Part shown: one piece after another, positions 1 to 64,000 of the stretch
Numbering within the stretch: the stretch's first letter is position 1
How the letters are laid out: every line of letters begins with the position of its first letter
From: an uncultured Candidatus Saccharibacteria bacterium
GTDB lineage: Bacteria; Patescibacteriota; Minisyncoccia; Phycocordibacterales; UBA2100
DNA length: 64,000 bases
Reading direction: 5' to 3'
Assembly: GCA_964362175.1 (NCBI GenBank)
Contig: CAYIDD010000002.1
Coordinates: forward strand, 45,939-109,938
The notes under the pieces: generated by a model
Database searches by the model: none
The model's input: the letters and a program-made list of their open reading frames with translations, nothing else
Told to the model about the DNA's origin: nothing
Program-made: the position numbers and the translations under genes

Positions 1-1448
1 AATTCATGCTCAACGTCGGCATCGAATACCTTACACTCGACCGCAAGGCCAATACGCTTTCGGGCGGCGAGGCGCAGCGTATCCGGCTCGCTTCCCAGCT
101 CGGGAGCGGCTTGGTGGGAGCTCTCTACGTTCTCGATGAGCCGACCATCGGTCTGCATCAGAGGGACAACGATAAGCTTATTCATACTCTCAAACACCTA
201 CGGGATCTCGGGAACACGGTATTAGTCGTCGAACACGATGAAGACACCATCTTTGCGTCAGACTACATTATCGACCTCGGGCCGGGTGCCGGCGTACACG
301 GGGGAGAGGTCGTCGTGTCGGGATGGCTTGAGGATCTGCTTACGGCAAAAACCAATAAATCTGGTTCACGCACGCTCGGATATTTGCGCGAAGAAGAGCG
401 CATAGAAATACCCGAGAAGCGTCGTACGGCCGATAGGGGGAAAATAAAGATACGCGGTGCCAACAAATTCAATATCAAGGGGATGAACGTCGACGTACCA
501 CTCGGAAAGTTCGTCGTTGTTTCGGGGGTTTCGGGTTCCGGAAAGTCCACATTTCTCTATGAGATACTGCATCGTAATTTGCAGGCGCGATTCGACAAGC
601 GGTATCGCACGGCAAAAACCTATAACGCCGCCGAATTTTCCGGCACGGAATATCTCGGGCGAGCGATATTGATAGACCAATCTCCTATCGGCCGTACACC
701 ACGCTCAAATCCCGCTACATACACCGGCGCCTGGACGCACATACGCGATATGTTCGCCATGAGCGAAGAGGCACGAGCGCGCGGCTGGGGGCCGGGGCGA
801 TTCTCATTCAATGTAAAGGGTGGGCGCTGCGAAGCGTGTCAGGGGAACGGGCTCGTGGCCGTGGAAATGCATTTCCTTCCGACCGTGTACGTAACCTGCG
901 ACGTGTGCAACGGGAAGCGATTCATGAAAGAGACATTGGAAGTGAAGTACAAAAGGAAGAGCATTCACGATGTGCTTTCGATGACGGTCGAAGAGGCGTA
1001 CGCATTCTTTGAGGATATTCCTGCCGTAGCCGATCGCATGCAGAGCTTGCTCGATGTGGGACTCGGGTATCTTGAGCTCGGGCAAAGCGCGACGACGCTC
1101 TCCGGAGGCGAAGCGCAGCGCGTGAAAATTGCCTCGGAGCTGTATCGCCCGTTCATCACGAAAAGTGTTTATCTTCTGGACGAACCCACGGTCGGGCTTC
1201 ACTACGACGACGTGGCGAAACTCATCGATATTTTGCAAAAATTGGTAGAGCGGGGAAATACCGTCATTACCATCGAGCACAACCTCGATGTATTGAAATG
1301 TGCCGATTACATCATCGACATGGGGCCGGAAGGCGGGGCAGGGGGCGGGAATATCGTCGCCAAAGGTACGCCGGAGGAAGTATCAAAGACGGACGGCTCA
1401 CACACGGGATACTATTTGAAGCGAATCTTGAAAAAGAGCGGGAAGTAG
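1..1448 (+). CDS. uvrA: Excinuclease ABC subunit A, C-terminal part (5' end lies outside the window)
   Basis: Two ABC signature motifs (LSGGEAQR twice), CxxC zinc-finger pairs and a C-terminal Walker B region. The ORF is open from the window edge. Confidence 0.9.
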   Translation, partial: FMLNVGIEYLTLDRKANTLSGGEAQRIRLASQLGSGLVGALYVLDEPTIGLHQRDNDKLIHTLKHLRDLGNTVLVVEHDEDTIFASDYIIDLGPGAGVHGGEVVVSGWLEDLLTAKTNKSGSRTLGYLREEERIEIPEKRRTADRGKIKIRGANKFNIKGMNVDVPLGKFVVVSGVSGSGKSTFLYEILHRNLQARFDKRYRTAKTYNAAEFSGTEYLGRAILIDQSPIGRTPRSNPATYTGAWTHIRDMFAMSEEARARGWGPGRFSFNVKGGRCEACQGNGLVAVEMHFLPTVYVTCDVCNGKRFMKETLEVKYKRKSIHDVLSMTVEEAYAFFEDIPAVADRMQSLLDVGLGYLELGQSATTLSGGEAQRVKIASELYRPFITKSVYLLDEPTVGLHYDDVAKLIDILQKLVERGNTVITIEHNLDVLKCADYIIDMGPEGGAGGGNIVAKGTPEEVSKTDGSHTGYYLKRILKKSGK

Positions 1449-1454
1449 GGGCTC

Positions 1455-4400
1455 TTACTTTTCCATTTTGTACTCTTCCCACGGCTTCGTCTTTAATCCA
1501 TCGCCCTCGCCCGTGGCCCGGCCACGGGCGAGGCTTTTTTGCTCCGCGAGCGCCATCACGAATGCTTCGGCGAGCTGCCGATTTGTGAGAAGCGGAATAT
1601 TCATGTCGACCGCCTTGCGACGGATGGTGAAGCCATCGGTGCTCTCGCTCGCCCCCGGACAGGTGGGGATATTGATGATGAGATCAAGGGCCCCCGCATT
1701 CAGAATGGTTGCAACGTTCGGCTCTTTTTTTGTGCTTATTTTGTAGACCTTCTCGCACGCGACATCGTTCTCTCGAAGGAAATCTGCCGTGTGCTCCGTG
1801 GCGATGAGGTTAAACCTCATCGTGGAGAGGGTTTTCATCGTGGATAGCAACTTGACCTTGCTCTCTTCACCCCCGACTGAGACCAAAATGTTCTTCTTCG
1901 GCAGTCGGAAACCGGCGGCCATCATTGATTTCAGGAGTGCTTCGGAATATGAGTCCCCGAAACAGGCGACCTCACCCGTCGAAGCCATCTCGACATTTGA
2001 GCGTGGGTCGGCTCCTTTGATGCGACTGTAGGAAAATTGCGGCGACTTCACGGCGACAAGGTCGAGCTCCAGAGTCCGGTAATTGCCGGAAATATCTTTG
2101 CCGAGCATTGCCCAAACAGCTTTTTCAATGAGGTTATAGCCTGTTACCTTGGAAACGAACGGGAAGCTGCGCGAGGCGCGTACATTGCACTCGATCACCT
2201 GAAGATTGTTGTCTTTCGCGATGAATTGGATGTTAAAGGGTCCGGTGATGTTGAGCGCCTTTACTATTAATTTCGTGATATGTTTTGCCCTTCGGGTGGT
2301 CTCGATGTAGGTTCTCTGTGGCGGCAACACGACCGTCGCATCGCCGGAGTGCGTCCCTGCATTTTCAACGTGCTCGGTGATCGCATAGAGTTTTAGGTTC
2401 CCTTTTGCAGCCACTCCGTCAATCTCGATCTCGCGCGCGTTCTCGATGAATTTTGATATGACCACCGGATGGTCGGAGGAGACATCGGCCGCGCGCTTCA
2501 AGAATTGGAGAAGGGAAGCCTCATCATACGCGATCTTCATCGCCGCACCTGAGAGCACGTATGAGGGGCGTACGAGGACCGGATAGCCCATTTTTGCCGC
2601 TATCTTCGCGGCGTCCGCATGCGTCCGCACCTCCGACCACGCAGGCTGATCCACGCCGAGCGTGTCGAGAAGCTTTGAGAACACGTGACGATCTTCAGCT
2701 CTGTCGATATCCCTTGGATCCGTTCCGAGGATCCTCACTTTTCTTTTGTGCAGTTTGAGCGCCAGGTTGTTCGGGATCTGCCCGCCGGTCGAGACGATAA
2801 CGCCTTTCGGGTCTTCAAATTCGATGATGTCGAGTACGCGTTCAAGCGAGAGTTCGTCAAAGTAGAGTCTGTCGGACATGTCGTAGTCCGTAGAAACAGT
2901 TTCCGGATTCGAGTTGATCATTATCGTGCCGAAGCCTTCGTGCTCAAGTGTTTTTAAGGCTTGTACACAGGACCAGTCGAACTCTACTGAGGAGCCGATC
3001 GCGTACGGACCACTCCCGAGTACGACCACTTGATCTTTCCCGCGGGAGATATCATTTTCTGTGCCGTGGTAGGTCATGTAGAGATAGTTGGTCTGTGCGG
3101 GGAATTCACCCGCCAGAGTATCGATCTGTTTGACCACCGGACGTACCTTGAGGCGGATACGCGCAGAGCGTATGTCTGTTTCCGTTTGCCCCTTCGTGTT
3201 CCCTATCTGAGCGTCGGAAAAGCCGGCTTTTTTTGCCCGCCGCATCGTATCCACAGTGAGCTTTGAGCGCTGAAGTTCCTTTTCGACCTCAATAATATTT
3301 TGCATTTTGGCAAGGAACCACGGGTCGATCTTTGAGAGTGCGCGTATCTTTTCGATAGACTCGCCCTCCCGAAACGCCTGCGCAAGCGCAAAGATGCGGC
3401 GTGTGGTCGGCTCCTGTATCTCCTTTAGGCAATCGGACACTTCGAAATCTTTTTTATTTTTCTGCGCCGTAAAACCGAGAGCGCCGATATTGAGCATACG
3501 CAGCGCCTTTTGAAGAGTTTCTTCGAACGAGCGCCCGATCGCCATCACTTCGCCGACACTTTTCATTTCAGTACCGATACAGGATGCCGCATTCTCGAAT
3601 TTTGCGAGATCCCACCGTGGCATTTTGAGCACAAGATAATCAAGCGCGGGCTCGAAACAGGCGGTAGTTTTTCCCGTGACAGAATTTCTGAGGTCAGTGA
3701 GTAGGTGTCCGAGTGCGAGTTTGGCAGCTACGAATGCGAGCGGATAGCCAGTGGCTTTTGAGGCAAGTGCCGATGAGCGTGAGAGACGCGCATTCACTTC
3801 AATGACGCGGTAGTCACTACTCCCCGGATGAAGCGCATACTGAATGTTGCACTCGCCGACGATGCCGAGGTGGCGGATAGTCTTGATCGCGATCTCGCGA
3901 AGGTTGTGATACTCGGCATTCGAGAGCGTCTGCGATGGTGCAACGACGATAGATTCACCCGTATGAATGCCCATAGGGTCAATATTTTCCATGTTGCAGA
4001 CCGTGATGCAGTTGTCCGCACGATCACGGACCACCTCATATTCGATCTCCTTCCATCCGCCAAGATATTCCTCTATCAGCACTTGCGAGGTTGAGCGGAA
4101 AACTTCGGGAAGCTTTGCCGAAAGTTCTGCAGCGTTTTTCACCATGCCCGATCCCTCACCGCCGAGCGCGAATCCGGAGCGCATCATGACGGGGTAGCCG
4201 ATCTCCTGCGCGGCTTGAAGTGCTTCGGCGACAGTGGTGGTGGCATGGCTGCGGGCGGTTTTTACGCCTATCTCATCCAAGCGCTTTACAAACAGATCAC
4301 GATCTTCAGTATCGCGGATCGTGGAAACGGGAGTACCGAGAACGCGCACATTGTATTTTTTTAGCACGCCGCTTTTTTCGAGCGAGAGACCGAGGTTGAG

Positions 4401-4676
4401 GGCGGTTTGTCCGCCGAACGAAAGAAGTATGGCATCCGGCCTTTCTTTCTCGATGACTTGGGTCGCAAAGTATTCTGTCAGAGGAAGGAAGTAGACCGTG
4501 TCGGCAAGGCCATTGTCGGTCTGAACTGTCGCGATGTTCGGATTTATCAGGATTATACGGATCCCCTCCTCTTTAAGTGCTTTGATCGCCTGTGAACCGG
4601 AGTAATCGAATTCACCCGCCTGACCGATCTTCAAGCCCCCTGAACCCAGTAGCAGTGCTTTTTTCGGTTTTCTCAT
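1455..4676 (-). CDS. carB: Carbamoyl-phosphate synthase large subunit
   Basis: 1073 aa. N-terminus MRKPKKALLLGSGGLKIGQAGEFDYSGSQA. Duplicated ATP-grasp halves and an MGS-like C-terminal domain. Confidence 0.95.
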   Translation of the reverse strand: MRKPKKALLLGSGGLKIGQAGEFDYSGSQAIKALKEEGIRIILINPNIATVQTDNGLADTVYFLPLTEYFATQVIEKERPDAILLSFGGQTALNLGLSLEKSGVLKKYNVRVLGTPVSTIRDTEDRDLFVKRLDEIGVKTARSHATTTVAEALQAAQEIGYPVMMRSGFALGGEGSGMVKNAAELSAKLPEVFRSTSQVLIEEYLGGWKEIEYEVVRDRADNCITVCNMENIDPMGIHTGESIVVAPSQTLSNAEYHNLREIAIKTIRHLGIVGECNIQYALHPGSSDYRVIEVNARLSRSSALASKATGYPLAFVAAKLALGHLLTDLRNSVTGKTTACFEPALDYLVLKMPRWDLAKFENAASCIGTEMKSVGEVMAIGRSFEETLQKALRMLNIGALGFTAQKNKKDFEVSDCLKEIQEPTTRRIFALAQAFREGESIEKIRALSKIDPWFLAKMQNIIEVEKELQRSKLTVDTMRRAKKAGFSDAQIGNTKGQTETDIRSARIRLKVRPVVKQIDTLAGEFPAQTNYLYMTYHGTENDISRGKDQVVVLGSGPYAIGSSVEFDWSCVQALKTLEHEGFGTIMINSNPETVSTDYDMSDRLYFDELSLERVLDIIEFEDPKGVIVSTGGQIPNNLALKLHKRKVRILGTDPRDIDRAEDRHVFSKLLDTLGVDQPAWSEVRTHADAAKIAAKMGYPVLVRPSYVLSGAAMKIAYDEASLLQFLKRAADVSSDHPVVISKFIENAREIEIDGVAAKGNLKLYAITEHVENAGTHSGDATVVLPPQRTYIETTRRAKHITKLIVKALNITGPFNIQFIAKDNNLQVIECNVRASRSFPFVSKVTGYNLIEKAVWAMLGKDISGNYRTLELDLVAVKSPQFSYSRIKGADPRSNVEMASTGEVACFGDSYSEALLKSMMAAGFRLPKKNILVSVGGEESKVKLLSTMKTLSTMRFNLIATEHTADFLRENDVACEKVYKISTKKEPNVATILNAGALDLIINIPTCPGASESTDGFTIRRKAVDMNIPLLTNRQLAEAFVMALAEQKSLARGRATGEGDGLKTKPWEEYKMEK

Positions 4677-4677
4677 A

Positions 4678-5712
4678 TCACTTTTTCAAAGATGCGATGA
4701 ATTCATTGAATATCCATGTGGTGTCGGTCGGTCCGGGAGAGGCTTCGGGATGAAATTGCACCGAACGCCACGGCTTTGATCGATGACGGATGCCCTCGTT
4801 GCTTCCGTCGTTCGCATTCGTGAACCATTTTTCCCAACCGGCAGGAAGCGATTTCGCATGCACCGCGTAGCCATGATTTTGGGAGGTAAGGTAACAGCGG
4901 CCAGTTTTTGCTTCTACGCATGGCTGATTTTGACCGCGATGCCCATATTTGAGCTTGTATGTTTTTGCGCCTGCGGCGAGCGCGAGGAGTTGATTGCCAA
5001 GGCAGATGCCAAGAATGGGTTTTTTCTCAGCCATCGCCTTCTTGATGGTTTCGATGGTTGCGGTGCATTTGGTAGGGTCGCCAGGACCGTTGGAAATAAA
5101 AAGTGCATCATATTTTTCATTTGTAAGATCGTAATTCCACGGCACACGAATGACCGTTGTCTCGGGGCGGGTGAGGGAGCGGACGATGTTTTCTTTCATG
5201 CCGCAGTCAATTGCGACGATCTTTATCGGGCCGCCGCCGTATACTTTTTTCTTCTTGGGGCTCACGCGCGCGACAAGATCCTCTTTGTTGGGGTCGGTAA
5301 ATGTGCCACGTTTTCCTGAATTGGCGAGTTGTCCCAACATTACACCGCGTTCCCGAAGACGTTTGGTGAGCGCCCGTGTGTCGATGCCGGTAATGGCGGG
5401 AATTCCGGATGCCTTCAGCCATGAGGCGAGTGATCGCTGTGCATCGTGATGAGAGTATTCGGGAGAATACTGTGCGACGACCAATCCAGCCACCTGGATC
5501 TTAGGAGATTCGAATGTGTCCGGTGCAGGTACGCCATAGTTGCCGATAAGGGGATATGTGCAAACAAGTATCTGTCCGGCGTACGAAGGGTCTGTAAGGG
5601 TCTCTACATAGCCTGTCATGCCGGTGTTAAATACTACTTCTCCGGCGGCCGACACATCGGCACCAAAACTTTCCCCTTCGAACACCGTGCCGTCTTTGAG
5701 GTAGAGCTTCAT
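4678..5712 (-). CDS. carA: Carbamoyl-phosphate synthase small subunit (glutamine amidotransferase)
   Basis: The 344-aa C-terminal part of the 602-aa track ORF ([18 protein letters not shown]...; GATase motif GICLGNQLL) is CarA. The ATG at 5712 is in frame and lies 2 nt upstream of carB. The N-terminal 258 codons of the track ORF are non-coding extension. Confidence 0.9.
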
Positions 5713-5871
5713 GCAAGAAAAAACCCGCGATCTGCGGGCAATCGGGAGAGATAAAAAAATACACCCATGCGGGTGTTCTCTGCGAGAAACTTTCCGGAGG
5801 TCATTAAAACTGAAGTGTAGCAAATTCATTGTCGCTGTCAAGCTTGGGGTGTTTTTGTGTATACTCCCCCC

Positions 5872-7095
5872 ATGACACGTAACGAACTGCAAAAATCCAA
5901 GCTTCCCGACAAGCCCGGAGTGTATATATTCCGCGGGAAGGGAAGAAAGATACTCTACATCGGAAAGGCGACATCGCTCCGAGATCGCCTGCGAAGTTAT
6001 TTTTCGTCCAATATTGCCTCTATCCGCAGCAGCGCGATCGCAAAAATGGTGGAAGAGGCTCGCTCGATCTCGTACAAAACCACAAAGTCGGTGCTCGAAG
6101 CGCTCATTCTTGAGGCGAACCTCATAAAGCAGCATCAGCCGCCGTACAATCTCGATGAGAAAGACAACAAAAGTTGGAATTACGTAGTCATAACGAAAGA
6201 GAACTTTCCCCGAATATTGCTTGTGCGCGGACGAGAACTGTATCAGAAATGGGATCTGAAGGATGTCGCACGTACATTTGGACCTTTTCCACACGGCAAA
6301 CAATTGCAGGAGGCAGTGAAAATCGTTCGGAAAATATTTCCGTTCCGCGACAAATGTACACCCTGTGGAGGTCCCGACGTGGTATGCAAGCCGTGCTTCA
6401 ACCGGCAGATAGGGCTGTGCCCTGGTGTGTGTTACGGCGAAGTATCGAAAGAAGAATATGCGCGCACCGTTCGGAACATCCATCAATTATTTTCCGGGAA
6501 CTTTAAGGGGCTCAAACGGCAACTTGCGCGTGACATGAAAGCAGCGGCGGAGGGGGAGCGCTTCGAGGCGGCATCCAGACTGCGCCAGCAAATTTCGGCG
6601 CTCGAACATATCCGCGACGTATCGCTGATAAAAAATGGATTGCCATCGAGCGGCGGAGGCACTCGCATTGAGGCCCTCGATGTGGCGCACACCGGAGGGT
6701 CTGAGACCGTTGCGGTGATGGTCGTTGTCAGCAACGGAGAGGCGGTAAAGAATGCATACAGAAAATTTAAGATACGTACCGCGGCAAATGACGATATTGC
6801 GGCGCTCAAGGAGGCACTAACTCGTCGCCTCACTCATCCGGAATGGCCTCTACCGCGGGTGTTCGTCGTTGATGGGGGCGTGGCCCAAATGAGAGCTGCA
6901 GCGTTGGTTTCCAAGGAAGCCGGGGTTGCTATTCCTATCGTGGGGGTCGTAAAGAATGAGTTCCACAAGCCGGAACGCCTCATCGGGGACGCGCGGGCCA
7001 TCGAGGCGTATGAAAAGGATATTCTGTTCGCGAACAGCGAAGCCCACAGGTTCGCTCTTCAGTGGCACCGCACGCGCCGTGACAAGATATACTGA
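5872..7095 (+). CDS. uvrC: Excinuclease ABC subunit C, short form lacking the C-terminal HhH domain
   Basis: GIY-YIG motif ([18 protein letters not shown]), the UvrBC-interaction region and the RNase H-like endonuclease domain are present. It is only about 407 aa from the ATG at 5872; the track start at 5857 is a GTG overlapping the -10 box. Confidence 0.85.
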
Positions 7096-7100
7096 GTACC

Positions 7101-7535
7101 ATGTATTGGACCTATGTACAAATACTCACGTTTCTCTCTATCCTCGCGGTTATATTTGGCGGGGGATATGTAGCATATCGAAACGCGACAACGCCGGAAA
7201 CAATGGATCTGTATGCTGCCGCAGACCTTGATCTTTCCCGGTTTCCCCCCACCGTCTGCAGGACCTCATGGAGTTCATTTGAGGCAGCCGGAAGCGCGGT
7301 TGCGTATATTGTGGAAGGTAAATTTCGTATGGATGTGCAAATGGTCGCGGGAAAAGATACGGCCGTCTACCATATCGTAAAGCTCCCCGGCAAAGCTATA
7401 GAGGCTTCGGGCAAGCGAAATAACGTTGAGAATATTGATCCCGCAGATATTGTATTACCGGAAGCGGAATTACGTACCGTTGCACAATGTGATCCGTGGT
7501 GGTTCCCCAACCGGTCTTTTTTCAACGTCTTGTGA
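7101..7535 (+). CDS. Hypothetical membrane-anchored protein
   Basis: 144 aa with an N-terminal TM helix (ILTFLSILAVIFGGGYVAY) and no recognisable domain. It has its own TATACT -10 box 7 nt upstream. Confidence 0.5.
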   Translation: MYWTYVQILTFLSILAVIFGGGYVAYRNATTPETMDLYAAADLDLSRFPPTVCRTSWSSFEAAGSAVAYIVEGKFRMDVQMVAGKDTAVYHIVKLPGKAIEASGKRNNVENIDPADIVLPEAELRTVAQCDPWWFPNRSFFNVL

Positions 7536-7578
7536 TCCGCATGATATTGGTACGGAAGTGTGATGGTACAATATCGGA

Positions 7579-8547
7579 ATGACACGGATGTCGGTCGGAA
7601 TTTTGCGCGGTGGAACATCAAGTGAATACAATCTGTCGCTGAGATCGGGTGCCGCGATCCTCAGTGCACTTCCCGATGATCGATACGATACGCGCGATAT
7701 TTTTGTAGACAGGCGTGGATACTGGCATTTACGGGGCACACCGATGGACGCCGCACGCGCGCTTTCCCAAGTTGATGTCGTGCTCAATGCACTGCACGGG
7801 GGGCCTGGTGAGGATGGTACGGTGCAGCGCATTCTCGAACGCGCCGGCATCCCGTATGCGGGTTCGCGCGCCTCCGCCTCCGCGCTCGCGCTCAATAAAA
7901 TTCGCGCGCGAAATGTTCTTGAAAAAGCCGGCATACGAATGCCGCGCGCTTCGTCGTTCACCATGCAAGACGATCTTACTACCGGACAGATGGCGCAGCT
8001 CGTGTTTGCCCGATTCGGCCCGCCCTACGTTGTGAAGCCCCCCAGCGAGGGGGCGGCAACCGGAGTTCGCATTGCGGGGACATTGTTGGACCTGCCCGAT
8101 CTTCTGGGAGACGTGCTCGATGCATACGGCGCGGCCCTGGTGGAAGAGTATGTGCGCGGACAGGAGGCGAGTGTCGGTGTCATCGAAAATTTCCGTGGGG
8201 AAGATCTCTACGCGTTGCCTCCGGCGCATGTCGTCCTTCCGGAGGGGTTCCACTTCATGGAACTGCGGCACCACGAAGAGGGAATGTTGCGGCACATGGT
8301 GCCAAGCAGTTTTCATCATGACGAAAAACAGGCTCTTTCAAATATGGCGCGTGCTGCTCACAGGGCACTCGGCTTGTCGCATTTCTCGCGCGCGGATATC
8401 ATCCTGACGTCCCGCGGCCCGTATCTCTTGGAAGCGAATGCGATTCCCGGTCTCTACAGGGGAGCATCTTTTCCGGCGATGCTCGAATCCGTGGGTTCCT
8501 CCGTACGCGAATTTCTCGAGCACGCGATACATTTGGCTCGGAAATAA
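7579..8547 (+). CDS. ddl: D-alanine--D-alanine ligase
   Basis: 322 aa. N-terminus MSVGILRGGTSSEY, HGGPGEDGTVQ motif and an ATP-grasp C-terminal domain. Confidence 0.9.
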   Translation: MTRMSVGILRGGTSSEYNLSLRSGAAILSALPDDRYDTRDIFVDRRGYWHLRGTPMDAARALSQVDVVLNALHGGPGEDGTVQRILERAGIPYAGSRASASALALNKIRARNVLEKAGIRMPRASSFTMQDDLTTGQMAQLVFARFGPPYVVKPPSEGAATGVRIAGTLLDLPDLLGDVLDAYGAALVEEYVRGQEASVGVIENFRGEDLYALPPAHVVLPEGFHFMELRHHEEGMLRHMVPSSFHHDEKQALSNMARAAHRALGLSHFSRADIILTSRGPYLLEANAIPGLYRGASFPAMLESVGSSVREFLEHAIHLARK

Positions 8548-8554
8548 AAAATTG

Positions 8555-8580
8555 AACCCTGCGGATTATGCCGCAGGGTT
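8555..8580. terminator. Bidirectional rho-independent terminator between convergent ddl and the pfkB-family kinase gene
   Basis: AACCCTGCGG-attatg-CCGCAGGGTT, a 10-bp perfect stem with an A-run upstream and a partial T-run downstream. Confidence 0.6.
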
Positions 8581-8609
8581 CGTTGTTGTCAGTGTTCGGT
8601 GAAGAACAT

Positions 8610-9524
8610 TCAGGCAGCCAGGCGAATGTCGTACTGCCGGAGCGTTTGGTACACTTGCCCGAGCGTAGGCGGTTCGTTTCCGAACCGCTGGATTTTGTGG
8701 GCCACGGCCGCGGTTGCAAATCGGAGATGGCGCTCCCAGGCTTGATCTGGGTACGTCAGATAGGAGTAGATGCGAGCGCCATTGAAGATGTCGCCGGAGC
8801 CGTTCTCGTCGATCACCGATTCTTCGGGAACCTTCAGTGCGTTCATATGCGTAATTGGTCCGTCGTCGACGAAGTATCGAAGGCCGTCCGCACCGAGTGT
8901 CACTATGCCGACCTCAGCATGTCGACGGAGATCAGATAGCATCCCATCCACGCTCTGTCCCATATCATCGCAGAAGCGCGCTGAAACAGTTGCGTGGGTG
9001 ATACGCGGCAAAAGTTTTTCGATACCCGGTCGAGCCCTTCCAAAGTCGCTTGATCTAGGAATGCCCAGGCGTTCTGCCTCGCCAAGATAATACTCTGCCG
9101 CGTCGAAGTGCCGACCGTCAACGTGGACGAGTCGGCAATTTTCGATGTTAAGCAGAGGAAAGTCCTGTAAGTAGCTTTCTCCCTCAGGCGGACTGATGAT
9201 CACGCGACCGGATTCGTTCGGAAGAATGATCGCGCTTGGCGTTTCTTCCATCAGCCGCGGATGCCAGTAGATACCGGCCTCCTTTACCACCTGCTCGATC
9301 ATTAAGCCCGCGATGTCCTTGCCGATGCCGCTGATGACATCGGGCTTGAGACCGAATACGGCGCAGGTCACCGCTGCCGTGAAAGCGTTGCCGCCGGAGC
9401 GAAAAGCTTTCTTTAACGCCACCGTTTTTTGGTCGCCCGTGGGAATGCTCTTGACGAGCGCCACGTCATCAAGGATCGCCTGACCGATAAACAGAACGCT
9501 TCCTCGAAGTTGGGTACGGTCCAT
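8610..9524 (-). CDS. PfkB/ribokinase-family carbohydrate or nucleoside kinase
   Basis: 304 aa. GG motif near the N-terminus and a C-terminal DENGSGDIFNGA (DTxGAGD-like) anion-hole motif. Confidence 0.7.
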   Translation of the reverse strand: MDRTQLRGSVLFIGQAILDDVALVKSIPTGDQKTVALKKAFRSGGNAFTAAVTCAVFGLKPDVISGIGKDIAGLMIEQVVKEAGIYWHPRLMEETPSAIILPNESGRVIISPPEGESYLQDFPLLNIENCRLVHVDGRHFDAAEYYLGEAERLGIPRSSDFGRARPGIEKLLPRITHATVSARFCDDMGQSVDGMLSDLRRHAEVGIVTLGADGLRYFVDDGPITHMNALKVPEESVIDENGSGDIFNGARIYSYLTYPDQAWERHLRFATAAVAHKIQRFGNEPPTLGQVYQTLRQYDIRLAA

Positions 9525-9658
9525 GGTTACTCCTCACCTGTTGCCGCTGTGCATTTTTTGAGCGCTATGAACTGACCGAATACTGTTCTAATCAAAAGCA
9601 TTGTCAATACCTTCCGCTTTGCGAATATGGTGAAGTCTGGTAGTTTAAAGCTTCGACT

Positions 9659-9733
9659 GGGCCAGTAGTTCAGTGGTAGAATGCCTCATTTGCAATGAGG
9701 AGGTCCGGGGTTCGATCCCCCGCTGGTCCACCA
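9659..9733 (+). tRNA. tRNA-Ala (anticodon UGC), CCA encoded
   Basis: Cloverleaf: acceptor GGGCCAG/CTGGTCC with the G3:U70 alanine identity pair. Anticodon stem CCTCA/TGAGG with loop TTTGCAA gives anticodon TGC. T-arm CGGGG-TTCGATC-CCCCG. Confidence 0.9.
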
Positions 9734-11991
9734 TGCATATCGTTGTTCCTATAAAAAACCTTCACGAACACATCGCTACGTTAGCACGGACCACGCCAAA
9801 AAAGATCGCGCTTGTCGCGACGGACGAACGGGGGACTACCACCGAGAAGATCACGTATGCCGACTTGCTCGAAAAGGTAGAAGCGGCGGCGGCGGAGTTG
9901 AGAGATCTCGGTTTGCAAAAGGGGGATCGTATCGCGCTCGCATTCCGTAATTCGCCCGCACTTCTTATATGGAGCTGGGCCGCATGGGCGATGGGCATAG
10001 TGACGGTGCCCATGGACACAAAGCGGGACACTCCGGAACTCTACGCGTATAAGATCAATCTCAATAAAGCGAAGGTGTTGATCCTTGAGCGGGGGATACA
10101 GGTAGATAAACTACCTGGCGTTCGTGTCAAAGTACATCTGGAATTCCCTTCCGAAGGAGGGTCCGCCTCTGGCGGAAAAGGTGCACCGGTTGCATGGGAG
10201 AAGGGGCTCTCGCATCAATCGCTCGTTCTCTTTACCTCCGGCACGACCGGCCATCCGAAGGGGGCGATGCTCTCCCTCGAGAATCTCATCGTCAATGCGA
10301 GCGGTATCTGTGAATGGTTACGGTTCACCGAGAATGATGTATTTCTCGTAAATCTGCCCCTGCACCACATCAACTCCACCACGTTCTGCCTCTCGACGCT
10401 CCTTGCGGGCGGTACGATCGCCATACCGCCGCAGTATTCGAATTCGCATTTTTGGGAGCAGAGCGGCAAAACGGGCGCTACCGTTACGTCTGTGGTGCAA
10501 TCGATCGTATTTGATCAGCTGAAGCGCGAAAAGGAGTTCGCGGCCGGGAAAAAACATGTAAAACTGAATAAAATACAAATAGGCTCTGCTCCGGTACTCG
10601 CACAGTCGGTGCAGGAATTCCAGAAGAAATTTGGCATCCGTCTCTATCAAGGCTACGGACAAACGGAGACGGCGCTTCGGGTGACCGGCGTTCCAATGGA
10701 CATTTCGGAGGAGCTCCACGAAAGACTTGTGGAGGAAAATTCCATCGGGACACCTATGCAATGGGCCGATCTGCAGGTATCGGACGATGAGGGAAAGCTA
10801 CTCGACGAGGGAGAGGAGGGGGAACTCATCGTCAAAGGTCCCGCGATCATGGAAGGGTACCTCGGACGCGAACCGGCGTTCCGCAACGACTACTTCCTTA
10901 CGGGGGACATCGGCTACTACCGTGTTATCGAGGGCCGGAAATATTTTTATCTCAAAGGCCGCAAACGGGAAATCATCATCAAGGGTGGTATCAACGTCTC
11001 GCCAGTCGCTGTCGAAAATGCTCTCAAGAAAATATCAGGAGATATAGATCAGGTACACGTTGTCCCCGTGCCTGATGAACGATATGGCGAGGAGGCTGGC
11101 GCCGTCATCTCATGGAAAACCGGTATAGATGAAATGCGCGCGAAACGGTACCTCAAGAGCACACTACTCCTCGGTACGCGATACCTCAGTGCATACGAGA
11201 CGCCCAAGTACATAACATCACTTTCAATAAGCGAGCTTCCGATGACCTCCACCGGAAAAGTGCAACGCGGCGTTCTGAAAGGCACCATTCCGTATGAAAA
11301 ATTCGAGTCAATATTCGGTCTCCTCAAGACACCTAAGTACCGCTTTACTGTGTTGCACCGCTATTCACGATGGACGGAGCCCTCATATGAACTACACAAA
11401 CGTTGCTGGGGGGATATTGCCGGCACGAGGGAGGAGTATGAAAAGAATATCCCCAAACAGCTCATTATCCTTGCGGCAAGGCCGGACGACACGATCGTCG
11501 GACAGATCGCCGTCGTTCGTACGAGCCTCCCGGAAAAGGAGCTTCTTCAAAAAAAATATGATGAATTGATCCCAGAAGCATCTGATCGTGAGGGAAATGC
11601 GCTTGTATGCGTTTCCATTTGCAACGCTGAATACACGCCAAGACCCATTCCTTCGGTGAATTTAATCCCGAAACCCGATGAGGTCCGCGCATATCTTTTA
11701 GGCGGGAACGACCCCGTCATGCGATTCCACGAAAAGCCGAAAGGAGGTCTTGCCGAGGGTGCAAAGCTTGTCGACGTCATTGAGAGTGGCCGGCCCAAAG
11801 ACAAAAGCTCGCTCGGATACAACATGCTTCTCAAATATCCGGAACCGAAAAATATTGTCATCCATACGCACGCACCCGTCCCCAACCAGCTCATTGAGAT
11901 GGTGCTTCTTCTTGCGGGCGATCTCGGTATCAAAAATGTGTACGCCTACTCGCGTCCTGGCGGCTTGGCGTCGTATGTATCCACAGGTTGA
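9733..11991 (+). CDS. AMP-forming acyl-CoA synthetase/ligase fused to an extra C-terminal domain of about 220 aa with no recognised family
   Basis: Motifs TSGTTGHPKG, YGQTE, GEL..KG.....GY and C-terminal TGKVQR of adenylate-forming enzymes end near residue 530. A further ~220 residues follow. The ATG at 9733 shares its A with the tRNA CCA; the track start at 9673 is a GTG inside the tRNA. Confidence 0.8.
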   Translation: MHIVVPIKNLHEHIATLARTTPKKIALVATDERGTTTEKITYADLLEKVEAAAAELRDLGLQKGDRIALAFRNSPALLIWSWAAWAMGIVTVPMDTKRDTPELYAYKINLNKAKVLILERGIQVDKLPGVRVKVHLEFPSEGGSASGGKGAPVAWEKGLSHQSLVLFTSGTTGHPKGAMLSLENLIVNASGICEWLRFTENDVFLVNLPLHHINSTTFCLSTLLAGGTIAIPPQYSNSHFWEQSGKTGATVTSVVQSIVFDQLKREKEFAAGKKHVKLNKIQIGSAPVLAQSVQEFQKKFGIRLYQGYGQTETALRVTGVPMDISEELHERLVEENSIGTPMQWADLQVSDDEGKLLDEGEEGELIVKGPAIMEGYLGREPAFRNDYFLTGDIGYYRVIEGRKYFYLKGRKREIIIKGGINVSPVAVENALKKISGDIDQVHVVPVPDERYGEEAGAVISWKTGIDEMRAKRYLKSTLLLGTRYLSAYETPKYITSLSISELPMTSTGKVQRGVLKGTIPYEKFESIFGLLKTPKYRFTVLHRYSRWTEPSYELHKRCWGDIAGTREEYEKNIPKQLIILAARPDDTIVGQIAVVRTSLPEKELLQKKYDELIPEASDREGNALVCVSICNAEYTPRPIPSVNLIPKPDEVRAYLLGGNDPVMRFHEKPKGGLAEGAKLVDVIESGRPKDKSSLGYNMLLKYPEPKNIVIHTHAPVPNQLIEMVLLLAGDLGIKNVYAYSRPGGLASYVSTG
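10156..10181 (+). repeat. Palindromic mini-element copy 1, in-frame in acs (encodes EGGSASGGKG)
   Basis: GGAGGG-TCCGCC-tct-GGCGGA-AAAGG. It matches 24 of 26 nt of the nspC copy. Confidence 0.7.
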
Positions 11992-12070
11992 TTTCAAAGG
12001 GTCTCGTGATACTGTGGAGGTACTAACTCATTGTTCGTTCATCAGCTCAAGCTCAGGAAAGGGGGCCGAA

Positions 12071-12226
12071 ATGGCCGATACCCAACACGACTCGAAGATC
12101 CCGACTTCATCCGACCCCAAGCAGAACCCCGTTTCTGCGCCGAACATACAACCGGTCGCCAAGCCGCCGGTTGAAAAAGCGGACCAACACATGAGTCAAG
12201 AGGCGCTCAGGGGTCTCAACAGCTAG
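12071..12226 (+). CDS. Small hypothetical protein (51 aa) with a canonical SD
   Basis: ATG preceded by AGGAAAGGGGG about 6 nt upstream and followed by a strong terminator. Proline/lysine-rich and low complexity. Confidence 0.35.
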   Translation: MADTQHDSKIPTSSDPKQNPVSAPNIQPVAKPPVEKADQHMSQEALRGLNS

Positions 12227-12268
12227 GCACCAGCGCCGAGCGTATTGTTCATTGCATACCTTCCATTA

Positions 12269-12306
12269 CACCACCAAGGTCCTATGATCTTGGTGGTGCA
12301 TTTTTT
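12269..12306 (+). terminator. Rho-independent terminator
   Basis: CACCACCAAG-gtcctatgat-CTTGGTGGTG followed by TTTTTT. Confidence 0.7.
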
Positions 12307-12480
12307 GTATGTGCATTTTAGCGTCATTTTGAGCCATATAATCAAGATTTCCACGGCTTAGATCTCCTGTCATTGCTTATTTCGGCGGATGCGGTAGGAT
12401 GTTTGCGAATGTAAGTTTTCCATACAAGTACGTGGAAAGGTTGGTTTACATCATTTTAGAGGAAACACACACAAAGAATC

Positions 12481-12828
12481 ATGGCTAAGAAGCTATACGT
12501 CGGCGGGCTGCCCTACAGCACGACCGATACGGAGCTCAAAGATGCTTTCGCGCAAGCGGGGACCGTCGAATCTGCTGTCATCATCATGGATAAGATGAGC
12601 GGCCGTTCAAAGGGTTTCGGCTTCGTTGAGATGTCTTCCGATGAGGATGCACAGAAGGCGATCGATATGTGGAACGGTAAGGATTTCGGCGGACGCTCTC
12701 TCACGGTAAATGAAGCGCGTCCGATGGAAGACCGACCGCGACGCGACTTTCGTAGCGGCGGCAATGACCGCGGCGGTTACGGAGGCGGACGGGGAGGCAA
12801 TGGAGGAGGTGGCGGCAGAAGCTGGTAA
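12481..12828 (+). CDS. RRM-type glycine-rich RNA-binding protein
   Basis: RNP2 LYVGGL and RNP1 KGFGFVEM motifs, with a C-terminal RGG/GGYGGG tail. Confidence 0.9.
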   Translation: MAKKLYVGGLPYSTTDTELKDAFAQAGTVESAVIIMDKMSGRSKGFGFVEMSSDEDAQKAIDMWNGKDFGGRSLTVNEARPMEDRPRRDFRSGGNDRGGYGGGRGGNGGGGGRSW

Positions 12829-13005
12829 GCGCTTCGCGCTTTTCACGTCGCCGCTCGCGGATCGTGAAAGTTCACTTTCACGATACCACTCGCTCGACGC
12901 GATAATCTTACCTCGTTTGTTTTTGGACGGCCCCCGAAAGGGGGCCGTTCGCGTTCACCGACATATCCACACAAGATTTCGAAGAAGTCCGATATTTCAT
13001 TCATA

Positions 13006-14217
13006 ATGGTGGCATCCGGTATGCGAGCTCAATTCGTGCGTGAACCAAGTCTGGCGAACCCGCTCCGTTCTGTTCGTGCACTCGAGCTCCACCGTTTCCT
13101 CTTGCGCGCGGCGCTGGCGGGGGTGAACATATTCGCATGGATGTTCGTCTTTCAGTATTTCTACCTCGTCGAAGCGGACATCGCGCACGCACTTGCGCGC
13201 ACCGCGCTCCTGTACGCGCTCTCACAGACCATCACATGCCTCGTCACTCCGTATGCCGCGCGGCGTCTTCGCGCGGGCGCGCGCAGCGCACTGATCCTGG
13301 GAACGCTCCTCGCGGCGGTCGCGTTCTTAACACTGAGGACGATGTTTGATGGATTCTGGCTTTCCGCATTCGCCACTGATGCGGTGCTAGGCTTCGCGCT
13401 CGCGATCGGACTGTACCGCGCGTTGTATTGGGTCCCGTATTCGGTCGAAGCCGCGGCGCATTTTCAAAAAAAACCATTGCTCATCGCGGAATTCCTGATC
13501 GCGTGCGCCCCTCTCGTCGGCGGCCTCTTCATCGCGGGGATCGGTATGGGGTTTGTGTGGATCCTGTACATCGGCGCTGCAATCATCGCGCTTTCTGCAA
13601 TTCCGGCATTTTTCATCCGCAATGTCCACGAAATATTTTCGTGGGGGTATCGCGAAACATTTTTACAGCTATTTGAATTTGAGAATCGGAGGATCGTGAC
13701 GGGGGGATTTTTGGAAGGCATTTCCGGTGCGGCAACGCTCCTCTTTTGGCCGCTTGCGGTATTTTTGATCGTTGATCAGTCATTCGGCATGCTCGGTATC
13801 ATCCTCACGCTCACGTTCTGGGTAGCGATATGGATGCGGAGGTTCATTCGCAGGATGCTGCGACGTCTCCGTCTTACCGGATCGTCAGCCGCGAATATCG
13901 TTTTTGCAATTACGCCGTGGCTGTTCCGTCTCGCCGTCGCCACCCCCCTCGGCATTATTTTTGTCGACTCATTTTTCTACACAACGACGCCGCGGCGCAT
14001 GGGGATCGATCCGCTTGCTTTTGAACAGGTTGCCGATGGAGGATCATACGTCGACGAGTTCACGGCCCTAAAGGAAGTTGCTCAAGCGCTTGGCAGGATC
14101 TCACTCTGTATTTTGGGGGCAACCGCCGTGCTTCTGGTTTCGGTTCCGACCGCGCTCGCGATGGTATTTTTTATCACGGCGCTTTCCGCAGCTGCGGGGG
14201 CGTATCGGTCGCGTTAG
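13006..14217 (+). CDS. Polytopic membrane protein, possibly an MFS-type transporter
   Basis: 403 aa with about 10-12 predicted TM helices and no diagnostic motif seen. Confidence 0.5.
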   Translation: MVASGMRAQFVREPSLANPLRSVRALELHRFLLRAALAGVNIFAWMFVFQYFYLVEADIAHALARTALLYALSQTITCLVTPYAARRLRAGARSALILGTLLAAVAFLTLRTMFDGFWLSAFATDAVLGFALAIGLYRALYWVPYSVEAAAHFQKKPLLIAEFLIACAPLVGGLFIAGIGMGFVWILYIGAAIIALSAIPAFFIRNVHEIFSWGYRETFLQLFEFENRRIVTGGFLEGISGAATLLFWPLAVFLIVDQSFGMLGIILTLTFWVAIWMRRFIRRMLRRLRLTGSSAANIVFAITPWLFRLAVATPLGIIFVDSFFYTTTPRRMGIDPLAFEQVADGGSYVDEFTALKEVAQALGRISLCILGATAVLLVSVPTALAMVFFITALSAAAGAYRSR

Positions 14218-14232
14218 TTACAAAACAAAAAA

Positions 14233-14268
14233 CCGCGTAAGGGGACGTACATAACATCCCTTACGCGG
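14233..14268 (-). terminator. Rho-independent terminator for the minus-strand 131-aa gene (bidirectional context)
   Basis: CCGCGTAAGGG ... CCCTTACGCGG 11-bp stem overlapping the stop codon. On the minus strand it is followed by TTTTTTGTTTTG. Confidence 0.65.
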
Positions 14269-14656
14269 CTCCAACATTCCCACGCGGTGGCCTCGCTTGT
14301 TTCGGCAGGTCAGAAAAGAGCATGGGTTGTTTCGTCTTCTTCCACGCCTTCTCAAAACGTTCGATCAGCTTGGCGAGTTTTCTTTTCCGTTCGGCAAGTT
14401 TGCGCTTACTGCGATAGGCTCTCGTTTTAGCCGCCTTCTTCGCCCACTTTGAACGGATTGCCAGTTCGACACGCCCGGTTGCCTTTTCGATCTCAAGGGG
14501 TGTCGGAGCATCATTCGGAACGTAATACTCGATGCGCAGATATGCCCGGATAGCATCCTTCAGGCCTCGTTTGTGCTTGAATGCCTCAGCGGTCTTTGCT
14601 TCCTTCCATTGGTAACTTCGGAAGAAAGCTACTACCAGCTCGTCATCTGGCTGCAT
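14261..14656 (-). CDS. Hypothetical basic protein (131 aa), second gene of an SD-bearing two-gene module
   Basis: ATG preceded by GGAGG at 7 nt. K/R-rich C-terminal helix (KTRAYRSKRKLAERKRKLAKLIERFEKAWKK). Followed by a terminator. Confidence 0.5.
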   Translation of the reverse strand: MQPDDELVVAFFRSYQWKEAKTAEAFKHKRGLKDAIRAYLRIEYYVPNDAPTPLEIEKATGRVELAIRSKWAKKAAKTRAYRSKRKLAERKRKLAKLIERFEKAWKKTKQPMLFSDLPKQARPPRGNVGAA

Positions 14657-14861
14657 GGCGCGGCCTCCGTGGCTCTGCGTTGTACCCGCGCATCTTCGTG
14701 CGGATTTGCCGCATGATGCGCTTGAGGTCGGGGCGATATGTCACGCCAGTACCACGAGCCACTTCGGCCGTGACATTGAAGAAACGCAATCGAGAACGGT
14801 CACTCGACGCAAACCACTTCTCCGCCGCCCTAGCGGTCAAAAGCTCAATGTTTGCTTTCAT
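14643..14861 (-). CDS. Hypothetical small protein (72 aa), first gene of the module
   Basis: ATG preceded by AGGGAG at 6 nt and a sigma70-like promoter TTGTGT-N17-TAGAAT (plus-strand coordinates about 14894-14922). Overlaps the next ORF by 14 nt. Confidence 0.45.
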   Translation of the reverse strand: MKANIELLTARAAEKWFASSDRSRLRFFNVTAEVARGTGVTYRPDLKRIMRQIRTKMRGYNAEPRRPRHAAR

Positions 14862-14933
14862 GTTCGGCTCCCTGTGCCGACTGCAGGAACGCGATTCTAC
14901 TGCATGGGACTATCCCACACAACGACTAACATT

Positions 14934-15389
14934 TCAAGATTTTAAAATATTTTGCACGACCTCCTTCACATCACTTCCATCCGCACCACCCGCAAACTCT
15001 TTCATCACGACACCCATGAGTTTGCCTGCGCCCGAAGCATCGGTGACGCCGAGCTCTGCCATTTTGGCACGCGCGACTTTTTCTATTTCGTCGTGTCCCG
15101 CCGTCCGCGGTAAATACTCCTCGATAACTTTCAGTTCGTTCGACTCTTTCTCCGCGAGTTCGGGTCTTCCACCTGCGGCAAATTGTTCGGCCGAATCTTT
15201 CCGCTGTTTTGCAAGCCGTTTCAATACCACCACCGCCTCGGCATCGGACATTTCTTCGGTCGGTTTCCTACCCTTGGCAACGAGTTCGTTGGTAAACGCT
15301 GAAAGCGCCCCGCGCAGAGTATCGCGCTTGAGGCCATCTTTTGCCTTCATCGCGGCAGTCATGTCGGCGCGGATTTTTTGGGTCAGCAT
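14934..15389 (-). CDS. yqeY: GatB/YqeY-domain protein
   Basis: The C-terminal 151 aa of the long minus-strand track ORF matches the YqeY domain (MLTQKIRADMTAAMKAKD...GKLMGVVMKEFAGGADG). ATG at 15389. The upstream part of the track ORF is non-coding. Confidence 0.75.
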   Translation of the reverse strand: MLTQKIRADMTAAMKAKDGLKRDTLRGALSAFTNELVAKGRKPTEEMSDAEAVVVLKRLAKQRKDSAEQFAAGGRPELAEKESNELKVIEEYLPRTAGHDEIEKVARAKMAELGVTDASGAGKLMGVVMKEFAGGADGSDVKEVVQNILKS

Positions 15390-15446
15390 GGCGGGATTAT
15401 AACCCAGTAGGCGATCGTACTCAATCGCATGTGCTAGAATCGCGAC

Positions 15447-16523
15447 ATGGAATCGCTCGTTGTTGGCCTCCTTGTGTTGATCGTGGCCCTTCTTGCATAT
15501 CTGCTTTGGTTCCGCAGAACGCCGCAGGAGACGCAAGGCATGGTCTTGCTTCAGCAGCGCATACAGGAGTTGGAGCGAAGTTTGGAAAGCAAACTTGGGG
15601 AGGGCACTAACCGCATGTTCGAATCCATGCGCGCACAATTTGGCGAGTCGCAGCGACTTGCGGGCGATATCAGGGATCTGGTCGCCAAACAGCTCACCGA
15701 GGTGCGTATCGAACAAACCAAAACAAATGAGTCGACGACGCGCTTCATGTCTATCGCCGAACAGCTCGCGAATTTGGAGAAAGTGCTCAAGCATCAAAAA
15801 CAGAGAGGAAATCTCGGCGAAGCATCGCTCGAGCTCATTCTCGGCAATATTTTGCCCCCCGGTTCGTACAAGATGCAATACGAATTTCCGGGAGGGGAGA
15901 CGGTAGACGCCGTTATTGAAACAAAAGAAGGTGTCATTCCGATAGATGCGAAATTCTCGCTCGATAATTATCAGCGACTGGTAAACGCGATAGATGATAC
16001 ACAACGCGCGGAGTTGGAAAAACAATTCAAGAATGACCTCAAGCTTCGCATAGACGAGACCTCAAAATACGTGCGGCCCAAGGACGGCACCTTGCCCTTT
16101 GCCTTCATGTACATCCCAGCCGAGGCTATTTATTACGATCTCCTCATCAATGAGGTGGGTTCGGTCAAGGTGAATACGCGCAATCTCATCGATTACGCGT
16201 ACAACGAAAAGAAGGTCATCATCGTCTCGCCCACGACCTTCGCAGCCTATCTGCAGTCCGTTCTTTACGGCTTTAAGGCGTTCAAGATCGAGGAGACGGC
16301 CAAGGATATAGCGAAAAACGTGGAAGCACTCGGTCGGCACCTGAATGCATATCAGGATTACTACAAAAAACTCGGTGCGTCTCTATCCACAACAGTGAAC
16401 CATTTCAACGCCGGCTCGAAGGAACTCGGCAAGATTGACAAAGATGTTCTCCGTATAACAGGGGAGTCGGCCGAGCTCGAAACACCACTTTTAGAGAAGC
16501 CAACCCTTGCAGGGGAAGGGTAA
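15447..16523 (+). CDS. rmuC: DNA recombination protein RmuC
   Basis: 358 aa with an N-terminal TM segment, coiled-coil and a conserved RmuC C-terminal region (FAFMYIPAEAIYYDLL). Confidence 0.8.
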   Translation: MESLVVGLLVLIVALLAYLLWFRRTPQETQGMVLLQQRIQELERSLESKLGEGTNRMFESMRAQFGESQRLAGDIRDLVAKQLTEVRIEQTKTNESTTRFMSIAEQLANLEKVLKHQKQRGNLGEASLELILGNILPPGSYKMQYEFPGGETVDAVIETKEGVIPIDAKFSLDNYQRLVNAIDDTQRAELEKQFKNDLKLRIDETSKYVRPKDGTLPFAFMYIPAEAIYYDLLINEVGSVKVNTRNLIDYAYNEKKVIIVSPTTFAAYLQSVLYGFKAFKIEETAKDIAKNVEALGRHLNAYQDYYKKLGASLSTTVNHFNAGSKELGKIDKDVLRITGESAELETPLLEKPTLAGEG

Positions 16524-16544
16524 GCGGGTTATAGTGTCCCCTTC

Positions 16545-16868
16545 ATGGCTAAGATAGCTATCATCGAGACAGGTGGGAAACAGTATGTTGTCACGCAGGA
16601 CAGCGTTTTAGATGTTGAGAGGATAACCGGCGTAAGCGGCGCCGGTTCCAAGATTTCTTTTGATAAGGTGCTTCTTACGGATGACGGGGAGGAGACCAAG
16701 GTCGGCGCGCCGTACATCAAGGGCGCCAAAGTCTCAGCCGAGCTTGTGGAGGAGGGGCGGGATGCAAAGGTGACGGTCATTAAATACAAGCAGAAAAGTC
16801 GCTATTTCAAAAAGGCGGGACACCGCCAGCCGTACGCAAAGGTACGCATTACGGCACTGCCGCAGTAA
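16545..16868 (+). CDS. rplU: 50S ribosomal protein L21
   Basis: N-terminus MAKIAIIETGGKQYVV, 107 aa. Confidence 0.9.
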   Translation: MAKIAIIETGGKQYVVTQDSVLDVERITGVSGAGSKISFDKVLLTDDGEETKVGAPYIKGAKVSAELVEEGRDAKVTVIKYKQKSRYFKKAGHRQPYAKVRITALPQ

Positions 16869-16937
16869 TCCCCAATAAAAGATGCCGGCGCTTGGTAGTT
16901 ACGGGTTATTTGAGATAAGCTCTAATGGCTGTACCTC

Positions 16938-17651
16938 ATGCCCATCTCACCCCTGCTTTTTGTCCTGACCTCATCGATTGTCGTCGCGGGCTTCGCGGGT
17001 CTGGTCGTTTTTCTCACGTCATTCCGAAAGGGAAGTATTTTCGCCAATCCGTTCTCACGTGACTGGGGCTTGGGCCTTCTCCTTTCATCTCTGATCAGAA
17101 TACCGACCGCCTCGGCGGTCGCAGGTATGCCGTTGAGTTCGACCATTGATGGCATGGCTCCGTATTATGCCGTGGGATCGGTCGCTTTGATCGGAGCACA
17201 CGCGCTGTTTTTTCGCGGGACCGTGCGATTTTTTACAGACAGCAGGTTTTGGATCAATTATTTCCCCCTTCTTTCCTTCCTATGTGTCAATGCGGTCGTT
17301 TTCTACTCTCTACAAGTTCTTCATCTGGGGCCCGGTTGGATAATTGTGGAAGTGGCAACGGTGGTCTCGCTGAATATCCTGTTCCTCGTTGGCGCCAACT
17401 ACAAACTCATTTGCGGGGAATGTTCCCACAGAGAGCGGGTCGGTTCCTGGCTCTTCGTCATCGGCTGGGTCATGTTTCTCCTTGCGCACACGTATATGAC
17501 ATTCATGCTCCACCGATATCCGACCGATTTTTGGTTCTTTGCTATAACATCCTTCCCGACAATTTTCATTTATAGCGGCTATACGATCTCGTACCTCTTA
17601 CTGCTGTCGGGTTTTATTCTCAACTGTACCTATAAGCGAAAAAGCACGTGA
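16938..17651 (+). CDS. Hypothetical polytopic membrane protein
   Basis: 237 aa, about 7 TM helices and no family recognised. Confidence 0.5.
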   Translation: MPISPLLFVLTSSIVVAGFAGLVVFLTSFRKGSIFANPFSRDWGLGLLLSSLIRIPTASAVAGMPLSSTIDGMAPYYAVGSVALIGAHALFFRGTVRFFTDSRFWINYFPLLSFLCVNAVVFYSLQVLHLGPGWIIVEVATVVSLNILFLVGANYKLICGECSHRERVGSWLFVIGWVMFLLAHTYMTFMLHRYPTDFWFFAITSFPTIFIYSGYTISYLLLLSGFILNCTYKRKST

Positions 17652-17666
17652 GGAACGTGTCATAAC

Positions 17667-18269
17667 TCACCGCCTGTTTTCCAGAGCACTTTTCAGAGTA
17701 TCCGAATCGGCATATTCAAGCTCGCTGCCAGTCGAAAGACCGCGGCCAAGGGTCGTAATACGCCATGGGGCGTCGCCCCGTTGTTTTTCAAGTTCCTCAC
17801 GCATATGAACTGCGGTGACATCGCCTTCCGGATTCGCGGGAAAGGCGAGAATTATCTCCTTCAGATTTTTTCGTCCGGAAATTGACTTACGTAAGGATGA
17901 AACACGGAGACCGTTGGTCTTTTCCGATGCAAGCGAGATCGTGCCACCGAGGACGAAGTAGTGCCCGCGGAATGTCCCGCTTCGCTCAAGTGCCGCGAGA
18001 TCGGCATCGGACGCAACGACGGCAAGGAGTGACGTGTCGCGCTGGAGATTCGAGCACATGCCGCACGTCTTTTTTTCGCCCGCGTGAAAGCGCATGCAGG
18101 AGGGGCACTGGTATACAGAATCGGACAAACCCTCAAGTGCATCAATAAGCTCCCGTCGCAGGGAGGGTGTGCTGCGGAGCAAGAACTGCACGAAGCGTTG
18201 TGCCTGGCGCGGCCCGATGCTCGGGAATTTTACGAACAAAGAGACGAGCCGCTCAAGGGAGTCGCTCAT
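17667..18269 (-). CDS. recR: Recombination protein RecR
   Basis: N-terminus MSDSLERLVSLFVKFPSIGPRQAQR, a C4 zinc finger (CPSC...CGMC) and a Toprim domain. ATG at 18269, 5 nt after the dnaB stop. Confidence 0.9.
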   Translation of the reverse strand: MSDSLERLVSLFVKFPSIGPRQAQRFVQFLLRSTPSLRRELIDALEGLSDSVYQCPSCMRFHAGEKKTCGMCSNLQRDTSLLAVVASDADLAALERSGTFRGHYFVLGGTISLASEKTNGLRVSSLRKSISGRKNLKEIILAFPANPEGDVTAVHMREELEKQRGDAPWRITTLGRGLSTGSELEYADSDTLKSALENRR

Positions 18270-18273
18270 GAGA

Positions 18274-19749
18274 TTAGAATGGCGAACCACCCTCGACCTC
18301 GGTTTCTGATATGAAATCTCCAAAGTCGCTCTTTTCGACTGACCGGAACGTGGTTTTTTCCTCGTCGAAACGCAAGTCTACCTTACCTGTTGGGCCATTT
18401 CGGTGTTTTTCGATGAGAATTTCCGCGATGTTGGTCTTTTCCGCTCCGCTGTCGGCGTTCATCTTGTCGTCGCGGTGAATGAACATGACCACATCCGCAT
18501 CCTGTTCGATCGAGCCGGAGTCTCTGAGATCGGAGAGCCGGGGACGCCCGCGGCGCTGTTCAACGGCGCGCGACAACTGAGAGAGAGCGAGCACGGGCAC
18601 ATCGAGCTCGCGCGCCATTGATTTGAGCGATCGTGAGATCTCGGTTATTTGCTGGACCAGGTTATCGCCGCCGCGGGAATGCGCGGGCGTAATGAGTTGG
18701 AGGTAGTCAACGATAATAAGTTGCAGACTCTTTTCGAGCTTCAGGCGGCGCGCTATGGAGCGCATTGAGAGGATCGTGGCACCCGGCTGATCATCGATGT
18801 AGATCGGCGCTTCGGAAAGCGCGGCCATACCTTCCTGCAAGCGCTGGAAATCCTCCTCTTTTTTTATCTTGCCGGTCCGTAATTTCCATGAATCAACATT
18901 TGACTGGGCGGAGAGCATTCTGTCCGTCAACTGCTGCGAGCTCATTTCGAGAGAGAAGATGCCGACAGCGGTTCCGTGTTTGATCGCCGTTTTGCGCGCA
19001 ATGTCGAGCGCGAGCGCGGTTTTACCCATCGAAGGTCGCGCTGCCAGTATGATAAGGTCGGATTTTTGGAAACCGGAAAGGCGGCTGTCGAGCTCGGGAA
19101 ATCCGGTCGATACGCCGCGCATGGCGTTCTCGTGTTTCTGGAGATGCTCAAGACGCTCCCACGCCTCGGTGAGTTCTTCTTTGATGACGCTGAATTTACG
19201 GAGTGAGGGAGCGCTCGCGACCGAAAAGATCGCCTGTTCCGCCTCTTCGAGGATCTCCTCAACGGCGCGGTCCTCGCTGTAACCCAATTCGCTGATCTGC
19301 CAGCCAACCGACAGGAGCGAACGCAAAATAAACTTGCTCTGAACGATGTCTGCGTAGTGTTTCGCGCTTCCGGGTGAAGAAGAAGAGGCGACGAGTTCCG
19401 ATAGATACGCTGATCCGCCGACATCGGAAAGTTGTCCGAGGTCCTTGAGTCGGTTTGAAACTGTTATGAGGTCTATCGACTGACCCTTTTCGTATAAGGT
19501 CAACATCGCGTCATAGATGCTGCGATGTTGACCGGCGTAAAATGAATCCTGTCGGATGATGTCCGCAACCTCGTACATGGCCTCGTGATTTATCATGAGC
19601 GCGCCGAGAAGTGCCCGCTCTGTATCGAGGCTCTGCGGTGGCACACGCATTCCCGAGGCGGGAGCGGGGGGAAATGCCGCGTGCTGCGGAGCACCCCCCC
19701 TGCCATGGGTTTTATCCCGATTGTGATCCGAAGCCGATGCCATAAGCAC
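18274..19749 (-). CDS. dnaB: Replicative DNA helicase DnaB
   Basis: 491 aa. N-terminal PPQSLDTERALLGALM and Walker A GFQKSDLIILAARPSMGKTALAL; RecA-like C-terminal domain. Confidence 0.9.
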   Translation of the reverse strand: MLMASASDHNRDKTHGRGGAPQHAAFPPAPASGMRVPPQSLDTERALLGALMINHEAMYEVADIIRQDSFYAGQHRSIYDAMLTLYEKGQSIDLITVSNRLKDLGQLSDVGGSAYLSELVASSSSPGSAKHYADIVQSKFILRSLLSVGWQISELGYSEDRAVEEILEEAEQAIFSVASAPSLRKFSVIKEELTEAWERLEHLQKHENAMRGVSTGFPELDSRLSGFQKSDLIILAARPSMGKTALALDIARKTAIKHGTAVGIFSLEMSSQQLTDRMLSAQSNVDSWKLRTGKIKKEEDFQRLQEGMAALSEAPIYIDDQPGATILSMRSIARRLKLEKSLQLIIVDYLQLITPAHSRGGDNLVQQITEISRSLKSMARELDVPVLALSQLSRAVEQRRGRPRLSDLRDSGSIEQDADVVMFIHRDDKMNADSGAEKTNIAEILIEKHRNGPTGKVDLRFDEEKTTFRSVEKSDFGDFISETEVEGGSPF

Positions 19750-19960
19750 ATCCTATCATTCGTTCGGTTTACGAAATATGGGGCGCATCGAAAGTATCGG
19801 CGTATAACAGTGCTGATAAGGTGTTTACACAGTGGGGATATGCAACTAGAATGCCAAAGCCCCGTATGCCTTGACGCCACCCGTTAATTTTGATACAACG
19901 TAAAACACAAGAACAGAAATAGTCAAATAAGCCCGAAAAACCCTTGTATACAGCCAAATT

Positions 19961-20983
19961 ATGCTTTCTTTCTCACCGAAATCAATCGCAAAAGACCTCC
20001 TTGCAGGGCTTCCTGAGCGTTCCCGCCGAGTACTTACCGACCGTTTCGGTCTTGCCGGAAAGGGTGAACGACGTACGCTGGATGCCATCGGGCAGGAATA
20101 CGGCATCACACGAGAGCGTATCCGACAGATCGAGAACCACGGGATCTCAAGCGTGCGTGATTCTGATGCCTACGGCTCTCTCGCGCAGAATTGGGAGCAT
20201 CTCAAAGCGGCGATCGCAACGCTCGGCGGGGTCTTGGCTGAAGAGACTATTCTTCAGGAGCTTTCCAAAAACGATATGGACCGTAATCACGTTCTCTTCC
20301 TTCTCACGGTGGGGCATCATTTCAACGACAGGCGCGAGGACAGTGATTACAAAGCACGATGGCATGTCGACGAGCAGCTTGCCGAGCAGGTGGAGGCGGC
20401 TCTCGGGAATCTCTACGCTTCTCTCGAACCCAACAAACTCACTCCCGAAGAGGAATTTCTTGAGCTTTTCGCAAAATACCTGAAACAGGAAGGGGTGAAA
20501 AATCGACCGCCGGAGGTTTTGCCCCGCTGGCTCCTTATTTCGAAACGGATCGGTCGCAATCCGCTCGGTGAATGGGGGAGACAGGATTCCCCGCATGTGC
20601 GTATCAAGAACACGCGTGATTTCGCATATCTTACGCTCAAGCGCCACGGTTCTCCGATGCACTTCACGGAGGTCGCGAAAAATATCGAAAAATTGTTCGG
20701 CCGCAAGACACACCCCGCGACCACGCACAATGAGCTCATTAAAGACGGTCGTTTTGTGCTCGTCGGCCGCGGTCTCTATGCGCTCAAGGAGTGGGGGTAT
20801 CAACCCGGTGTCGTGCGCGATGTCATCAGCGGTATTCTTGATCGGGAGGGGCCCCTGACACGCGAAGAGATCATCGAGCGCGTGAAGCGTGAGCGCTACG
20901 TGAAAGATGCGACCATCGCGGTCAATCTTCAGAACGGCATGTTCACGCGACTGCCGGACGGTAGGTACGCGCTTGCGAAATAG
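19961..20983 (+). CDS. DNA-binding protein with an N-terminal sigma-70 region 4-like HTH and a C-terminal HARE-HTH (RpoE delta-like) domain
   Basis: N-terminus RVLTDRFGL...RTLDAIGQEYGITRERIRQIENHGI resembles sigma region 4. C-terminus HFTEVAKNIEKLFG...LIKDGRFVLVGRGLYALKEWGY resembles HARE-HTH. Confidence 0.55.
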   Translation: MLSFSPKSIAKDLLAGLPERSRRVLTDRFGLAGKGERRTLDAIGQEYGITRERIRQIENHGISSVRDSDAYGSLAQNWEHLKAAIATLGGVLAEETILQELSKNDMDRNHVLFLLTVGHHFNDRREDSDYKARWHVDEQLAEQVEAALGNLYASLEPNKLTPEEEFLELFAKYLKQEGVKNRPPEVLPRWLLISKRIGRNPLGEWGRQDSPHVRIKNTRDFAYLTLKRHGSPMHFTEVAKNIEKLFGRKTHPATTHNELIKDGRFVLVGRGLYALKEWGYQPGVVRDVISGILDREGPLTREEIIERVKRERYVKDATIAVNLQNGMFTRLPDGRYALAK

Positions 20984-21055
20984 AGTTCGGGTTTCATCCC
21001 TGCGGGATTGTTAATAAGCGGCTTTTTCAGTGTCGCGAGATGGTAGAATCGCCAC

Positions 21056-22483
21056 ATGGTCTTCATAGGCGACTATGAGCAACAGGGGGTGATCACCACC
21101 GGTGATGTACGGGGCATTATCTCGGGGTTTCTTCATCTTGATCTACACAAGATAATCGACGGAACGGTGGGAAACTACTGGGGCATTTCGCGCGCGCTCC
21201 AACTCAGCATTCTCTTTTGGGGATTTATGGGTATCCTGTGGATCCAGATTCCCCACCTACCACTTTTTGCGGCTCAATGGCTTCTCGGAACAGCGCCTAT
21301 TTGGATGCCTATAGTGACGCTGGTCACAACATGGAAGATCTGGCTGTGGTATTCGCGCAGCATGTATCTCTTTAAGCGGGATTCGATGCTTCTCGAGGTG
21401 AAGATGCCGCGGGACATTACGCGTTCGCCGCGGGCGATGGAAAATGCGCTCTCGAAGCTTTGGACCGACTCGGGTGAGACGACATTCCTGAACCGCGTGT
21501 GGCAAGGTCAGTGCAGACCGTATTTTTCTCTGGAAATCGCTTCGTTCGGCGGCGAGATCCATTTCTATATATGGACGTGGCGTAACTGGAGACAGGTCGT
21601 GGAGTCAATGATGTATGCATACTATCCGGAGGTCGAGCTTGTGGAGGCCGAAGATTATGCCTCGAAGTTCAAATTCGATCCGGACACGCAGGAATGTTTT
21701 CCCACCGATTGGCGCTACGAGCCGCGCAACGACGCGTATCCCATACGCACCTACGTCGAATTCGAGCTCGATAAGGACCCCAAGGAGGAGTACAAGATCG
21801 ATCCTCTCGCAGAGGTGCTTGAGCGCATGAGTGGTCTCAGGCCAGATGAACAGATGTGGATACAGATAATCATCACGATGTGCAGGGATACTCGCGCAAA
21901 AAAAGGCGGGCATTGGTGGGAAACGGAAAATCGTTACACCGCATTGATCAAAGAAGAGATCGATGTGCTTCGCAAAGAGACGACCTCTGCCGATCCGGGT
22001 GATCGATCCGCACCTGATGCATGGAAGTCAATGGCTCGCGTCCCGATGCATCGCTACACGGAATTGATCAAGGCTATGGACCGCAACATGGGCAAGCACC
22101 CCTTCAACGTCGGCATGCGCGGCGTGTATATCTCGGATGCGAAGAATTTTGCGGGGCCGGGCTATACCGGCATGCGCTGGATATGGCGCCCTGTGGGAAA
22201 TCCGCAATATATGAACCAATTGCGTCCGCGTCGCTGGGGCAACCCATTCGACTGGCCGTGGCAGGATTATAAAGACATCCGGTGGCGCCTGATGCAGCGC
22301 AGATTTTTCGATTGTTATCGCAGGCGCTCCCATTTTTATTCTCCGTGGATCATGCCGCACAATATGATGAGCACCGAGATCATCGCGACACTGTGGCATC
22401 CGCCAAGCGCCGCGATCGGCGTTCCCGGCCTTGAGCGTATTCCCGCAAAGAAGGCGGAGCCGCCATCGAATTTGCCGAAATAA
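21056..22483 (+). CDS. Hypothetical Trp-rich membrane-anchored protein (475 aa)
   Basis: Two N-terminal TM helices, then about 370 aa that are W/R/Y-rich. No Walker or other known motif. Own TAGAAT -10 box 6 nt upstream. Confidence 0.5.
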   Translation: MVFIGDYEQQGVITTGDVRGIISGFLHLDLHKIIDGTVGNYWGISRALQLSILFWGFMGILWIQIPHLPLFAAQWLLGTAPIWMPIVTLVTTWKIWLWYSRSMYLFKRDSMLLEVKMPRDITRSPRAMENALSKLWTDSGETTFLNRVWQGQCRPYFSLEIASFGGEIHFYIWTWRNWRQVVESMMYAYYPEVELVEAEDYASKFKFDPDTQECFPTDWRYEPRNDAYPIRTYVEFELDKDPKEEYKIDPLAEVLERMSGLRPDEQMWIQIIITMCRDTRAKKGGHWWETENRYTALIKEEIDVLRKETTSADPGDRSAPDAWKSMARVPMHRYTELIKAMDRNMGKHPFNVGMRGVYISDAKNFAGPGYTGMRWIWRPVGNPQYMNQLRPRRWGNPFDWPWQDYKDIRWRLMQRRFFDCYRRRSHFYSPWIMPHNMMSTEIIATLWHPPSAAIGVPGLERIPAKKAEPPSNLPK

Positions 22484-22508
22484 ATTTTTAGTGTTGTATT
22501 GGTCTGCT

Positions 22509-23543
22509 ATGCCGCATCTGAATTCGATTTTGCAAAAAGCGTTTGATAGGGGTCATGTCCTGCTCGCGCGGCTTTCAACGCATTGGAAAGAGCACACGAA
22601 CAGGAGAACCGTGGCCATCATTCTTTCTGTCGGGGTATGTGCGACATCCGCGTATCTCTTCGGCATACGCCCGCCGGACAACTTTCCCGTGAATTCGCTC
22701 GTGTCAGTTCCGGAAGGATCCTCCCTGCAGGAAGTGGCGCGGAGGCTTGAGGTCGACGGGGTCGTACGTTCCGACGCGGTCTTTCGCGTACTTATCAGCG
22801 TGATGGGGAATGCACGGAACGTGCGCGCCGGTGACTACCTCTTTAAACAGCCTCGAGATGCGTTTGGGGTCGCCTACGCGCTTTCTACGGGCGCGTTCGG
22901 TCTTGAGCCGATCAGAATACGTATTTCTGAAGGCATGATGACAAAAGAAATGGCCGCCCTGCTCGACAGACAATTTGAACGTTTCGACGCGAAGAACTTC
23001 CTCGCAGAAGCGCAGCCCCAGGAAGGATATCTCTTTCCTGACACGTATTTCTTTATGCCCAATGCGACCGAGCGAACGATCATTCAGGCAATGCGCCAAA
23101 ATTTCGACCAACACCTTTCAGAGATCGAGCTGCGCCTCGCGAGCTCAACACATTCTCTCAAAGACATCGTTATTATGGCCTCCCTCATTGAGCGTGAGGC
23201 GCGCGACCCCAAGGACCGCCGTATCATTGCTGGCGTACTGTGGAATCGGCTCGCGCGGAAGATGCCACTACAGGTGGATGTGACGTTCCTCTATACGATA
23301 GGGAAAGATACATTCCAGCTGACGACGGTAGATCTCATTTCCGATTCCCCCTACAACACCTACAAGAACAAAGGACTCCCACCGACCCCCATCGGCAGCC
23401 CCTCGCTCGATTCACTGCTCGCCGCGGCAGAACCTACGAAAAATAACTACCTGTTTTACCTTGCGGACCACAATGGCGTGACGTATTTCAGTAGAACGTA
23501 CGAGGAGCATTTGCGGAAGAAACGACTGTATCTGGGGACGTAA
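22509..23543 (+). CDS. mltG: Endolytic murein transglycosylase MltG (YceG family)
   Basis: N-terminal TM, then a YceG-like domain (DIVIMASLIEREARDPKDRRIIAGVLWNRL; LQVDVTFLY). Confidence 0.8.
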   Translation: MPHLNSILQKAFDRGHVLLARLSTHWKEHTNRRTVAIILSVGVCATSAYLFGIRPPDNFPVNSLVSVPEGSSLQEVARRLEVDGVVRSDAVFRVLISVMGNARNVRAGDYLFKQPRDAFGVAYALSTGAFGLEPIRIRISEGMMTKEMAALLDRQFERFDAKNFLAEAQPQEGYLFPDTYFFMPNATERTIIQAMRQNFDQHLSEIELRLASSTHSLKDIVIMASLIEREARDPKDRRIIAGVLWNRLARKMPLQVDVTFLYTIGKDTFQLTTVDLISDSPYNTYKNKGLPPTPIGSPSLDSLLAAAEPTKNNYLFYLADHNGVTYFSRTYEEHLRKKRLYLGT

Positions 23544-23560
23544 TAGTGTATTCTGGCGCG

Positions 23561-24616
23561 ATGACGCAAAAGGTGTTCGTAGGACTTTCGGGCGGGGTCG
23601 ATTCCGCCGTTTCGGCCGCTCTTTTGAAAGAGCGGGGGTATGACGTCGTTGGCGTATTCATCAAAATATGGCAGCCGGAATTTCTGGAATGCAACTGGAG
23701 GGAAGAGCGGCTTGACGCGATGCGCGTTGCCGCGATACTCGACATCCCGTTTCGCGAGGTGGATCTTTCCGCGGAATACAAAAAAGAGGTTGTCGACGAT
23801 ATGGTGCGGGATTATGCCCGCGGTATTACACCGAACCCCGATGTACTATGCAATCGCCACATCAAATTCGGTGCGTTCGTCGCATGGGCCACTGAAGAGG
23901 GGGCGGATCATATTGCGACCGGGCATTATGCACAGATCAGGCAACGTGAGGGCGATTTTGAGCTGTTGCGTGGACGTGATGCGGAGAAGGATCAATCATA
24001 TTTTCTTCACACCCTTGATCAAAAACAGCTGGGACGCGCGCTCTTTCCCGTCGGAGCTTTGCTGAAAAAGGACGTTCGGGAAAAAGCGCGACGGCTTGGT
24101 TTGCCTCAGGCGGAAAAACCCGACAGTCAGGGATTGTGTTTCGTGGGGGAGGTTTCAATGGCTGATTTTCTTTCGCGCTTCATACCACTCGTTCCGGGTC
24201 CCGTTCTTTTGAACGGCTCCGCAATAGGGGAGCACCAAGGGGCCGCGCTCTATACGGTGGGACAGCGGCATGGGTTTTTGACGCATCGGGCGCCGCTGCC
24301 AGGACCGTACTACATCACGCGGATCGATGTCTCCACGAATACACTCTTTGTTTCTCTCAAGCGTTCCGATGCCGCCCGCTCTTCCGTATCGCTTGAACGC
24401 ATCCACTGGATATCCCATGAGCGAACGCTCCCCCTCAAAGCCTGCGCGCAGGCGCGGTATCGTGAGCAGCCGGTCGTCACCACGCTTTCGAAAACCCCGA
24501 AAGGCATCCTCGCCACATTCGAGGAACCCCACATCATCTCTCCCGGACAATCGCTTGTTCTATATGATGCTGAGGTGTGTCTGGGGGGCGGCATCATCGC
24601 AAAGTCGCGTCTGTGA
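23561..24616 (+). CDS. mnmA: tRNA 2-thiouridylase (tRNA-specific 2-thiouridine synthase)
   Basis: PP-loop VFVGLSGGVDSAVSA, conserved catalytic Cys and a C-terminal beta-barrel region. Confidence 0.9.
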   Translation: MTQKVFVGLSGGVDSAVSAALLKERGYDVVGVFIKIWQPEFLECNWREERLDAMRVAAILDIPFREVDLSAEYKKEVVDDMVRDYARGITPNPDVLCNRHIKFGAFVAWATEEGADHIATGHYAQIRQREGDFELLRGRDAEKDQSYFLHTLDQKQLGRALFPVGALLKKDVREKARRLGLPQAEKPDSQGLCFVGEVSMADFLSRFIPLVPGPVLLNGSAIGEHQGAALYTVGQRHGFLTHRAPLPGPYYITRIDVSTNTLFVSLKRSDAARSSVSLERIHWISHERTLPLKACAQARYREQPVVTTLSKTPKGILATFEEPHIISPGQSLVLYDAEVCLGGGIIAKSRL

Positions 24617-24659
24617 ATAGCTCGACATACGGGCGTTCGCACAGGCTACAATGGAAGCG

Positions 24660-25058
24660 ATGCTATTGCGCATGATGTGGTTTACCGCGATCTCAGTGGT
24701 AATTTCTTATGGGATATATCTTTTGGTAGGGAACACGCTCTACGCACGAGCGTCGGGGGCCTACGAGCCCATTCTCGTTCGGGATGTCATCGGCCCCGGC
24801 TCGCACTATTTATCCGGCATGATCATGGTGCCGACGCCGTGCGATGAGTTGTATGTGCGGACACACGCTGTTTCGAGCACCACTTTTCTCCTTTCGTTCA
24901 AGACATGGCGGGAGCCCTCGGTTAGTTGCACGGAAGATCGGACGCCGCGACCATTTCACGCGACCTTGTTCGGGCCCGCCACGGGGGTGAACTTTGGCGC
25001 GACTCTCGATGGGGTCGGCCAGCCCATCGTGGTACTGCCTGCCGTACCCATCGAGTGA
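24660..25058 (+). CDS. Hypothetical membrane-anchored protein
   Basis: About 132 aa with an N-terminal TM helix. A TACAAT -10 box overlaps the first track ATG, so the second ATG at 24660 is taken as the start. Confidence 0.4.
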   Translation: MLLRMMWFTAISVVISYGIYLLVGNTLYARASGAYEPILVRDVIGPGSHYLSGMIMVPTPCDELYVRTHAVSSTTFLLSFKTWREPSVSCTEDRTPRPFHATLFGPATGVNFGATLDGVGQPIVVLPAVPIE

Positions 25059-25064
25059 TCTTTC

Positions 25065-25967
25065 ATGTCTCACATTTCTTCGCACGCGCAGTTACAGCCG
25101 ACACACAAGGCATCGTCTCACGGAAGAGTGCGAATGCCCGGCACGCCCAGCATACTTATTACCAAGGCGGATGGAGAGCAGGAAGCATTCGATCCCGCCA
25201 AGCTTGAGCATTCTTTGCAGCTGGCGGGCGCTTCCAGCACCATGCGCGCTCGTGTGCTCGCGCATGTCATGCGCGAATTGCGTCCCGGCATGATGACGGA
25301 AGACATCTACCGCCATGCGTTCGACATTTTACGTCGCGAGGAAGTGACGCCGGTCGCAGCCCGCTATTCCATCAAACGCGCGGTTTTTGCACTTGGCCCT
25401 TCCGGATTTCCTTTCGAGCAATTTTTGGCGGAAGTATTGCGCGCCCATGGATGGAAGGCGCAGACAGGTGTCGCGCTCATGGGACGCTGCGCTCCGCACG
25501 AAGTGGATGTGTTCGCCGAGAAGGGCGACAAGCGGATCGGTATTGAGGCGAAATTCCATAACGATGCGGGTGGCAAAACGGACATCAAGGATGCGTTGTA
25601 TGTGCACGCGCGATACGAGGATCTCAAGAAGACGCCACTCGCCTCTTCACGTGTAGACGAGGGATGGCTTGTCACGAATACACGTTTTACGCGCAACGCC
25701 ATCCGCTACGCGCAGTGTGCGGGACTCACGCTTCTCGGATGGGATTACCCCCGAACCCGAGGGCTACTCACGCTTATCGAGGAGGCGCGAGTGCATCCGC
25801 TGACCTGTCTCACAACGCTCACGGAAAATGAAAAACAGAGGCTCTTGGAACAAAAGATCGTTTTGTGTAAGCACGTCCAAACTCCGCACATTCTTCGCGA
25901 ATTCGGCGTGAAGCCTGACCACATCCCCAAAGTGTTGGAAGAGGCGAGACAGTTATGCGGTATCTGA
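25065..25967 (+). CDS. ATP-cone domain fused to an Mrr-like restriction endonuclease catalytic domain
   Basis: N-terminal ILITKADGEQEAFDPAKLEHSLQLAG (ATP-cone). Central HEVDVFAEKGDKRIGIEAKFHN (D-x(n)-E-x-K Mrr_cat core). The start may be the downstream ATG at about 25134. Confidence 0.6.
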   Translation: MSHISSHAQLQPTHKASSHGRVRMPGTPSILITKADGEQEAFDPAKLEHSLQLAGASSTMRARVLAHVMRELRPGMMTEDIYRHAFDILRREEVTPVAARYSIKRAVFALGPSGFPFEQFLAEVLRAHGWKAQTGVALMGRCAPHEVDVFAEKGDKRIGIEAKFHNDAGGKTDIKDALYVHARYEDLKKTPLASSRVDEGWLVTNTRFTRNAIRYAQCAGLTLLGWDYPRTRGLLTLIEEARVHPLTCLTTLTENEKQRLLEQKIVLCKHVQTPHILREFGVKPDHIPKVLEEARQLCGI

Positions 25968-26026
25968 TTGAGCACAATCACCTACTGGGTGATAGAATAC
26001 GCGGTATGAGAGGAGCTACTGTATTC

Positions 26027-26509
26027 ATGGATCCGACGTTCGTGATGTTCGGGAAGTTGCTTCTTGCAATGGTGCTCGGCGGGATCATTGGTACGGAGCG
26101 CGCCGTGCTCGCAAAGCAATCCGCGGGAACGCGGACCTTCGGTCTTGTATCACTCGGCGCATGCCTCTTCGTCATCACCGGAAACTACGTCGACAGCGTA
26201 TATCTAGGCGTCGTCAACTTCCAACCGATGCAGATCGCCGCAGCTGTCGTCACAGGCATCGGATTCATCGGCGCCGGACTCATCATATTTCGCAATGACG
26301 CCGTACACGGCGTCACCACCGCTGCAGGCCTTTGGATCGCCGCCGGCGTCGGAGTCGCTGTGGGATTCGGCCTGTATGCAGTTGCCGCATTCGCGACCAT
26401 ACTTTCGCTCATCATGTTCACGGGTATGTGGTACGTCGAAAATCGGTTTAAGCATTGGTTTGCAGAGCATGCGCCGGATATACGCGAGACAGGCCCCTCA
26501 AGCCCATAA
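26027..26509 (+). CDS. MgtC/SapB-family membrane protein
   Basis: LLLAMVLGGIIGTERAVLAKQSAGTRTFGLVSLGACLF matches the MgtC N-terminal signature. Start ambiguous (ATGs at 25955, 26003 and 26027). Confidence 0.65.
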   Translation: MDPTFVMFGKLLLAMVLGGIIGTERAVLAKQSAGTRTFGLVSLGACLFVITGNYVDSVYLGVVNFQPMQIAAAVVTGIGFIGAGLIIFRNDAVHGVTTAAGLWIAAGVGVAVGFGLYAVAAFATILSLIMFTGMWYVENRFKHWFAEHAPDIRETGPSSP

Positions 26510-26532
26510 AGGGGAAGTGGTATACTGCCGCG

Positions 26533-27318
26533 ATGAGTTTGTTTAAAGCCTATAATCCCAACAGAAGTGCTGATTGGAACTACGGGGGCAACAAGTGGCG
26601 CCTCTCGCGCTCAAAGATCGATCTTTACATCGAGTGTCCGCGTTGCTTTTATCTCGATAATAGGCTCGGCACCGGACGGCCGCGTGGTCCTGCATTTACC
26701 CTCAACGTCGCGGTCGATGCGCTTTTGAAAAAAGAATTCGATGTGCATCGTGCCGCTAAGGAAGCGCATCCACTGATGACAAAATACGGTGTTGATGCGG
26801 TGCCGTTTGAGCATCCAGCACTCAATACATGGCGTGAAAACTTCAAGGGGCTTGAGCACAAGCATGAGACCGGTCTTACTGTCTCGGGCGCAGTGGACGA
26901 CGTTTGGGTCGATCCAAAGGGTAATCTTATCGTTGTCGACTACAAGGCAACCTCCAAAAACGGCACCATCGAAACACTTGCGGATTCCTCGTGGGAAGAG
27001 CAGTACAAACGGCAGATGGGCGTGTATCAGTGGCTTTTGCGCAAGAATGGCTTCTCCGTATCGGATAAGGGCTACTTCGTGTACGCGAACGCAAGCTCGG
27101 ACAAAGAGGCTTTCGATGGCCAGCTCGAATTTGAAGTGACGCTTGTTCCGTGTGAAGGGAGCGCCGATTGGATAGACGACATCCTTCCAAAAATCAAGGC
27201 ATGTCTCGACGGCGACGATCTACCAGAAATCGGACGATACTGCGAATTTTGTTCGTACCGCGAAGCTGCCGGCAAAAAACTGCAGGATCTCGTGAAGAAA
27301 CAAAAGAAACCCTCATGA
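26533..27318 (+). CDS. Cas4-like PD-(D/E)XK nuclease with a 4-Cys Fe-S cluster motif
   Basis: N-terminal CPRCFY and C-terminal CEFCSY cysteine pairs. VVDYKATSK (D..K) and QMGVYQWLL (Q..Y) nuclease motifs. Confidence 0.65.
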   Translation: MSLFKAYNPNRSADWNYGGNKWRLSRSKIDLYIECPRCFYLDNRLGTGRPRGPAFTLNVAVDALLKKEFDVHRAAKEAHPLMTKYGVDAVPFEHPALNTWRENFKGLEHKHETGLTVSGAVDDVWVDPKGNLIVVDYKATSKNGTIETLADSSWEEQYKRQMGVYQWLLRKNGFSVSDKGYFVYANASSDKEAFDGQLEFEVTLVPCEGSADWIDDILPKIKACLDGDDLPEIGRYCEFCSYREAAGKKLQDLVKKQKKPS

Positions 27319-27566
27319 TTTTCTCCGAAAAAGTCCGCGCGATCATCAGCAAGATTCCCAAAGGGAAATCAATGACGTACAAGGAAGTTGCCGCAAAGGC
27401 GGGAAATCCAAAAGCGGCGCGGGCGGTGGGTGCCATCATGCGCTCCAATTACAACCGTGATATCCCGTGCCATCGTGTCGTGCGCTCCGACGGCTCGCTT
27501 GGAAGCTACAACAGGGGTGGTACTGTCCGGAAAAGAGAACTTCTGAAAATGGAAGGCGCCTTATAA
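27315..27566 (+). CDS. Mini MGMT/Ogt-family methylated-DNA--protein-cysteine methyltransferase DNA-binding domain protein (83 aa)
   Basis: IPCHRVV active-site motif. Its ATG overlaps the stop of the upstream nuclease gene as ATGA. Confidence 0.75.
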   Translation: MIFSEKVRAIISKIPKGKSMTYKEVAAKAGNPKAARAVGAIMRSNYNRDIPCHRVVRSDGSLGSYNRGGTVRKRELLKMEGAL

Positions 27567-27630
27567 AAAGTTCAGCCCCCGCGAACGCCGCGGAGACTGA
27601 AGTCGTTGGCCGGTTGTCCGGCGAATGGAA

Positions 27631-28113
27631 TCACCTTCGGGGAAGCTCGAGGGCAATGAAACTGTCGCCCTTCTCGTTCCTTCCCATGCGGTAGGGTTTC
27701 CACCCACGGTCACACATCATGCGCATCCCGCTGAGGTTTTCGCCTGTTGCAATCACGCGACCGGGGCGATTTGAGACCCACTCCAGTCGGTGGACATAGA
27801 GCCGCTCCCAGATACCACGTCTGCGGTACTTGGGGTCGACCACTGCGAGCGCGAAATACATCGCGTCGCGGTCTTGACCGTCGGGGCTTGAGTGGTGGTC
27901 AGTGATGCATGCCGCGCCGACGAGTTTGTTGCCGACGAACGCGCCGAAGGCAACGAGGGCGTGCGGGATTTCTTCCATCCCACGTTTTGGGTATGGATCC
28001 TGCGGGGTTCCCCAGGATACGTTATCCAAGAGCCATGCCCACCTTGCGATTGCCGCTGCATCCCGCCTGCTCTTCGGATCAATCTGCCGAATCACGACTT
28101 TCTCGATCTTCAT
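27631..28113 (-). CDS. GNAT-family N-acetyltransferase
   Basis: 160 aa from the ATG at 28113. Contains a KYRRRGIWERLY motif-A-like segment. Confidence 0.6.
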   Translation of the reverse strand: MKIEKVVIRQIDPKSRRDAAAIARWAWLLDNVSWGTPQDPYPKRGMEEIPHALVAFGAFVGNKLVGAACITDHHSSPDGQDRDAMYFALAVVDPKYRRRGIWERLYVHRLEWVSNRPGRVIATGENLSGMRMMCDRGWKPYRMGRNEKGDSFIALELPRR

Positions 28114-28202
28114 GACACTCCCGTCATTGATAGTGGAATATTCCCTGCAACCGGCTGATTCCGGAACAGGACTGTGGCGCAATATGTGGTAATATCCGAC
28201 TC

Positions 28203-29378
28203 ATGTCAAACGAGCAAACCGTTGGTCAGTTCGCCAAAGCTCATCCGGAAATACGGACACCGTACTATCTCATAGACGAATCACTACTTCTGAAGAATCT
28301 TGAAAAGATCAAATACGTACGCGAAAAAAGTGGTGCGAGGTCGGTTATGGCACTCAAATGTTTCTCGACATGGTCAGTCTTCCCGCTCATGAGCAAATAC
28401 ATGGACGGGACCACGTCGAGTGCGCTTTATGAGGCACGACTCGGGCATGAGAAATTCGGAGGGGAGACACAGGCGTACAGTGTGGCGTGGTCGCAGAAAG
28501 ATATCGATGAAGTAAAAACATTCGCCGACAAGATCATATTCAACTCCATTTCGCAGCTGGACCGTTTCTACGACGAGGTGTCCTCCGGAGGAGGATCCGC
28601 CTCCGGCGGAAAAGGCATGAACATCGGCTTGCGGGCCAATCCCGGTATCAGTTACTCCCACTTCGATCTCGCTGATCCCGCTCGCAAGGCAAGCCGACTC
28701 GGTGTGAGAGACATCGCCGCAGTCGAAAAAGTTGCCGACAAAATACGGGGCCTGATGTTCCACGTAAACTGCGAGAACACGGATTTCGATGCTTTCTCGA
28801 AGATAGTCGACCAGATAGGTGAGAAGTACGGGTCGCTTCTCAAAAAAATGGAATGGGTGAGCCTCGGAGGCGGTATAGCGTTTACAAATGAAGGATACCC
28901 GCTCGACAAATTTTGCGAACGACTGAAAAAATTTGCGAACGACTACGACGTGCAGGTATATCTCGAGCCGGGTGAAGCTTCGGTCCTCGGTTCGGGTTTC
29001 TTGGTGACGCAAGTTCTTGATGTTGTGAAGAACGAGGCCGACATCGCCATTATCAATGCTGCCGTCGAGACTCACATGCTCGACAATCTCGTCTATCATG
29101 AAGATGCAACGCTCGCCAACCCCCAAAAGGGTCCCCACCGCTTCATGGTCGCCGGTAACACGTGTCTCGCGGGCGACGTATGGGGGACCTATGACTTGCC
29201 CGAACCGTTGAAGGTCGGTGATTATGTCGTGTTCGACAATGCGGCGCGCTATACAATGGTCAAGATGAGCTGGTTCAACGGTGTGCAGATGCCGAGTATC
29301 GTCGTGAAGCGGCTCGATGGAAAAGTTGACGTGGTGCGGGAATTTACATACGATGACTTCCGTAAAAGCCTGTCGTAA
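28203..29378 (+). CDS. nspC: Carboxynorspermidine/carboxyspermidine decarboxylase
   Basis: N-terminus TPYYLIDESLLLKNLEKIKYV...ALKCFSTWSVF; PLP-dependent fold III decarboxylase, 391 aa. Confidence 0.8.
   Translation: MSNEQTVGQFAKAHPEIRTPYYLIDESLLLKNLEKIKYVREKSGARSVMALKCFSTWSVFPLMSKYMDGTTSSALYEARLGHEKFGGETQAYSVAWSQKDIDEVKTFADKIIFNSISQLDRFYDEVSSGGGSASGGKGMNIGLRANPGISYSHFDLADPARKASRLGVRDIAAVEKVADKIRGLMFHVNCENTDFDAFSKIVDQIGEKYGSLLKKMEWVSLGGGIAFTNEGYPLDKFCERLKKFANDYDVQVYLEPGEASVLGSGFLVTQVLDVVKNEADIAIINAAVETHMLDNLVYHEDATLANPQKGPHRFMVAGNTCLAGDVWGTYDLPEPLKVGDYVVFDNAARYTMVKMSWFNGVQMPSIVVKRLDGKVDVVREFTYDDFRKSLS
28581..28615 (+). repeat. Palindromic mini-element copy 2, in-frame in nspC (encodes SSGGGSASGGKG)
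   Basis: TCCTCC-gga-GGAGGA-TCCGCC-tcc-GGCGGA-AAAGG, two tandem perfect 6-bp hairpins. Confidence 0.7.
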
Positions 29379-29392
29379 TCCTGACATCAGAA

Positions 29393-30757
29393 ATGAAGCC
29401 AAATGTTCGACTGAGCGTTGAGCGAAGAAGTACTGAGGCCAGCAGGCCGAATGTACTGATCGTGGGTGCCGGAGCCGTGGCCCACGTAGCGGCTCACAAA
29501 GCCGCGCAGAACAATGATGTTCTAGGGGATATTTGCATCGCGACACGCAAACGCGCTAAAGCGGACAAAATAATCGAAAGCATCAAGCGTAAAAAGAGCA
29601 TCAAGGATAAAAAGGGAAGGATATATTCCCGTGAAGTGGATGCGATGAATATTCCGGCGATGGTGAAGCTCATCAAAGACACCAATTCATCAATTGTCAT
29701 CAATCTTGGTACCGCGTACATCAATATGTCGGTCTTGGAGGCGTGCATCCGCGTCAGATCTGTCGGCGGTTGTCCGGTGACCTATATGGATACCGCCATC
29801 CACGAGGACCCGACCAAAGTCGCCGAGGATCCGCCATGGTATGCGAATTACGAGTGGAAAAAGCGCGCCGCATGCAAAAAGGCAGGCATCAACGCCATTC
29901 TCGGCGTCGGATTCGATCCGGGTGTCGTGAACGCCTATGCCGCGCTTGCGGTGAAGCATTACCTCGACAAAATAGACAGCATCGATATTCTGGACGTAAA
30001 CGCTGGCACGCACGGCCGGTACTTCGCGACCAACTTCGATCCCGAGATCAACTTCCGCGAGTTCAAGAAAGTGTGGACGTGGATAAACCGCAAGTGGGTG
30101 GAGCGCCCCGTGCACAGTGAACGATGGGATTACACTTTTCCGGTTGTAGGCTCACGCCCCGTCTACCTCAACGGCCACGACGAGCTACACTCGCTCTCAA
30201 AAAACATCAAAGCAAAAAGTATTCGCTTCTGGATGGGCTTCGGCGACCATTACCTCAATGTTTTCGGAGTTCTCCGCAATCTAGGGCTTCTTTCGGAAAA
30301 GCCAGTCATAACAGCCGAGGGGGTGAAGGTGGTACCGCTCAAGCTCCTCAAAGCGGTGTTGCCGGACCCCGCATCACTCGCGAAGACCTACACGGGATAC
30401 ACCTGCATCGCCGATCTCGTAAAGGGGTGGTATGACGGCAAGTGGCGCGAAGTGCTCATCTGGAACAACTGCGACCATGCGAAGTGCTACAAGGAAGTTG
30501 AGTCACAGGCTATCTCATACACCGCTGGCGTGCCGCCCATCGCGGCTGCAATGCTCGTGGCAAAGGGGATCTGGAACCCAAAAACTATGGTCAACGTCGA
30601 GGAATTGGACCCCGACCCGTTCTTGAAACTTCTGGGAAAGATAGGGTTGCCGACAAAAGTGAAAGACATCACTCCAAAGAACGGCAAACCAAGTAAGGAC
30701 GGCATGCCCGCCTCGGCTGCCAAATCCAACAGCATCAAGACACACTACGTGTGGTAA
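29393..30757 (+). CDS. Carboxynorspermidine synthase/dehydrogenase (saccharopine dehydrogenase family)
   Basis: Rossmann VLIVGAGAVAHVAAHK. Saccharopine-dehydrogenase-like C-terminal region. Adjacent to nspC. Confidence 0.75.
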   Translation: MKPNVRLSVERRSTEASRPNVLIVGAGAVAHVAAHKAAQNNDVLGDICIATRKRAKADKIIESIKRKKSIKDKKGRIYSREVDAMNIPAMVKLIKDTNSSIVINLGTAYINMSVLEACIRVRSVGGCPVTYMDTAIHEDPTKVAEDPPWYANYEWKKRAACKKAGINAILGVGFDPGVVNAYAALAVKHYLDKIDSIDILDVNAGTHGRYFATNFDPEINFREFKKVWTWINRKWVERPVHSERWDYTFPVVGSRPVYLNGHDELHSLSKNIKAKSIRFWMGFGDHYLNVFGVLRNLGLLSEKPVITAEGVKVVPLKLLKAVLPDPASLAKTYTGYTCIADLVKGWYDGKWREVLIWNNCDHAKCYKEVESQAISYTAGVPPIAAAMLVAKGIWNPKTMVNVEELDPDPFLKLLGKIGLPTKVKDITPKNGKPSKDGMPASAAKSNSIKTHYVW

Positions 30758-30760
30758 TCC

Positions 30761-31450
30761 ATGAATAATGAAGCACGGGAGGCGGATGTGAAAATAGAGT
30801 CTTCGTGGAAAGCAGTGCTCAAAGATGAGTTTGGACAAGATTACTTCAAGGCGCTCACAGAATTCGTCAGAGGCGAATATCAACACACTATCGTCTATCC
30901 GCCGCCGAAAAGTATTTTTCGCGCGTTCGAGCTTTGCCCGTTCGATAAAGTAGAGGTCGTCATTCTCGGCCAAGACCCGTACCACGGCGCTCACCAAGCC
31001 AACGGCCTCTGCTTCGCCGTAAGCGAAGGTGTGCCCCTGCCGCCGTCGCTGCAGAATATTTTTAAGGAGATAGCGGGCGATTTGGGACAAAAATTGGTCC
31101 ACAAAACAGGGGATTTGGAGCGCTGGGCCAAACAAGGAGTCCTGCTTCTCAACGCCACACTCACAGTGCGTGCGCGCACGGCGGGTTCGCACCAAGGGAA
31201 GGGATGGGAGGAATTCACCGACGCGGTCATCCGCAAACTTTCCGAAGAGCGTGAGGATCTTGTCTTCATCCTCTGGGGCAACTACGCCAAATCCAAAGGC
31301 GCGCACATCGACCGCGCCAAGCATCGTGTCATCGAATCTGCCCACCCCTCACCCTTTTCAGCATCAAACGGCTTCTTCGGCTCAAAACCTTTCAGCAAAA
31401 CCAACGACTATCTGGTGGAGCACAACAAAAAACCGATTGAGTGGCTATAG
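30761..31450 (+). CDS. ung: Uracil-DNA glycosylase, family 1
   Basis: GQDPYHG water-activating motif and HPSPFS leucine-loop motif. Confidence 0.9.
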   Translation: MNNEAREADVKIESSWKAVLKDEFGQDYFKALTEFVRGEYQHTIVYPPPKSIFRAFELCPFDKVEVVILGQDPYHGAHQANGLCFAVSEGVPLPPSLQNIFKEIAGDLGQKLVHKTGDLERWAKQGVLLLNATLTVRARTAGSHQGKGWEEFTDAVIRKLSEEREDLVFILWGNYAKSKGAHIDRAKHRVIESAHPSPFSASNGFFGSKPFSKTNDYLVEHNKKPIEWL

Positions 31451-31474
31451 GGCAAAATAAGTTAGAATGAAGGC

Positions 31475-31870
31475 GTGATTGCACTAGAACCAACACCAAG
31501 GCCCGAACTATCACTTGAGGAGGCAGTGCAGAGTGCACTATCCAGAAGTGGCATCGGTGATACTTCGAATAATTTTAATGGTGTCAGAATGTCACTGGAG
31601 ATTCCAGAATTCTGGTCGAAAATTAAACCTGTCAGGACGTATGAGGAGTACATTCGGAACAAATACGAACGCCGACCGGATATTGCAGATAGGGTCCTTA
31701 AAGAATCTGACAAGGTGTTTGTTGCTAACTACGATGTGGCGGTCGCTAAGATCAACGATGCTATTGGAACAGGAGTAGGCAACGAGGAACAAGCTCAGAA
31801 AGTGCAATTGTTCTGTGAGGAGGCTCGAAAAGTCGTGGTGGATTTTTGCGGAACAATCGAACGCAATTAG
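31475..31870 (+). CDS. Hypothetical protein (131 aa) in a locally low-GC segment
   Basis: No recognisable domain. Local GC is visibly lower than the flanks. Confidence 0.4.
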   Translation: MIALEPTPRPELSLEEAVQSALSRSGIGDTSNNFNGVRMSLEIPEFWSKIKPVRTYEEYIRNKYERRPDIADRVLKESDKVFVANYDVAVAKINDAIGTGVGNEEQAQKVQLFCEEARKVVVDFCGTIERN

Positions 31871-31878
31871 CAGAGATT

Positions 31879-33159
31879 TTACACACGCAAAGACGAAAGC
31901 AGCTTGTCTTTGTGCAAATGCGGGCCGATGATGGCGAGGTTGAGGGCGTTGGTCTTTAGGATGTCCTGCGCCACGCGTTGAATATCGTCGACTGTTACTT
32001 TGTCGATGTGTTTGATGACTTCCTCTAGGGGACGGACCCTTCCGAGCGTGATCAGGGAAGTTGCGGCGTTCTGGGCTATCTCGTCGCTCGTTTCGAGCGA
32101 AAGGGTAAGGGTTCCCTTGATGTAAGACTTGGCCTTCTCAAGCTCGGTCGCGGATATTTTCGTCCGCTTTATCTTTTTGAACTCCGTGAGAATAGTCTCG
32201 ATGGTTTTCTCAAGTTTTGAGTGTTCCACGCCAGCCTGCACGACGAAATATCCAACATCTGGATATTTGTCGGCCCATGCATGCACGGAATAAGCGAGCC
32301 CGCGCTTCTCGCGCACTTCGAGGAAGAGCCTGCTGCTCATGCCGCCGCCGAGTATCGTCGTGAGGACCGCTAAGGCGTATTCGTCTTTGTGCTCGTACGG
32401 GTAGGCGGGCACGCCGAGCATGAGTTGCGTCTGGTCGGTCTTTTTCTCTTTTATGGAGACGCGCGGTGCGCTCTGCGAACCGGAAAAGGGGAGGAAACTG
32501 GGGGCGGGGGCAGGTTTGAGGCGGCCGAATTCCTTTTTTACTTTCGCGAGCACTTTGACGGATGAGAACGAGCCTGCGATGCAGACGACCGTATTGGCGG
32601 GTACGTAGTTACGTTTCAAATACGTCGCGAAGTCTCTGCGTGAGAATGCGCGGATATTCTCTTTCGGCCCTAATATCGTGCGGCCGAGCGCGTGCTCACC
32701 GAAAATGAGTGCATCAAAGACGTTGTCTACTATGCGCATCGGCATGTCCTCGTACATGTCGATCTCTTGGATGATGGCGCCGCGCTCTTTTGTGATTTCT
32801 TTTTGCGGCAACATTGAATTGAGAAAGATGTCGCTGATGACATCGAGTGCGGTATCGAGGTAGCGCGCGCTTACCTTGGCATAATAGGCAGTTCTGTCTT
32901 TCGAAGTGAATGCGTTGTAGATGCTGCCCGTCGCGTCGAGCTCTTCGCTGATGGCGCGCGCGGTGGGGCGTTTTTTGGTGCCCTTGAAGAACATATGTTC
33001 GAGAAAGTGTGCAAGGCCGTTTTCTTGCATATTTTCGTAGCGCGAGCCAGTGCCCGACATCACCACCACGGTGGCGGTGGTCGTGTCCGGCATAGGAGAA
33101 AGGACGACGCGAAGACCATTCTTCAGAGTGTGGATGTCGTATTTCATTTCGCTGAGCAT
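31879..33159 (-). CDS. M16-family zinc metallopeptidase (insulinase-like)
   Basis: HFLEHMFFKGT (HxxEH) zinc-binding motif. About 426 aa from the ATG at 33159. Confidence 0.8.
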   Translation of the reverse strand: MLSEMKYDIHTLKNGLRVVLSPMPDTTTATVVVMSGTGSRYENMQENGLAHFLEHMFFKGTKKRPTARAISEELDATGSIYNAFTSKDRTAYYAKVSARYLDTALDVISDIFLNSMLPQKEITKERGAIIQEIDMYEDMPMRIVDNVFDALIFGEHALGRTILGPKENIRAFSRRDFATYLKRNYVPANTVVCIAGSFSSVKVLAKVKKEFGRLKPAPAPSFLPFSGSQSAPRVSIKEKKTDQTQLMLGVPAYPYEHKDEYALAVLTTILGGGMSSRLFLEVREKRGLAYSVHAWADKYPDVGYFVVQAGVEHSKLEKTIETILTEFKKIKRTKISATELEKAKSYIKGTLTLSLETSDEIAQNAATSLITLGRVRPLEEVIKHIDKVTVDDIQRVAQDILKTNALNLAIIGPHLHKDKLLSSLRV

Positions 33160-33211
33160 AGTACCTTTCGCTCTGTTGCACAAACGACTGAGACACGATA
33201 CGTTTACTCAA

Positions 33212-35134
33212 ATGACGATAAATGAAATTCGCACGAAGTATCTTGAATTCTTCGAGGCTCGCGGGCACACCATTATTCCCTCGGCGCCCATCGTGCCGCA
33301 GAACGACCCGACGACACTTTTCACCGGAAGCGGTATGCAACCGCTCGTACCCTATCTTCTGGGCCAGCCGCATCCGAAGGGGAGTCGCCTCGTGAACAGC
33401 CAAAAAAGCTTTCGTGCCGAAGACATTGAGGAAGTGGGGGATAATCGGCACACGACATTTTTTGAGATGCTCGGCAACTGGTCGCTTGGTGATTATTTCA
33501 AAAAGGAACAGTTGCTGTGGTTCTTCGAATTTTTGACCGAAGAGATAGGGCTCGATCCGAAAAAACTGTACGTGACTGCTTTCATCGGCGACGAAAAAAA
33601 TAACGTTCCGCGCGATACGGAATCTGCGGAGATATGGACGAAACTTTTTGCGAGTAAGGGAATTGACGCAAAAGTCGTTGCCATCGGCTCTGAGGCAGAC
33701 GGATATCGCTTAGGTATGCAGGGCGGCCGTGTATTCTTCTACGACGCGAAGAAAAATTGGTGGAGCAGGGCCGGAGTGCCGGAAAATATGCCCGCGGGAG
33801 AGCCCGGCGGACCCGATTCGGAGGTGTTTTATGATTTTGGCACGCCGCACGACCCGAAATTCGGCATCGAGTGCCATCCCAACTGTGACTGCGGGCGCTT
33901 TCTGGAAATAGGGAACTCAGTTTTCATGCAGTATCTCAAGCAACCCGATGCTTCATTTGGACTGCTTCCCAAACGAAACGTGGATTTCGGCGGCGGGCTC
34001 GAGCGCATAGCTGCTGCGGCAGCAGGAGACCCTGACGTGTTCGCCATCGATGTATTTGCCGAAACGATAGGCCTTCTTGTGCACTTCTCCGAAAAAAATT
34101 ATGAAGACAGTCGATACAAGCGCTCGTTCCGCATCGTTGCCGACCACATGCGTGCGGCCACCTTTATGCTCAGTGCCGGCGTGCGTCCTTCGAACACGGA
34201 GCGTGGCTATGTGCTGCGCCGATTGCTCCGCCGCGCGGCGCAGCACGCGCAAAAGCTCGGCGTCGAGCACGGGGAGGGCAGGGAAAGTATGCTCGTGAAA
34301 TGCGCCATGAATTTTATCGAAAAATACAAGCAGGCGTATTCCGAGTTGGAAAGTGAGGAGGCGTACCAGCAGATCACCGATGAGATCTGGAAAGAGGAGA
34401 AGCAATTCGCGCACACACTTGAAAGCGGCATGAAGGAATTCGAAAAAGTCGCGCGGACAGGCCACATCTCGGGCGCTGCGGCATCGACGCTGTTCACCAC
34501 GCACGGATTCCCGTTCGAAATGACGACAGAACTTGCGAAAGAGCGCGGTATCGATGTCGACGAGGAGGGCTTCAGGGCGGAGATGAAAAAGCACCAGCAA
34601 CTCTCGCGGGCTGGAAGCGAGCAGAAATTCAAAGGAGGACTTGCGGATACGTCCGAAAAAACAACCCGCTTGCACACGGCGCACCACCTTCTGCTCAAAG
34701 CGCTGCAGATGGTGCTGGGTCCTGCGGTAAAGCAGCGCGGCAGCAACATCACGCAAGAGCGCCTGCGTATCGACTTCTCTTACGGAGCCAAGACGACGCC
34801 TGAGCAGATAAAAGAAGTCGAGCGGATAGTGAACGAAAAGATCAACGAAGCGATACCGATGACCCGTTCGACACTGCCCAAAAACGAGGCGGAAAAACTC
34901 GGCGCCGAGCACGAATTCGGCGCAAAATATCCCGACATGGTCTCTGTCTACTCATTGGGCCCCAAGGGAGCAACGCAAGAAGATCCCCAATTCGACAAAG
35001 CGTTCTCAATAGAATTCTGCGGCGGGCCTCACGTTCTGAATACGCGTGAAATAGGGGAGAGTGGCGTCTTCAAAATCAAAAAAGAAGAAGCGGTTGCCGC
35101 GGGGATCCGTCGCATCAAGGCGGTGTTGGAATAA
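33212..35134 (+). CDS. alaS: Alanine--tRNA ligase, short form lacking the C-Ala domain
   Basis: N-terminus MTINEIRTKYLEFFEARGH, class II core, editing domain (HTAHHLL...CGGPHV). Ends right after the editing domain at about 640 aa. Confidence 0.85.
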   Translation: MTINEIRTKYLEFFEARGHTIIPSAPIVPQNDPTTLFTGSGMQPLVPYLLGQPHPKGSRLVNSQKSFRAEDIEEVGDNRHTTFFEMLGNWSLGDYFKKEQLLWFFEFLTEEIGLDPKKLYVTAFIGDEKNNVPRDTESAEIWTKLFASKGIDAKVVAIGSEADGYRLGMQGGRVFFYDAKKNWWSRAGVPENMPAGEPGGPDSEVFYDFGTPHDPKFGIECHPNCDCGRFLEIGNSVFMQYLKQPDASFGLLPKRNVDFGGGLERIAAAAAGDPDVFAIDVFAETIGLLVHFSEKNYEDSRYKRSFRIVADHMRAATFMLSAGVRPSNTERGYVLRRLLRRAAQHAQKLGVEHGEGRESMLVKCAMNFIEKYKQAYSELESEEAYQQITDEIWKEEKQFAHTLESGMKEFEKVARTGHISGAAASTLFTTHGFPFEMTTELAKERGIDVDEEGFRAEMKKHQQLSRAGSEQKFKGGLADTSEKTTRLHTAHHLLLKALQMVLGPAVKQRGSNITQERLRIDFSYGAKTTPEQIKEVERIVNEKINEAIPMTRSTLPKNEAEKLGAEHEFGAKYPDMVSVYSLGPKGATQEDPQFDKAFSIEFCGGPHVLNTREIGESGVFKIKKEEAVAAGIRRIKAVLE

Positions 35135-35195
35135 TTACTCACACATAACTCGGGAGTGCGCCTCTATGTACCCGTAGGCACGATATACTGACGAA

Positions 35196-36362
35196 ATGTT
35201 CGGAACACATCTCGGGCGCGGGCGCGGGAAGATAGTCGCTGTCGCCGATATTGGAAGCGGAAGCGCGGGTGTCGCAATACTCGGCATTCATCCCGGCGAG
35301 CCGGTATCGGTCCTTGCTGCCGAACGCGCCATCCTTTCCATGGAGGATCGTGGGGAAGAGGCAACAACGACGGGGGTCGCCGATCAACTCGTAAAAGCGG
35401 GAGAAGCCGTCAGAAAAAAATTCACTAATCTGGGCAAGGATGCACATCCCATACATGAACTCTACGTCATCATACGGGCGCCGTGGAGCCATTCCGAGAC
35501 GAAACGTGTCTCGACGACATTCAAAGAGCAAATCACGGTTACCGATCATATGATCGGCGAGCTTGCCGAGCGAGCGCTCGCCGAGGTGAGGGAGCTCGAT
35601 CGTGGGAACTTTCTGGAAGCCAAGGTGATACGGGTCGAGCTCAACGGGTACTCGTGTGCGAAACCCGTGGGCAAGCACGCAACGGAGATCTCGGCATTTG
35701 TGCTGATAAGCGGTTGGCACTCGACCATCCGCGCCAAAATAGAGGCGTCTTTGCAAAAGGTGTTTCCCCACCTTTCCCCCGCATTCCGCTCTTCAGTATG
35801 GGCGGCGATCGCGGTGTTGCGGGAGGGAATGTCGCAAGAATATGATTATCTCATCGTCGACATGTCGAGCGAGGGGACAGCATTCGTGGCGATCCGCGAT
35901 GGTGTCGCCACCGAACACATGCTTATTCAGGAGGGGGTGCGCACCATACTGAAACGTGTCTCCGGATCGGGAATGCCTGAAGAGGCTCTGAACCTCATCC
36001 GCATGCTTTCGTCGGATCAATGCTCGAGCGCCGCGTGCGAGGCTACCCGCGAGTCGCTCGCTCGTGCGGAGCCGGAACTTGTACGGGTCTTCGGGGAAGC
36101 GCTCGGCACATGCGCATCGGAACAACGATTACCAAACACGCTCATTCTATTCGTTCATCCCGATGTTGCCACGTGGCTTTCGCGTTTCTTTTCACGTATC
36201 GACTTTTCGCAATTCACGAAAACGGCGCAACCGTTCCAGGTGAGGATCGTCGGCACTACTGACCTTTCGACATGGGTGGCACCGTCGGGCGGCATGGTAT
36301 TGGATCCGGGACTCGCGCTTGGAAGCGCACTTGTCAACATCGAGAAGCGGAGGGGGCAATGA
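35196..36362 (+). CDS. Actin-like (ASKHA-superfamily) ATPase, FtsA/PilM/Ppx-like
   Basis: Phosphate-1 VAVADIGSGSAGVAILGI and phosphate-2 LIVDMSSEGTAFVAI motifs, 388 aa. Exact family unresolved. Confidence 0.5.
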   Translation: MFGTHLGRGRGKIVAVADIGSGSAGVAILGIHPGEPVSVLAAERAILSMEDRGEEATTTGVADQLVKAGEAVRKKFTNLGKDAHPIHELYVIIRAPWSHSETKRVSTTFKEQITVTDHMIGELAERALAEVRELDRGNFLEAKVIRVELNGYSCAKPVGKHATEISAFVLISGWHSTIRAKIEASLQKVFPHLSPAFRSSVWAAIAVLREGMSQEYDYLIVDMSSEGTAFVAIRDGVATEHMLIQEGVRTILKRVSGSGMPEEALNLIRMLSSDQCSSAACEATRESLARAEPELVRVFGEALGTCASEQRLPNTLILFVHPDVATWLSRFFSRIDFSQFTKTAQPFQVRIVGTTDLSTWVAPSGGMVLDPGLALGSALVNIEKRRGQ

Positions 36363-36383
36363 GGTTTGGTATACTGAGTCGCT

Positions 36384-37736
36384 ATGGCTAAGGACTATTT
36401 TCAAGACATTATGCCACCGTCCCACGACCCCGAAGAGGCGCGGGAGATCCCGATCCGCCACAGCGACGAGGATGAGATCGAGGTACAGACAGAGCTCGTT
36501 CGCGGTATACGCAATATCTCATCCCCCGCTCGAATGCGTCCGGCCCCTCGTCCTGTTCAGGTGCCGGTCGGAGATGAACGCGAGATCCACCGACCCTCTC
36601 GTCTCTGGATCTGGGCCGTGGCGGCAGTTCTGGCGTTGGTCCTCTCTGTCTTTGCTCTCCTCATGTTCCGCTCAACGAGCGTGACCATTACGCCCAAATC
36701 ACGTCTCACATCCTTTACCGATACGATCCTTTACAATGCGTATCCTGCCGGTGCGGCGGACGGGTCGCTCCCATACACGGTTCAGAGTTTTGATATAGAG
36801 GATTCGGAAGTTGTTCCTTCCCAGGGGACGGTTCATGTTGAGAGAAAGGCTTCGGGAAGCATCACGGTATTCAATGAGCATTCCAGCGCGGTCGTGCGTC
36901 TGATCAAAAATACCCGCTTCGAGACGCCTGAGGGCCTCATTTTCCGGACCCCTGCGGATATCGTCGTACCAGGAAAGACGAGCGCCGGGCCGGGGACCGT
37001 GAACGTGACGGTTGTCGCAGATCAGGTGGGGGAAAAGTACAACATCGGGCCTGTTGCGCGCTTTAATCTGCCGGGGCTCAAATCGGGGGAAATGTATACG
37101 AAGGTTTACGCAAAATCGAACACTGCCATGTCGGGGGGATTCGCGGGTGAGGAGCCGGGTACAGCGCCCGGAGCACTCAACGCCGCTATCGCAGCGGTGC
37201 GTGGTCGGCTGGAATCCAACGCCCGTGAATCCGTACGCACGCTTATCACTGCGGACTCCGTCGCGTTCCCTGAGATCGTCCGGATCACCTATCAGTCGCT
37301 GCCGAACACACAGGAAGCCGGGCCCGGTGTACGGATCCATGAAAAAGCGCACGTCGAGGTTCCTATATTACCGGCGGATGTCTTTGCCGCGATCATCGCT
37401 CAATCCACGGCTGCGGATACGGGCAATTCGTCCATAAAACTCATTCCAGGCAAGGATTTTGGGGCTCGTTTGGCGACCACGGCCCCCATCTCCCTTGGGG
37501 CTGATCCACTTACATTCGTCTTGATCGGCCAGGCCCGTTTGGTGTGGAACGTCGATGAAAAAGCGCTCGCAGAGGCTCTTGCGGGCCATGACAGCGACGC
37601 GTTCCAGACCATCGTCAACGGTTTCTCGGGCGTTCAGGAAGCACATGCAAGAATAGAACCATTTTGGAAAAAAGCATTCCCCAAAGACGCGGCGGATATC
37701 AAAATAACGATCAAGGAATTCGAGATGGAGCCGTAG
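36384..37736 (+). CDS. Bitopic membrane protein with a large extracytoplasmic domain (450 aa), probably in an operon with the upstream actin-like ATPase
   Basis: About 75-aa acidic cytoplasmic N-terminus, single TM (LWIWAVAAVLALVLSVFALLMF), then a 350-aa beta-rich domain. Starts 21 nt after the previous gene. Confidence 0.5.
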   Translation: MAKDYFQDIMPPSHDPEEAREIPIRHSDEDEIEVQTELVRGIRNISSPARMRPAPRPVQVPVGDEREIHRPSRLWIWAVAAVLALVLSVFALLMFRSTSVTITPKSRLTSFTDTILYNAYPAGAADGSLPYTVQSFDIEDSEVVPSQGTVHVERKASGSITVFNEHSSAVVRLIKNTRFETPEGLIFRTPADIVVPGKTSAGPGTVNVTVVADQVGEKYNIGPVARFNLPGLKSGEMYTKVYAKSNTAMSGGFAGEEPGTAPGALNAAIAAVRGRLESNARESVRTLITADSVAFPEIVRITYQSLPNTQEAGPGVRIHEKAHVEVPILPADVFAAIIAQSTAADTGNSSIKLIPGKDFGARLATTAPISLGADPLTFVLIGQARLVWNVDEKALAEALAGHDSDAFQTIVNGFSGVQEAHARIEPFWKKAFPKDAADIKITIKEFEMEP

Positions 37737-37784
37737 CGTTTGACGAACTCCTCTCCAGCTGCTATATTTCTCCCCGCAGATCGT

Positions 37785-37991
37785 ATGTCCGAACCAGAGG
37801 TTGTTACGGGAGTTGTCGATGAGGCACTTCCCAATACTCTATTTCGGGTCAAGCTCGAGGGCGGAGAAAGCGTATTAGCGTACCTTGCCGGCAAGATGCG
37901 TCTGCACAGGATCAAGGTGCTTGTCGGTGATCGCGTTGAGGTCCGACTCGATCCGTACGGAGGCCGGGCCCGTGTCACCAGGCGTTTATAA
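37785..37991 (+). CDS. infA: Translation initiation factor IF-1
   Basis: The 68-aa C-terminal part of the track ORF (EVVTGVVDEALPNTLFRVKLEGGESVLAYLAGKMRLHRIKVLVGDRVEV) is IF-1. Confidence 0.9.
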   Translation: MSEPEVVTGVVDEALPNTLFRVKLEGGESVLAYLAGKMRLHRIKVLVGDRVEVRLDPYGGRARVTRRL

Positions 37992-38082
37992 GATCTTCGG
38001 TCCCAAAATTTTTGAAGCTCAAAAATCCGGGTGCATTGAAAAGACTTCCGAGTTCACAAGGTTCACCAAAAATCTCTAACAC

Positions 38083-38196
38083 ATGAAAGTAAAGTCTTCA
38101 GTAAAAAAGATCTGCACCCATTGCCGCACGGTCAGACGCCGGGGGCGTGTGTGGGTCATTTGCAAAAATCCACGACATAAGCAGCGACAAGGATAA
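38083..38196 (+). CDS. rpmJ: 50S ribosomal protein L36
   Basis: Not in the ORF track because it is only 37 aa. Manual translation gives [37 protein letters not shown]. It lies between infA and rpsM. Confidence 0.9.
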
Positions 38197-38208
38197 CCCA
38201 ATCATCAC

Positions 38209-38589
38209 ATGCGTATCGCAGGAATAACCATACCGGACACAAAACGGCTTGAGATCGGGCTGACCGCCATTTATGGCGTCGGTCGACCGCGCGCGCTTTC
38301 GACGTTGGCCGGATTGGAGATCGATGCCGGTAAGCGCCCGAAGGATCTGACGCCCGTCGAGGAAACCGCCTTGCGCGAGGCCATCGAAAAATTCTCTCTC
38401 GAGGGCGAACTGCGCCGGGACATCAGTTCCAACATCCGCCGTCTCAAGGACATCAAATCATACCGCGGCAGTCGCCACGCAAAACACCTTCCGGCGCGCG
38501 GACAGCGTTCAAAGACCAATTCCCGCACCGTTCGGGGCAACGTACGTAAGACGATGACCAGCGGACGCCGTAAGCTCGAAAAGACATGA
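38209..38589 (+). CDS. rpsM: 30S ribosomal protein S13
   Basis: MRIAGITIPDTKRLEIGLTAIYGVG. Confidence 0.95.
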   Translation: MRIAGITIPDTKRLEIGLTAIYGVGRPRALSTLAGLEIDAGKRPKDLTPVEETALREAIEKFSLEGELRRDISSNIRRLKDIKSYRGSRHAKHLPARGQRSKTNSRTVRGNVRKTMTSGRRKLEKT

Positions 38590-38610
38590 TCCAAAAAAAT
38601 AATTGAATCT

Positions 38611-39045
38611 ATGGGAAAGAAACGCATCATTCGAAAATCAGGCGGCACCGTCGACCAGGGACTCAAATCCCGCTCTCTCGCGCGCGTCGCGAAGAAGAAT
38701 ATCATCGCGGGCACGCTCCATATCCATGCGACGTACAACAATACAAAAGTGTTGCTCACCGATAAGACTGGCAATGCTATTGCATGGTCTTCTTCCGGCG
38801 CACTCGGTTTTTCCGGTGCCAAGAAAGGCACTCCGTTCGCCGCCGCAAAAGTGGGGGAGCTCGTAGGGGACAAAGCCGCCATTATCGGGGTCAAGGAGGT
38901 GGATGTCGTCATCCGCGGCGTTGGCGCCGGTCGGGAGTCTGCGCTTCGTGGATTCGCGGGAAAAGGCATCGAAGTCACCCGTATCGCCGACGATACGCCG
39001 ATCCCGCACAATGGCCCTCGTCCGCCGAAGCCTCGACGTGTATAA
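38611..39045 (+). CDS. rpsK: 30S ribosomal protein S11
   Basis: GTLHIHATYNNTKVLLTDKTGNAIAWSSSG. Confidence 0.95.
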   Translation: MGKKRIIRKSGGTVDQGLKSRSLARVAKKNIIAGTLHIHATYNNTKVLLTDKTGNAIAWSSSGALGFSGAKKGTPFAAAKVGELVGDKAAIIGVKEVDVVIRGVGAGRESALRGFAGKGIEVTRIADDTPIPHNGPRPPKPRRV

Positions 39046-39059
39046 TCCACACCAATCAT

Positions 39060-39677
39060 ATGTTGCTCATCAAATCAAAATTTAAGATCGCCAAGCGTCT
39101 CGGCGCGGCTATTTTTGAGAAAACGCAGAGCCAAAAATTCGCGCTCTCTGAAGCGCGCTCGCCTGCAAAGAGGGGCCGCGGTGGCAGAGGGGGCGGAAGC
39201 GATTACGGTCGCCAACTCCTTGAGAAGCAGCGCGTCCGGTTTACCTACGGCCTCTCCGAACGCCAGCTTTCGAACTATGCTGAGGCGGCGTTTGCCCAGC
39301 CCGACCCGTCCACGAGCCTTCATCGAGCGCTTGAAATGCGCGCGGATAGCGCGGTGTATCGCGCAGGACTCTCTCCGACGCGACGCGCAAGCCGACAGGC
39401 TGTTTCTCACGGCCACATCACGGTAAATGGAAAACGGATAACAACGCCCTCCTACCACGTTCGCAAGGGTGACGTGTTGGCAGTGAGAGAGGGGAGTCGC
39501 ACCAGCCCGCTGTTCTCAACGCTCGCCGAGAATAAGGAACAAAACACCCGCCTTGTCCCGCAGTGGCTCAATGTCGATCTCAATCTTTTGAAGGCAGAGG
39601 TTGTGGGAGAGCCTTCATATAATCAGATCGAGGTTGGGCTCGACTATCCGACAGTATTTGAGTTTTACAGCAGATAG
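39060..39677 (+). CDS. rpsD: 30S ribosomal protein S4
   Basis: The C-terminal 205 aa of the track ORF (LLEKQRVRFTYGLSERQL; S4 domain HGHITVNGKRI). ATG at 39060 is in frame. Confidence 0.9.
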   Translation: MLLIKSKFKIAKRLGAAIFEKTQSQKFALSEARSPAKRGRGGRGGGSDYGRQLLEKQRVRFTYGLSERQLSNYAEAAFAQPDPSTSLHRALEMRADSAVYRAGLSPTRRASRQAVSHGHITVNGKRITTPSYHVRKGDVLAVREGSRTSPLFSTLAENKEQNTRLVPQWLNVDLNLLKAEVVGEPSYNQIEVGLDYPTVFEFYSR

Positions 39678-39721
39678 GTTATAATTGCTGGCGATTTTTA
39701 CTATTAGCTTGACATCTTTAT

Positions 39722-40702
39722 TTGTTTATGTCCGACTACCACATCGCACTGCCAAGCAAGCCCCGCGTCGTCTCTGAATCAGAGCGAAGTGGTATCTACG
39801 AGGTCGACGGTCTCTACCCCGGGTATGGTTATACGCTGGGCAATTCCTTGCGCCGTATTATTCTCTCCTCGCTTCCGGGAGCTGCCGTTACGCACGTAAA
39901 GATCCCCGGTGTTGCACATGAGTTCTCGACCATCGAAGGCGTCAAGGAAGATGTCGTGACCATACTCCTCAATATCCGCAAAATACGACTCAAATTGCTC
40001 ACTGATGAACCCCAGACGATCTCCCTCTCGATCAAAGGTCCGAAAGAGGTAACCGCGGCTGATCTCAAATTGCCCGGACAAGTCGAGATCCTCAATCCGG
40101 AGCAGCACATTGCGAGTGTGACTGGTAAGGCGAATCTTGAGATCGAGCTTCGTGCCGAGCGGGGACTTGGTTACATCCCGAAAGAGGCACACCAAAAAGA
40201 GCGTGTCGAGATCGGCACGATTGCGCTCGACGCGATCTTCTCTCCCATCCGCCGCGTGAACTACGAGGTGGAGAACATGCGTGTCGGAGACCGCACGGAT
40301 TTCAATCGTCTACGCATTGTTATCGAAACCGATGGCACCATCGCGCCGCGCGAGGCGCTTGAAAACGCGATCGAGACCATGATCCATCAGCTCCGATCGA
40401 TCGTCGGTTTCAAAGAGGACGAAGCTCCCGAATCAATGGCGCTGCCGGAAAGCACGCGCGGGGCCCGCGAAGACAAAGCGACAGCGCTCGATGCAGAAAT
40501 TCTCAAGACCCGTATTACCGAGCTTTCGCTTCCACAACGCGTAGAAATGGCGCTCGACAACGCCTCCATCCGCACGGTGGGCGGCCTCGTACGAAAGCGC
40601 GAAGATGATCTGCTTGCGATCGAGGGTTTGGGCCAGAAGGGGTTGCAGGATATCAAGCGCGCGCTTTCCAACATGGGTCTCACACTCCGCACTGATAAGT
40701 AA
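39722..40702 (+). CDS. rpoA: DNA-directed RNA polymerase subunit alpha
   Basis: N-terminal domain ...[33 protein letters not shown] plus a C-terminal domain. Confidence 0.95.
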   Translation: [326 protein letters not shown]

Positions 40703-40720
40703 ACTGTAACAAAATCTAAC

Positions 40721-41077
40721 ATGCAGCACCACAAGCGCAACAGAAAATTGGGACGCGAGAGGGGGCAGCGCACGGCGCTCCTGCGCTCTCTCGCGCGCTC
40801 ACTCGTGCTTGAGGAGGGCATTACGACCACCGTTGCGAAAGCCAAGGAACTTCGTCCCTTCATCGAGCGGCTCGTCTCCACCAGCAAGAAAAATTCCCTC
40901 GCCTCCCGTCGCGTAGTTGCCGCCCGCATGGGGGGCGCCGCCGAGGTCGTGAAGAAACTTCACGGGGAGATTTCGGAAAGATTCGCGAAGCGCTCCGGCG
41001 GTTATACGCGCATCGTGCGTCTTGGAAGAGTGGGAAAGCGCGCTATCGAATCCGCGCGCATCGAATTCGTGAAATAA
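40721..41077 (+). CDS. rplQ: 50S ribosomal protein L17
   Basis: MQHHKRNRKLGRERGQRTALLRSLARSL. Confidence 0.95.
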   Translation: MQHHKRNRKLGRERGQRTALLRSLARSLVLEEGITTTVAKAKELRPFIERLVSTSKKNSLASRRVVAARMGGAAEVVKKLHGEISERFAKRSGGYTRIVRLGRVGKRAIESARIEFVK

Positions 41078-41081
41078 CAGT

Positions 41082-41438
41082 ATGAAGACACAATCGACAT
41101 ATCAGATAGACGCAGCGGGAAAGACGCTCGGCCGCGTCGCTTCAGAGGCGGCAAAAGCACTCATGGGTAAAATGCGCGCCGACTACACTCCGAACATCGA
41201 TTCGAACGTGAAGGTATCGATCGAAAACGCGGGCAAATTGTATATCCGTGAACACAAACGCACCCAAAAAATATATACGACGTATTCCGGCCACCCCGGA
41301 GGTCTGAAGCGTGAAAGTCTTGCTTCGCTGAGCGCGCGCAAGGGTCGTGGAGAAGCTATTCGTCGCGCCGTGGCCCGAATGCTGCCGCGCAACACCATGC
41401 ACACCCCACGTTTGAAAAATTTAATCATCACCGAATAA
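41082..41438 (+). CDS. rplM: 50S ribosomal protein L13
   Basis: YQIDAAGKTLGRVASEAAKALMGK. Confidence 0.9.
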   Translation: MKTQSTYQIDAAGKTLGRVASEAAKALMGKMRADYTPNIDSNVKVSIENAGKLYIREHKRTQKIYTTYSGHPGGLKRESLASLSARKGRGEAIRRAVARMLPRNTMHTPRLKNLIITE

Positions 41439-41440
41439 TT

Positions 41441-41836
<396 letters not shown>

Positions 41837-41860
41837 AAAAAGCAAACTGCTTTGCTTTTT
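41837..41860 (+). terminator. Rho-independent terminator after rpsI
   Basis: AAAAAGCAAA-ctgc-TTTGCTTTTT, 10-bp stem with a T-run immediately after the stop codon. Confidence 0.75.
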
Positions 41861-42009
41861 CTTGACGCTTCGACGGCCGGAGCGATGTTTCGCCAGTGGG
41901 CGAAACCGCGAGGCGGGGTCGCGACCGAGCCGCGCTGGCGCGGCGAGAGTTGTGACGGAAGCGCTAGATTTCTTTTCTTGAAAGTCTGCGCGTGCTATAC
42001 TCGCCCGGC

Positions 42010-42573
42010 ATGAAGAAGGAGCATAACGGTGGGGCTCCTGAAGAGGAGCTCCCGGAAGTCGATTTTGAACCCGAGGAAGAAATGGGGGGTATTGTCGCTG
42101 CGCAGGCAAAACTAAAAAAGCTCAAAGTCGAGCTTGCGAAGGCGAAACAGGAGCGGCAGGAATACTTGGATGGCTGGCAGCGGTGTAAGGCCGACTCAAT
42201 AAACACACGGAAGGAGAGCTTCACGAATGCCGAACGCATGGGTGTGCGCGCGAAAGAGGCGCTCGTTGAGGAGATGATCCCCGTCCTGGATGGTTTTGAT
42301 ATGGCCGCCGGCTCACCGGCATGGGAATCGGTAGATGCGCAGTGGCGGAGCGGTATCGATCAGATACGAAATCAGCTTCTCGACGTACTTTCGCGCAACG
42401 GGGTTGAGCGATTTGGCAAGATCGGCGATGTTTTCGACCACGCAATGCACGAGGCGGTGGAAGAACGTGACGACATGGCGGGTAAGTCAGGCTCCATCGT
42501 GCGCATTTTGCGTTACGGATACAAAATGAACGGACGGATCGTGCGTCCGGCGCAAGTCATCATGAAAAAATAG
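42010..42573 (+). CDS. grpE: Nucleotide exchange factor GrpE
   Basis: Coiled-coil N-terminus and a conserved C-terminal beta domain (FDHAMHEAVEE...VRILRYGYKMNGRIVRPAQV). ATG at 42010; the track start at 41992 is a GTG overlapping the -10 box. Confidence 0.9.
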   Translation: MKKEHNGGAPEEELPEVDFEPEEEMGGIVAAQAKLKKLKVELAKAKQERQEYLDGWQRCKADSINTRKESFTNAERMGVRAKEALVEEMIPVLDGFDMAAGSPAWESVDAQWRSGIDQIRNQLLDVLSRNGVERFGKIGDVFDHAMHEAVEERDDMAGKSGSIVRILRYGYKMNGRIVRPAQVIMKK

Positions 42574-42612
42574 TGCCAAATACTTGACAAGCACTACTTC
42601 CGAGCGTATACA
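42571..42612 (+). promoter_or_regulatory. dnaK promoter: consensus -35 TTGACA (42584-42589), 17-nt spacer, -10 TATACA (42607-42612). A 6-bp inverted repeat TAGTGC ... GCACTA (42571-42596) overlaps the -35
   Basis: Direct sequence reading. A 53-nt leader runs to the dnaK ATG. Confidence 0.55.
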
Positions 42613-42665
42613 ATATTCTCCATCGGTAAATCGTGCTTAACAAAATAATCTCGAACAAATCGCAT

Positions 42666-44552
42666 ATGGCAAAAATACTCGGCATAGACCTCGGTACGAC
42701 CAACTCCGCGATGGCGGTCGTCAAGGGCGGCGAGCCGGAGATCATAGAGAATGCGGAGGGTGCGCGCACGACGCCTTCGACCGTTGCCATTTCCAAGACC
42801 AACGAGCGTTTGGTCGGTCTTTTGGCGAAGCGCCAGGGCGTCACGAACCCAAAGAACACCGTATACCAGATAAAGCGCTTTATCGGTCATAATTTTGACG
42901 AAGCGGCGGTCGGGAAAGATCGTGCGGCGGTGCCGTTTGAGACACAAAAATCCGCAAATGGCGGGATCGAGGTGAAAATGGGGGACAAATGGCACCGACC
43001 CGAGGAAATTTCGGCGATGATATTACAGAAATTGAAGCAGGATGCGGAAGCCCGGTTGGGGGAGACGATAACGGAGGCTGTCATCACCGTTCCGGCCTAT
43101 TTTAACGACTCCCAGCGTCAGGCGACAAAAGACGCGGGCAAGATCGCGGGCTTGGACGTAAAGCGCATCATCAACGAGCCGACCGCCGCCGCGCTTGCCT
43201 ATGGCTTCAACAAAAAGAAGAACGAGAAAATCGCGGTCTTCGATTTTGGCGGCGGCACCTTCGATGTTTCCATACTCGAGGTGGGGGATGATGTGATCGA
43301 AGTTCGCTCGACCGATGGCGACGCACACTTGGGCGGCAGGGACATCGACCAGAAAATAATGGAATGGCTCGCGGAACAATTCAAGAAAGAATCGGGCATC
43401 GATGTGCGCAAAGATCCATTGGCGCGCCAGCGACTCGACGAGGCCGCTGAAAAAGCGAAGATCGAGCTTTCGAGCGCCGTTGATACCGAAGTCAATATTC
43501 CGTTCATCACGTCGACCGACGCGGGACCTCAGCACCTACTTATCAAAATGAGCCGTGCGAAGTTGGAGGAGCTCTCAAATGAGTTCGTAGAACGGGCGAT
43601 GACAATTACCAAGCGCGCCATCGAAGCATCTCCGTTCAAAGTGGACGACCTCAACGAAGTCATTCTTGTCGGCGGACAAACACGCATGCCAGCCCTGCAG
43701 CAAGCGGTCGAAAAATTCTTCGGCAAGAAGCCCAACATGAGCGTGAATCCGGATGAGGTGGTCGCTATCGGCGCGGCAATTCAGGGTGGTATTCTCCAGG
43801 GTGACGTGAAGGATGTGCTCTTGCTTGATGTCATCCCGCTTTCTCTCGGCATCGAGACTATGGGCGGAGTTGCCACCAAACTCATTGAACGTAACACGAC
43901 TATTCCCACATCTCGCTCACAGACATTCTCGACCGCCTCTGACAATCAACCATCGGTCGAAATACATGTCGTACAAGGCGAACGTCCGATGGCAGGAGAC
44001 AACAAATCGCTCGGCCGCTTCAATCTCGACGGCATCCCGCCGGCGCCGCGCGGTACGCCGCAAATAGAGGTTTCCTTTGATATCGACGCCAACGGCATTC
44101 TCTCCGTGAAAGCAAAGGACAAGTCGACCAACAAGGAGCAATCCATCCGCATCGAAGCGACATCCGGTTTGTCGGACGTCGAGGTGGAAAAGATGCGCAA
44201 GGACGCCGAGGCAAATGCCGACGCAGACCAAAAGAAGAAAGAGCTTGTCGAGGCACACAATGCCGCCGATCAGGTGCTTTATGCGGCAGAAAAAGCGCTG
44301 AAGGAACACGGGGACAAGGTGGGCGAAGACATAAAAAAGAATGTGCAGGAGAAGCTCGATGCCCTCAAAGCCGCGCGCGGAAGTGGCGATGTCGCGGCCA
44401 TCAAGTCTGCCGCCGAGGCACTCTCAACGGCCATGAGCACCATCGGGGAGGCGATGTCGAAAAATCCTCCACCGTCCGCCGAAGGCGGATCCTCCTCTGG
44501 AGGAAAGGACGACCAAAAACCGCCGGAGAGTGGCGACGCCGATAAGAAGTAA
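42666..44552 (+). CDS. dnaK: Chaperone DnaK (Hsp70)
   Basis: [26 protein letters not shown] and substrate-binding domain. The G/S-rich C-terminal tail contains a copy of the palindromic mini-element. Confidence 0.95.
44475..44508 (+). repeat. Palindromic mini-element copy 3, in-frame in the dnaK C-terminal tail (encodes [12 protein letters not shown])
   Basis: TCCGCC-gaa-GGCGGA-TCCTCC-tct-GGAGGA-AAGG. Same two hairpin modules in the opposite order. Confidence 0.6.
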
Positions 44553-44562
44553 AATGCGCCGC

Positions 44563-44592
44563 TTGCTCCCTACCTCTAGCGGGCACTATAAT
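44563..44592 (+). promoter_or_regulatory. dnaJ promoter: -35 TTGCTC (44563-44568), 18-nt spacer, -10 TATAAT (44587-44592), 7 nt upstream of the dnaJ ATG (leaderless geometry)
   Basis: Direct sequence reading. Confidence 0.5.
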
Positions 44593-44599
44593 TAAGTAC

Positions 44600-45673
44600 A
44601 TGAAGAACTATTACGAGATACTTGGCATAGCCAAGGGCGCGAGTGACGAGGAGATAAAGAGTGCATTCAGAAAGCTGGCCCACAAGTATCATCCGGATAA
44701 GAAAGGCGGCAACGAGGCGAAGTTCAAAGAGGTGAGCGAGGCTTACTCGGTGCTTTCCGATAAGAAGAAGCGCGCTGAATATGATACCTACGGCAAGACG
44801 TTCGCCGGAGGTGGGGGGCCACAAGGCGGGGGTTTCGGAGGATTCGATTTCTCCAATTTCCAAGGATTCGGCGGACAGAACGGGCAGGCATTTGAGTTCG
44901 ACTTGGGCGATATATTCGGCGATGTATTCGGCGGAGGACAGGCCCAGGCGCGTCGAGGGCGTGATATTTCGATAGACCTTGAACTTTCATTCCGTGAGGG
45001 AGTTTTCGGTGCCGAGCGCCGCGTTCTCCTCTCTAAAATGAGCGCCTGCGATGTTTGCGGTGGCACCGGCGCGAAGAAAGGCGCGAAGATGGTGACGTGT
45101 ACGGGCTGCAACGGCAAGGGCGAAATACGCGAGTCACGCAATTCTTTCTTCGGCACCTTTACATCATCGCGCTCCTGCCCGCGCTGTCACGGCCGCGGGG
45201 AGATACCGGAGATCCCCTGCGATTCGTGCCGCGGCGAAGGCGTGCGCAAGCGCGAAGAGGAAATACATGTGGTGGTTCCCGCAGGCGTCGAAGACGGCGA
45301 GATGATACGCATGCCCGGCCGCGGAGAAGCCGCGACAGGGGCGAGTGCGGGAGATCTCTACGTCAAACTTCACATCAAATCCGACGCGCGATTCTCGCGC
45401 GATGGCAACAATCTCGTTACATCACTCCCCGTGCGGCTCACCGACGCTCTCTTGGGCAGGGAATATAGTATCGATACGCTTGATGGCAAAGAGACCATTT
45501 ATGTAAATCCGGGCATCGCGCATGGGGAAATTATTCGCGTACGGGGCAGGGGGGTACCACACGGCCGGGGAAGTCGCGGCGACCTTTTGGTGCGCGTTGA
45601 TATCGAATTCCCGAAAAAACTCTCGAAAGGTGCGCGTGAATTGATAGAAAAATTGCGCACAGAGGGGCTCTAA
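44600..45673 (+). CDS. dnaJ: Chaperone DnaJ
   Basis: J-domain with HPD (KYHPDKK), G/F-rich region and four CxxCxGxG zinc-finger repeats. Confidence 0.95.
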
Positions 45674-45712
45674 AATGGGTTCATACGCCCAGAAATGTAG
45701 TAAGATAGCGAG

Positions 45713-46201
45713 ATGGACTTCCACGCATGGTGGGCTTTGGCGGAACAGTGGCCGACGGATTGGATCATTATCGGCGCACTGGTCACCTTTGTGGCACTCG
45801 ACGCGCTCCGTTCCGGCTCCGCCCGCGCGGCCGCTCTCGCTTTATCACTTCCCGCGGCGCTGGTTGTGACGAACGCATTGCCGCAAGCATTCTTTCTCGG
45901 TCCCCTTACTGCGGAATTCACCGCGCCCATGATACACGTGGCGATATTTTCCGGAATATTCGTACTTCTCTATTTTGCAACGCATCGAAGTATCTTCACG
46001 TTCTCGGTCGGTGGAGGCATTATCCAATCTATCGTCGCGGGTATCGCAGCGATCATCGTTCTCATTCTGATTTGGCTCCAAATTCCCACGCTTGATTCGG
46101 TGTGGAATTTTGGCGGACAGGTGCGTGCTGTCTTCGCTCCGGCCTATCAATTTTGGTGGTTCTTTGTGGCTTTCCTCGGTCTGACTTTTGCGAGGAGTTA
46201 A
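45713..46201 (+). CDS. Hypothetical polytopic membrane protein
   Basis: 162 aa, about 5 TM helices. Confidence 0.45.
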   Translation: MDFHAWWALAEQWPTDWIIIGALVTFVALDALRSGSARAAALALSLPAALVVTNALPQAFFLGPLTAEFTAPMIHVAIFSGIFVLLYFATHRSIFTFSVGGGIIQSIVAGIAAIIVLILIWLQIPTLDSVWNFGGQVRAVFAPAYQFWWFFVAFLGLTFARS

Positions 46202-46430
46202 TTATTGGCGGTCCCCCTTGGCCAGCGCGGGGTTTCGCCTGTGAATTGTGTCTCTGTTCCGATATATACTACAAACCATGCAAAACCCGATTTTTCCGCT
46301 AGTCGCTTGGATTCGCCGACACAGCTAGTCTTTTGCACCGCATATCACTTCCCAGAGCTTGCGGGGTTAGGGGCCACTAAACGAACACGGGGGGCTTGTT
46401 TTATACCTTTTTTGGTATAGTGTTTGATCG

Positions 46431-47078
46431 ATGGGGATGGTCGAGTCGGGAATCATTGCCGCAGCGCTTCAGGTTGCAGGATACCTTTTTTATGGCTCCA
46501 AGGTCCTTCGCGAAGATATACTCCCGAATCCGGCATCCTGGTTGATGTTTGCCTACGGAACTCTATTTCTCTTCATCGTCGAGTGGGATCGGGATGCGAG
46601 TTTCGCGATCCTAGCGCTTCCTGCGGCCTGTGCGATCTCCAGTATTGCAGTCGCCCTCTATACCCTGCGGAAGCAACGCGGGTGGTGGCCGGAACATATT
46701 CTCGAGAAATTTTCATTCGGGCTCGACATCCTCTTGACGGTCGCGTATGTTTCTGCCTGGTTTTTCTTTACGGGAGATCTTATCAGTGCGGATATGAGAG
46801 AGGCGGCTACGATAATTATTCTTTTATGTTGGAACGTGGGTATATTCACGTCCTTTTTCCCGCTGCTGCGCCAGGTGTACCACCATCCGAGGACAGAGCA
46901 TGCACTTCCGTGGATAGTCTGGACGGGCGCGTACGTCATGCTTGCAACAGTTACGGTGATGGAAGTAGGTGGTATCAATGAGCTTTTCTTATACCCCGTT
47001 ATCAACGCCTGCGTACATGGACTCATCGCCATCCGTACGGCATACTGGCACCACTCTCACGGACTCTCCATAGTATGA
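46431..47078 (+). CDS. Hypothetical polytopic membrane protein, translationally coupled to the downstream SET-domain gene
   Basis: 215 aa, about 6 TM helices. Its stop overlaps the next ATG as ATGA. Confidence 0.5.
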   Translation: MGMVESGIIAAALQVAGYLFYGSKVLREDILPNPASWLMFAYGTLFLFIVEWDRDASFAILALPAACAISSIAVALYTLRKQRGWWPEHILEKFSFGLDILLTVAYVSAWFFFTGDLISADMREAATIIILLCWNVGIFTSFFPLLRQVYHHPRTEHALPWIVWTGAYVMLATVTVMEVGGINELFLYPVINACVHGLIAIRTAYWHHSHGLSIV

Positions 47079-47554
47079 AACGAATAAAAGTGTTCAAAAG
47101 CTCTATTCACGGCCGAGGTATATTTGCCGACGAGACAATCTCCAAAGGCGAGCGCATTACCTACATCCGCGGGCCCATAAAACAGAAAACTCCTCGGGGT
47201 CCGCGCGACTCAAAAATTATCGGTAACTGGATCGGTGTTGCAAAAGATACTTGGATCAAACCGGAGGCACCGTATATGTACCTAAACCACTCCTGTAATC
47301 CTAACTCCGCATTGATAACCAAGCGTTTACTTATCGCACTTCGACCGATAGCGCGAAACGAGGAAATTACTATGGATTACTCATTGACCGATAGTGATTT
47401 GCACTGGGGGATACGTTGTTCGTGCGGGGCCAGAAATTGTCGCAAGCATATTCGAGCAATACAAACGCTCTCTCCCCGGATTTTTCGGCACTACCTCCCG
47501 CATATACCGCCCTACTTTCAGAAAGTGTACGCAAAGGCCCACACCCACGGATAA
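47075..47554 (+). CDS. SET-domain protein (putative lysine methyltransferase)
   Basis: NHSCNPN pseudoknot motif and EEITMDY; post-SET-like CSCGARNC cysteine cluster. 159 aa. Confidence 0.7.
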   Translation: MKRIKVFKSSIHGRGIFADETISKGERITYIRGPIKQKTPRGPRDSKIIGNWIGVAKDTWIKPEAPYMYLNHSCNPNSALITKRLLIALRPIARNEEITMDYSLTDSDLHWGIRCSCGARNCRKHIRAIQTLSPRIFRHYLPHIPPYFQKVYAKAHTHG

Positions 47555-47606
47555 TTGTTCGACAAGTTGCCTTTGAGGATCTCTAAGCTCCTCGTATACT
47601 TGTGCC

Positions 47607-49406
47607 ATGGTGAATGGAAGATCTCGGATGCTGTACGCTGCACTACTTGTTGCCGTTGCAATATCCGTGGGAGGGATTTTTCTGCGGTCTTTTGTTTTTC
47701 AGAGTTACGCGATCGATGTCAATGAATCGGTCATCAGTCATGGGGAAAGTTCGCGCCAGCTCATCGCAAACGATGCGCTGGCGTGCGAGTGGGCACCTGA
47801 TCCTTTTTTAATATTTTCTGCCAACGTATTTTCACCCCTGATTTACTATTCCCACCTGTTCCCCGCTTTAGCGAGCGTCCTGCTCGGATTCTTTATTTGG
47901 CGACAACGGAAAAAATCGCTTTTGAATGGGTTATTCGTATTTCTCGTCAGTATATTCGCCGCGTGGTCGCTGTATGATCTCGTCCTGTGGGCTACGGCAA
48001 ATCCCGACGTGACCATTTTTGTATGGTCAGTGCAGATATTTCTCGATGTCGGCGTGTATATGAGTGCCGGGTACCTCTGCTATGTATTCTTCTATGAACG
48101 AGATCTGTCGTTCACGATGAAGGTTATTGCCGTCGCGGCGCTCATTCCCGTCATCTTTCTTGCTCCAACTGCACTTAATCTTGCTTCTTTCGATTACACT
48201 ACCTGCGACCGTGAGGCGACCGAAGGAGGATTGTGGCACTACGTCTATCTGTTCGAGATTCTCATCGTGCTTTGGGTGGCTGCGCACGCCGTCCGCGCCT
48301 TCCGCGCCGCAACAACTCCAGAGCGCAAAAAGCAGATACTTTCATTCGCCCCCGCAATCATTCTGTTCCTCGTCGCCTTCTCGTGGGGCAACATCGTAGG
48401 CAGTCTTACCTCGGATTGGTCCATCCCCCAATACGGACTTTTTGGGATGCCTATCTTCCTTGCCGTAACGCTGTACCTCATCGTCAAATATCAAACCTTC
48501 CAAGTACAGACGATCGCCGCCTCAGCACTCGTGAGCGGCCTCTGGACACTTCTATTCTCCATACTTTTCCTAGCGGACATGGAGACTGCGCGCCCGGTCA
48601 TTGTGATAACGCTGGTATTCTTCGCGATGATGGGGTTGCTCTTGGTGCGGAGTGTGCGTCGCGAGATTGCACAACGCCACTTGATCGAGAAGCAGGAGAA
48701 AGAGCTGGAGATCGTGAACAAGCAGCAGGAAAATCTACTCCACTTCATGAGCCACGAGGTCAAGGGGTACCTAACCGAAGGGCAGGCGGGGTTTGCTTCG
48801 ATAGTCGAAGGGGATTATGGCGCAGTGCCGGATTCTCTCAAGACGATGGCGACGAACGCGCTCGTGAAAGTACGAAAGGGTGTGGCGACTATCATGGACA
48901 TCCTGAAAGCATCCGATATGAAAAAGGGTACGGTGGCGTACAAAAAAGACTCCTTTAACTTTAGGAAAGCGGTGGAAACCATCGCGGGTGAACAAAAGGC
49001 GGCTGCATTGGAAAAAGGTCTTGGATTTGAGGTGAACATCGCGGAAGGGAAGTACGTAATGACGGGGGATGCGGAGAAGGTGCGCGACCACGTCATCCGC
49101 AATCTTATGGACAATGCTGTCCGCTACTCTCCGACCGGTACGATCCATGTCGAGCTTTCCGACGGAGGAGGGAAGATACGCTTTTCAGTAAAAGACAACG
49201 GGGTCGGTATCACAGAGGAAGACATGCAACATCTCTTTACTGAGGGCGGTCATGGAAAGGACTCGATAAAGGTCAACGTCCATTCGACTGGCTACGGCCT
49301 CTTTATCGCGAAACAGGTCGTCGACGCCCACGGCGGCAAAATTTGGGCGGAATCAGAGGGGGAAGGCAAGGGTGCCACGTTCATTGCAGAATTTCACGCC
49401 ATATAG
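47607..49406 (+). CDS. Sensor histidine kinase with an N-terminal polytopic membrane sensor domain. No cognate response regulator is present in the window
   Basis: About 8 TM helices. HisKA H-box FMSHEVKG. HATPase_c N, G1 and G2 boxes (DNGVGI, GYGLFIAKQVVDAHGG). Confidence 0.8.
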   Translation: MVNGRSRMLYAALLVAVAISVGGIFLRSFVFQSYAIDVNESVISHGESSRQLIANDALACEWAPDPFLIFSANVFSPLIYYSHLFPALASVLLGFFIWRQRKKSLLNGLFVFLVSIFAAWSLYDLVLWATANPDVTIFVWSVQIFLDVGVYMSAGYLCYVFFYERDLSFTMKVIAVAALIPVIFLAPTALNLASFDYTTCDREATEGGLWHYVYLFEILIVLWVAAHAVRAFRAATTPERKKQILSFAPAIILFLVAFSWGNIVGSLTSDWSIPQYGLFGMPIFLAVTLYLIVKYQTFQVQTIAASALVSGLWTLLFSILFLADMETARPVIVITLVFFAMMGLLLVRSVRREIAQRHLIEKQEKELEIVNKQQENLLHFMSHEVKGYLTEGQAGFASIVEGDYGAVPDSLKTMATNALVKVRKGVATIMDILKASDMKKGTVAYKKDSFNFRKAVETIAGEQKAAALEKGLGFEVNIAEGKYVMTGDAEKVRDHVIRNLMDNAVRYSPTGTIHVELSDGGGKIRFSVKDNGVGITEEDMQHLFTEGGHGKDSIKVNVHSTGYGLFIAKQVVDAHGGKIWAESEGEGKGATFIAEFHAI

Positions 49407-49438
49407 AATAAGTGTTTTTTCTGCTATTATTTGCCAAT

Positions 49439-50380
49439 ATGCAGAAAAAACGCCTCTTCACTGGCCTTCAGCCCTCCGGCCCCCTCCACATTGGCAACTA
49501 TTTGGGGGCGCTCAAACAAACGGTTGAAATACTCAAAGATTCTGATGGGCTCGTGATGATAGCCGACTACCACGCCCTGACGACACTTCGTGCACCGGAA
49601 GAGCTGCGAAAGAATATATTGGGAGTAGCGCGGGATTACATTGCGGTCGGGCTTGATCCAAAAAAGATCGCTATTTTCAAACAATCGGACGTACCGGAAC
49701 ACACGGAGCTTGCGTGGATATTCGATTGCCTCGTAACCGTCCCATTTTTACAGCAAGCGCACGCGTACAAAGACAAAGTTGCAAAAGGTCTTGACGCGAA
49801 TGCGGGACTTTTCACATACCCGATGCTTATGGCAGCCGACATCCTGCTCTACGATACCGATGTGGTGCCTGTCGGTGCCGACCAGCGACAGCACGTGGAA
49901 TACGCGCGTGAAGCTGCTGCAAAGTTCAATACGGCGTTCGGGGAGACATTCAAAGAACCACAGGAGCGGATACTGGAGGCTGTTGCAGTCGTGCCGGGCA
50001 CCGACGGAAAGAAAATGAGCAAGAGTTACGGCAATACAATACCACTTTTCGGAACGCGGGAAGAGATACAAAAGGCGGTGATGGGCATCGTCACGGACTC
50101 AAATGCGGAGAGCCCCGAAAATGTATACAACATCCACAAATTCTTCCGCTCCGGCGACGAGCTCGTAACGCTCTACAAAGAGAACAAGGGAAAATACAAA
50201 GCCCTCAAGGAAGCGCTTATCGAGGACATTGAGGCAGTGGTGGGCCCGATGCGGGAAAGGCGTGCAAATATCTCCGATTCCGATGTGAAGGCAATACTCA
50301 AAGACGGAGGGGAAAGAGCCCGCGCTCAAGCGGCAGTAAAAATGGCCGATGTACGGGCAAAAGTAGGAGTCACGCTTTAA
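49439..50380 (+). CDS. trpS: Tryptophan--tRNA ligase
   Basis: Class I motifs: PSGPLHIGNYLGAL (HIGH-like) and KMSKS. 313 aa from the ATG at 49439. Confidence 0.9.
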   Translation: MQKKRLFTGLQPSGPLHIGNYLGALKQTVEILKDSDGLVMIADYHALTTLRAPEELRKNILGVARDYIAVGLDPKKIAIFKQSDVPEHTELAWIFDCLVTVPFLQQAHAYKDKVAKGLDANAGLFTYPMLMAADILLYDTDVVPVGADQRQHVEYAREAAAKFNTAFGETFKEPQERILEAVAVVPGTDGKKMSKSYGNTIPLFGTREEIQKAVMGIVTDSNAESPENVYNIHKFFRSGDELVTLYKENKGKYKALKEALIEDIEAVVGPMRERRANISDSDVKAILKDGGERARAQAAVKMADVRAKVGVTL

Positions 50381-50384
50381 TACT

Positions 50385-51785
50385 ATGCAACGAACATTTA
50401 TAAAAGATCTGCGCGAACATATCGGTGAAACCGTCCTCATCAAGGGCTGGGTAGCCGTGCGGCGCGACCAAGGCAAGATGGTCTTTTTTGATCTCCGCGA
50501 TATGACGGGGGAGGTGCAGGGTGTCGTGCTTTCGGGGAGCCCCGCCATAGGGACAGCAAAAAACACAAGCAGGGAGAGTGTCGTGAGCGTTACGGCCGAG
50601 GTGAAAAAGCGTCCCGAAAAGAACACGCAGACGGGCAAACTCAACGGCGACATTGAGATCGTGGTGAACGAACTCGTGGTGGAAAGTCCCGCGGCAGTGC
50701 TTCCTTTTGAGGTCAACGAAGATACGTCCGGTATCGGGGAGGAGGTGCGGCTCGCGCACCGATACCTAGACCTGCGTAGCGAACGCATGCAGCGCAACAT
50801 CCGCTTGCGGAGCGAATTCGTCCGCCGGTGCCGTGAGTTCCTCTTTGGACAGCAGTTTACCGAGATCGAGACCCCGCTTCTGACCGAGTCGACCCCCGAA
50901 GGCTCCCGCGATTTCGTCGTACCATCGCGCTTGCACCCCGGCAAATTCTACGCCCTGCCGCAATCACCCCAGCAATACAAACAGCTGCTCATGGTCGGCG
51001 GATTCGAGCGCTATTTTCAGATAGCGCGCGCCGTGCGCGATGAAGACTTGCGGGCTGATAGAGGATTCGAGCATACTCAGATCGATGTCGAGATGTCGTT
51101 CGTGAGCCAAGAGGACGTGATGAACACCGTCGAGACTATGATAACGACTGCCGTCGAGGGAATGGGCTATACCGTCAAAGAAAAACCCTTTCCCCGCTTC
51201 ACGTATGCGGAAGCAATGGAAAAATTCGGTGCCGATAAATTCGACCTCCGAACAGAAGATGAGAAGCAGCGGGGGATACTCGCGTATGCGTGGGTCTACA
51301 AATTCCCGTTCTTCGAAAAGACTACCGAGGGAGGATGGACGTTCACACACAATCCGTTCTCGATGCCGCTCCCCGAACACGTTGAGGATCTTTTGCAGAA
51401 AAAAAATGTTGGGGAGATTTTGACTACCCAGTACGATCTTGTCTGCAATGGATTCGAAGCAGCTGGCGGAAGTATCCGCGCGCACAAACCAGAGCTTCTC
51501 AAGGCGGTATACGAGATCATGGGCTATTCAGAAGAGGAGACGCGTGAACGCATCGGCCATATGCTGGATGCATTCCGATACGGAACGCCGCCCCACGGCG
51601 GCATCGCGATAGGGGTCGAACGCATTATCATGAACCTTACGGGCGAGTCGCATCTGCGCGAGGTGCAGGCATTTCCCATGACGCGCGGGGGGCAGACGGC
51701 AGTTATGAGGGCGCCCAAGCCGCTCACCAAAGAGCAATTGGAAGAGCTCGGTATTCAGATAAAACCCGGAAAGAAACATGACTGA
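50385..51785 (+). CDS. aspS: Aspartate--tRNA ligase, short (archaeal/eukaryote-like, GAD-less) class IIb type; asparagine specificity cannot be excluded
   Basis: N-terminal OB-fold anticodon-binding domain and class II motifs 1-3 (FRNE-like region, GGSIR). 466 aa, without the bacterial insertion domain. Confidence 0.7.
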   Translation: MQRTFIKDLREHIGETVLIKGWVAVRRDQGKMVFFDLRDMTGEVQGVVLSGSPAIGTAKNTSRESVVSVTAEVKKRPEKNTQTGKLNGDIEIVVNELVVESPAAVLPFEVNEDTSGIGEEVRLAHRYLDLRSERMQRNIRLRSEFVRRCREFLFGQQFTEIETPLLTESTPEGSRDFVVPSRLHPGKFYALPQSPQQYKQLLMVGGFERYFQIARAVRDEDLRADRGFEHTQIDVEMSFVSQEDVMNTVETMITTAVEGMGYTVKEKPFPRFTYAEAMEKFGADKFDLRTEDEKQRGILAYAWVYKFPFFEKTTEGGWTFTHNPFSMPLPEHVEDLLQKKNVGEILTTQYDLVCNGFEAAGGSIRAHKPELLKAVYEIMGYSEEETRERIGHMLDAFRYGTPPHGGIAIGVERIIMNLTGESHLREVQAFPMTRGGQTAVMRAPKPLTKEQLEELGIQIKPGKKHD

Positions 51786-52506
51786 GAAATTTGCGGTAAC
51801 GACACCGACTTTCGCCGGCCCGCTCGAAACGCTTCTCAATATGATCGAGGAGCGCAAGATGTCTGTTTCCGATATCTCACTCGCAGAAGTCACGGATGCA
51901 TATCTTGCGCACGTTGAAAAATTGCCGGAGCTCCCTCTCGGAGAAACGGCTCAGTTCATTTTAGTCGCTTCCACGCTTCTCCTCATCAAATCACGCTCGC
52001 TCCTACCCACACTTGAACTCTCCGAAGACGAGCGCGAGAGCGTTGAGGAGCTTGAGCGCAGACTCGCACGTTATGCGCTTTTCCGTAAAGCGGCAAAACT
52101 ATTGCGCCGGGAGTGGGGGAGGGCACTGCTCCTCCTTGCGCGTCGCGCCCCGCTTCGCCCCGCCGTGTTCAGTCCGGCTGATGCCGCACTCGCCTCGATC
52201 GCAGGAGCCGCACGGCGCTTGGTAAGCATCCTGCCGAAGCCTGAGGCGCTTGCAAAGGCCGCCGTGGCTCCCGTACTCGCGCTCGAAGACGTTATCGTCC
52301 ACATGAAAAAGCGTCTCACGAGCGCCTTCAGGGCTCGTTTTAGCGAGCTGACCAAGTCGCGCAGCCGGAACGAGGTCATCGTCTATTTTCTCGCCATGCT
52401 TGAGCTCGTGCGCGGCGGACATGCGAGCGTCTCACAGGAAAAACTTTTTGAAGACATCACGATCGAGATAGAAAATGTGACTGGCGCTCCGCGCTACGGA
52501 ACATAA
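51778..52506 (+). CDS. scpA: Segregation and condensation protein A
   Basis: Conserved ScpA N-terminus (FAGPLETLLNMIEERKMSVSDISLAEVTDAYL). Its ATG overlaps the aspS stop as ATGA. Confidence 0.8.
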   Translation: MTEKFAVTTPTFAGPLETLLNMIEERKMSVSDISLAEVTDAYLAHVEKLPELPLGETAQFILVASTLLLIKSRSLLPTLELSEDERESVEELERRLARYALFRKAAKLLRREWGRALLLLARRAPLRPAVFSPADAALASIAGAARRLVSILPKPEALAKAAVAPVLALEDVIVHMKKRLTSAFRARFSELTKSRSRNEVIVYFLAMLELVRGGHASVSQEKLFEDITIEIENVTGAPRYGT

Positions 52507-52507
52507 T

Positions 52508-53125
52508 ATGGCGAACAATATCGCATCCCGTATCCATGCATTCCTCTTTAGCGAGGGGGGTTCGCTCGCAAAACGTAAGCTCGCACAGCTCGTGGAAATC
52601 AAAGAATCGGAGCTCCCAGGTGCGCTTCAAGAGCTTTCCGCACGGCTCGAAGGAAGCGGGCTCGCTCTCATACAGACAAATACCGAAGTTACTCTCGCGG
52701 TAGCTCGCGAGACTTCTGTCGCGGTACGGGCGGCATTCGAACGTGAGCTGGGGAGCGCCATTGGAGACGCCGGCCTCGAAGTTCTGGCGATCGTTCTCTA
52801 TCGTGGACCATCCACACGCGCTCAGATCGATTACATTCGCGGTGTGAATACAAGCTCTACGATCCGCACACTGCTGGGAAGGGGGCTTCTTGAGCGCACG
52901 GGAAATCCCGATGACGGCCGCGAGTACCTGTACCGTCCGACCGTTGAGCTCCTTGCGCACATCGGCGCGCGTACCGAAAACGAACTACCCGATTACGAGA
53001 ATATTAGGACGGAATTGACGGCTTTTGAGGCCCTCGATCGCGGCCCCGGCGAGACAACGCACACGACCGATGGATCTCCCGATATGCCACCAAAAGAACA
53101 CCATGGAAGAAACGATGCCGACTGA
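52508..53125 (+). CDS. scpB: Segregation and condensation protein B
   Basis: Two winged-helix repeats (LEVLAIVLYRGPSTRAQIDYIRGVNTSSTIRTLLGRGLLE). Confidence 0.8.
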   Translation: MANNIASRIHAFLFSEGGSLAKRKLAQLVEIKESELPGALQELSARLEGSGLALIQTNTEVTLAVARETSVAVRAAFERELGSAIGDAGLEVLAIVLYRGPSTRAQIDYIRGVNTSSTIRTLLGRGLLERTGNPDDGREYLYRPTVELLAHIGARTENELPDYENIRTELTAFEALDRGPGETTHTTDGSPDMPPKEHHGRNDAD

Positions 53126-54083
53126 ACAGGTGTCTGCGGAAGGACGGAGACAATCTCCTCCTCCATGGCCGACGGCCGTTGTGTTCGCGCTGCTTTTCGT
53201 TTCGGCGGCCGCACTCTCAGCCATATATTTTTTTGAAGATGCGCGTCTTCAAAATCCCTCCCAAACGGCAGCTGCGGCCGCCGCCAATCCGTTCGCAGAC
53301 ATCGCCCTGGAAGCAGACAGCGTGGTCGTAGTGGATCTCGCGACCGATCATATTCTCTATTCCCGAAACCCCGATGTGCAACTGCCCCTCGCCTCGTTGA
53401 CCAAAGTACCGATGGCGTTCGTCGCCTCAGAGGTGCTGCTGCCGGACGCGATCCTCACCATTCCCGAACACGAAACGCCGGACGGGGCGTCGATCCGCTT
53501 ACCTGCCGGATTAAAATTCCTCGCTCGGGACCTCATGGATTTTACGCTGGTTGCCTCCTCGAACGAGGGGGCGGAGATCGTGGCTTCAGCCGCGCGGGGG
53601 GGGATCAAAAGAAAATATCCCGAGGCCGATCAGAACCGTACCGTGCTGTGGCGCATGAACAACCTTGCGCGTAATCTCGGACTCACACGTACATATTTTT
53701 TGAATCTGAGCGGACTCGATCTCAGCACAACGCAAGCTGGCGCGTATGGATCCGCCAACGACACCGCCCGTCTTTTTGCATATATTGCGTCAACCTCTCC
53801 GCACATATTCGAGCAAACATCACGCAACGAGGTTCAGATCCGCGCGCTTTCGGGCGAAACGATACGAGCGGTGAATACCGACGAGGCGCTGCCGTCCATC
53901 CCCGGCCTCATCATGGGGAAAACCGGATATACAGACCTCGCGGGCGGCAACCTTGCCATCGTGTTTGAGGTCGGTCCGGCACGTCCGGTCGCGATCGTTG
54001 TTCTTCATTCTTCGCTTCAGGGCCGTTTCGACGATGTGCGTAAGCTCGTGGCGGCAACACAAGCCGCGATTGCCGCACAATAA
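53103..54083 (+). CDS. D-alanyl-D-alanine carboxypeptidase (S11 peptidase, PBP5/6-like)
   Basis: SLTK (SxxK) active-site motif and an N-terminal membrane anchor. The ATG at 53103 overlaps the scpB 3' end by 23 nt in another frame. Confidence 0.75.
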   Translation: MEETMPTEQVSAEGRRQSPPPWPTAVVFALLFVSAAALSAIYFFEDARLQNPSQTAAAAAANPFADIALEADSVVVVDLATDHILYSRNPDVQLPLASLTKVPMAFVASEVLLPDAILTIPEHETPDGASIRLPAGLKFLARDLMDFTLVASSNEGAEIVASAARGGIKRKYPEADQNRTVLWRMNNLARNLGLTRTYFLNLSGLDLSTTQAGAYGSANDTARLFAYIASTSPHIFEQTSRNEVQIRALSGETIRAVNTDEALPSIPGLIMGKTGYTDLAGGNLAIVFEVGPARPVAIVVLHSSLQGRFDDVRKLVAATQAAIAAQ

Positions 54084-54116
54084 ACTGATAACTATACCCG
54101 TAGTACAATACCCACC

Positions 54117-55181
54117 ATGCTCCCACCTCTCGTCCTTGTCCTAGTGCCCGCAGCAATTGCCTTTTTGGTCGGTATTATTGCGACCCCGATCCTCACCCAC
54201 TACCTGTACGCGTACAAAGCATGGAAAAAACGCCCCGGCAAACAAGCCTTCGACGGCAATGTGGCACACGAATTTAATCGTCTCCACGCTGAAAACGAAG
54301 TGCGCGCACCGCGCATGGGTGGCATCGTGGTGTGGGGTTCGGTCGTGATCACCACCCTTGGGATCTCCGGCATCGCGTATCTTTTTCCATCTCCCTCCAT
54401 CTTCCAACTTGATTTTCTGAGCAGAAGCCAGACGTGGTTGCCGCTCGCGACACTGATCGTCGGAGCATGTGTGGGACTCCTTGACGACATGATGGTCATA
54501 CGCCCGAACGGCGAGGGGTTGCGCTTGAGACATCGCCTCCTGATCGTAATAACCCTCTCCTCCTTCATCGGATGGTGGTTCTGGGAGAAGCTCGACGTGA
54601 CCGCCGTCAACATCCCTTTCTCCTCTCCGTTCGAATTGGGATGGTTCATTATTCCGTTTTTCGTCTTCGTCTCGCTTGCACTCTACGCGTCTGGAGTCAT
54701 CGACGGCATCGACGGTCTTTCGGGCGGCGTGTTCGCTTCGATCTTTGCCTCATACACCATCATTGCGTTCGCTCAGGGACAGACGGACCTTGCGGCGTTC
54801 ACCGCGTGTATTCTCGGCGGCCTCCTCGCGTTCCTGTGGTTCAACGTGCCGCCTGCGCGGTTCTACATGAGCGACACCGGCACAATGGGGCTCACGCTTG
54901 CGCTTGGCACTATCGCGTTCATGACCGATGACCTCGGCGGGGGATTCGGTATCGCCGTGCTGCCCGTCATCGGAGCGCTTCTCGTCGCAACCGTGCTTTC
55001 GGATGTTGCGCAGCTGTTCTCAAAAAAGTTCTTCGGAAAAAAACTGCTCCGTATAGCGCCACTCCACCATCACTTCGAGGCGATCGGATGGCCCGGACAT
55101 AAGGTCGTGATGCGCTATTGGATACTCTCCATCGTATTTGCCTTCGCGGGAGTCATTGTCGCGCTTTCCGCGCTCTCTTGA
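54117..55181 (+). CDS. mraY: Phospho-N-acetylmuramoyl-pentapeptide transferase
   Basis: DDMMVIR and IDGIDGLSGG motifs, 10 TM. Confidence 0.9.
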   Translation: MLPPLVLVLVPAAIAFLVGIIATPILTHYLYAYKAWKKRPGKQAFDGNVAHEFNRLHAENEVRAPRMGGIVVWGSVVITTLGISGIAYLFPSPSIFQLDFLSRSQTWLPLATLIVGACVGLLDDMMVIRPNGEGLRLRHRLLIVITLSSFIGWWFWEKLDVTAVNIPFSSPFELGWFIIPFFVFVSLALYASGVIDGIDGLSGGVFASIFASYTIIAFAQGQTDLAAFTACILGGLLAFLWFNVPPARFYMSDTGTMGLTLALGTIAFMTDDLGGGFGIAVLPVIGALLVATVLSDVAQLFSKKFFGKKLLRIAPLHHHFEAIGWPGHKVVMRYWILSIVFAFAGVIVALSALS

Positions 55182-55206
55182 ATTCGTGAGTGGTACTATT
55201 CAGTTC

Positions 55207-56310
55207 ATGCGAGGTCGTTTGGATAAAACACTGCTTTTTCTGCTCATCGCCCTGATCGTCGGGGGATGCTTTATCTTTGCTTCGGCGGCATTTGGGTTGC
55301 TTGCGCGCGGACAAAGTGGCATGACCTCAATCGTTTTGAACCACCTCGTACTCGGCGTGGGCCTCGGCCTTGTCCTGCTCGTCATGCTCTCCGTGTTTGA
55401 CTACCGCCATTGGCGCATCGTCGCGCCGTACCTGTTCGGCCTTTCCCTTTTCGCAACGGCGCTCGTGTTCGTGCCACAGATCGGTTTTACACACGGGGGC
55501 GGAACCCGCTGGCTCGATATTTTCGGACTCTCGGTGCAGCCTTCGGAAGCACTCAAAATAACCTCCGTGATCCTCGCGGCAGCATATTTTTCCGCTGTCC
55601 GGGGCCGCGCGGAATCTCTCACGCGGGGCTTGGGCGGCTTTTTTGCCATTATCGCACCTTCTGCTCTTCTGCTTCTTCTTCAACCTGACATTGGAACACT
55701 CTTTATCATCTGCATTCCGGTCTTTGCGGTGTATGTGGCCGCAGGCGCGCGATGGCGCGACATCGCGATCGCGGCGATCGTAGCGCTCATATGCCTCTCG
55801 GCCATCCTGTATTTCAAAGATCATGCGCGCCAGCGTCTGATGACCTTTCTCGACCCCTCGCGGAACCAGCAGGCTTCCGGCTATCAGATACGACAATCGC
55901 TGATCGCCATCGGCTCCGGCGAATTTTTGGGGCGCGGCTTCGGGCAGGGCGTGCAGAAATTTACATACCTGCCGGAACCGATGGGGGATTCTATATTCGC
56001 TGTAGCGGCCGAAGAATTGGGGTTTGTGGGCTCCGTCACAATCGTTCTTACCTTTCTTGGGTTCGTATTGCGGGGGTACGGCATCGCCGCTCGCGCCCCT
56101 GACTTTTTCGCCGGCCTTCTCGCGGTTGGGATTTCCACCTACCTCGTAAGCGAGGCATTCATCAATATCGCTGCCATGCTCGGGGTCGCGCCCCTCACGG
56201 GCATCCCGCTTACGTTCGTCTCGCAAGGCGGCACTGCCATGCTCGTATCTCTCGCGAGTGCCGGTATTTTGCTCAATATCTCCCGTCATCGTCGGGCGTC
56301 AAACGCATAA
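55207..56310 (+). CDS. ftsW: SEDS-family peptidoglycan glycosyltransferase FtsW/RodA
   Basis: Polytopic SEDS topology with conserved C-terminal PLTGIPLTFVSQGGTAML. Confidence 0.8.
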   Translation: MRGRLDKTLLFLLIALIVGGCFIFASAAFGLLARGQSGMTSIVLNHLVLGVGLGLVLLVMLSVFDYRHWRIVAPYLFGLSLFATALVFVPQIGFTHGGGTRWLDIFGLSVQPSEALKITSVILAAAYFSAVRGRAESLTRGLGGFFAIIAPSALLLLLQPDIGTLFIICIPVFAVYVAAGARWRDIAIAAIVALICLSAILYFKDHARQRLMTFLDPSRNQQASGYQIRQSLIAIGSGEFLGRGFGQGVQKFTYLPEPMGDSIFAVAAEELGFVGSVTIVLTFLGFVLRGYGIAARAPDFFAGLLAVGISTYLVSEAFINIAAMLGVAPLTGIPLTFVSQGGTAMLVSLASAGILLNISRHRRASNA

Positions 56311-56407
56311 GATACGCAAAGGAAGAGCCGTCACCGACGTTTGGATCCCCTGGGGGAAGCCGCTAGAATGACAGTGGTTGGCCTCCCGCATATGATAAAA
56401 TACCCCG

Positions 56408-57550
56408 ATGCGCATCGTGCTCATCGGAGGGGGGAGTGGGGGGCATTTTTACCCCCTCATTGCCGTCGCGGAGGCGATTGAGGACATATGCCTCGAGCGC
56501 ACACTCCTTGAACCCGAACTCTACTATATCGGTCCGCCGGCATTCGATGCAGAAGCGCTTCTGGAGCACGACATTGTATATATCCCCGGCAGTGTGGGCA
56601 AAATGCGCCGGTACCCAAGCGTTCTGAACGTCTTAAGCGTTTTTTCCAACGCGATCGGCATCATCCGCTCCACACTGCAACTCTTCCGTCTGTACCCTGA
56701 CGCGATCTTCTCGACCGGCGGTTATGCCTCATTTCCCACCCTCTACGCGGCGCGTATCTTGCGTATTCCCGTCATTATCTACGACGCCGATGCCGTGCCG
56801 GGAAGGGTCTCTCTGTGGTCTTCCACATTTGCGCGCTATATCGGACTCGCTCATCCGGACGCAGCGGAAAAATTTCCTAAAAAAGTACACGGCAAAATAG
56901 CACGTATTGGACATCCCATACGAAAAGAGATCATCGCCCCGACCAAAGAGGGCGGACACGAATTCCTCCATCTCAATCCCTCCATCCCCACCATTTTTAT
57001 AATGGGCGGTTCCCAAGGCGCACGCGCCATCAACGAGGTCGTGCTCGATGCATTGCCGGAACTCGTATCGGAATTTAACGTTGTTCATCAGGCGGGGACG
57101 GCAAACCTGAAGGAAACGAGTGATATTTCTTCAGTAATCCTCAAAAACTCCCGCTTTGCGGAGCACTACAAAATATTCGGCCTCCTCAACACGCTTGCGC
57201 TGCGCATGGCGGCGGGCATCAGTTCACTCGTCGTGGCGCGCGCAGGTTCGGGCACCATATTTGAAATAGCAAGTTGGGGCCTGCCCTCGATCCTCATCCC
57301 CATCCCAAAGGATGTATCGCACGATCAGATAGAGAACGCCTTTTCGTATGCCCGTTCCGGAGCATCAGCTGTCGTGGAGCAACAAAATCTCACTCCCCAC
57401 CTCCTCGTATCGGAGATACGACGCGTTATGGGCGACGAGGCACTACGCTCAAAAATGGCCGGCGCTGCTCGCGCATTTGCGCGTCCCGATGCTGCCCGAA
57501 AGATCGCAACCATGCTTCTCGAAATCTCCATAGCGCATGAGCCCGTATAA
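56408..57550 (+). CDS. murG: UDP-N-acetylglucosamine--N-acetylmuramyl-(pentapeptide) pyrophosphoryl-undecaprenol N-acetylglucosamine transferase
   Basis: MRIVLIGGGSGGHFYPLIAVAEA; GT-B fold. Confidence 0.9.
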   Translation: MRIVLIGGGSGGHFYPLIAVAEAIEDICLERTLLEPELYYIGPPAFDAEALLEHDIVYIPGSVGKMRRYPSVLNVLSVFSNAIGIIRSTLQLFRLYPDAIFSTGGYASFPTLYAARILRIPVIIYDADAVPGRVSLWSSTFARYIGLAHPDAAEKFPKKVHGKIARIGHPIRKEIIAPTKEGGHEFLHLNPSIPTIFIMGGSQGARAINEVVLDALPELVSEFNVVHQAGTANLKETSDISSVILKNSRFAEHYKIFGLLNTLALRMAAGISSLVVARAGSGTIFEIASWGLPSILIPIPKDVSHDQIENAFSYARSGASAVVEQQNLTPHLLVSEIRRVMGDEALRSKMAGAARAFARPDAARKIATMLLEISIAHEPV

Positions 57551-57553
57551 CGT

Positions 57554-58876
57554 ATGAACGTCCGCGTGAGATTTCCTCCCAGCCCCACGGGCTATTGCCA
57601 CGTCGGTACTGCCAGAATGGCGATCCTGAACTATCTCTTTGCACGCAAACAGGGCGGAAAAATCATCTTTCGCAGTGAGGACACCGACAAGGAGCGAAGT
57701 AAACGGGAATTCGAGGCCGACATCATGGAGAGCATTACGTGGCTCGGACTTTCGTGGGATGAATTCTATCGGCAATCAGAACGTACCGCCGTGTATCGAG
57801 CGGCTCTTGAACGACTCATCGGAGAGGGAAAGGCCTACGTTTCAGAGGAGGAGAGTAAGAAGGAGCCGGGCGTCATGGTGAAGCCGGTGCGACTCAAGAA
57901 TGCCGGTAAAAAAATAACGTTCACCGACCTCATCAGGGGGGGGATAACGTTCGACACGACGGAGCTTAAGGATTTTGTGATCGCGCGCTCCATAGACGAC
58001 CCGTTGTATCACCTTGCGGTCGTCGTGGATGACGCGGATATGGACATAACCCATGTGATCCGGGGAGAAGATCATATCTCGAATACGCCGCGACAAATAT
58101 TGATCCAAGAGGCACTCGGATTGCCTCGACCCGCGTATGCTCACTATCCACTCCATCTCTCCGCGGAGCGGTCAAAGCTCTCGAAGCGCACGGGCGATGT
58201 CGCGGTGCGCTCCTACCGTGAAAAAGGATATCTTCCCGAAGCGCTCCTCAACTATCTCTCTGTCCTCGGCTGGACACCGCCTTCGGGTAACGAGATCCTG
58301 TCGCTCGAAGAAATGATCACTGAATTCGAACTTCGCGATATCCACAAAAGCGGAGCGGTATTCGATATTGAAAAATTGAATTGGTTCAACCACTCATATC
58401 TCGCGCGCCTGTCGATCGGAGAATATGAACAACGACTCGTTGAGTTTGCGGGAGCGAAGGGGAGCAAACTTCCGGACATTGAGCGAATATCCCACGATCT
58501 CCAACAGCGCGGACGAACGCTTGAGGAGGCACTCCAGCTGTATGAGGACGAATACAAGGGCCTGCAGTCGGCTCCACGCTACGACGTCGCGTTACTCCTG
58601 CGCGGCGCAAAGGTGGACGCGGGTACGGTAAAGAAACACCTCCAGTTTACGTCTACTGCATTGGGCGCCGTGCCCGACGATATGGAATTCAGTGCCGAAC
58701 GCGTCAAAAAAGAGATCTTCGACTATGCGACGGAACATGGCAGAGGCTCGGTCCTCTGGCCACTGCGCGTCGCACTTACCGGAAGAGAGAAGTCCCCCGA
58801 TCCATTCACGGTCGCGGGGTATCTGGGCAAAGAAGAAACCCTTCGGCGCATCAACAATGCAATAGGGATGGTATGA
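57554..58876 (+). CDS. gltX: Glutamate--tRNA ligase
   Basis: PSPTGYCHVGTARMAIL (HIGH region variant) and KLSKR (KMSKS). Confidence 0.9.
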   Translation: MNVRVRFPPSPTGYCHVGTARMAILNYLFARKQGGKIIFRSEDTDKERSKREFEADIMESITWLGLSWDEFYRQSERTAVYRAALERLIGEGKAYVSEEESKKEPGVMVKPVRLKNAGKKITFTDLIRGGITFDTTELKDFVIARSIDDPLYHLAVVVDDADMDITHVIRGEDHISNTPRQILIQEALGLPRPAYAHYPLHLSAERSKLSKRTGDVAVRSYREKGYLPEALLNYLSVLGWTPPSGNEILSLEEMITEFELRDIHKSGAVFDIEKLNWFNHSYLARLSIGEYEQRLVEFAGAKGSKLPDIERISHDLQQRGRTLEEALQLYEDEYKGLQSAPRYDVALLLRGAKVDAGTVKKHLQFTSTALGAVPDDMEFSAERVKKEIFDYATEHGRGSVLWPLRVALTGREKSPDPFTVAGYLGKEETLRRINNAIGMV

Positions 58877-60162
58877 GCGTATCCCGTTCCACGTATACGA
58901 TACTCGCCGTTCTCATGATCCTCGTGCTTTCGGCACCCGATACCTTCGGCGGAGAACTAAGCGCGGAAGAGTTGCAACGACAGATCAACGAGCACAACGC
59001 CCAGATAGCCGCGCTCGACAAAGAGATCGCGCAATATCAGGTGCAACTCGACGCAGTGGGAACCAAGAAAAAAACACTCCAGAACGCACTCTCGCAGTTG
59101 GATCTGTCCATAAAGAAGACCAACGCTTCCATAAGTTCGACAAAAAGCAAAATAAAAACGACCCAGTTGGAAATCCAGCAACTCGCCAACGGTATCGCGC
59201 GTAAGGAAACGTCCATCGAAACGGGGGGACGGGGTTTGCAGGAATCACTCCGGCGCCTCAACGAGACCGAGACGGAGCCCCTCGTGGTTCGCATACTTGC
59301 CGCCGGTGATATATCGGATGCTTGGGTTGATGCGGACGCGACGCAGACGCTTCAAGTGGCGATCGGTGAGCAGATCGATAAACTTTCGGTTGAGAAACAA
59401 TCACTTACCGACAGCAAAACGGCCACGGAAAAAAAGAAAGCGGAGCTTGTGAAGCAGCAAAACACGCTCTTGGCACAGCAGGGTTCTCTGAACGCCCAGA
59501 AAAAGGCGCAAAGCGAGCTCCTTGCACAGACCAAGTCGCAGGAATCCACCTATCAGTCAATACTTGCGCAAAAACAAGCGGCTCGCGCAAGCTTCGAGGC
59601 GGCCCTCGGGGATCTTAAAGCACAGTTCCAGCGCGCTGTTAATCCCTCAGATATTCTTGCTGCGGGCAAGGGAATATTGCGTTGGCCTGTCGACAACGTT
59701 CGCATCACCCAGCAATTCGGCAATACCACTTTTGCCGCCGCGGGCGCGTACAACGGCAAGGGTCACAATGGCATTGATCTCGCAGCCCCCATCGGCACGC
59801 CCCTCAGGGCTGCGCTCACGGGCAGGGTGCTTGGCACAGGCAATACCGATAGCGTGCGCGGTTGCTATTCGTTCGGTAAATGGGTGATGATACAACACAA
59901 CAACGGGCTCAACACCATGTACTCGCACCTTTCGCAGATCAATGTGTCTACGGGACAATCGGTGGGAACGGGAGAGATCATCGGCTATAGCGGGGAAACG
60001 GGTTATGCCACGGGCCCGCACCTGCACTTCGGCGTCTATGTGTCATCGGCGACACAAATAGTAAAGCTCGGCTCGGCCACCAACTCCACAACTCCCTGCG
60101 CCCAGGCCGTGATGCCCGTGGCCCCCCTTGCCGCCTACCTGAACCCGATGAATTATCTGTGA
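58873..60162 (+). CDS. M23-family metallopeptidase with an N-terminal coiled-coil (EnvC-like)
   Basis: Signal/anchor, long coiled-coil (QLDAVGTKKKTLQNALSQLD...) and C-terminal HNGIDLAAPIGTPL...HLHFGVY M23 motifs. Confidence 0.85.
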   Translation: MSVSRSTYTILAVLMILVLSAPDTFGGELSAEELQRQINEHNAQIAALDKEIAQYQVQLDAVGTKKKTLQNALSQLDLSIKKTNASISSTKSKIKTTQLEIQQLANGIARKETSIETGGRGLQESLRRLNETETEPLVVRILAAGDISDAWVDADATQTLQVAIGEQIDKLSVEKQSLTDSKTATEKKKAELVKQQNTLLAQQGSLNAQKKAQSELLAQTKSQESTYQSILAQKQAARASFEAALGDLKAQFQRAVNPSDILAAGKGILRWPVDNVRITQQFGNTTFAAAGAYNGKGHNGIDLAAPIGTPLRAALTGRVLGTGNTDSVRGCYSFGKWVMIQHNNGLNTMYSHLSQINVSTGQSVGTGEIIGYSGETGYATGPHLHFGVYVSSATQIVKLGSATNSTTPCAQAVMPVAPLAAYLNPMNYL

Positions 60163-60818
60163 CGTTTTCCGTCGCGGGACCACTCTACTGTTTTCATTGC
60201 GCGCAATTCTACGCGTGCAGCTTTTCGCAGTAGACGGAGATTTTTTTTGGGTGCAATAGGGAAGTGGCGAGAGTCGTCGAGGGCGTCTACGAGCCACACG
60301 AGGTCCTCTTCCTCCGTGACCCACTTTTTGGGAGCGAATTTTGATAGGTCGTAGGGCGCAGAATAATTCCGGAGCGATTTTTTACCGTTCCATTCAAGAT
60401 ACTCATGGAAATACGATAGCGCGAGCTCGCGCGGGGATCCGTACACCGGATCGCGGTAGCGGAGTATTGCGTGATTGGTCTTACTTATCGCACCCCAGCG
60501 GCCGGCCTGCTTAAAAAGAGTGACCACATGATCCTCATCTTCGGGAACCGTCTGAAAATCCATCAAAATCGGTTTGTGGCCGTGGAAAGCCAAGGCGGCC
60601 GCTGCCAACAAAGCACCCTCAAAACAATGTGCTGTTTTTGCGCGAATAACTCGTCGCGGAGACATATACGTCTCGCCTCTGCGTTCAAAATTTATCGGGA
60701 GTGTGTCTAAATAATTTTGGATTTTTTGCGGAGTCGCGAGTCCCCTGAAAAATTTGTTTTCGGAGGGGGAGAGGATGATCCCCATTTCCTTTACGTAACT
60801 CATGCGAACATTAAACAT
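60153..60818 (-). CDS. Hypothetical protein with a putative Cys-His (papain/transglutaminase-like) motif
   Basis: 221 aa. AHCFEGALLAAAALAFHGHKP suggests a catalytic Cys...His pair. Family not recognised. Confidence 0.45.
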   Translation of the reverse strand: MFNVRMSYVKEMGIILSPSENKFFRGLATPQKIQNYLDTLPINFERRGETYMSPRRVIRAKTAHCFEGALLAAAALAFHGHKPILMDFQTVPEDEDHVVTLFKQAGRWGAISKTNHAILRYRDPVYGSPRELALSYFHEYLEWNGKKSLRNYSAPYDLSKFAPKKWVTEEEDLVWLVDALDDSRHFPIAPKKNLRLLRKAARVELRAMKTVEWSRDGKRHR

Positions 60819-61223
60819 TATATGGGATATGGGCGCAGTCAGTCGGCTGACCCATACCGAAAAGTCAGCTCTAGCAGTATACTCAAATCTTGGATTCTGG
60901 GGTAGACGAAGAGTTCGGGGGACGCGGGCGGGGGGCGTGGGTGAATGGGGCGGGAAAACCTACCTCTCGATGCCCAAACGAAGCTCCTGAGGCATTTTAG
61001 AGCCCGTCATGAGCGAGGGTGGGAGGCGCGCGATGCACAGGTCTGTACTAAATTATACGTCGCAAAAGATATATTGTGCGACGTGCCATATCTCGGCGTC
61101 CCGACATATTAGACCACACCCCTGTCAACACTCTCTCCCCCTATGTAAGCCGCGGGTGGAAAATAAATCCGAAGCCGTAAGAATAAATTTGTTTAGAAAT
61201 ATCCTACACATGATTTCTCCTGC

Positions 61224-61252
61224 GAAAAAAATCGGGTCAGAAAAAGAGACCC
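61224..61252 (-). terminator. Rho-independent terminator for the minus-strand exonuclease gene
   Basis: Minus strand reads GGGTC-tctttttct-GACCC followed by GATTTTTTT. Confidence 0.6.
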
Positions 61253-61299
61253 ACCACCCTCCCCTATGGGGCGCCTACCCAAAAAAGAGATTTTTTAGA

Positions 61300-61896
61300 T
61301 TACGCGACTTTCCATGGAATTTCGAATTGGGAAAATTCCGGTAGCAATTTTCTGCCGTACAACAATCGTGCAATGACTTCCGCGTGACACAGTGCACCGG
61401 TAAGAGCGTTGTGAGGAGACGGTTCCTCCGGGATACCGCAGTAGTTGAGGACCGCGTCCAGATTAAGTGCCGAACGGCGATGTTTGACCGGCGGTTGTAT
61501 TCCTTTGTGCACCATGTGGACATAGCACATGGTGTGCGTGTCGAGCGTGCGGTGTGCGAACGGCCACTCTGTGTGTCCGGCACGCTCTGCCGCCTCTTTC
61601 AAGAAATCACGATCGAAGGAAACATTCTGTCCGGCGAATGTTCTTTCCTCCACACCCTCGCTCCATGCGAGAAATGCGTGGGTGAGATCCGCCTCGCTCG
61701 GTTTCGACGCATCATTGATCTGATCGCGTGTAAAACCATTTATCTCGAGCGCCTCATCCATGATATGTGCGCCATCCCATACGCGACACTCCATGTAAAA
61801 ACGGTTCGTCGGATTTGCAAGATCGAGAGCTCCAATACTCACAATGGAGTGTTTCTTGGGTTCGACACCCGTTGCCTCGACATCAAGGACGATCAT
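61300..61896 (-). CDS. DEDDh-family 3'-5' exonuclease (DnaQ/epsilon-like)
   Basis: Exo I motif VLDVEATG and Exo III motif HNALTGALCHAEV. 198 aa. Confidence 0.8.
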   Translation of the reverse strand: MIVLDVEATGVEPKKHSIVSIGALDLANPTNRFYMECRVWDGAHIMDEALEINGFTRDQINDASKPSEADLTHAFLAWSEGVEERTFAGQNVSFDRDFLKEAAERAGHTEWPFAHRTLDTHTMCYVHMVHKGIQPPVKHRRSALNLDAVLNYCGIPEEPSPHNALTGALCHAEVIARLLYGRKLLPEFSQFEIPWKVA

Positions 61897-61932
61897 GTAC
61901 GGAGTATAGCCTATCGCCTAAAAACACTGAAA

Positions 61933-62295
61933 TCACTCGAGTCCTTGGCAGTTTTTTGCGGGTTGATATCCCGCAGCGCGAGCGGACTTTTCACTTGCAA
62001 ACCAGATCTGGTTTTGAGGAAGTATCTTCGCCGCACCGGAGCACCAGGGGTAGTAATATGCGTTGCCCGTGCGGGCTGCCATCAAAAGACCACCCGACAC
62101 GAGGGCTCGCGGCCGCGCATCCACAGAGGCCTGCGCTATTGAAACAGGGGGCTGTACCTCCTCTAGCGCCGACAGACGACCCAGCCCGAAGGAGGAAAAC
62201 GCTACGAGGAAGACAATGACAACAAGACCCCATTCGTGTATGCCGCCCTCAAGAAGAAACTTGATTTTCTGCCCCCATTCGTGTATATTTGGCAT
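61933..62295 (-). CDS. Membrane-anchored protein with an Ada N-terminal-like (metal-binding fold) domain that keeps only two of the four Cys
   Basis: N-terminal TM. YYYPWCSGAAKI...NQIWFASEKSARAAGYQPAKNCQG aligns with the Ada FCRPSC...FYA...AAGFRPCKRC pattern. Confidence 0.45.
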   Translation of the reverse strand: MPNIHEWGQKIKFLLEGGIHEWGLVVIVFLVAFSSFGLGRLSALEEVQPPVSIAQASVDARPRALVSGGLLMAARTGNAYYYPWCSGAAKILPQNQIWFASEKSARAAGYQPAKNCQGLE

Positions 62296-62321
62296 GTTAG
62301 ATTTTCAGCAGTAACAGCATT

Positions 62322-62594
62322 ATGGCACATACCAAAGCAGGAGGAACAGCGCGCAACCTCAACGATTCAAACCCAAAGTATCTCGGCGTTAAGCGCTCTG
62401 ACGGTCAAAAAGTCGGCGTGGGCGAGATAATCGTGCGTCAGCGCGGTACCGCCATCATGGCGGGGAAAAACATCGGGGTGGGTGTGGACCACACGCTCTT
62501 TGCACGAATTGCGGGAACGGTCCATTTTCGTACCAAGAGAAAAACCAACTTCGACGGACGCTCCGCGAGCCGTCGTATCGTCGACGTGATCTAA
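62322..62594 (+). CDS. rpmA: 50S ribosomal protein L27
   Basis: [29 protein letters not shown]. Confidence 0.95.
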
Positions 62595-63037
62595 GCATTC
62601 GCGATTATCGCGAGCGCTATCTCCGCCTTTATCTCACCGGACTGAACAACGACGGTGTGTTCGCCTGTTTGTTTTATCGGCCTCGGCAGCACTATCGCCT
62701 CTTCCGGAATTCGTGCGCCCTTTTGCTCAGAGAGCGCCTTTACAATATCTCCCGCCACGATCGATCTGAATAGGCCGCCTTTTTCTGTAGCACGCGCAAA
62801 AATGGTGATACGAGCCCCCTCAACACTTTGGATAGCCGATGTGAGCGCTCTCTGTGCCAGTTCACGTGCGTCCCCCTCCCTCTTTGCGGCCGCTGCGTGG
62901 GCGGCGACTTTCTCCGGCGTCGCCTGGATGGCAAGTCCGCGCGCAATAAGAAAATTAAGCGCATATCCGTCGGAAACTTCCTGTATCGTCCCATGCTGCC
63001 CCACTTTTGCGACATCTTTGAGCAGGATGACTTTCAT
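62591..63037 (-). CDS. rplI: 50S ribosomal protein L9
   Basis: [31 protein letters not shown]. Confidence 0.9.
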
Positions 63038-63039
63038 AG

Positions 63040-64000
63040 TTACATGCCCTTAAGCATCTCAACGGCTTTATCGAGCTGCGGATCCTTGCCTGCTTCCGCA
63101 TCTTTTTCGGATATCTCCACTTTCACATCCGGCACTATTCCATCCCGAGGAATTTGCATGTCATCCGGTCCGAGCCATCGGGCAACCGTGATCTTGAGCG
63201 CTGTCTTCGGAGTTATCTCCACCAATTCCTGCACGGAACCTTTCCCGAATGTGTTGGTTCCCACGATCTTTCCCACGCCGTGGTAGCGAAGCGCTGCGGC
63301 AAGAATTTCCGAGGCAGAAGCAGAACCGCGATCGGTAAGAATGATCATTTTCAGGTGTTCGTTGAACACATTGTAACCGAGAGAGCGGTGCGCGACGTTG
63401 CGCGTATGCCCCGCATAGTCTTCGGTTACCACGATCTTCCCGCTCGGCAAGAACCAGCTCGCCATATCCACGGCGGCCTCCAGATATCCACCGGGATTTC
63501 CGCGCATATCAAGAATAAGCCTGCTGTATCCCGATTCAACAAATTCACGAAGCGCCGAACGGAAAAGGTCAGGCGCATTGGAGGTGAAGGTCATCAGTTG
63601 GATAACGAACACGCCATCCGGACGCTTGGTCGTGACGACGGTCGGCACGTTGATGACGTCGCGCACGACCTTGACCTCTTTCGGCCCGTCTACGGCGGGG
63701 CGCTGAATTATGAAGGTAACCGTTGTCCCCTTCGGGCCGCGAATTTTGTGTACGGCTGTACTGACGTCCATCCCTTCGGTCGAGACCCCATCGATCTTCA
63801 AAATGAGATCTAGGGCTTTTATGCCGGCCCTGTCCGCGGGTGTCCCCTTCAGCGGCGAGACAACTGTGAGTACCTGATCGCGCACCGCGATCTCCATCCC
63901 AACACCCTCAAAACTCCCGCTCATTTCTGTGGTGAACTCTTCGTTCTCGGCCGGAGGCAAGAAGAATGTATAGGGGTCGTTCAAAGATGCGGCAAGACCC
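63040..64000 (-). CDS. ctpA: Carboxyl-terminal processing (tail-specific) protease, S41 family; partial, the N-terminus lies beyond the window end
   Basis: PDZ domain and S41 catalytic region (GNPGGYL, ILTDRGSASASEILAAAL; Ser/Lys dyad). Confidence 0.85.
   Translation of the reverse strand, partial: GLAASLNDPYTFFLPPAENEEFTTEMSGSFEGVGMEIAVRDQVLTVVSPLKGTPADRAGIKALDLILKIDGVSTEGMDVSTAVHKIRGPKGTTVTFIIQRPAVDGPKEVKVVRDVINVPTVVTTKRPDGVFVIQLMTFTSNAPDLFRSALREFVESGYSRLILDMRGNPGGYLEAAVDMASWFLPSGKIVVTEDYAGHTRNVAHRSLGYNVFNEHLKMIILTDRGSASASEILAAALRYHGVGKIVGTNTFGKGSVQELVEITPKTALKITVARWLGPDDMQIPRDGIVPDVKVEISEKDAEAGKDPQLDKAVEMLKGM

Follow-up and report, generated by a model that had tools for sequence, protein, structure and literature searches.

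In bacteria, leaderless transcription is conventionally recognised by a Pribnow box positioned 6-8 nt from the gene start (PMC6028130). Among the GeneMarkS-2 categories, 'group C' comprises Actinobacteria such as Mycobacterium tuberculosis, Deinococcus-Thermus such as Deinococcus deserti, and some Mycoplasma, in which 25-50% of transcription units have a -10 box at a distance of 6-8 nt from the start codon while operon-internal genes have none (PMC6028130; bioRxiv 10.1101/2022.07.25.500264). As for Parcubacteria, Tsurumaki et al. (2022, RNA 28:1041) report CCTCCT in only 48% of the 16S genes, and infer that Shine-Dalgarno (SD) helices do not form (PMC9297842). In E. coli, a U at position -1 can extend the pairing with the initiator tRNA to a quadruplet that includes A37 (Hollerer and Jeschek 2023, PMC10018350).

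Here we describe a window (the whole stretch analysed, 64,000 nucleotides) from a groundwater CPR/Patescibacteria genome, close to Candidatus Kaiserbacteria, in which many transcripts probably have the start codon at their very 5' end. Our literature search found the leaderless mechanism in other phyla, and no report of it for the Kaiserbacteria-like CPR group.

Hexamers upstream of start codons

An earlier note on this DNA listed 14 start codons with upstream -10 boxes of the form TANNNT. All 14 codons and hexamers were located, and 13 of them fit the motif with a 6-9 nt spacer; the exception was the Sigma70_r4/HARE-HTH gene starting at ATG 19961 (19944..19963), whose TATACA, followed by 8 nt, is a 5/6 near-match. 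(Features are on the plus strand unless marked.) TATACT precedes the uvrC ATG 5872 by 6 nt (5860..5874), and precedes ATG 7101 of a gene for a 144-aa hypothetical protein by 7 nt (7088..7103), where box and uvrC stop codon share bases and the intergenic gap is 5 nt. A 6-nt spacer was also found at ddl (TGgTACAAT, ATG 7579; 7567..7581), rmuC (TGcTAGAAT, ATG 15447; 15435..15449), a 475-aa hypothetical (TGgTAGAAT, ATG 21056; 21044..21058) and murG (TGaTAAAAT, ATG 56408; 56396..56410), and a 7-nt spacer at a 132-aa ORF (TACAAT, ATG 24660; 24647..24662; a more 5' ATG, at 24651, lies partly within the box), the nspC-like decarboxylase gene (TGgTAATAT, ATG 28203; 28190..28205) and dnaJ (TATAAT, ATG 44600; 44587..44602). 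The spacer is 8 nt at grpE (TGcTATACT, ATG 42010; 41996..42012) and trpS (TGcTATTAT, ATG 49439; 49425..49441), and 9 nt at a 215-aa membrane protein gene (TGgTATAGT, ATG 46431; 46416..46433). The rplU (L21) start at ATG 16545 can be read with either TATAGT and 9 nt or TAGTGT and 7 nt (16530..16547).

Thirteen further TANNNT sites bring the box-bearing genes to 26 of the 66 curated genes. Those with 6-nt spacers are a yqeY-like gene (TATAAT, ATG 15389; 15387..15401, minus strand), whose promoter stands back to back with that of rmuC in a shared spacer of 57 nt, dnaB (TGaTAGGAT, ATG 19743; 19741..19755, minus strand), mnmA (TATTCT, ATG 23561; 23549..23563), a PD-(D/E)XK nuclease gene (TGgTATACT, ATG 26533; 26521..26535), a 388-aa hypothetical (TATACT, ATG 35196; 35184..35198), a 162-aa hypothetical (TAAGAT, ATG 45713; 45701..45715), a 599-aa HATPase_c protein gene (TATACT, ATG 47607; 47595..47609) and an RNase T-like exonuclease gene (TATACT, ATG 61896; 61894..61908, minus strand). 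The spacer is 7 nt at alaS (TACGTT, a weak box, ATG 33212; 33199..33214), mraY (TACAAT, ATG 54117; 54104..54119) and ftsW (TGgTACTAT, ATG 55207; 55194..55209), and 8 nt at a 450-aa hypothetical (TGgTATACT, ATG 36384; 36370..36386). mgtC (TGaTAGAAT, 7 nt, ATG 26006; 25993..26008) is counted as a possible case only, as its start was picked with the box already in view. Thus, about 40% of the genes in the window have a -10 box 6-9 bases 5' of the ATG, and so do about half of those not tightly coupled to an upstream gene (26/51). Since approximately 4% of matches are expected by chance, a few single assignments may be false, with alaS, the 162-aa hypothetical and mgtC as candidates.

The start assignments agree with Pfam N-terminal alignments: the GIY-YIG domain begins at residue 15 of UvrC, position 2 of the respective profile falls on residue 4 in both YqeY and L21, and position 1 falls on residue 3 in MnmA and MurG and on residue 5 in AlaS. 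Public gene calls pick the same ATGs on the same sequence. The earlier note also held that some GTG or TTG starts in the ORF track lie on the box, and such starts on or beside it were confirmed at uvrC (GTG 5857, just 5' of the box), grpE (GTG 41992), mnmA (GTG 23546, likewise just 5' of the box) and dnaB (GTG 19749). Among start codons following the box, enrichment was seen for ATG only, and none was found for GTG, TTG or CTG.

When starts were assigned blind to the motif, as the first in-frame ATG of each ORF selected by codon usage, 22 of 56 carried TANNNT at 6-9 nt, against 83 of all 2095 ATGs in the window (4.0%; binomial P = 8e-17). The spacing peak is sharp, with 21% at 6 nt and 12.5% at 7 nt and approximately 0-2% at spacings of 2-5 and 10 nt, and the control motif ATNNNT gave no such peak in the window. 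Of 48 TGNTANNNT sites, 14 have, 6-9 nt downstream, an ATG that begins an ORF of 80 codons or more, where 0.8 would be expected (P = 3e-14). The total number of TGNTANNNT sites in the window is not raised (48 versus 58 +/- 8 in dinucleotide shuffles), so that what is non-random is their placement rather than their number. The possibility raised in the earlier note that TANNNT occurs near starts at the level of base composition was rejected, as the enrichment over all ATGs is about tenfold.

Promoter-like character and conservation of the box

Both in the window and among 477 pooled sites, the hexamer consensus is TATAAT/TATACT with an upstream extended -10 TGn. At positions -3 and -2 of the box, T occurs in 15 and G in 14 of 22 window sites; TG is present in 30% of the pooled sites, compared with 4.9% of control TANNNT sites. 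The -35 signal is weak: the pooled sites have a faint TTG at -23..-21, matching a 17-nt spacer, and dnaJ orthologues often have TTTGCA-17-TATAAT. The peak spacing of 6-7 nt is the one usually seen between a -10 box and the transcription start. Of the genes overlapping or abutting an upstream gene, 0 of 14 carry the box, as opposed to 26 of the 51 others (P = 4e-4). In these respects, and in being followed only by ATG, the box behaves like a sigma-70 extended -10 promoter element.

The best 80 DnaJ relatives all belong to CPR MAGs, mostly of Kaiserbacteria/Paceibacterota. Box-to-ATG distances gave the same peak in the 80 related loci (1156 genes), with 13.2% at 6 nt, 6-7% at each of 7-9 nt and about 2-3% elsewhere. 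The box is kept at 6-9 nt in 51 of 76 dnaJ orthologues, and is likewise retained in those of trpS (35/40), the 388-aa hypothetical at 35196 (12/12), grpE (6/10) and mraY (10/17). Orthologues of genes in the ribosomal-protein operon have it in 7-20% (7-12% for infA, rpmJ, rpsK, rplQ, rplM and rpsI). Judging from these comparisons, the predicted leaderless arrangement belongs to the Kaiserbacteria-like Paceibacteria (CPR/Patescibacteria) as a lineage and is not a local oddity.

Starts without the box

The absence of SD sites at the 14 listed genes was confirmed, as GGAG, GAGG and AGGA are missing from the 22 nt before each ATG. Over the window, SD-like 5-mers are not above chance (2/59 versus a 1.4% background, P = 0.2) and 4-mers are below background. 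SD 4-mers precede 4.4% of genes against a background of 5.2%, with no positional peak, and enrichment of SD motifs was found nowhere in the clade. The earlier note regarded the module at 14261-14861 and the ORF at 12071 as exceptions bearing SD sites, and found the contrast informative. Neither part of this view is supported: 40 of the 66 genes have no adjacent box and nearly all of these have no SD either, and because SD-like motifs are no commoner than chance in the window, a contrast between box and SD cannot be demonstrated. The two-gene module itself (14215..14900, minus strand) has GGGAG 5' of ATG 14861 and GGAGG 7 nt 5' of ATG 14656; a TAGAAT promoter lies some 33 nt on its upstream side, and it is followed by a terminator hairpin. 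Its proteins gave no matches in Pfam or PHROG.

What marks the box-less genes is T at -1 (63% versus 21% background) together with an upstream stretch rich in A; among internal genes U(-1) dominates, with 63-91%. Among box-bearing genes, T(-1) rises with spacing from 36% at 6 nt and 39% at 7 nt to 53% at 8 nt and 63% at 9 nt; its weakness at 6-7 nt and return at 8-9 nt is expected if position -1 is untranscribed in the 6-7 nt class. As a contrast case, the operon infA-rpmJ-rpsM-rpsK-rpsD-rpoA-rplQ-rplM-rpsI (37740..41836) has a leadered promoter, TTGACG-17-TGcTATATT, 16 nt 5' of the infA ATG at 37785, and none of its internal genes has a -10 box next to the start or an SD site, most of them carrying T at -1. 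At 9638..9735, a promoter-like TGgTAGTTT box is followed by tRNA-Ala(TGC) (9659-9733), whose 3' end directly adjoins the ATG of an AMP-binding ligase gene at 9733.

Predicted initiation mode and comparison with known systems

The core of the earlier note, namely that -10 boxes would make transcription begin on the start codon or only a few nt from it and yield leaderless mRNAs, is supported by all sequence-level tests run, comprising motif identity, spacing, ATG exclusivity, dependence on operon position, clade-wide and gene-specific conservation, the T(-1) gradient and SD non-enrichment. We consider the leaderless reading of the box-bearing genes well supported, and give the explanation set out here as a whole a probability of roughly 0.8. 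The TANNNT boxes would be -10 elements of housekeeping sigma-70-type promoters, of which most fall into the extended -10 class (TGnTAnnnT) and have a -35 element that is slight or missing; many sit within the final codons of the gene before them. Because the box ends 6-7 nt, or sometimes 8-9 nt, before the ATG, the first base that the polymerase transcribes would be the A of the ATG or a base 1-3 nt before it. The resulting mRNA would be leaderless or nearly so, and its 5'-terminal AUG may be recognised directly, with translation proceeding independently of SD pairing. The remaining genes, operon-internal or leadered, appear to use the A-rich upstream stretch and U at -1, which plausibly forms a fourth base pair, with A37 of the initiator tRNA, as well as translational coupling. 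Where transcription starts, how ribosomes are recruited and whether the 16S anti-SD is intact are inferences here.

Many boxes lie 5-70 nt downstream of a same-strand gene and intrinsic terminators are at chance level (26 versus 23.6 expected), so that read-through transcripts carrying box-associated ATGs internally probably coexist with leaderless ones. The same observations would suit promoters that are real but mainly internal or secondary, most protein being made from read-through polycistronic mRNAs on which these ATGs are used by an SD-independent mechanism, with leaderless transcripts a minor product. This organism must be able to initiate internally without SD, since operon-internal genes are evidently translated from starts with neither SD nor box. 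Nevertheless, selection keeps the box-to-ATG distance at exactly 6-9 nt in diverged orthologues, which is hard to explain unless a transcript with a 5'-terminal AUG matters, and the relaxed T(-1) at spacings of 6-7 nt suggests that those ATGs are less tied to an internal-initiation context. We regard this explanation as unlikely.

Still less probable is that the AT-rich box acts in the mRNA, as a non-SD ribosome-binding signal of leadered transcripts like the GeneMarkS-2 'group B' motif of Bacteroidota, and not as a promoter, albeit the clade does not use SD sites and A/T-rich sequence generally lies upstream of its start codons. Such a signal should also occur at operon-internal genes, where no box was found, and in ribosomal-protein orthologues, where boxes are few; moreover, the fixed T-A...T pattern with upstream TGn is typical of sigma-70 contacts, the spacing fits a -10-to-start distance, and a -35-like TTGCA lies 17 nt upstream in some dnaJ orthologues. 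An origin in chance, mis-called starts, base composition or the stop codons of preceding genes is rejected and has a negligible probability. TANNNT is indeed loose, with 966 copies in the window, and the total TGNTANNNT count is unremarkable, but the enrichment sits at one sharp spacing, the control motif is peakless, the pattern recurs in 80 other genomes and is conserved gene by gene, and the starts are confirmed by alignments and independent gene calls.

Like extended -10 (TGnTATAAT) sigma-70 promoters, the leaderless candidates in the window combine TG at -15/-14 from the start with a hexamer resembling TATAAT and a -35 that is weak or not required; unlike such promoters generally, their boxes are systematically placed so that the predicted start site is the ATG. 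Mycobacterial leaderless genes also use GTG, whereas only ATG follows the box in the window. The window and its relatives share with group C the -10 box signature before the ATG, albeit this lineage (CPR/Patescibacteria, mid-GC, with a very small genome) is outside the taxa listed for that group (PMC6028130; bioRxiv 10.1101/2022.07.25.500264). Parcubacteria devoid of the 16S anti-SD motif belong to the same broad lineage and fit the missing SD enrichment in the window, and the part of the Tsurumaki et al. account drawn on here does not state an alternative initiation mode (PMC9297842). The A-rich upstream regions resemble those of Bacteroidota and Cyanobacteria in group B, where initiation is SD-independent. 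A favourable U directly 5' of AUG is shared with E. coli, where it has only a small modulating effect (PMC10018350), whereas it dominates at internal genes of the window and its relatives. Leadered and internal genes of group C are reported to have SD-type ribosome-binding sites, and those of the window and its relatives show the T(-1) and A-rich context in place of SD enrichment. The arrangement in the window thus appears to be of the group C type, although its leadered genes, unusually, are without SD sites as well.

Hexamers at gene starts

We found the sequences that an earlier note had given for the upstream regions of 14 genes precisely where it had placed them, before the starts of uvrC (5872), a hypothetical gene (7101), ddl (7579), rmuC (15447), rplU (16545), a helix-turn-helix (HTH) gene (19961), two genes at 21056 and 24660, nspC (28203), grpE (42010), dnaJ (44600), a gene at 46431, trpS (49439) and murG (56408). 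Thirteen of these indeed carry a TANNNT -10 hexamer with 6–9 nt between hexamer and ATG (henceforth, the box), the HTH gene bearing only a near-match (TATACA, 8 nt). The starts were also free of Shine-Dalgarno (SD) sequences as claimed, since SD-like 4-mers were seen in none of the 14 within the last 22 nt. Where Pfam allows a judgement, the gene names are right (UvrC, Ddl, RmuC, L21, GrpE, TrpRS and MurG), and Pfam further agrees on an Orn/DAP-type decarboxylase (nspC-like) and a Sigma70_r4/HARE-HTH protein (19961). The latter fusion (19961-20983) is unusual for CPR, as are a 450-aa protein with weak similarity to Baseplate_J/phrog_6 (baseplate wedge; 36384-37736) and a SET-domain protein, the gene for which has a 4-nt overlap with the membrane gene upstream of it (47075-47554).

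The positions of the ATG starts are directly backed by Pfam N-terminal alignments for L21, MnmA, MurG, RNase T, TrpRS, YqeY and AlaRS, and public gene calls on an identical contig agree on the ATG start of all genes from 35196 through ftsW. GTG or TTG starts of the ORF track lie on or beside the box in uvrC, grpE, mnmA and dnaB, as had been suspected. We used two sets of starts, namely (i) starts chosen blind to the motif, i.e., the first in-frame ATG of ORFs picked by codon usage (n = 56), and (ii) curated starts, set from Pfam alignments of the N terminus together with the first in-frame ATG (n = 66 genes). An ORF at 4783-5319, which is a shadow ORF in the place of carA, was left out of the curated set.

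The box precedes 22 of the 56 blind starts, as against 83 of 2095 ATGs in the window (4.0%; P = 8e-17), bearing out the spacing proposed in the earlier note. The profile is sharp, with 21% at 6 nt and 12.5% at 7 nt but about 0–2% at 2–5 and 10 nt, and the control motif ATNNNT gave no peak in the window. Seen from the side of the motif, 14 of the 48 TGNTANNNT sites lead to an ATG at 6–9 nt that opens at least 80 codons (0.8 expected; P = 3e-14), and 10 of the 26 TATA[AC]T sites likewise precede an ATG-initiated ORF. The total of TGNTANNNT in the window is not raised (48 vs 58 ± 8 in shuffled sequences); the non-random feature of this motif is its placement, not its abundance. The curated set has the box in 26 of 66 genes, 13 of which had not been listed before. 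A few individual boxes may be due to chance, for instance the weak ones of alaS and of a hypothetical gene at 45713, and that of mgtC, the start of which was picked in knowledge of the box. As a possible source of the TA signal we considered the stop codons of the preceding genes. We rejected this explanation, because in two close-packed genes that we inspected, mnmA and the hypothetical gene at 7101, the TA of the box lies outside the upstream stop codon, and because neither the extended TG nor the consensus within the hexamer (see below) can derive from stops.

The hexamers aligned from 22 window sites read T-A-t-a-(a/c)-T, and the extended -10 positions (TGn) hold T in 15 and G in 14 of the 22. 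Among 477 sites pooled from loci of intermediate GC content, TG is found in 30%, vs 4.9% of control TANNNT sites, and a faint T-T-(T/G) appears at -23 to -21, the -35 position for a 17-nt spacer. In the extended -10 class of promoters, a TTGACA-like -35 element with a 16–18-nt spacer is optional; dnaJ orthologues often have plain TTTGCA-17-TATAAT. A generic two-hexamer promoter scan returned 18 sites (10.6 ± 2.7 expected), but it requires the -35 element and misses extended -10 promoters. Of the start codons, ATG alone is enriched behind the box (GTG, TTG and CTG are flat), which fits the known need of leaderless initiation for a 5'-terminal AUG. Genes that overlap the upstream gene or lie no more than 4 nt from it carry the box in 0 of 14 cases, the remaining genes in 26 of 51 (P = 4e-4). 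On sequence grounds, the box has the properties of a promoter element, not those of a ribosome-binding site.

The spacing signal held beyond the window as well. The best 80 DnaJ relatives among GTDB species representatives (top match 84% identical) all belong to CPR/Patescibacteria MAGs, the majority bearing the label Candidatus Kaiserbacteria or Paceibacterota. The same DnaJ is also encoded by a contig from Hainich groundwater (ENA ERZ1292629). In 1156 genes of the 80 loci (L001-L080; GC content 35–62%), TANNNT peaks with 13.2% at 6 nt and 6–7% at each of 7–9 nt, compared with about 2–3% at other spacings, and ~30% of genes are boxed. The arrangement is kept gene by gene while the surrounding sequence diverges. 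Orthologues have the box at 6–9 nt in 12 of 12 cases for a 388-aa hypothetical protein (gene at 35196), 35/40 for trpS, 51/76 for dnaJ, 17/30 for the hypothetical gene at 45713, 10/17 for mraY and 6/10 for grpE. The share is low, 7–12%, for infA, rpmJ, rpsK, rplQ, rplM and rpsI, and ~20% for rpsM, rpsD and rpoA.

Starts without the box

SD 4-mers at a spacing of 4–10 nt were not enriched (4.4% of genes vs 5.2% of all ATGs), and only the SD 5-mers GGAGG/AGGAG were in marginal excess (2.6% vs 1.5%). The clade makes essentially no use of SD sequences. The earlier note had singled out a few SD-bearing genes as the exceptions to a leaderless rule. The SD-like sites themselves are real, i.e., GGAGG 7 nt before the ATG at 14656, GGGAG before the ATG at 14861 and AAGGAG before a 51-codon ORF at 12071, as is GAGGAG before pfkB at 9524, but their count is at chance level among 59–66 genes. 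Nor are these genes "the" exceptions, as 40 of the 66 genes lack the box.

The SD-like cases (the module holding the ATGs at 14656 and 14861, pfkB and the 12071 ORF) all fall at 8.6–14.9 kb, beside tRNA-Ala. The module (14215-14900, minus strand) comprises two genes for basic proteins of 72 aa and 131 aa, neither of which has a Pfam or PHROG match. A leadered TAGAAT promoter of its own serves the module, and a clean terminator hairpin follows it. A foreign origin of the cluster, or a horizontally acquired island, is possible; Pfam and PHROGs searches of the SD-bearing module and other hypothetical proteins gave no matches pointing to foreign or phage origin. The same region holds 489 nt without a convincing gene (11992-12480), upstream of a gene whose product is an RNA-binding protein with an RRM domain and a tail rich in Gly and Arg (12481-12828). 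The 489 nt could represent a regulatory RNA or a long 5' UTR; none of the Rfam families attained its gathering score in them.

A different context marks the non-leaderless starts, which we surveyed in the window and in L001-L080. In unboxed genes, A makes up 36–43% across -10 to -5, T(-1) 63% (21% in the background) and G(-1) 7% (32% in the background). Examples of T(-1) in the window are the starts at 38611, 39060, 39728, 41082, 41441, 42666, 50385 and 57554, and the share rises to 70–91% in orthologues of ribosomal-protein operons. Among boxed genes, T(-1) climbs from 36–39% at spacings of 6–7 nt to 53% at 8 nt and 63% at 9 nt. Such a gradient is expected if transcription starts ~7 nt past the box, since position -1 would lie outside the mRNA at spacings of 6–7 nt and inside it at 8–9 nt. 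In E. coli, U(-1) is favourable through its pairing with initiator-tRNA A37 (PMC10018350). T(-1) and the A-rich stretch may constitute a clade-specific, SD-independent start context, possibly involving U(-1):A37 pairing, and U(-1) would be the dominant signal in this clade.

Gene arrangement and a possible two-mode system of initiation

Promoters frequently lie within the final codons of the preceding gene, the intergenic gaps being 5–70 nt. Intrinsic-terminator-like hairpins are not enriched in 35001-55000 (26 vs 23.6 ± 4.8 in shuffled sequence). Hairpins at chance level together with embedded promoters imply extensive read-through or a different mode of termination; leaderless and read-through transcripts thus probably coexist. 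Among divergent pairs, yqeY (minus strand) and rmuC (plus strand) lie 57 nt apart with leaderless-type promoters back to back (15387-15449). Only the plus-strand gene has a box in the pairs M16 peptidase(-)/alaS(+) (52 nt apart; 33157-33214) and GNAT(-)/nspC(+) (89 nt apart; 28111-28205).

At 9638-9735, the end of tRNA-Ala(TGC) directly meets the first ATG of an AMP-binding ligase gene (...CTGGTCC-A-CC-ATG), so that, if CCA is taken as encoded, its A76 would double as the first base of the ATG. This suggests that tRNA 3' processing may create a near-leaderless 5' end of the ligase mRNA. The arrangement is reminiscent of mitochondrial tRNA punctuation. In one relative (L081, 5925-6003; ligase orthologue 76% identical), ATTT separates the tRNA from the ATG, and in another (L086, 2147-2290), with a divergent tRNA, the ligase gene instead has TGGTATACT plus 8 nt before the ATG. 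A perfect extended -10 match, TGGTAGAAT, lies inside the D-arm of tRNA-Ala at 9674-9682 and is almost certainly no promoter.

From sequence, we infer the following account as a whole. For about half of the transcription units, extended -10 promoters abutting the ATG would yield mRNAs that are leaderless or have a 1–3-nt leader, with translation beginning at the 5'-terminal AUG. In operon-internal and leadered genes, initiation would proceed without SD, by means of U(-1)AUG, coupling and an unstructured, A-rich context. Kaiserbacteria-like Paceibacteria (CPR) may have abandoned SD pairing altogether in favour of two modes, leaderless in about half of the transcription units and U(-1)AUG-initiator tRNA with an A-rich tract elsewhere, with 5' ends occasionally provided by tRNA 3' processing. 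We tentatively put the probability of this reading at roughly 0.35. If it is true, two-mode initiation would be an architecture of gene expression not described before in a major bacterial radiation, and would explain in functional terms why the anti-SD and some ribosomal components are reported as lost.

Comparison with known systems

CPR/Patescibacteria, which have reduced ribosomes, make up a very large and mostly uncultured share of bacterial diversity, and to our knowledge translation start is essentially undescribed in them. A literature search of limited coverage found nothing linking leaderless transcription to CPR. The conserved leaderless signature and the lack of SD use suggest a simple, possibly ancestral-type mode of initiation. 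In practical terms, gene finders expecting SD can choose a GTG or TTG on or before the box (as in the ORF track for uvrC, grpE and mnmA), and expression constructs for the clade should carry TGnTATAAT 6–7 nt before the ATG instead of an added ribosome-binding site.

Leaderless transcription is already well known in Actinobacteria and Deinococcus-Thermus. Among the genome types of GeneMarkS-2, group C (leaderless) is defined by a Pribnow box 6–8 nt from gene starts in 25–50% of operons (PMC6028130), and has been reported for Actinobacteria, Deinococcus-Thermus and some Mycoplasma (PMC6028130; bioRxiv 10.1101/2022.07.25.500264). The present clade resembles group C in (i) a Pribnow-type motif localised near starts, with peak spacings of 6–7 nt in the window and a peak in the 80 related loci, (ii) a share comparable to 25–50% of units (26/66 genes, 26/51 uncoupled genes, ~30% in related loci), and (iii) operon-internal genes without the box (0/14 coupled genes; 7–20% in orthologues of ribosomal-protein operons). 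Unlike group C, in which the other genes are reported to use SD-type ribosome-binding sites, SD 4-mers are not enriched here (4.4% vs 5.2%). The motif itself is like sigma-70 extended -10 promoters, with TGn directly before a TATAAT-like hexamer. In group B (non-SD ribosome-binding site, Bacteroidota-like), the same motif precedes all genes, whereas TANNNT is missing from operon-internal genes here; there is nevertheless a partial likeness, as a different general context (A-rich -10 to -5, T(-1)) precedes the internal genes.

Among the 16S genes of Parcubacteria, Tsurumaki et al. 2022 found the anti-SD motif in no more than 48% (PMC9297842). No rRNA was found in the window, and no 16S signature in the 88 loci searched. 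In their upstream regions, the genes described here are without SD use, like the anti-SD-less Parcubacteria of that study, and the leaderless/SD-less signature ties in with the anti-SD loss it describes (PMC9297842). Set against these known systems, the advance is a taxonomic extension and an SD-less variant of leaderless expression, not a new mechanism.

What the first reader, a model, noticed from the sequence alone, without database searches (positions are those of the whole stretch)
9659..9735. tRNA-Ala 3' CCA end supplies the A of the downstream acs start codon (ACC-A-TG)
Seen directly: ...CTGGTCC-A-CCATGCATATC. The encoded CCA at 9731-9733 is immediately followed by TG, so the acs ATG is 9733-9735 with zero intergenic distance. 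Alternative starts are implausible because conserved adenylation-domain sequence begins about 15 aa later. Co-transcription would mean that tRNA 3' processing (RNase Z or exonucleolytic trimming) generates the 5' end of a leaderless acs mRNA. A tRNA-linked, processing-coupled mRNA start is rarely described.
Basis: partly seen in the sequence, partly recalled or inferred. Interest (0 to 1): 0.5.

Follow-up and report, generated by a model that had tools for sequence, protein, structure and literature searches.

The report
tRNA-Ala abuts a leaderless ligase gene
In this groundwater Kaiserbacteria-like (CPR) genome and at least eleven relatives, a working tRNA-Ala gene ends 2-4 bases before the start codon of a conserved acyl-CoA-ligase gene, so cutting the tRNA out of a shared transcript probably creates a nearly leaderless mRNA, as in mitochondria.

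Summary
tRNA-Ala(UGC) occupies 9659-9730, followed by CCA at 9731-9733, and A9733 is the A of the ATG of a 752-aa ORF. Homologue N-termini confirm this start codon, and two independent assemblies carry the same junction.

The CCA overlap looks incidental. Eleven other distinct relatives also have the tRNA against the ATG, but their spacers are CA, CT, CAA, CAT, CTT, ATTT (2-4 nt; two outliers of 7 and 12 nt). What is conserved is the close spacing.

Three results support processing-coupled, near-leaderless expression:
- 31% of first ATGs in the window have a TGnTAnnnT -10 box ending 6-9 nt upstream, against 3-4% in controls. This is the signature of leaderless transcription.
- Where the tRNA is inverted or distant, the same gene has its own -10 box 7-9 nt before the ATG in most cases.
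- Same-strand spacing is either 12 nt or less, or 66 nt or more.

The best reading is a bacterial version of mitochondrial tRNA punctuation (confidence 0.55). No RNA data were available and RNase Z was not located. The gene is not acs; it is a generic ANL ligase fused to a GNAT-like domain. I rate it a new variant of known kinds, interest about 0.6.

The parts
9619..9646 (+). Candidate promoter of the tRNA-Ala/ligase transcription unit: -35 TTGCGA (9619-9624), 16-nt spacer, extended -10 TGgTAGTTT (9638-9646). Predicted transcription start about 9652-9656, giving a 3-7 nt tRNA 5' leader.
   Evidence: Read directly. It matches the window's own -10 consensus TGGTAnnnT, derived. The generic scan did not report it because TAGTTT matches TATAAT at only 3 of 6 positions. 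This is an inference, not a mapped start site.
9659..9730 (+). tRNA-Ala(UGC) body from G1 to discriminator A73, with the G3:U70 alanine identity pair.
   Evidence: ARAGORN. Rfam RF00005, 70 bits, E 7e-15. G3:U70 and A73 read directly. Nine sequence variants in relatives keep the cloverleaf through compensatory stem changes.
9674..9682 (+). D-arm sequence TGGTAGAAT, which also matches the genome's extended -10 consensus. It is the basis of the rival 'promoter inside the tRNA' reading.
   Evidence: TCGACT-18-TAGAAT, 9653-9682. It is identical to the -10 box before the gene at 21056. It is changed to TAGAAC in L003 and L010 and to TAGAGC in L141, all of which still have the tRNA against the ATG.
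9731..9733 (+). Bases C74, C75 and A76 following the discriminator. They spell CCA, and A9733 is shared with the start codon. In functional terms this is a 2-nt spacer (CC) between the tRNA and the ATG.
   Evidence: Relatives have CA, CT, CAA, CAT, CTT, ATTT, CAAAGGT or CAAATTATTTCT at the same place.
9733..11991 (+). ORF of 752 aa. Residues about 18-510 form an ANL-superfamily adenylate-forming (acyl-CoA-ligase-like) domain. Residues about 515-752 form a GNAT-like domain. The start codon is ATG 9733-9735.
   Evidence: Pfam PF00501 E 4e-67; PF13193 is marginal at 24.1 bits, just under its 24.5 cut-off. NCBIfam hits are all below their cut-offs. PDB sequence hits are fatty-acyl-, feruloyl- and malonyl-CoA synthetases. 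The C-terminal model has pLDDT 93.9, and its best fold matches are the GNAT-like decarboxylases 7uci, 2ref and 6mfc. N-terminal alignment.
12071..12226 (+). Small ORF of 51 aa after the ligase, preceded by GGAAAGGGGG. It may be the last cistron of the unit. Coding status is unverified.
   Evidence: Not followed up.
12269..12308 (+). Intrinsic-terminator-like hairpin (13 pairs) followed by a T-run. This is the probable 3' end of the tRNA-ligase transcription unit.
   Evidence: the only + strand hit in 11900-12500. Sequence.

Best explanation
The tRNA-Ala gene and the ligase gene form one transcription unit. It is driven by the promoter just upstream of the tRNA (about 9619-9646) and ends at the hairpin at 12269-12308. 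The tRNA is a working tRNA-Ala(UGC).

When the tRNA is excised, an endonucleolytic cut at or next to discriminator A73 (RNase Z type) would leave a 5'-monophosphate mRNA starting CC-AUG. That is a 2-nt leader with no Shine-Dalgarno sequence. The CCA-adding enzyme would then complete the tRNA. The mRNA would be translated by the leaderless pathway that this organism appears to use for many promoter-proximal genes.

The arrangement would be a bacterial counterpart of mitochondrial tRNA punctuation. The tRNA's 3' boundary takes the place of the -10 box that, in sister lineages, sits 7-9 nt before the same ATG. The CCA/ATG overlap in this genome is a by-product of a 2-nt spacer that happens to read CC.

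Shown: the tRNA, the start codon, the conserved abutment, the genome-wide -10 signature, and the alternative promoter-driven arrangement in relatives. Inferred: co-transcription, the nuclease and the exact cut site, and translation of the processed RNA.
For: 1. The tRNA looks functional. It scores 70 bits against Rfam and has G3:U70, A73 and anticodon UGC. Nine variants in relatives keep the structure through compensatory stem changes.

2. The start codon is fixed by homology, and there is no room for a promoter or a Shine-Dalgarno sequence. The 20 nt before the ATG are the T-arm and acceptor strand. No TANNNT box ends 5-10 nt before the ATG, and the GGAGG at 9699-9703 is 29 nt away.

3. Twelve distinct loci have tRNA-Ala on the same strand with 2, 2, 2, 3, 3, 3, 3, 3, 3, 4, 7 or 12 nt between A73 and the ATG, and every start codon is ATG. 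They span divergent proteins, most 58-78% identical to the window's in the N-terminal 150 residues and L122 51%, and four different tRNA sequence variants. In a neighbour-joining tree they are spread through the Kaiserbacteria-like clade. In L003 the N-terminus is 6 aa shorter, yet the ATG still sits 3 nt from the tRNA.

4. Same-strand spacing falls into two groups: 12 nt or less, or 66 nt or more. L096, the one spaced locus where the tRNA directly precedes the gene (69 nt), has its own TAAGCT -10 box 7 nt before the ATG.

5. In most relatives where the tRNA is inverted, distant or absent, the ligase ATG is preceded by TGnTAAGCT, TATACT or TACAAT ending 7-9 nt upstream. That predicts a 5' UTR of 0-3 nt, the same length as the tRNA-to-ATG spacer.

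6. Across the window, 18 of 58 first ATGs have TANNNT ending 6-9 nt upstream. The controls are 8 of 270 internal in-frame ATGs and 83 of 2095 ATG trinucleotides overall (Fisher p 1.3e-9 and 2.6e-11). Convincing Shine-Dalgarno motifs are rare. This is the signature used to predict leaderless genes (Zheng et al. 2011, cited in PMC4014445).

7. 18 of 22 tRNA-Ala trailers in the lineage do not encode CCA. From established knowledge of tRNA maturation, that means CCA is normally added after 3' processing.

8. The junction is identical in two independent assemblies.
Against: - There are no RNA data. Co-transcription, the cut site and translation of the processed RNA are all inferred.
- No RNase Z or CCA-adding enzyme gene was found in the 64-kb window or in about 1.2 Mb of related loci. 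That is a small and biased sample, so the result is uninformative, but the enzyme has not been shown to be present.
- From my own knowledge of B. subtilis, E. coli and eukaryotic RNase Z, an encoded CCA, and C at position 74 generally, reduces cleavage after the discriminator. The window spells CCA and 21 of 22 trailers start with C. In Thermotoga-type processing the cut falls after CCA, which here would remove the A of the AUG.
- If 3' maturation in CPR is exonucleolytic (the ribonucleases reported as retained in at least 90% of CPR genomes are RNase J, RNase III and PNPase, PMC12641178), the mRNA could not survive tRNA maturation.
- In E. coli even a few extra 5' nucleotides lower leaderless translation (Krishnan et al. 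2010, cited in PMC4448216).
- The D-arm carries a perfect -10-like box.
- Two abutting loci have 7- and 12-nt spacers.
- Four inverted-tRNA relatives (L001, L002, L006, L007) have their TAAGCT box 17-29 nt before the ATG, so this gene is apparently also expressed with a short leader and no Shine-Dalgarno sequence.
Confidence: 0.55

Rival explanations
1. Precursor translation with mutually exclusive fates. The tRNA and the ORF are co-transcribed, but the ligase is translated from the unprocessed or only 5'-processed tRNA-mRNA chimera by internal initiation without a Shine-Dalgarno sequence, next to the folded tRNA. The tRNA may also protect the 5' end against RNase J. Maturation of the tRNA 3' end, by exonucleases or by a cut after CCA, destroys that molecule as an mRNA.
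For: Many operon-internal genes in the window also lack a Shine-Dalgarno sequence, for example 29393, 30761 and 57554, so initiation without one on internal sites appears possible. The region after the ATG is A/U-rich and weakly structured. The window's encoded CCA and the conserved C74 are poor contexts for classical RNase Z cleavage (own knowledge). CPR reportedly retain RNase J and PNPase (PMC12641178). No RNase Z was found in the sequence held.
Against: It does not explain why the spacer is held at 2-4 nt in 10 of 12 lineages, or why no same-strand spacer lies between 13 and 65 nt. It does not explain why the spacer length equals the 5' UTR predicted for most promoter-driven relatives. A tRNA needed for decoding GCN codons must be matured efficiently, which would leave little precursor.
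Confidence: 0.2
2. An independent promoter lies inside the tRNA gene. The D-arm TGGTAGAAT (9674-9682) acts as an extended -10 box. Transcription starts near 9688 and gives a ligase mRNA with a leader of about 45 nt made of the 3' half of the tRNA, independent of tRNA processing.
For: The motif is reported by the promoter scan. It is identical to the -10 boxes in front of other genes in the window, for example 21056. It is present in 9 of the 12 abutting loci.
Against: The critical last T is lost in L003 and L010 (TAGAAC) and in L141 (TAGAGC), all of which keep the abutment. The motif is dictated by tRNA D-arm structure, so its presence is not evidence of selection as a promoter. The resulting leader would have GGAGG 29 nt from the ATG, behind a stable T-arm, which is not a usable Shine-Dalgarno spacing. 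It does not explain the 2-4 nt spacing constraint.
Confidence: 0.12
3. Neutral compaction. Genome streamlining deleted the spacer between two neighbouring genes. The closeness has no role in expression, and the CCA/ATG overlap is chance.
For: CPR genomes are compact. The CCA overlap itself is not conserved. The tRNA has repeatedly changed orientation and distance in this neighbourhood, so the arrangement is evolutionarily labile.
Against: The gene still needs a 5' end and an initiation signal, and nothing else is available in the abutting loci. The arrangement recurs or persists across 12 distinct loci with most spacers in a narrow range, always with ATG, and the alternative state always brings its own -10 box. 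The protein is conserved, about 60-77% identical over its full length among close relatives with an intact ORF, so it is expressed.
Confidence: 0.08
4. The encoded CCA is the functional element: the mature tRNA 3' end (A76) and the mRNA 5' end (A of AUG) are specified by the same nucleotide.
For: The sequence does read CCATG.
Against: One nucleotide cannot end up in both products of a single cut. A cut after A76 leaves UG..., and a cut before it leaves a tRNA that needs repair by the CCA-adding enzyme. The other 11 abutting loci do not spell CCA. CCA occurs in only 4 of 22 tRNA-Ala trailers, and three of those four are unrelated to abutment.
Confidence: 0.05

Closest known systems
Mitochondrial tRNA punctuation (Ojala, Montoya and Attardi 1981): RNase P and RNase Z (ELAC2) excise tRNAs from polycistronic transcripts and release leaderless mRNAs
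   Same: A tRNA directly flanks a coding sequence with 0-4 nt between them. There is no promoter or Shine-Dalgarno sequence in between. The mRNA 5' end would be defined by tRNA 3' processing. The start codon lies at or within a few nt of the 5' end. CCA is added after transcription (true of most relatives here).
   Different: This is a bacterial chromosome with ordinary promoters. Only one junction in 64 kb is of this type, and only the 5' side of the mRNA is punctuated. The arrangement is optional, since sister lineages use a -10 box instead. The nuclease has not been identified and no RNA evidence exists. In this genome CCA is encoded and overlaps the AUG.
Bacterial leaderless mRNAs made by transcription initiation at the start codon (Actinobacteria, Deinococcus, some Mollicutes; lambda cI)
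   Same: AUG start, no Shine-Dalgarno sequence, a predicted 0-4 nt 5' UTR, and a genome in which a -10 box 6-9 nt upstream of ATG is common (31% of first ATGs in the window).
   Different: Here the 5' end would be a processed 5'-monophosphate created by a nuclease, not a primary triphosphate end from RNA polymerase. A 2-4 nt extension remains.
Bacterial tRNA-mRNA operons (E. coli thrU-tyrU-glyT-thrT-tufB, metY-rimP-nusA-infB, tyrT-tpr); from my own knowledge
   Same: A promoter-proximal tRNA gene is co-transcribed with a downstream protein gene and separated from it by RNA processing.
   Different: Those operons have intergenic leaders tens to hundreds of nt long, with Shine-Dalgarno sequences. 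Here the spacer is 2 nt and there is no Shine-Dalgarno sequence, so the processing site itself has to define a translatable 5' end.
Leaderless mRNAs generated by MazF cleavage in E. coli (Vesper et al. 2011, cited in PMC4681348)
   Same: An endonuclease cut just upstream of an AUG is proposed to turn a leadered RNA into a leaderless, translatable one.
   Different: MazF is a stress-induced toxin that cuts at ACA and leaves a 5'-OH. Here the proposed cut is constitutive tRNA maturation, which would leave a 5'-phosphate.

Membership tests
Functional tRNA-Ala | Cloverleaf that scores as a tRNA, with an alanine anticodon | tested here: met
   ARAGORN tRNA-Ala(tgc) at 9659-9733. Rfam RF00005, 70 bits against a gathering score of 29.
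Functional tRNA-Ala | G3:U70 identity pair and A73 discriminator recognised by AlaRS | tested here: met
   Read directly: 5' GGGCCAG paired with CTGGTCC 3' gives G3-T70, followed by A73. Kept in all nine variants from relatives.
Functional tRNA-Ala | Structure maintained by compensatory changes across relatives | tested here: met
   Nine variants show paired changes in the acceptor, D, anticodon and T stems, for example A6-T67 to G6-C67 in L122 and GTTC/GAAT to GCTC/GAGC in L141.
Leaderless (0-5 nt 5' UTR) bacterial mRNA | The mRNA 5' end lies within about 5 nt of the start codon | not testable with these tools
   Needs 5' end mapping. The sequence allows it: 2 nt lie between A73 and the ATG, and 2-4 nt in 10 of 12 abutting loci.
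Leaderless (0-5 nt 5' UTR) bacterial mRNA | AUG start codon (non-AUG starts are poorly used without a leader) | tested here: met
   ATG in the window and in all 11 other abutting loci.
Leaderless (0-5 nt 5' UTR) bacterial mRNA | No Shine-Dalgarno sequence at functional distance | tested here: met
   The 20 nt upstream are GATCCCCCGCTGGTCCACC. The nearest GGAGG is at 9699-9703, 29 nt away and inside the tRNA.
Leaderless (0-5 nt 5' UTR) bacterial mRNA | The host organism translates leaderless mRNAs | tested here: inconclusive
   Indirect but strong. TANNNT ends 6-9 nt upstream of 18 of 58 first ATGs, against 8 of 270 and 83 of 2095 controls. The same holds for the ligase gene in most relatives without the abutment. 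There are no experimental data, and the literature searches found nothing on leaderless mRNAs in CPR.
tRNA punctuation (mitochondrial type) | tRNA gene directly abutting the coding sequence | tested here: met
tRNA punctuation (mitochondrial type) | tRNA and mRNA on one primary transcript | not testable with these tools
   Supported only by the lack of room for a promoter, the absence of a terminator between the two genes, and a -10-like box 12 nt upstream of the tRNA.
tRNA punctuation (mitochondrial type) | Endonucleolytic cut at the tRNA 3' end by RNase Z, then CCA addition | not tested
   No RNase Z or CCA-adding enzyme gene was found in the window or in about 1.2 Mb of held loci, which is uninformative. 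That 18 of 22 lineage tRNA-Ala trailers lack CCA implies CCA addition.
Classical bacterial tRNA-mRNA operon (tufB / metY-nusA type) | An intergenic leader carrying a Shine-Dalgarno sequence between the tRNA and the ORF | tested here: not met
   The spacer is 2 nt and there is no Shine-Dalgarno sequence.
   No Acs model appears among the 25 best NCBIfam hits. The best is NF004837, long-chain-fatty-acid-CoA ligase subfamily, at 289 bits against a cut-off of 476, and every listed hit is below its cut-off. There is an extra 238-aa GNAT-like domain.
ANL superfamily adenylate-forming enzyme | AMP-binding domain plus the C-terminal subdomain | tested here: met
   PF00501 E 4e-67; PF13193 is marginal at 24.1 bits, just under its 24.5 cut-off. 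PDB sequence hits are fatty-acyl-, feruloyl- and malonyl-CoA synthetases with E values of 1e-47 to 1e-43.

The most novel reading that the evidence does not exclude
Kaiserbacteria (CPR) use tRNA 3'-end maturation as a heritable alternative to a promoter for producing a translatable, nearly leaderless mRNA. One endonucleolytic cut at the discriminator of tRNA-Ala would create both the tRNA 3' end and the ligase mRNA 5' end, which would be a bacterial form of tRNA punctuation. Lineages have switched between this state and an 'own -10 box' state, apparently several times, including by flipping the tRNA gene in place. In the window genome the encoded CCA overlapping the AUG would also make the choice of cut site (after A73 or after A76) decide whether the mRNA is usable. 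That could tie ligase output to how the tRNA is processed.
Probability: 0.45. Interest if true: 0.72.

Novelty: new variant of a known kind. Interest (0 to 1): 0.6.

Why it matters
If confirmed, this would show that tRNA punctuation is not limited to organelles. A bacterium that already relies on leaderless translation can let a tRNA's 3' boundary stand in for a promoter, tying the expression of a conserved enzyme to that of a tRNA.

It would also add evidence that CPR/Patescibacteria rely heavily on leaderless mRNAs. I found no such report in the searched literature. That affects gene calling, start-codon assignment and promoter prediction in a very large, mostly uncultured part of the bacterial tree.

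The hypothesis is directly testable with metatranscriptomes from sites where these organisms are abundant, or with an in vitro RNase Z assay on a short synthetic precursor.

More practically, gene callers that extend this ORF to GTG 9673, inside the tRNA, would be wrong. The 'acs' label should not be propagated.

Tried and rejected
- Alternative start codons. GTG 9673 lies inside the tRNA, and non-abutting relatives have in-frame stops just upstream of their ATG. The downstream TTG at codon 45 is an invariant Leu inside the domain. Both rejected.
- A canonical promoter between the tRNA and the ATG. There is no room, and no TANNNT box ends 5-10 nt before the ATG.
- Assembly artefact. Rejected: two independent assemblies are identical.
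- Integration of a mobile element at the tRNA 3' end. Rejected: the order ddl - [pfkB] - tRNA-Ala - ligase - RRM protein - next gene is conserved, and no integrase is present.
- RNA folding of the precursor against the processed mRNA. This gave only weak, ambiguous differences and an alternative pairing of the acceptor 3' strand with GGACCA in the ORF that is probably chance. It was not used as evidence.
Nothing was found, which is uninformative given the small sample.
- Other tRNA-ORF abutments in the held loci. None of the 14 non-Ala(UGC) tRNAs abuts an ORF. The sample is too small to judge how general the arrangement is.
- Short contigs from ENA and Logan assemblies, checked as possible transcript-like assemblies ending at the junction. 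These were non-abutting loci and gave no information.
- Literature. Seven searches found no bacterial example of a leaderless mRNA created by tRNA 3' processing and no report on leaderless mRNAs in CPR. The TM7x transcriptome paper (PMID 35975994) is not held.
- Rfam scan of the whole window. Only the tRNA was found.


Full report
**1. What is in the sequence**

The window holds a single tRNA gene, tRNA-Ala(UGC), on the + strand. ARAGORN places it at 9659-9733. Rfam RF00005 aligns 9659-9730, G1 to discriminator A73, at 70 bits against a gathering score of 29. Read directly, the acceptor stem is GGGCCAG/CTGGTCC with the G3:U70 alanine identity pair, followed by A73 and then C9731, C9732, A9733.

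A9733 is the first base of an ATG that opens a 752-aa ORF (9733-11991). Two independent assemblies of the same population (Hainich groundwater well H43, replicates R1 and R2) match the window at 2501 of 2501 bases across the junction, so this is not an assembly artefact.

**2. The start codon**

The Pfam AMP-binding match begins at residue 18, at profile position 5 of 384. There is no in-frame ATG, GTG or TTG between codon 1 and the TTG at codon 45, which is an invariant Leu in the family alignment. The only upstream in-frame start, GTG 9673, is inside the tRNA.

In 24 homologues spanning 54-77% identity, 21 N-termini co-align with this ATG (M, then 2-5 variable residues, then P/I-K-S/N-L-H/Y-E-H-I). 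Two start a few residues further in, and one carries a long, probably mis-called, extension. Relatives without the tRNA abutment have in-frame stop codons a few codons upstream of their ATG. The public record of the identical protein (P0001, 'Patescibacteria group bacterium') also uses the 752-aa start.

**3. Organism and gene**

The closest homologues, about 76% identical, are annotated Candidatus Kaiserbacteria. The family extends through Parcubacteria and other CPR groups and into DPANN archaea.

The protein is not an acetyl-CoA synthetase. No NCBIfam model reaches its cut-off. The best are a long-chain-fatty-acid-CoA ligase subfamily (289 bits against 476), MenE, FadD7 and malonyl-CoA synthase. 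PDB sequence hits are fatty-acyl-, feruloyl- and malonyl-CoA synthetases.

Residues about 515-752 have no Pfam match. They model confidently (pLDDT 93.9) as a GNAT-like fold. The best matches are the GNAT-like decarboxylase domains of SxtA, CurA and GphF (E 2e-7 to 1e-5, TM 0.45-0.6).

**4. Is the junction conserved?**

I fetched 160 related loci from genome and metagenome collections, called their tRNAs and located the homologous start codons. tRNA-Ala(UGC) neighbours the ligase gene only in the Kaiserbacteria-like clade. There, 12 distinct loci have it on the same strand directly against the ATG.

| Locus | Bases between A73 and ATG | Length (nt) |
|---|---|---|
| window | CC | 2 |
| L009 | CA | 2 |
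| L010 | CT | 2 |
| L003 | CAA | 3 |
| L005, L092, L098, L136 | CAT | 3 |
| L122 | CTT | 3 |
| L004 | ATTT | 4 |
| L141 | CAAAGGT | 7 |
| L121 | CAAATTATTTCT | 12 |

All of these start codons are ATG. The loci carry four different tRNA-Ala sequence variants. Their proteins are 58-78% identical to the window's in the N-terminal 150 residues, with L122 at 51%. In a neighbour-joining tree they are scattered through the clade. In L003 the protein is 6 residues shorter at the N-terminus, yet its ATG is still 3 nt from the tRNA.

So the closeness is conserved or repeatedly regained. The literal CCA is not: only the window spells it. Over all tRNA-Ala copies in the set, C74 is nearly fixed (21 of 22 trailers). 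CCA occurs in only four (window, L096, L084, L109), three of them away from any ATG.

**5. The alternative state in sister lineages**

In other members of the same clade the tRNA gene is inverted in place. The flanking ddl and ligase genes keep their orientation, and only the tRNA itself aligns in reverse complement. The inverted tRNA lies 40-160 nt upstream in most of these loci and 400-1900 nt in three. In further members it lies 66 nt to about 2.2 kb upstream on the same strand.

In most of these loci, and in more distant relatives with no tRNA nearby, the ligase ATG is preceded by an extended -10-like box (TGaTAAGCT, TGGTAAGCT, TGGTATACT or GATACAAT) ending 7-9 nt upstream. Transcription from such a box starts at, or 1-3 nt before, the A of the ATG. 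The gene is therefore normally leaderless or nearly so, with a predicted 5' UTR about as long as the tRNA-to-ATG spacer in the abutting loci.

Four inverted-tRNA loci (L001, L002, L006, L007) are an exception. Their TAAGCT box lies 17-29 nt before the ATG.

Same-strand spacing falls into two groups: 12 nt or less, or 66 nt or more. L096, the one spaced locus where the tRNA directly precedes the gene, has its own -10 box.

**6. Leaderless signature across the window**

Many genes in the window show the same layout, for example:
- TATACTgagtaccATG (7101)
- TACAATatcggaATG (7579)
- TAGAATcgccacATG (21056)
- TATAATtaagtacATG (44600)
- TACAATacccaccATG (54117)

Counted over the window, 18 of 58 first ATGs of long ORFs have TANNNT ending 6-9 nt upstream. 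The controls are 8 of 270 internal in-frame ATGs and 83 of 2095 ATG trinucleotides overall (Fisher p 1.3e-9 and 2.6e-11). The consensus is TGGTAnnnT. Convincing Shine-Dalgarno motifs are rare; the clearest is the divergent pfkB gene, ggtgaggagtaaccATG at 9524.

This is the criterion used to predict leaderless genes computationally (Zheng et al. 2011, cited in PMC4014445). The searches turned up no paper that discusses leaderless mRNAs in CPR/Patescibacteria.

**7. The transcription unit**

About 12 nt upstream of the tRNA is cTGGTAGTTT (9638-9646), with TTGCGA 16 nt further upstream (9619-9624). This fits the local -10 consensus and predicts a tRNA 5' leader of 3-7 nt. Most abutting relatives also have a TANNNT-type box 8-23 nt upstream of the tRNA.

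Nothing resembling a terminator or promoter separates the tRNA from the ORF. The first terminator-like hairpin downstream is at 12269-12298 plus a T-run, after a possible 51-codon ORF.

**8. Mechanism proposed**

The tRNA and the ligase are transcribed together from the tRNA promoter. RNase P trims the short 5' leader. An endonucleolytic cut at or next to A73, the RNase Z reaction, releases the tRNA, which the CCA-adding enzyme completes. The same cut leaves a 5'-monophosphate mRNA beginning CC-AUG, which is translated by the leaderless route.

From established knowledge, RNase Z leaves a 3'-OH on the tRNA and a 5'-phosphate on the trailer. A 5'-phosphate is compatible with leaderless initiation in E. 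coli. 5' UTRs of up to about 5 nt are counted as leaderless in S. agalactiae (under 5 nt, PMC4448216), mycobacteria and mitochondria. This is formally the mitochondrial tRNA punctuation scheme.

Every RNA-level step is inferred. I put the confidence at 0.55.

**9. Difficulties and rivals**

(a) In B. subtilis, E. coli and eukaryotes, CCA at positions 74-76, and C74 in particular, disfavours RNase Z cleavage after the discriminator. Thermotoga-type enzymes cut after CCA, which here would remove the A of the AUG (own knowledge; Dutta et al. 2013 is cited in PMC4014445). The window's CCA is thus a complication. The near-universal C74 in this lineage is unexplained.

(b) I could not show that these organisms have RNase Z. 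One study of ribosome biogenesis factors reports RNase J, RNase III and PNPase as the ribonucleases retained in at least 90% of CPR genomes (PMC12641178). If 3' maturation is exonucleolytic, tRNA maturation and mRNA survival would exclude each other, and the ligase would be translated from the precursor (rival, 0.20). That rival does not explain the 2-4 nt constraint or the two spacing groups.

(c) The D-arm TGGTAGAAT (9674-9682) matches the local -10 consensus perfectly. It could start a transcript near 9688 with a structured leader of about 45 nt (rival, 0.12). The box is broken in L003, L010 and L141, which keep the abutment. The GGAGG at 9699-9703 is 29 nt from the ATG.

(d) Neutral compaction (0.08) leaves the gene with no initiation signal at all and does not fit the pattern in relatives.

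(e) The literal 'shared A' mechanism (0.05) is not conserved, and a single cut cannot give the same nucleotide to both products.

**10. Comparison with known systems, and novelty**

The closest systems are:
- mitochondrial tRNA punctuation: same logic, but in an organelle and genome-wide;
- transcription-initiated leaderless mRNAs of Actinobacteria and Deinococcus: same translation mode, different origin of the 5' end;
- classical bacterial tRNA-mRNA operons such as tufB and metY-nusA: co-transcription, but with long leaders containing Shine-Dalgarno sequences;
- MazF-generated leaderless mRNAs: a nuclease-made leaderless 5' end, but stress-induced and with different chemistry.

Seven full-text searches found no bacterial case of a leaderless mRNA defined by tRNA 3' processing. 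I class it as a new variant of known kinds.

**11. Verdict**

The processing-coupled leaderless idea is the best reading and now has comparative backing. The CCA emphasis and the 'acs' label are not supported. Interest is 0.6. It is a conserved, testable and previously undescribed arrangement in a poorly known phylum, but it rests entirely on sequence inference and has a well-known organellar analogue.

Noticed in passing
window-wide; e.g. 7088-7103, 7567-7581, 21044-21058, 26521-26535, 28190-28205, 35184-35198, 36370-36386, 44587-44602, 45701-45715, 47595-47609, 54104-54119, 56396-56410: Many genes have a TGGTAnnnT-type -10 box ending 6-9 nt before the ATG and no Shine-Dalgarno sequence (18 of 58 first ATGs against 3-4% of control ATGs). 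This suggests widespread leaderless transcription in this Kaiserbacteria-like genome. The searches found no paper reporting this for CPR.
   Followed up: partly
window 11275-11988 (+), residues about 515-752 of the ligase: The C-terminal 238 aa have no Pfam match but model confidently (pLDDT 93.9) as a GNAT-like fold. The closest folds are the malonyl-/methylmalonyl-decarboxylating GNAT-like domains of SxtA, CurA and GphF. The N-terminal ANL domain has malonyl-CoA synthetases among its best hits. The fusion could therefore be a dicarboxylate-CoA ligase plus decarboxylase, but this is speculation. The two-domain protein is widespread in CPR and DPANN archaea. In Latescibacterota the matches cover only the ligase part, up to about residue 520.
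   Followed up: partly
L001, L002, L006, L094, L095, L099, L101, L106, L120 compared with window 9659-9733: In sister lineages the tRNA-Ala gene alone is inverted between ddl and the ligase gene, which keep their orientation. The 40-160 nt gap then holds back-to-back promoters, for example in L120: ...gaagTTATAGcagatatTGGTATACTctgcacttATG. The tRNA orientation appears to have switched several times in the clade.
   Followed up: partly
L005 3825-3925 (also L004 upstream of the tRNA): L005 carries a 10-nt duplicate of the tRNA 5' end (GGGCCAGTAG), followed by an insert of about 80 nt rich in hairpins (ccccgacgcgcaaagcggtcgggg, tcccgactgaaacgtcggga), and then the intact tRNA. The same cccgactgaaacgtcggg hairpin sits upstream of the tRNA in L004. 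It looks like a small REP- or MITE-like element inserted into the tRNA 5' end with a target duplication.
   Followed up: no
tRNA-Ala 3' trailers in the window and in the loci listed: The first base after the discriminator is C in 21 of 22 trailers, and the second is usually A, whatever follows. CCA itself is encoded in only 4. The reason for the conserved C74 is unknown. It is an unfavourable context for classical RNase Z.
   Followed up: no
L001, L002, L006, L007, about 20-35 nt upstream of the ligase ATG: The -10 box TAAGCT is followed 2 nt later by an ATG (TAAGCTctATGtctgg...). In L006 this opens a 7-codon mini-ORF ending in a TAA just before the main ATG. It may be a leaderless upstream ORF, or a short leader without a Shine-Dalgarno sequence.
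   Followed up: no
window 12071-12226 (+) and 12269-12308 (+): A possible 51-codon proline- and lysine-rich ORF (MADTQHDSKIPTSSDPKQNP...) preceded by GGAAAGGGGG, followed by a strong terminator-like hairpin (13 pairs plus a T-run). Its coding status and conservation were not checked.
   Followed up: no
window 12309-12480, upstream of the RRM-protein gene 12481-12828: Unlike its neighbours, the RRM (RNA-binding) protein gene has a long upstream non-coding stretch of about 170 nt after the terminator. It contains a catATAATcaag box near 12336-12346 and a GAGGAAA motif about 17 nt before the ATG. This suggests a leadered, possibly regulated mRNA. The protein is 89-96% identical across relatives, far more conserved than its neighbours.
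   Followed up: no
window 7579-8547 (ddl), 9659-9730 (tRNA-Ala), 9733-11991 (ligase-GNAT): The order D-Ala-D-Ala ligase, tRNA-Ala, ANL-GNAT fusion is conserved across the clade. Some GNAT-fold enzymes use aminoacyl-tRNA: Fem transferases, and aminoacyl-phosphatidylglycerol synthases, which appear weakly in the fold search (4v36, E 0.02). A functional link between the tRNA and its neighbours cannot be excluded, but there is no direct support for one.
   Followed up: no
window 9525-9658: The 134-nt region between the divergent pfkB-family kinase gene (8610-9524, - strand, the one clear Shine-Dalgarno-led gene nearby) and the tRNA must hold two divergent promoters. pfkB is present between ddl and the tRNA in only some relatives.
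   Followed up: no

What the first reader, a model, noticed from the sequence alone, without database searches (positions are those of the whole stretch)
9733..11991. Acyl-CoA synthetase with an uncharacterised extra C-terminal domain of about 220 aa
All adenylate-forming motifs and the normal C-terminal subdomain end near residue 530 (TGKVQRGVLKG). A further ~220 residues follow in the same frame (FESIFGLLKTPKYRFTVLHRYSRWTEP ... NVYAYSRPGGLASYVSTG). This extension has no motif I can assign; GNAT-like acyl transfer is only a guess. A fused acyl-AMP ligase plus unknown transferase would be a candidate N-acyl-amino-acid or lipid-modifying enzyme. The gene also carries the mini-element insertion.
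Basis: partly seen in the sequence, partly recalled or inferred. Interest (0 to 1): 0.5.

Follow-up and report, generated by a model that had tools for sequence, protein, structure and literature searches.

The report
Acyl-CoA synthetase fused to rearranged decarboxylase-type GNAT
A gene of an uncultured Patescibacteria (CPR) bacterium joins an acyl-CoA synthetase to an unannotated, internally rearranged GNAT domain that keeps the catalytic residues of malonyl-thioester decarboxylases, so one protein may turn a malonate-type acid into acetyl-CoA.

Summary
The ORF at 9733-11991 (+) encodes one 752-aa protein: a complete ANL acyl-CoA synthetase (residues 1-517) followed by about 235 residues with no Pfam or NCBIfam match. 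The fusion is conserved in at least 120 full-length homologues, all from Patescibacteria.

Residues that align with the published CurA catalytic set are all invariant or nearly so:
- H666 = H389
- S740 = T355
- R687 = R404
- Y702 = Y419

The sequence order is permuted. The alpha3-beta5 unit that carries the catalytic Ser has moved to the C-terminus, which probably explains why profile libraries miss the domain.

Best explanation (confidence about 0.5): the enzyme activates a malonate-type acid to its CoA thioester and decarboxylates it to acetyl-CoA or another acyl-CoA, like a fused MatB/MatA. In other lineages the gene sits next to acetyl-CoA-handling enzymes (Kbl, hexapeptide and GNAT acetyltransferases).

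Main rival (about 0.3): acyl transfer onto an amino sugar.

Novelty: a new variant of a known kind. No biochemistry exists.

The parts
9659..9733 (+). tRNA-Ala(TGC). Its 3' end abuts or overlaps the ATG of the synthetase gene.
   Evidence: ARAGORN and Rfam tRNA at 70 bits. The same juxtaposition, 0-4 nt, occurs in L005, L006, L007, L009 and L012.
9733..11991 (+). Complete CDS of 752 aa plus stop: ANL synthetase fused to a permuted GNAT-like domain.
   Evidence: Identical to MEK7133879.1. At least 120 full-length homologues. Full-length AlphaFold model has pLDDT 90.1 and pTM 0.79.
9733..11283 (+). ANL (class I adenylate-forming) acyl-CoA synthetase, residues 1-517.
   Evidence: Pfam AMP-binding 227 bits and AMP-binding_C 24.1 bits. 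Nearest solved structures are oxalyl-CoA synthetase, feruloyl-CoA synthetase, RpMatB and MenE.
10150..10182 (+). In-frame insertion encoded by the mini-element (residues 140-150, SEGGSASGGKG) in a variable surface loop.
   Evidence: The only segment of the full-length model with pLDDT below 50 is 143-148.
10234..10263 (+). ANL motif A3, the phosphate loop TSGTTGHPKG.
   Evidence: Invariant core in the family.
10354..10389 (+). ANL A4 / acyl-pocket segment LPLHHINSTTFC (residues 208-219).
   Evidence: 26/26 invariant at all but one position in the family. It differs from RpMatB LPIYHTHGLFVA.
10648..10689 (+). ANL A5 / acyl-pocket segment QGYGQTETALRVTG, with invariant R316.
   Evidence: 27/27 at all but one position (Q310 24/27). 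The same motif is present in the distant fused homologue on L036.
11239..11268 (+). ANL motif A10, PMTSTGKVQR (catalytic K509).
   Evidence: K509 is 35/35.
11269..11319 (+). Short linker (residues 513-529) between the ANL C-terminal subdomain and the GNAT-like domain.
   Evidence: pLDDT is 71-82 across residues 501-520.
11317..11988 (+). Permuted CurA-type GNAT-like domain (residues 529-752).
11599..11625 (+). Strand beta4, ALVCVSICN (residues 623-631), with invariant C626.
   Evidence: C626 is 116/116. It follows beta3 as a hairpin in the short subfamily. The conserved Cys also appears in groups A, B and C.
11707..11772 (+). His motif NDPVMRFH...GA. H666 corresponds to CurA H389, and R664 to CurA R387 (binds the CoA 3'-phosphate).
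   Evidence: HMM alignments to SxtA and CurA. H666 is 114/116. Position 664 is K, R or N. Residue roles come from PMC3701320.
11785..11841 (+). GRPKD...LLKYP block. R687 corresponds to CurA R404 and Y702 to CurA Y419.
   Evidence: R687 is 115/116 and Y702 is 114/116.
11872..11979 (+). Transposed alpha3-beta5 unit, APVPNQLIEMVLLLAGDLGIKNVYAYSRPGGLASYV. S740 corresponds to CurA T355.
   Evidence: Out-of-order HMM matches to canonical-order relatives. Those relatives align collinearly with PKS GNAT_L domains and the CurA fragment. S740-R741-P742 are 112/112 among non-gap residues.

Best explanation
The protein is a two-step, single-chain enzyme.

Step 1 (well supported for the chemistry, not for the substrate): the ANL module adenylates a small carboxylic acid and transfers it to CoA.

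Step 2 (inferred from homology and residue conservation): the fused C-terminal domain is a sequence-permuted member of the CurA/MCD subfamily of GNAT-fold decarboxylases. It binds the resulting 2-carboxyacyl-CoA (malonyl- or methylmalonyl-type) and removes the free carboxylate through the His666/Ser740 dyad. Tyr702 would support the His, Arg687 would buttress the Ser, and Lys/Arg664 would hold the CoA 3'-phosphate. The product would be acetyl-CoA (or propionyl-CoA) plus CO2.

The net reaction would be malonate + ATP + CoA -> acetyl-CoA + CO2 + AMP + PPi. That is the MatB + MatA (ACSF3 + MLYCD) route in one polypeptide.

Physiological role (speculative): a source of acetyl-CoA for cell-envelope acetylation and glycine/threonine interconversion in reduced CPR bacteria.
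For: 1. The ANL module is complete. All core motifs are invariant, including the A10 Lys.
2. The C-domain model is confident (pLDDT 90.6).
4. Among PDB chains, weak sequence matches within the motif block go to SxtA, CurA and GphF. They share a 45-residue block, DPxxxFH..GA..(Y/G)RPxD..Y.
5. An exhaustive HMM search of 1.84 billion proteins reaches genuine PKS GNAT_L-ACP-KS loading modules at whole-library E 9e-5 to 1e-3.
6. The published catalytic set of CurA (H389, T355, Y419, R404, R387; PMC3701320) maps to H666, S740, Y702, R687 and R/K/N664. All are at least 98% conserved in 116 family members except position 664.
7. That subfamily is reported to lack acyl-transfer activity (bioRxiv 10.1101/2025.03.07.642089).
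8. The ANL pocket segments are invariant and polar or basic (HHINS, R316). The best structural neighbours of the ANL include three dicarboxylate-activating enzymes: oxalyl-CoA synthetase, MatB and MenE.
9. The fusion is kept across at least 120 proteins and in a lineage only 39% identical.
10. In other lineages the gene sits directly next to acetyl-CoA-using or acetyl-CoA-producing enzymes. These are Tdh plus Kbl (glycine C-acetyltransferase, above the NCBIfam cutoff), a hexapeptide O-acetyltransferase, and a GNAT inside a nonulosonic-acid cluster.
11. PFOR is only sparsely distributed in CPR (PMC7304191).
Against: - No biochemical data exist for any member.
- The ANL substrate is unknown. The malonyl-CoA synthase model scores 203 bits against a cutoff of 558, and the pocket residues differ from RpMatB.
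- There is no known source of malonate for these organisms.
- I could not inspect model coordinates, so the spatial proximity of S740 and H666 and the permuted strand pairing are inferred from sequence, not seen.
- R687 (CurA R404) is absent from true malonyl-CoA decarboxylases and was once linked to acyl transfer.
- Several contexts are glycan-biosynthesis clusters, where an N-acylating enzyme would also fit.
- In the window's own clade the neighbours (Ddl, RRM protein) say nothing about function.
Confidence: 0.5

Rival explanations
1. Acid-activating acyltransferase. The ANL makes an acyl-CoA (or acyl-AMP), and the GNAT-like domain transfers the acyl group to an acceptor such as the amino group of a nucleotide-linked amino sugar (for example a nonulosonic-acid precursor) or another envelope component. 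This gives a non-acetyl N-acyl decoration. It is the first reader's idea in refined form.
For: The fold belongs to the GNAT superfamily, whose usual chemistry is acyl transfer. In L021/L022 the gene lies inside an operon with a PseB-like dehydratase, two DegT aminotransferases, NeuB and a cytidylyltransferase. In L013, L017, L023 and L025-27 it lies among glycosyltransferase genes. R687 corresponds to CurA R404, once proposed to serve acetyl transfer. A conserved His could act as a general base.
Against: The nearest relatives by structure and sequence are decarboxylases reported to lack acyl transfer. The conserved residues are exactly their decarboxylation set, located on the unusual face of the sheet. 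The same clusters already encode separate acetyltransferases: GNAT Acetyltransf_3 or a hexapeptide enzyme. The Tdh-Kbl context and the context-free Kaiserbacteria clade are not explained.
Confidence: 0.3
2. Self-regulating synthetase. The GNAT-like domain acylates the catalytic A10 lysine (K509) of its own ANL module, as Pat and AcuA acetyltransferases do to acetyl-CoA synthetase.
For: GNAT enzymes that acetylate the A10 lysine of ANL enzymes are well established (own knowledge). The domain is tethered about 10 residues from the A10 motif.
Against: The domain resembles the CurA decarboxylase subfamily, not protein lysine acetyltransferases. Stand-alone members of the permuted family exist with no ANL gene nearby.
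Confidence: 0.05
3. The C-terminal domain is catalytically inert. It would be a CoA- or acyl-CoA-binding or oligomerisation module retained from a decarboxylase ancestor, and the protein would be simply an acyl-CoA synthetase of unknown specificity.
For: Vestigial or truncated GNAT domains are known in biosynthetic proteins. No activity has been shown.
Against: The catalytic-equivalent residues are 98-100% conserved over 116 sequences whose extensions are only 37-74% identical among the loci compared. That pattern points to selection on an active site, not on a scaffold.
Confidence: 0.1

Closest known systems
GNAT-like decarboxylase domains of polyketide-synthase loading modules (CurA GNAT_L, GphF, SxtA DC)
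   Different: There is no acyl carrier protein, ketosynthase or any PKS context. The domain is fused to a CoA ligase, so the substrate must be a CoA thioester, not an ACP thioester. The alpha3-beta5 unit is transposed to the C-terminus. Occurrence is restricted to Patescibacteria plus some stand-alone relatives.
Malonyl-CoA decarboxylase (MatA / MLYCD, Pfam MCD)
   Different: No N-terminal helical oligomerisation domain and no Pfam MCD match. Arg is kept where MCDs have Asp. The sequence order is permuted.
MatB / ACSF3 malonyl-(methylmalonyl-)CoA synthetases, which work with MatA / MLYCD as a two-enzyme malonate-to-acetyl-CoA route
   Same: ANL fold and motifs. RpMatB is among the top sequence and structure matches. 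The proposed overall pathway is the same.
   Different: The score is far below the NCBIfam malonyl-CoA synthase cutoff (203 versus 558 bits). The pocket residues differ. Here the two steps would be on one polypeptide.
Canonical-order 'YSRP' GNATs (P0221, P0227, P0229, P0230) and stand-alone permuted relatives (P0187, P0205 and others), all uncharacterised metagenomic proteins
   Same: The same motifs (LVCxS, YSRP, GRPED, LLEYP) at HMM E 1e-13 to 1e-18 against the nine-sequence set (whole-library E 4e-9 to 2.5e-5). The stand-alone permuted group shares the window protein's segment order.
   Different: They are not fused to an ANL. The YSRP group has the normal GNAT order, and Pfam sees it as Acetyltransf_1. 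No function is known for any of them.

Membership tests
ANL superfamily (class I adenylate-forming enzymes), acyl-CoA synthetase type | AMP-binding domain above the Pfam gathering score | tested here: met
   PF00501 scores 227 bits against a cutoff of 29.9.
ANL superfamily (class I adenylate-forming enzymes), acyl-CoA synthetase type | Core motifs A3, A5, A7, A8 and the catalytic A10 lysine | tested here: met
   TSGTTGxPKG, GYGQTE, TGD, GRxxEIIIKGG and TSTGKVQR are invariant in the family.
ANL superfamily (class I adenylate-forming enzymes), acyl-CoA synthetase type | C-terminal subdomain (AMP-binding_C) | tested here: inconclusive
   PF13193 scores 24.1 bits, just under the 24.5 cutoff. The subdomain is modelled with high confidence and superposes on solved ANLs at TM 0.84.
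Malonyl-CoA synthetase (MatB; NCBIfam NF005702) | Score above the curated family cutoff | tested here: not met
   202.8 bits against 558.
Malonyl-CoA synthetase (MatB; NCBIfam NF005702) | MatB-type acyl-pocket residues | tested here: not met
   LPLHHINSTTFC and TETALRVTG here, against LPIYHTHGLFVA and TETNMN-TSNP in RpMatB. I could not retrieve which MatB residues bind the distal carboxylate.
CurA subfamily of GNAT-fold decarboxylases | GNAT fold closest to CurA, GphF, SxtA and MCD | tested here: met
CurA subfamily of GNAT-fold decarboxylases | Catalytic His (CurA H389) | tested here: met
   H666 lies in DPVMRFH, which aligns to DPLLRFH (CurA) and DPIVGFH (SxtA). Conserved in 114/116.
CurA subfamily of GNAT-fold decarboxylases | Catalytic Ser/Thr on beta5 (CurA T355) | tested here: met
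   S740 in VYAYSRP maps by transitive alignment through the canonical-order relatives. Conserved in 112/112 non-gap residues. The direct HMMER pairing of T355 with S628 was rejected as an artefact of the permutation.
CurA subfamily of GNAT-fold decarboxylases | Tyr hydrogen-bonded to the His (CurA Y419) and Arg near the Thr (CurA R404) | tested here: met
   Y702 is 114/116 and R687 is 115/116. Roles are from PMC3701320.
CurA subfamily of GNAT-fold decarboxylases | Canonical GNAT segment order (beta4, alpha3, beta5, then His segment, beta6, beta7) | tested here: not met
   Matches to canonical-order relatives come in three out-of-order pieces. The alpha3-beta5 unit lies at the C-terminus.
CurA subfamily of GNAT-fold decarboxylases | Decarboxylation of malonyl-type thioesters without acyl transfer | not testable with these tools
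   This needs an enzyme assay.
CurA subfamily of GNAT-fold decarboxylases | His and Ser/Thr side chains adjacent at the thioester site in three dimensions | not testable with these tools
   The tools do not return model coordinates.
PKS loading module (GNAT_L-ACP) | Adjacent acyl carrier protein and ketosynthase | tested here: not met
   There is no ACP or KS in the protein or its neighbours. Group B hits do have ACP-KS.
Malonyl-CoA decarboxylase (Pfam MCD) | N-terminal helical domain and an MCD profile match | tested here: not met
   No Pfam match at E<=10. The domain starts directly after the ANL.

The most novel reading that the evidence does not exclude
The fusion is a self-contained 'malonate (or 2-substituted malonate) to acyl-CoA' converter built on a GNAT fold with rewired connectivity. 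It would be a principal source of acetyl-CoA for peptidoglycan and glycan acetylation in Patescibacteria that lack the usual pyruvate-oxidising routes. This would add a third branch, CoA-ligase-fused and sequence-permuted, to the GNAT decarboxylases, which so far are known only from PKS loading modules and MCDs.
Probability: 0.3. Interest if true: 0.75.

Novelty: new variant of a known kind. Interest (0 to 1): 0.6.

Why it matters
1. Coverage. A domain present in hundreds of CPR proteins is invisible to Pfam and NCBIfam, and the proteins are mis-labelled 'long-chain acyl-CoA synthetase'. Recognising it as a permuted CurA-type GNAT gives a testable function.

2. Enzyme evolution. GNAT-fold decarboxylases are currently known from two settings, PKS loading modules and malonyl-CoA decarboxylases. 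A third setting, fused to a CoA ligase and with the catalytic strand moved to the C-terminus, bears on how this active site evolved. It is also a natural example of a segment permutation that keeps a catalytic constellation intact.

3. CPR metabolism. How reduced CPR bacteria obtain acetyl-CoA is unclear where PFOR is absent. A one-protein route from a scavenged dicarboxylate would fill part of that gap, and it can be tested with one recombinant protein.

4. Biotechnology. If the rival explanation is right, the protein is a candidate for unusual N-acyl decorations of nonulosonic acids, which is also useful to know.

Tried and rejected
- Pfam and NCBIfam scans of the extension alone and of 14 family members found nothing.
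- The first word-indexed homologue search with the extension returned only 14 fragments and made the family look tiny. The genome scan, the full-length search and the exhaustive HMM search showed that this was a sensitivity artefact.
- I first accepted HMMER's pairing of CurA T355 with S628 in VCVSIC. I rejected it after finding the permutation: CurA beta5 had been laid onto our beta4 because HMMER aligns sequentially. The true equivalent is S740.
- P0175 looked like a stand-alone domain next to a separate ANL gene, a 'split' form. Reading the DNA showed that the ANL A10 motif continues in the GNAT frame across a frameshift in an A9 run, so it is the same fusion.
- P0004 (L001) is a stand-alone copy next to a divergent dprA, but the contig is only 1.6 kb, so this is weak evidence.
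- I tried to predict ANL specificity from MatB pocket residues. The key papers (PMC3426712, PMC6949403) are not held and the reviews gave no residues, so specificity is left open.
- The AFDB Foldseek library was unavailable.
- Literature searches for a known MatB-MatA fusion or a permuted GNAT found nothing relevant.
- The idea that a frameshift or two separate genes explains the long ORF is rejected.
Full report
**Observation**

The window has one long ORF on the + strand at 9673-11991. A tRNA-Ala(TGC) occupies 9659-9733, so the usable start is the ATG at 9733. This gives 752 aa, identical to NCBI protein MEK7133879.1, 'class I adenylate-forming enzyme family protein [Patescibacteria group bacterium]'.

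Pfam places AMP-binding at residues 18-377 (227 bits) and AMP-binding_C at 427-509 (24.1 bits, just under the 24.5 cutoff). NCBIfam gives only generic sub-threshold acyl-CoA ligase matches. Residues 521-752 match nothing in Pfam even at E<=10, whether scanned alone or as 14 family members.

The A10 motif PMTSTGKVQR lies at residues 503-512. The extension is about 235 residues.

**One gene, and a conserved fusion**

A scan of one genome per species found 27 loci, all from Patescibacteria/CPR MAGs: mostly Ca. Kaiserbacteria, plus Nomurabacteria, Giovannonibacteria and Paceibacterota. In every locus with enough upstream DNA, the ANL part and the extension are contiguous in one frame.

A search with the full-length protein returned at least 120 full-length homologues of 690-807 aa, 51-76% identical. 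All carry only PF00501/PF13193 as precomputed domains and only generic names. The first search with the extension alone had found only 14 fragments. That was a sensitivity artefact of the word index.

**What the extension is**

An AlphaFold model of residues 521-752, built from a 14-sequence alignment, is confident (pLDDT 90.6, pTM 0.89).

- Foldseek against the PDB ranks SxtA (MT-decarboxylase didomain), CurA GNAT_L (two entries) and GphF first, at E 1.3e-6 to 6e-5. Ordinary GNAT acetyltransferases follow at E 1.5e-3 or worse.

The nearest relatives, however, are the rare GNAT-fold decarboxylases.

A family profile searched against PDB sequences gives only weak matches. Those that fall in the motif block go to SxtA (E 0.03), CurA (0.26) and GphF (1.9), through a shared block DPxxxFH..GA..(Y/G)RPxD..(L/V)xxY. 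A few unrelated chains score in the same range.

An exhaustive HMM search of 1.84 billion representative proteins found 109 hits at E<=1e-3. Among them are genuine PKS loading modules with GNAT_L, ACP and the start of a KS (P0232, P0236-P0239; whole-library E 9e-5 to 1e-3).

**Catalytic residues**

Froese et al. (PMC3701320) describe the following in CurA:
- H389 and T355 form the dyad needed for malonyl-CoA decarboxylation. The equivalents in human MCD are H423 and S329.
- Y419 hydrogen-bonds the His.
- R387 binds the CoA 3'-phosphate.
- R404 contacts the Thr main chain, and is Asp in MCDs.

A 2025 preprint calls these enzymes the 'CurA subfamily', states that they lack acyl transfer, and notes that their active-site residues lie on the opposite face of the sheet from those of GNAT acyltransferases.

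In the HMM alignment to CurA, the chain index plus 215 reproduces the published numbering, which checks the register. There, H389, R387, R404 and Y419 align with H666, R664, R687 and Y702 of the window protein. In 116 full-length family members:
- H666 is present in 114.
- R687 is present in 115.
- Y702 is present in 114.
- Position 664 is K (49), R (43) or N (19).

**The domain is permuted**

HMMER had paired CurA T355 with S628 in the strand VCVSIC. The distant hits show that this pairing is wrong.

One group of stand-alone proteins (P0221, P0227, P0229, P0230) has the normal GNAT order, and Pfam sees P0221 as Acetyltransf_1. This group matches the family HMM in three pieces that are out of order:
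- HMM positions 65-112 (beta3-beta4, LVCvsi) match target residues about 60-109.
- HMM positions 196-233 (vsnqLieavlllakdlgikdvyAysRPggLasy) match the segment immediately after, about 120-152.
- HMM positions 132/155-186 (dpvlkFh..GA..ngRpeD..GynmLlkyp) match the C-terminus.

These canonical-order proteins align collinearly over the whole domain with the PKS GNAT_L modules and with the CurA fragment (P0221 vs P0239, 211 aa, E 9e-14). In that alignment, YS(R)P lines up with MT(R)C and with CurA VT355LC.

The canonical order is beta4 | alpha3-beta5 | His-helix-beta6-beta7. The window protein has beta4 | His-helix-beta6-beta7 | alpha3-beta5. The equivalent of T355 is therefore S740, in VYAYSRPGG at the C-terminus. 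S740-R741-P742 are present in all 112 sequences that cover the position.

In the short subfamily, VCVSIC follows beta3 directly as a hairpin, which identifies it as beta4. Another group of hits (P0183, P0187, P0189 and others) is collinear with the window family. It therefore shares the permuted order, and some members are truly stand-alone.

The permutation probably explains why profile libraries miss the domain. I could not inspect model coordinates. The strand pairing and the S740-H666 proximity are therefore inferred, not seen.

**The ANL module**

All ANL core motifs are invariant in the family. So are two segments that line the acyl pocket in other ANLs: LPLHHINSTTFC (residues 208-219) and QGYGQTETALRVTG (306-319, with R316 in 27/27). 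The assignment of these segments to the pocket rests on my own knowledge of ANL structures.

These segments are polar or basic, which argues against a fatty-acid substrate. They differ from RpMatB, which has LPIYHTHGLFVA and TETNMN-TSNP.

The closest solved ANLs by sequence are feruloyl-CoA synthetase, RpMatB, FadD13, oxalyl-CoA ligase and MenE, at E 1e-47 to 1e-35. With the full-length model (pLDDT 90.1, pTM 0.79), the best fold matches are Arabidopsis oxalyl-CoA synthetase, feruloyl-CoA synthetase, RpMatB and MenE, at TM about 0.84. None covers the C-domain. Three of these activate dicarboxylates, but the scores do not discriminate between them. The substrate remains undetermined.

**Genomic context**

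In the window's clade the order is Ddl, tRNA-Ala, the fusion gene, an RRM protein, then a membrane protein. This order says nothing about function.

Other lineages are more informative:
- In L028, L020 and L016 the fusion gene is followed in tight array by a threonine-dehydrogenase-like gene and by Kbl. Kbl is glycine C-acetyltransferase, scoring 472 bits against a cutoff of 460. L013 and L017 show the Tdh-like gene only.
- In L023 and L025-27 a hexapeptide O-acetyltransferase (EpsC/CysE-like) follows within 5-14 nt in three of these loci (the called ORFs overlap in L023 and L027), inside a glycosyltransferase cluster.
- In L021/L022 the gene sits inside a nonulosonic-acid operon: a PseB-like dehydratase, two DegT aminotransferases, NeuB, a cytidylyltransferase, a HisF-like protein and a separate GNAT.
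- On L002 the gene is followed by HisH/HisF-like genes and the same kind of GNAT.

The common denominator is enzymes that consume or produce acetyl-CoA. This fits an acetyl-CoA-supplying role. The glycan clusters would equally suit an N-acylating enzyme. PFOR is only sparsely distributed in CPR (PMC7304191).

**Interpretation**

The best-supported mechanism is activation of a malonate-type acid to its CoA thioester by the ANL, followed by decarboxylation by the permuted CurA-type domain. The product would be acetyl-CoA (or another acyl-CoA). This would be a single-chain analogue of MatB+MatA or ACSF3+MLYCD. I give it about 0.5.

The evidence differs by step:
- The ligase chemistry is well supported.
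- The decarboxylase assignment rests on homology and on conservation of the catalytic residues.
- The identity of the acid and the physiological role are inference.

The rivals are:
- Acyl transfer to an amino sugar or other acceptor, about 0.3.
- An inert retained domain, about 0.1.
- Cis-regulation of the A10 lysine, about 0.05.

Membership in the ANL superfamily is met. Membership in MatB proper is not. For the CurA subfamily, fold and catalytic residues are met, but the canonical segment order and the PKS context are not. I file it as working like that subfamily and as a new, permuted and ligase-fused branch of it.

**Side findings**

1. The 'mini-element' is a double-hairpin sequence of about 30 nt, present three times in the window. 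Each copy is in frame in a different ORF and encodes GGSASGGK-like peptides. In this gene it adds about 7 residues to a variable loop, and that loop is the only low-confidence segment of the model.

2. The tRNA-Ala 3' end lies 0-4 nt from the start codon here and in five related MAGs. This implies a leaderless or near-leaderless mRNA released by tRNA processing.

3. A distant fused homologue carries a frameshift in an A9 run in two independent assemblies.

Noticed in passing
window 10147-10181, 28581-28613, 44475-44507: A double-hairpin 'mini-element' of about 30 nt (each half TCCKCC-NNN-GGMGGA) occurs three times, once inverted. Each copy is in frame inside a different ORF and encodes SEGGSASGGKG, SSGGGSASGGKG or [11 protein letters not shown]. 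In the synthetase gene it is an insertion that the nearest homologues lack. It resembles in-frame palindromic insertion elements such as Rickettsia RPEs, but is far shorter.
   Followed up: partly
window 9659-9735; L005 6392-6470, L006 6393-6470, L007 4299-4376, L009 6387-6465, L012 6379-6456: The tRNA-Ala(TGC) acceptor end lies 0-4 nt before the ATG of the synthetase gene in the window and in five related MAGs. This leaves no room for a Shine-Dalgarno site outside the tRNA. It suggests co-transcription and a leaderless mRNA produced by tRNA 3' processing. In L003, L004 and L011 the tRNA is inverted.
   Followed up: partly
L036 5860-6030 and L037 335-505: A distant homologue (39% identity in the ANL) has the ANL C-terminus and the GNAT-like domain in different frames. 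The switch falls at an A9 run and is identical in two independent assemblies. It could be a homopolymer sequencing error, a pseudogene or programmed slippage.
   Followed up: partly
window 11608-11610 (C626): A Cys in strand beta4 is invariant in all 116 family members. It is also conserved in the stand-alone permuted relatives (CVAVT), the canonical-order YSRP group (LVCFS) and most PKS GNAT_L modules recovered (LCSIAV). The literature I could read does not mention its role.
   Followed up: no
L028 8262-10779, L020 803-3006, L016 9556-11970: A threonine-dehydrogenase-like gene and a glycine C-acetyltransferase (Kbl) gene directly follow the fusion gene in several Patescibacteria lineages. This pair could make acetyl-CoA plus glycine from threonine, or run in reverse.
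   Followed up: partly
L021 97-12094 and L022 6-9887: A complete-looking nonulosonic-acid (pseudaminic/legionaminic-type) biosynthesis cluster occurs in CPR MAGs, with the fusion gene embedded between a DegT aminotransferase and a PseB-like dehydratase.
   Followed up: partly
L001 885-1622: A stand-alone copy of the extension (P0004, 245 aa, GTG start) lies next to a divergent dprA on a 1.6-kb contig of GCA_964365105.1. It keeps the linker residues, so it may be a truncated remnant of a fusion gene.
   Followed up: partly
window 12481-12828 and 13006-14217: Downstream genes are an RRM-type RNA-binding protein with a Gly/Arg-rich tail and a 403-aa multi-pass membrane protein with no Pfam match. 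Both are syntenic with the fusion gene in the Kaiserbacteria clade. A 51-codon ORF at 12071-12226 has no match.
   Followed up: no
L014 9751-11646: A second, divergent ANL paralogue (631 aa, about 21% identical) lies about 2 kb downstream of the fusion gene in one Kaiserbacteria MAG.
   Followed up: no
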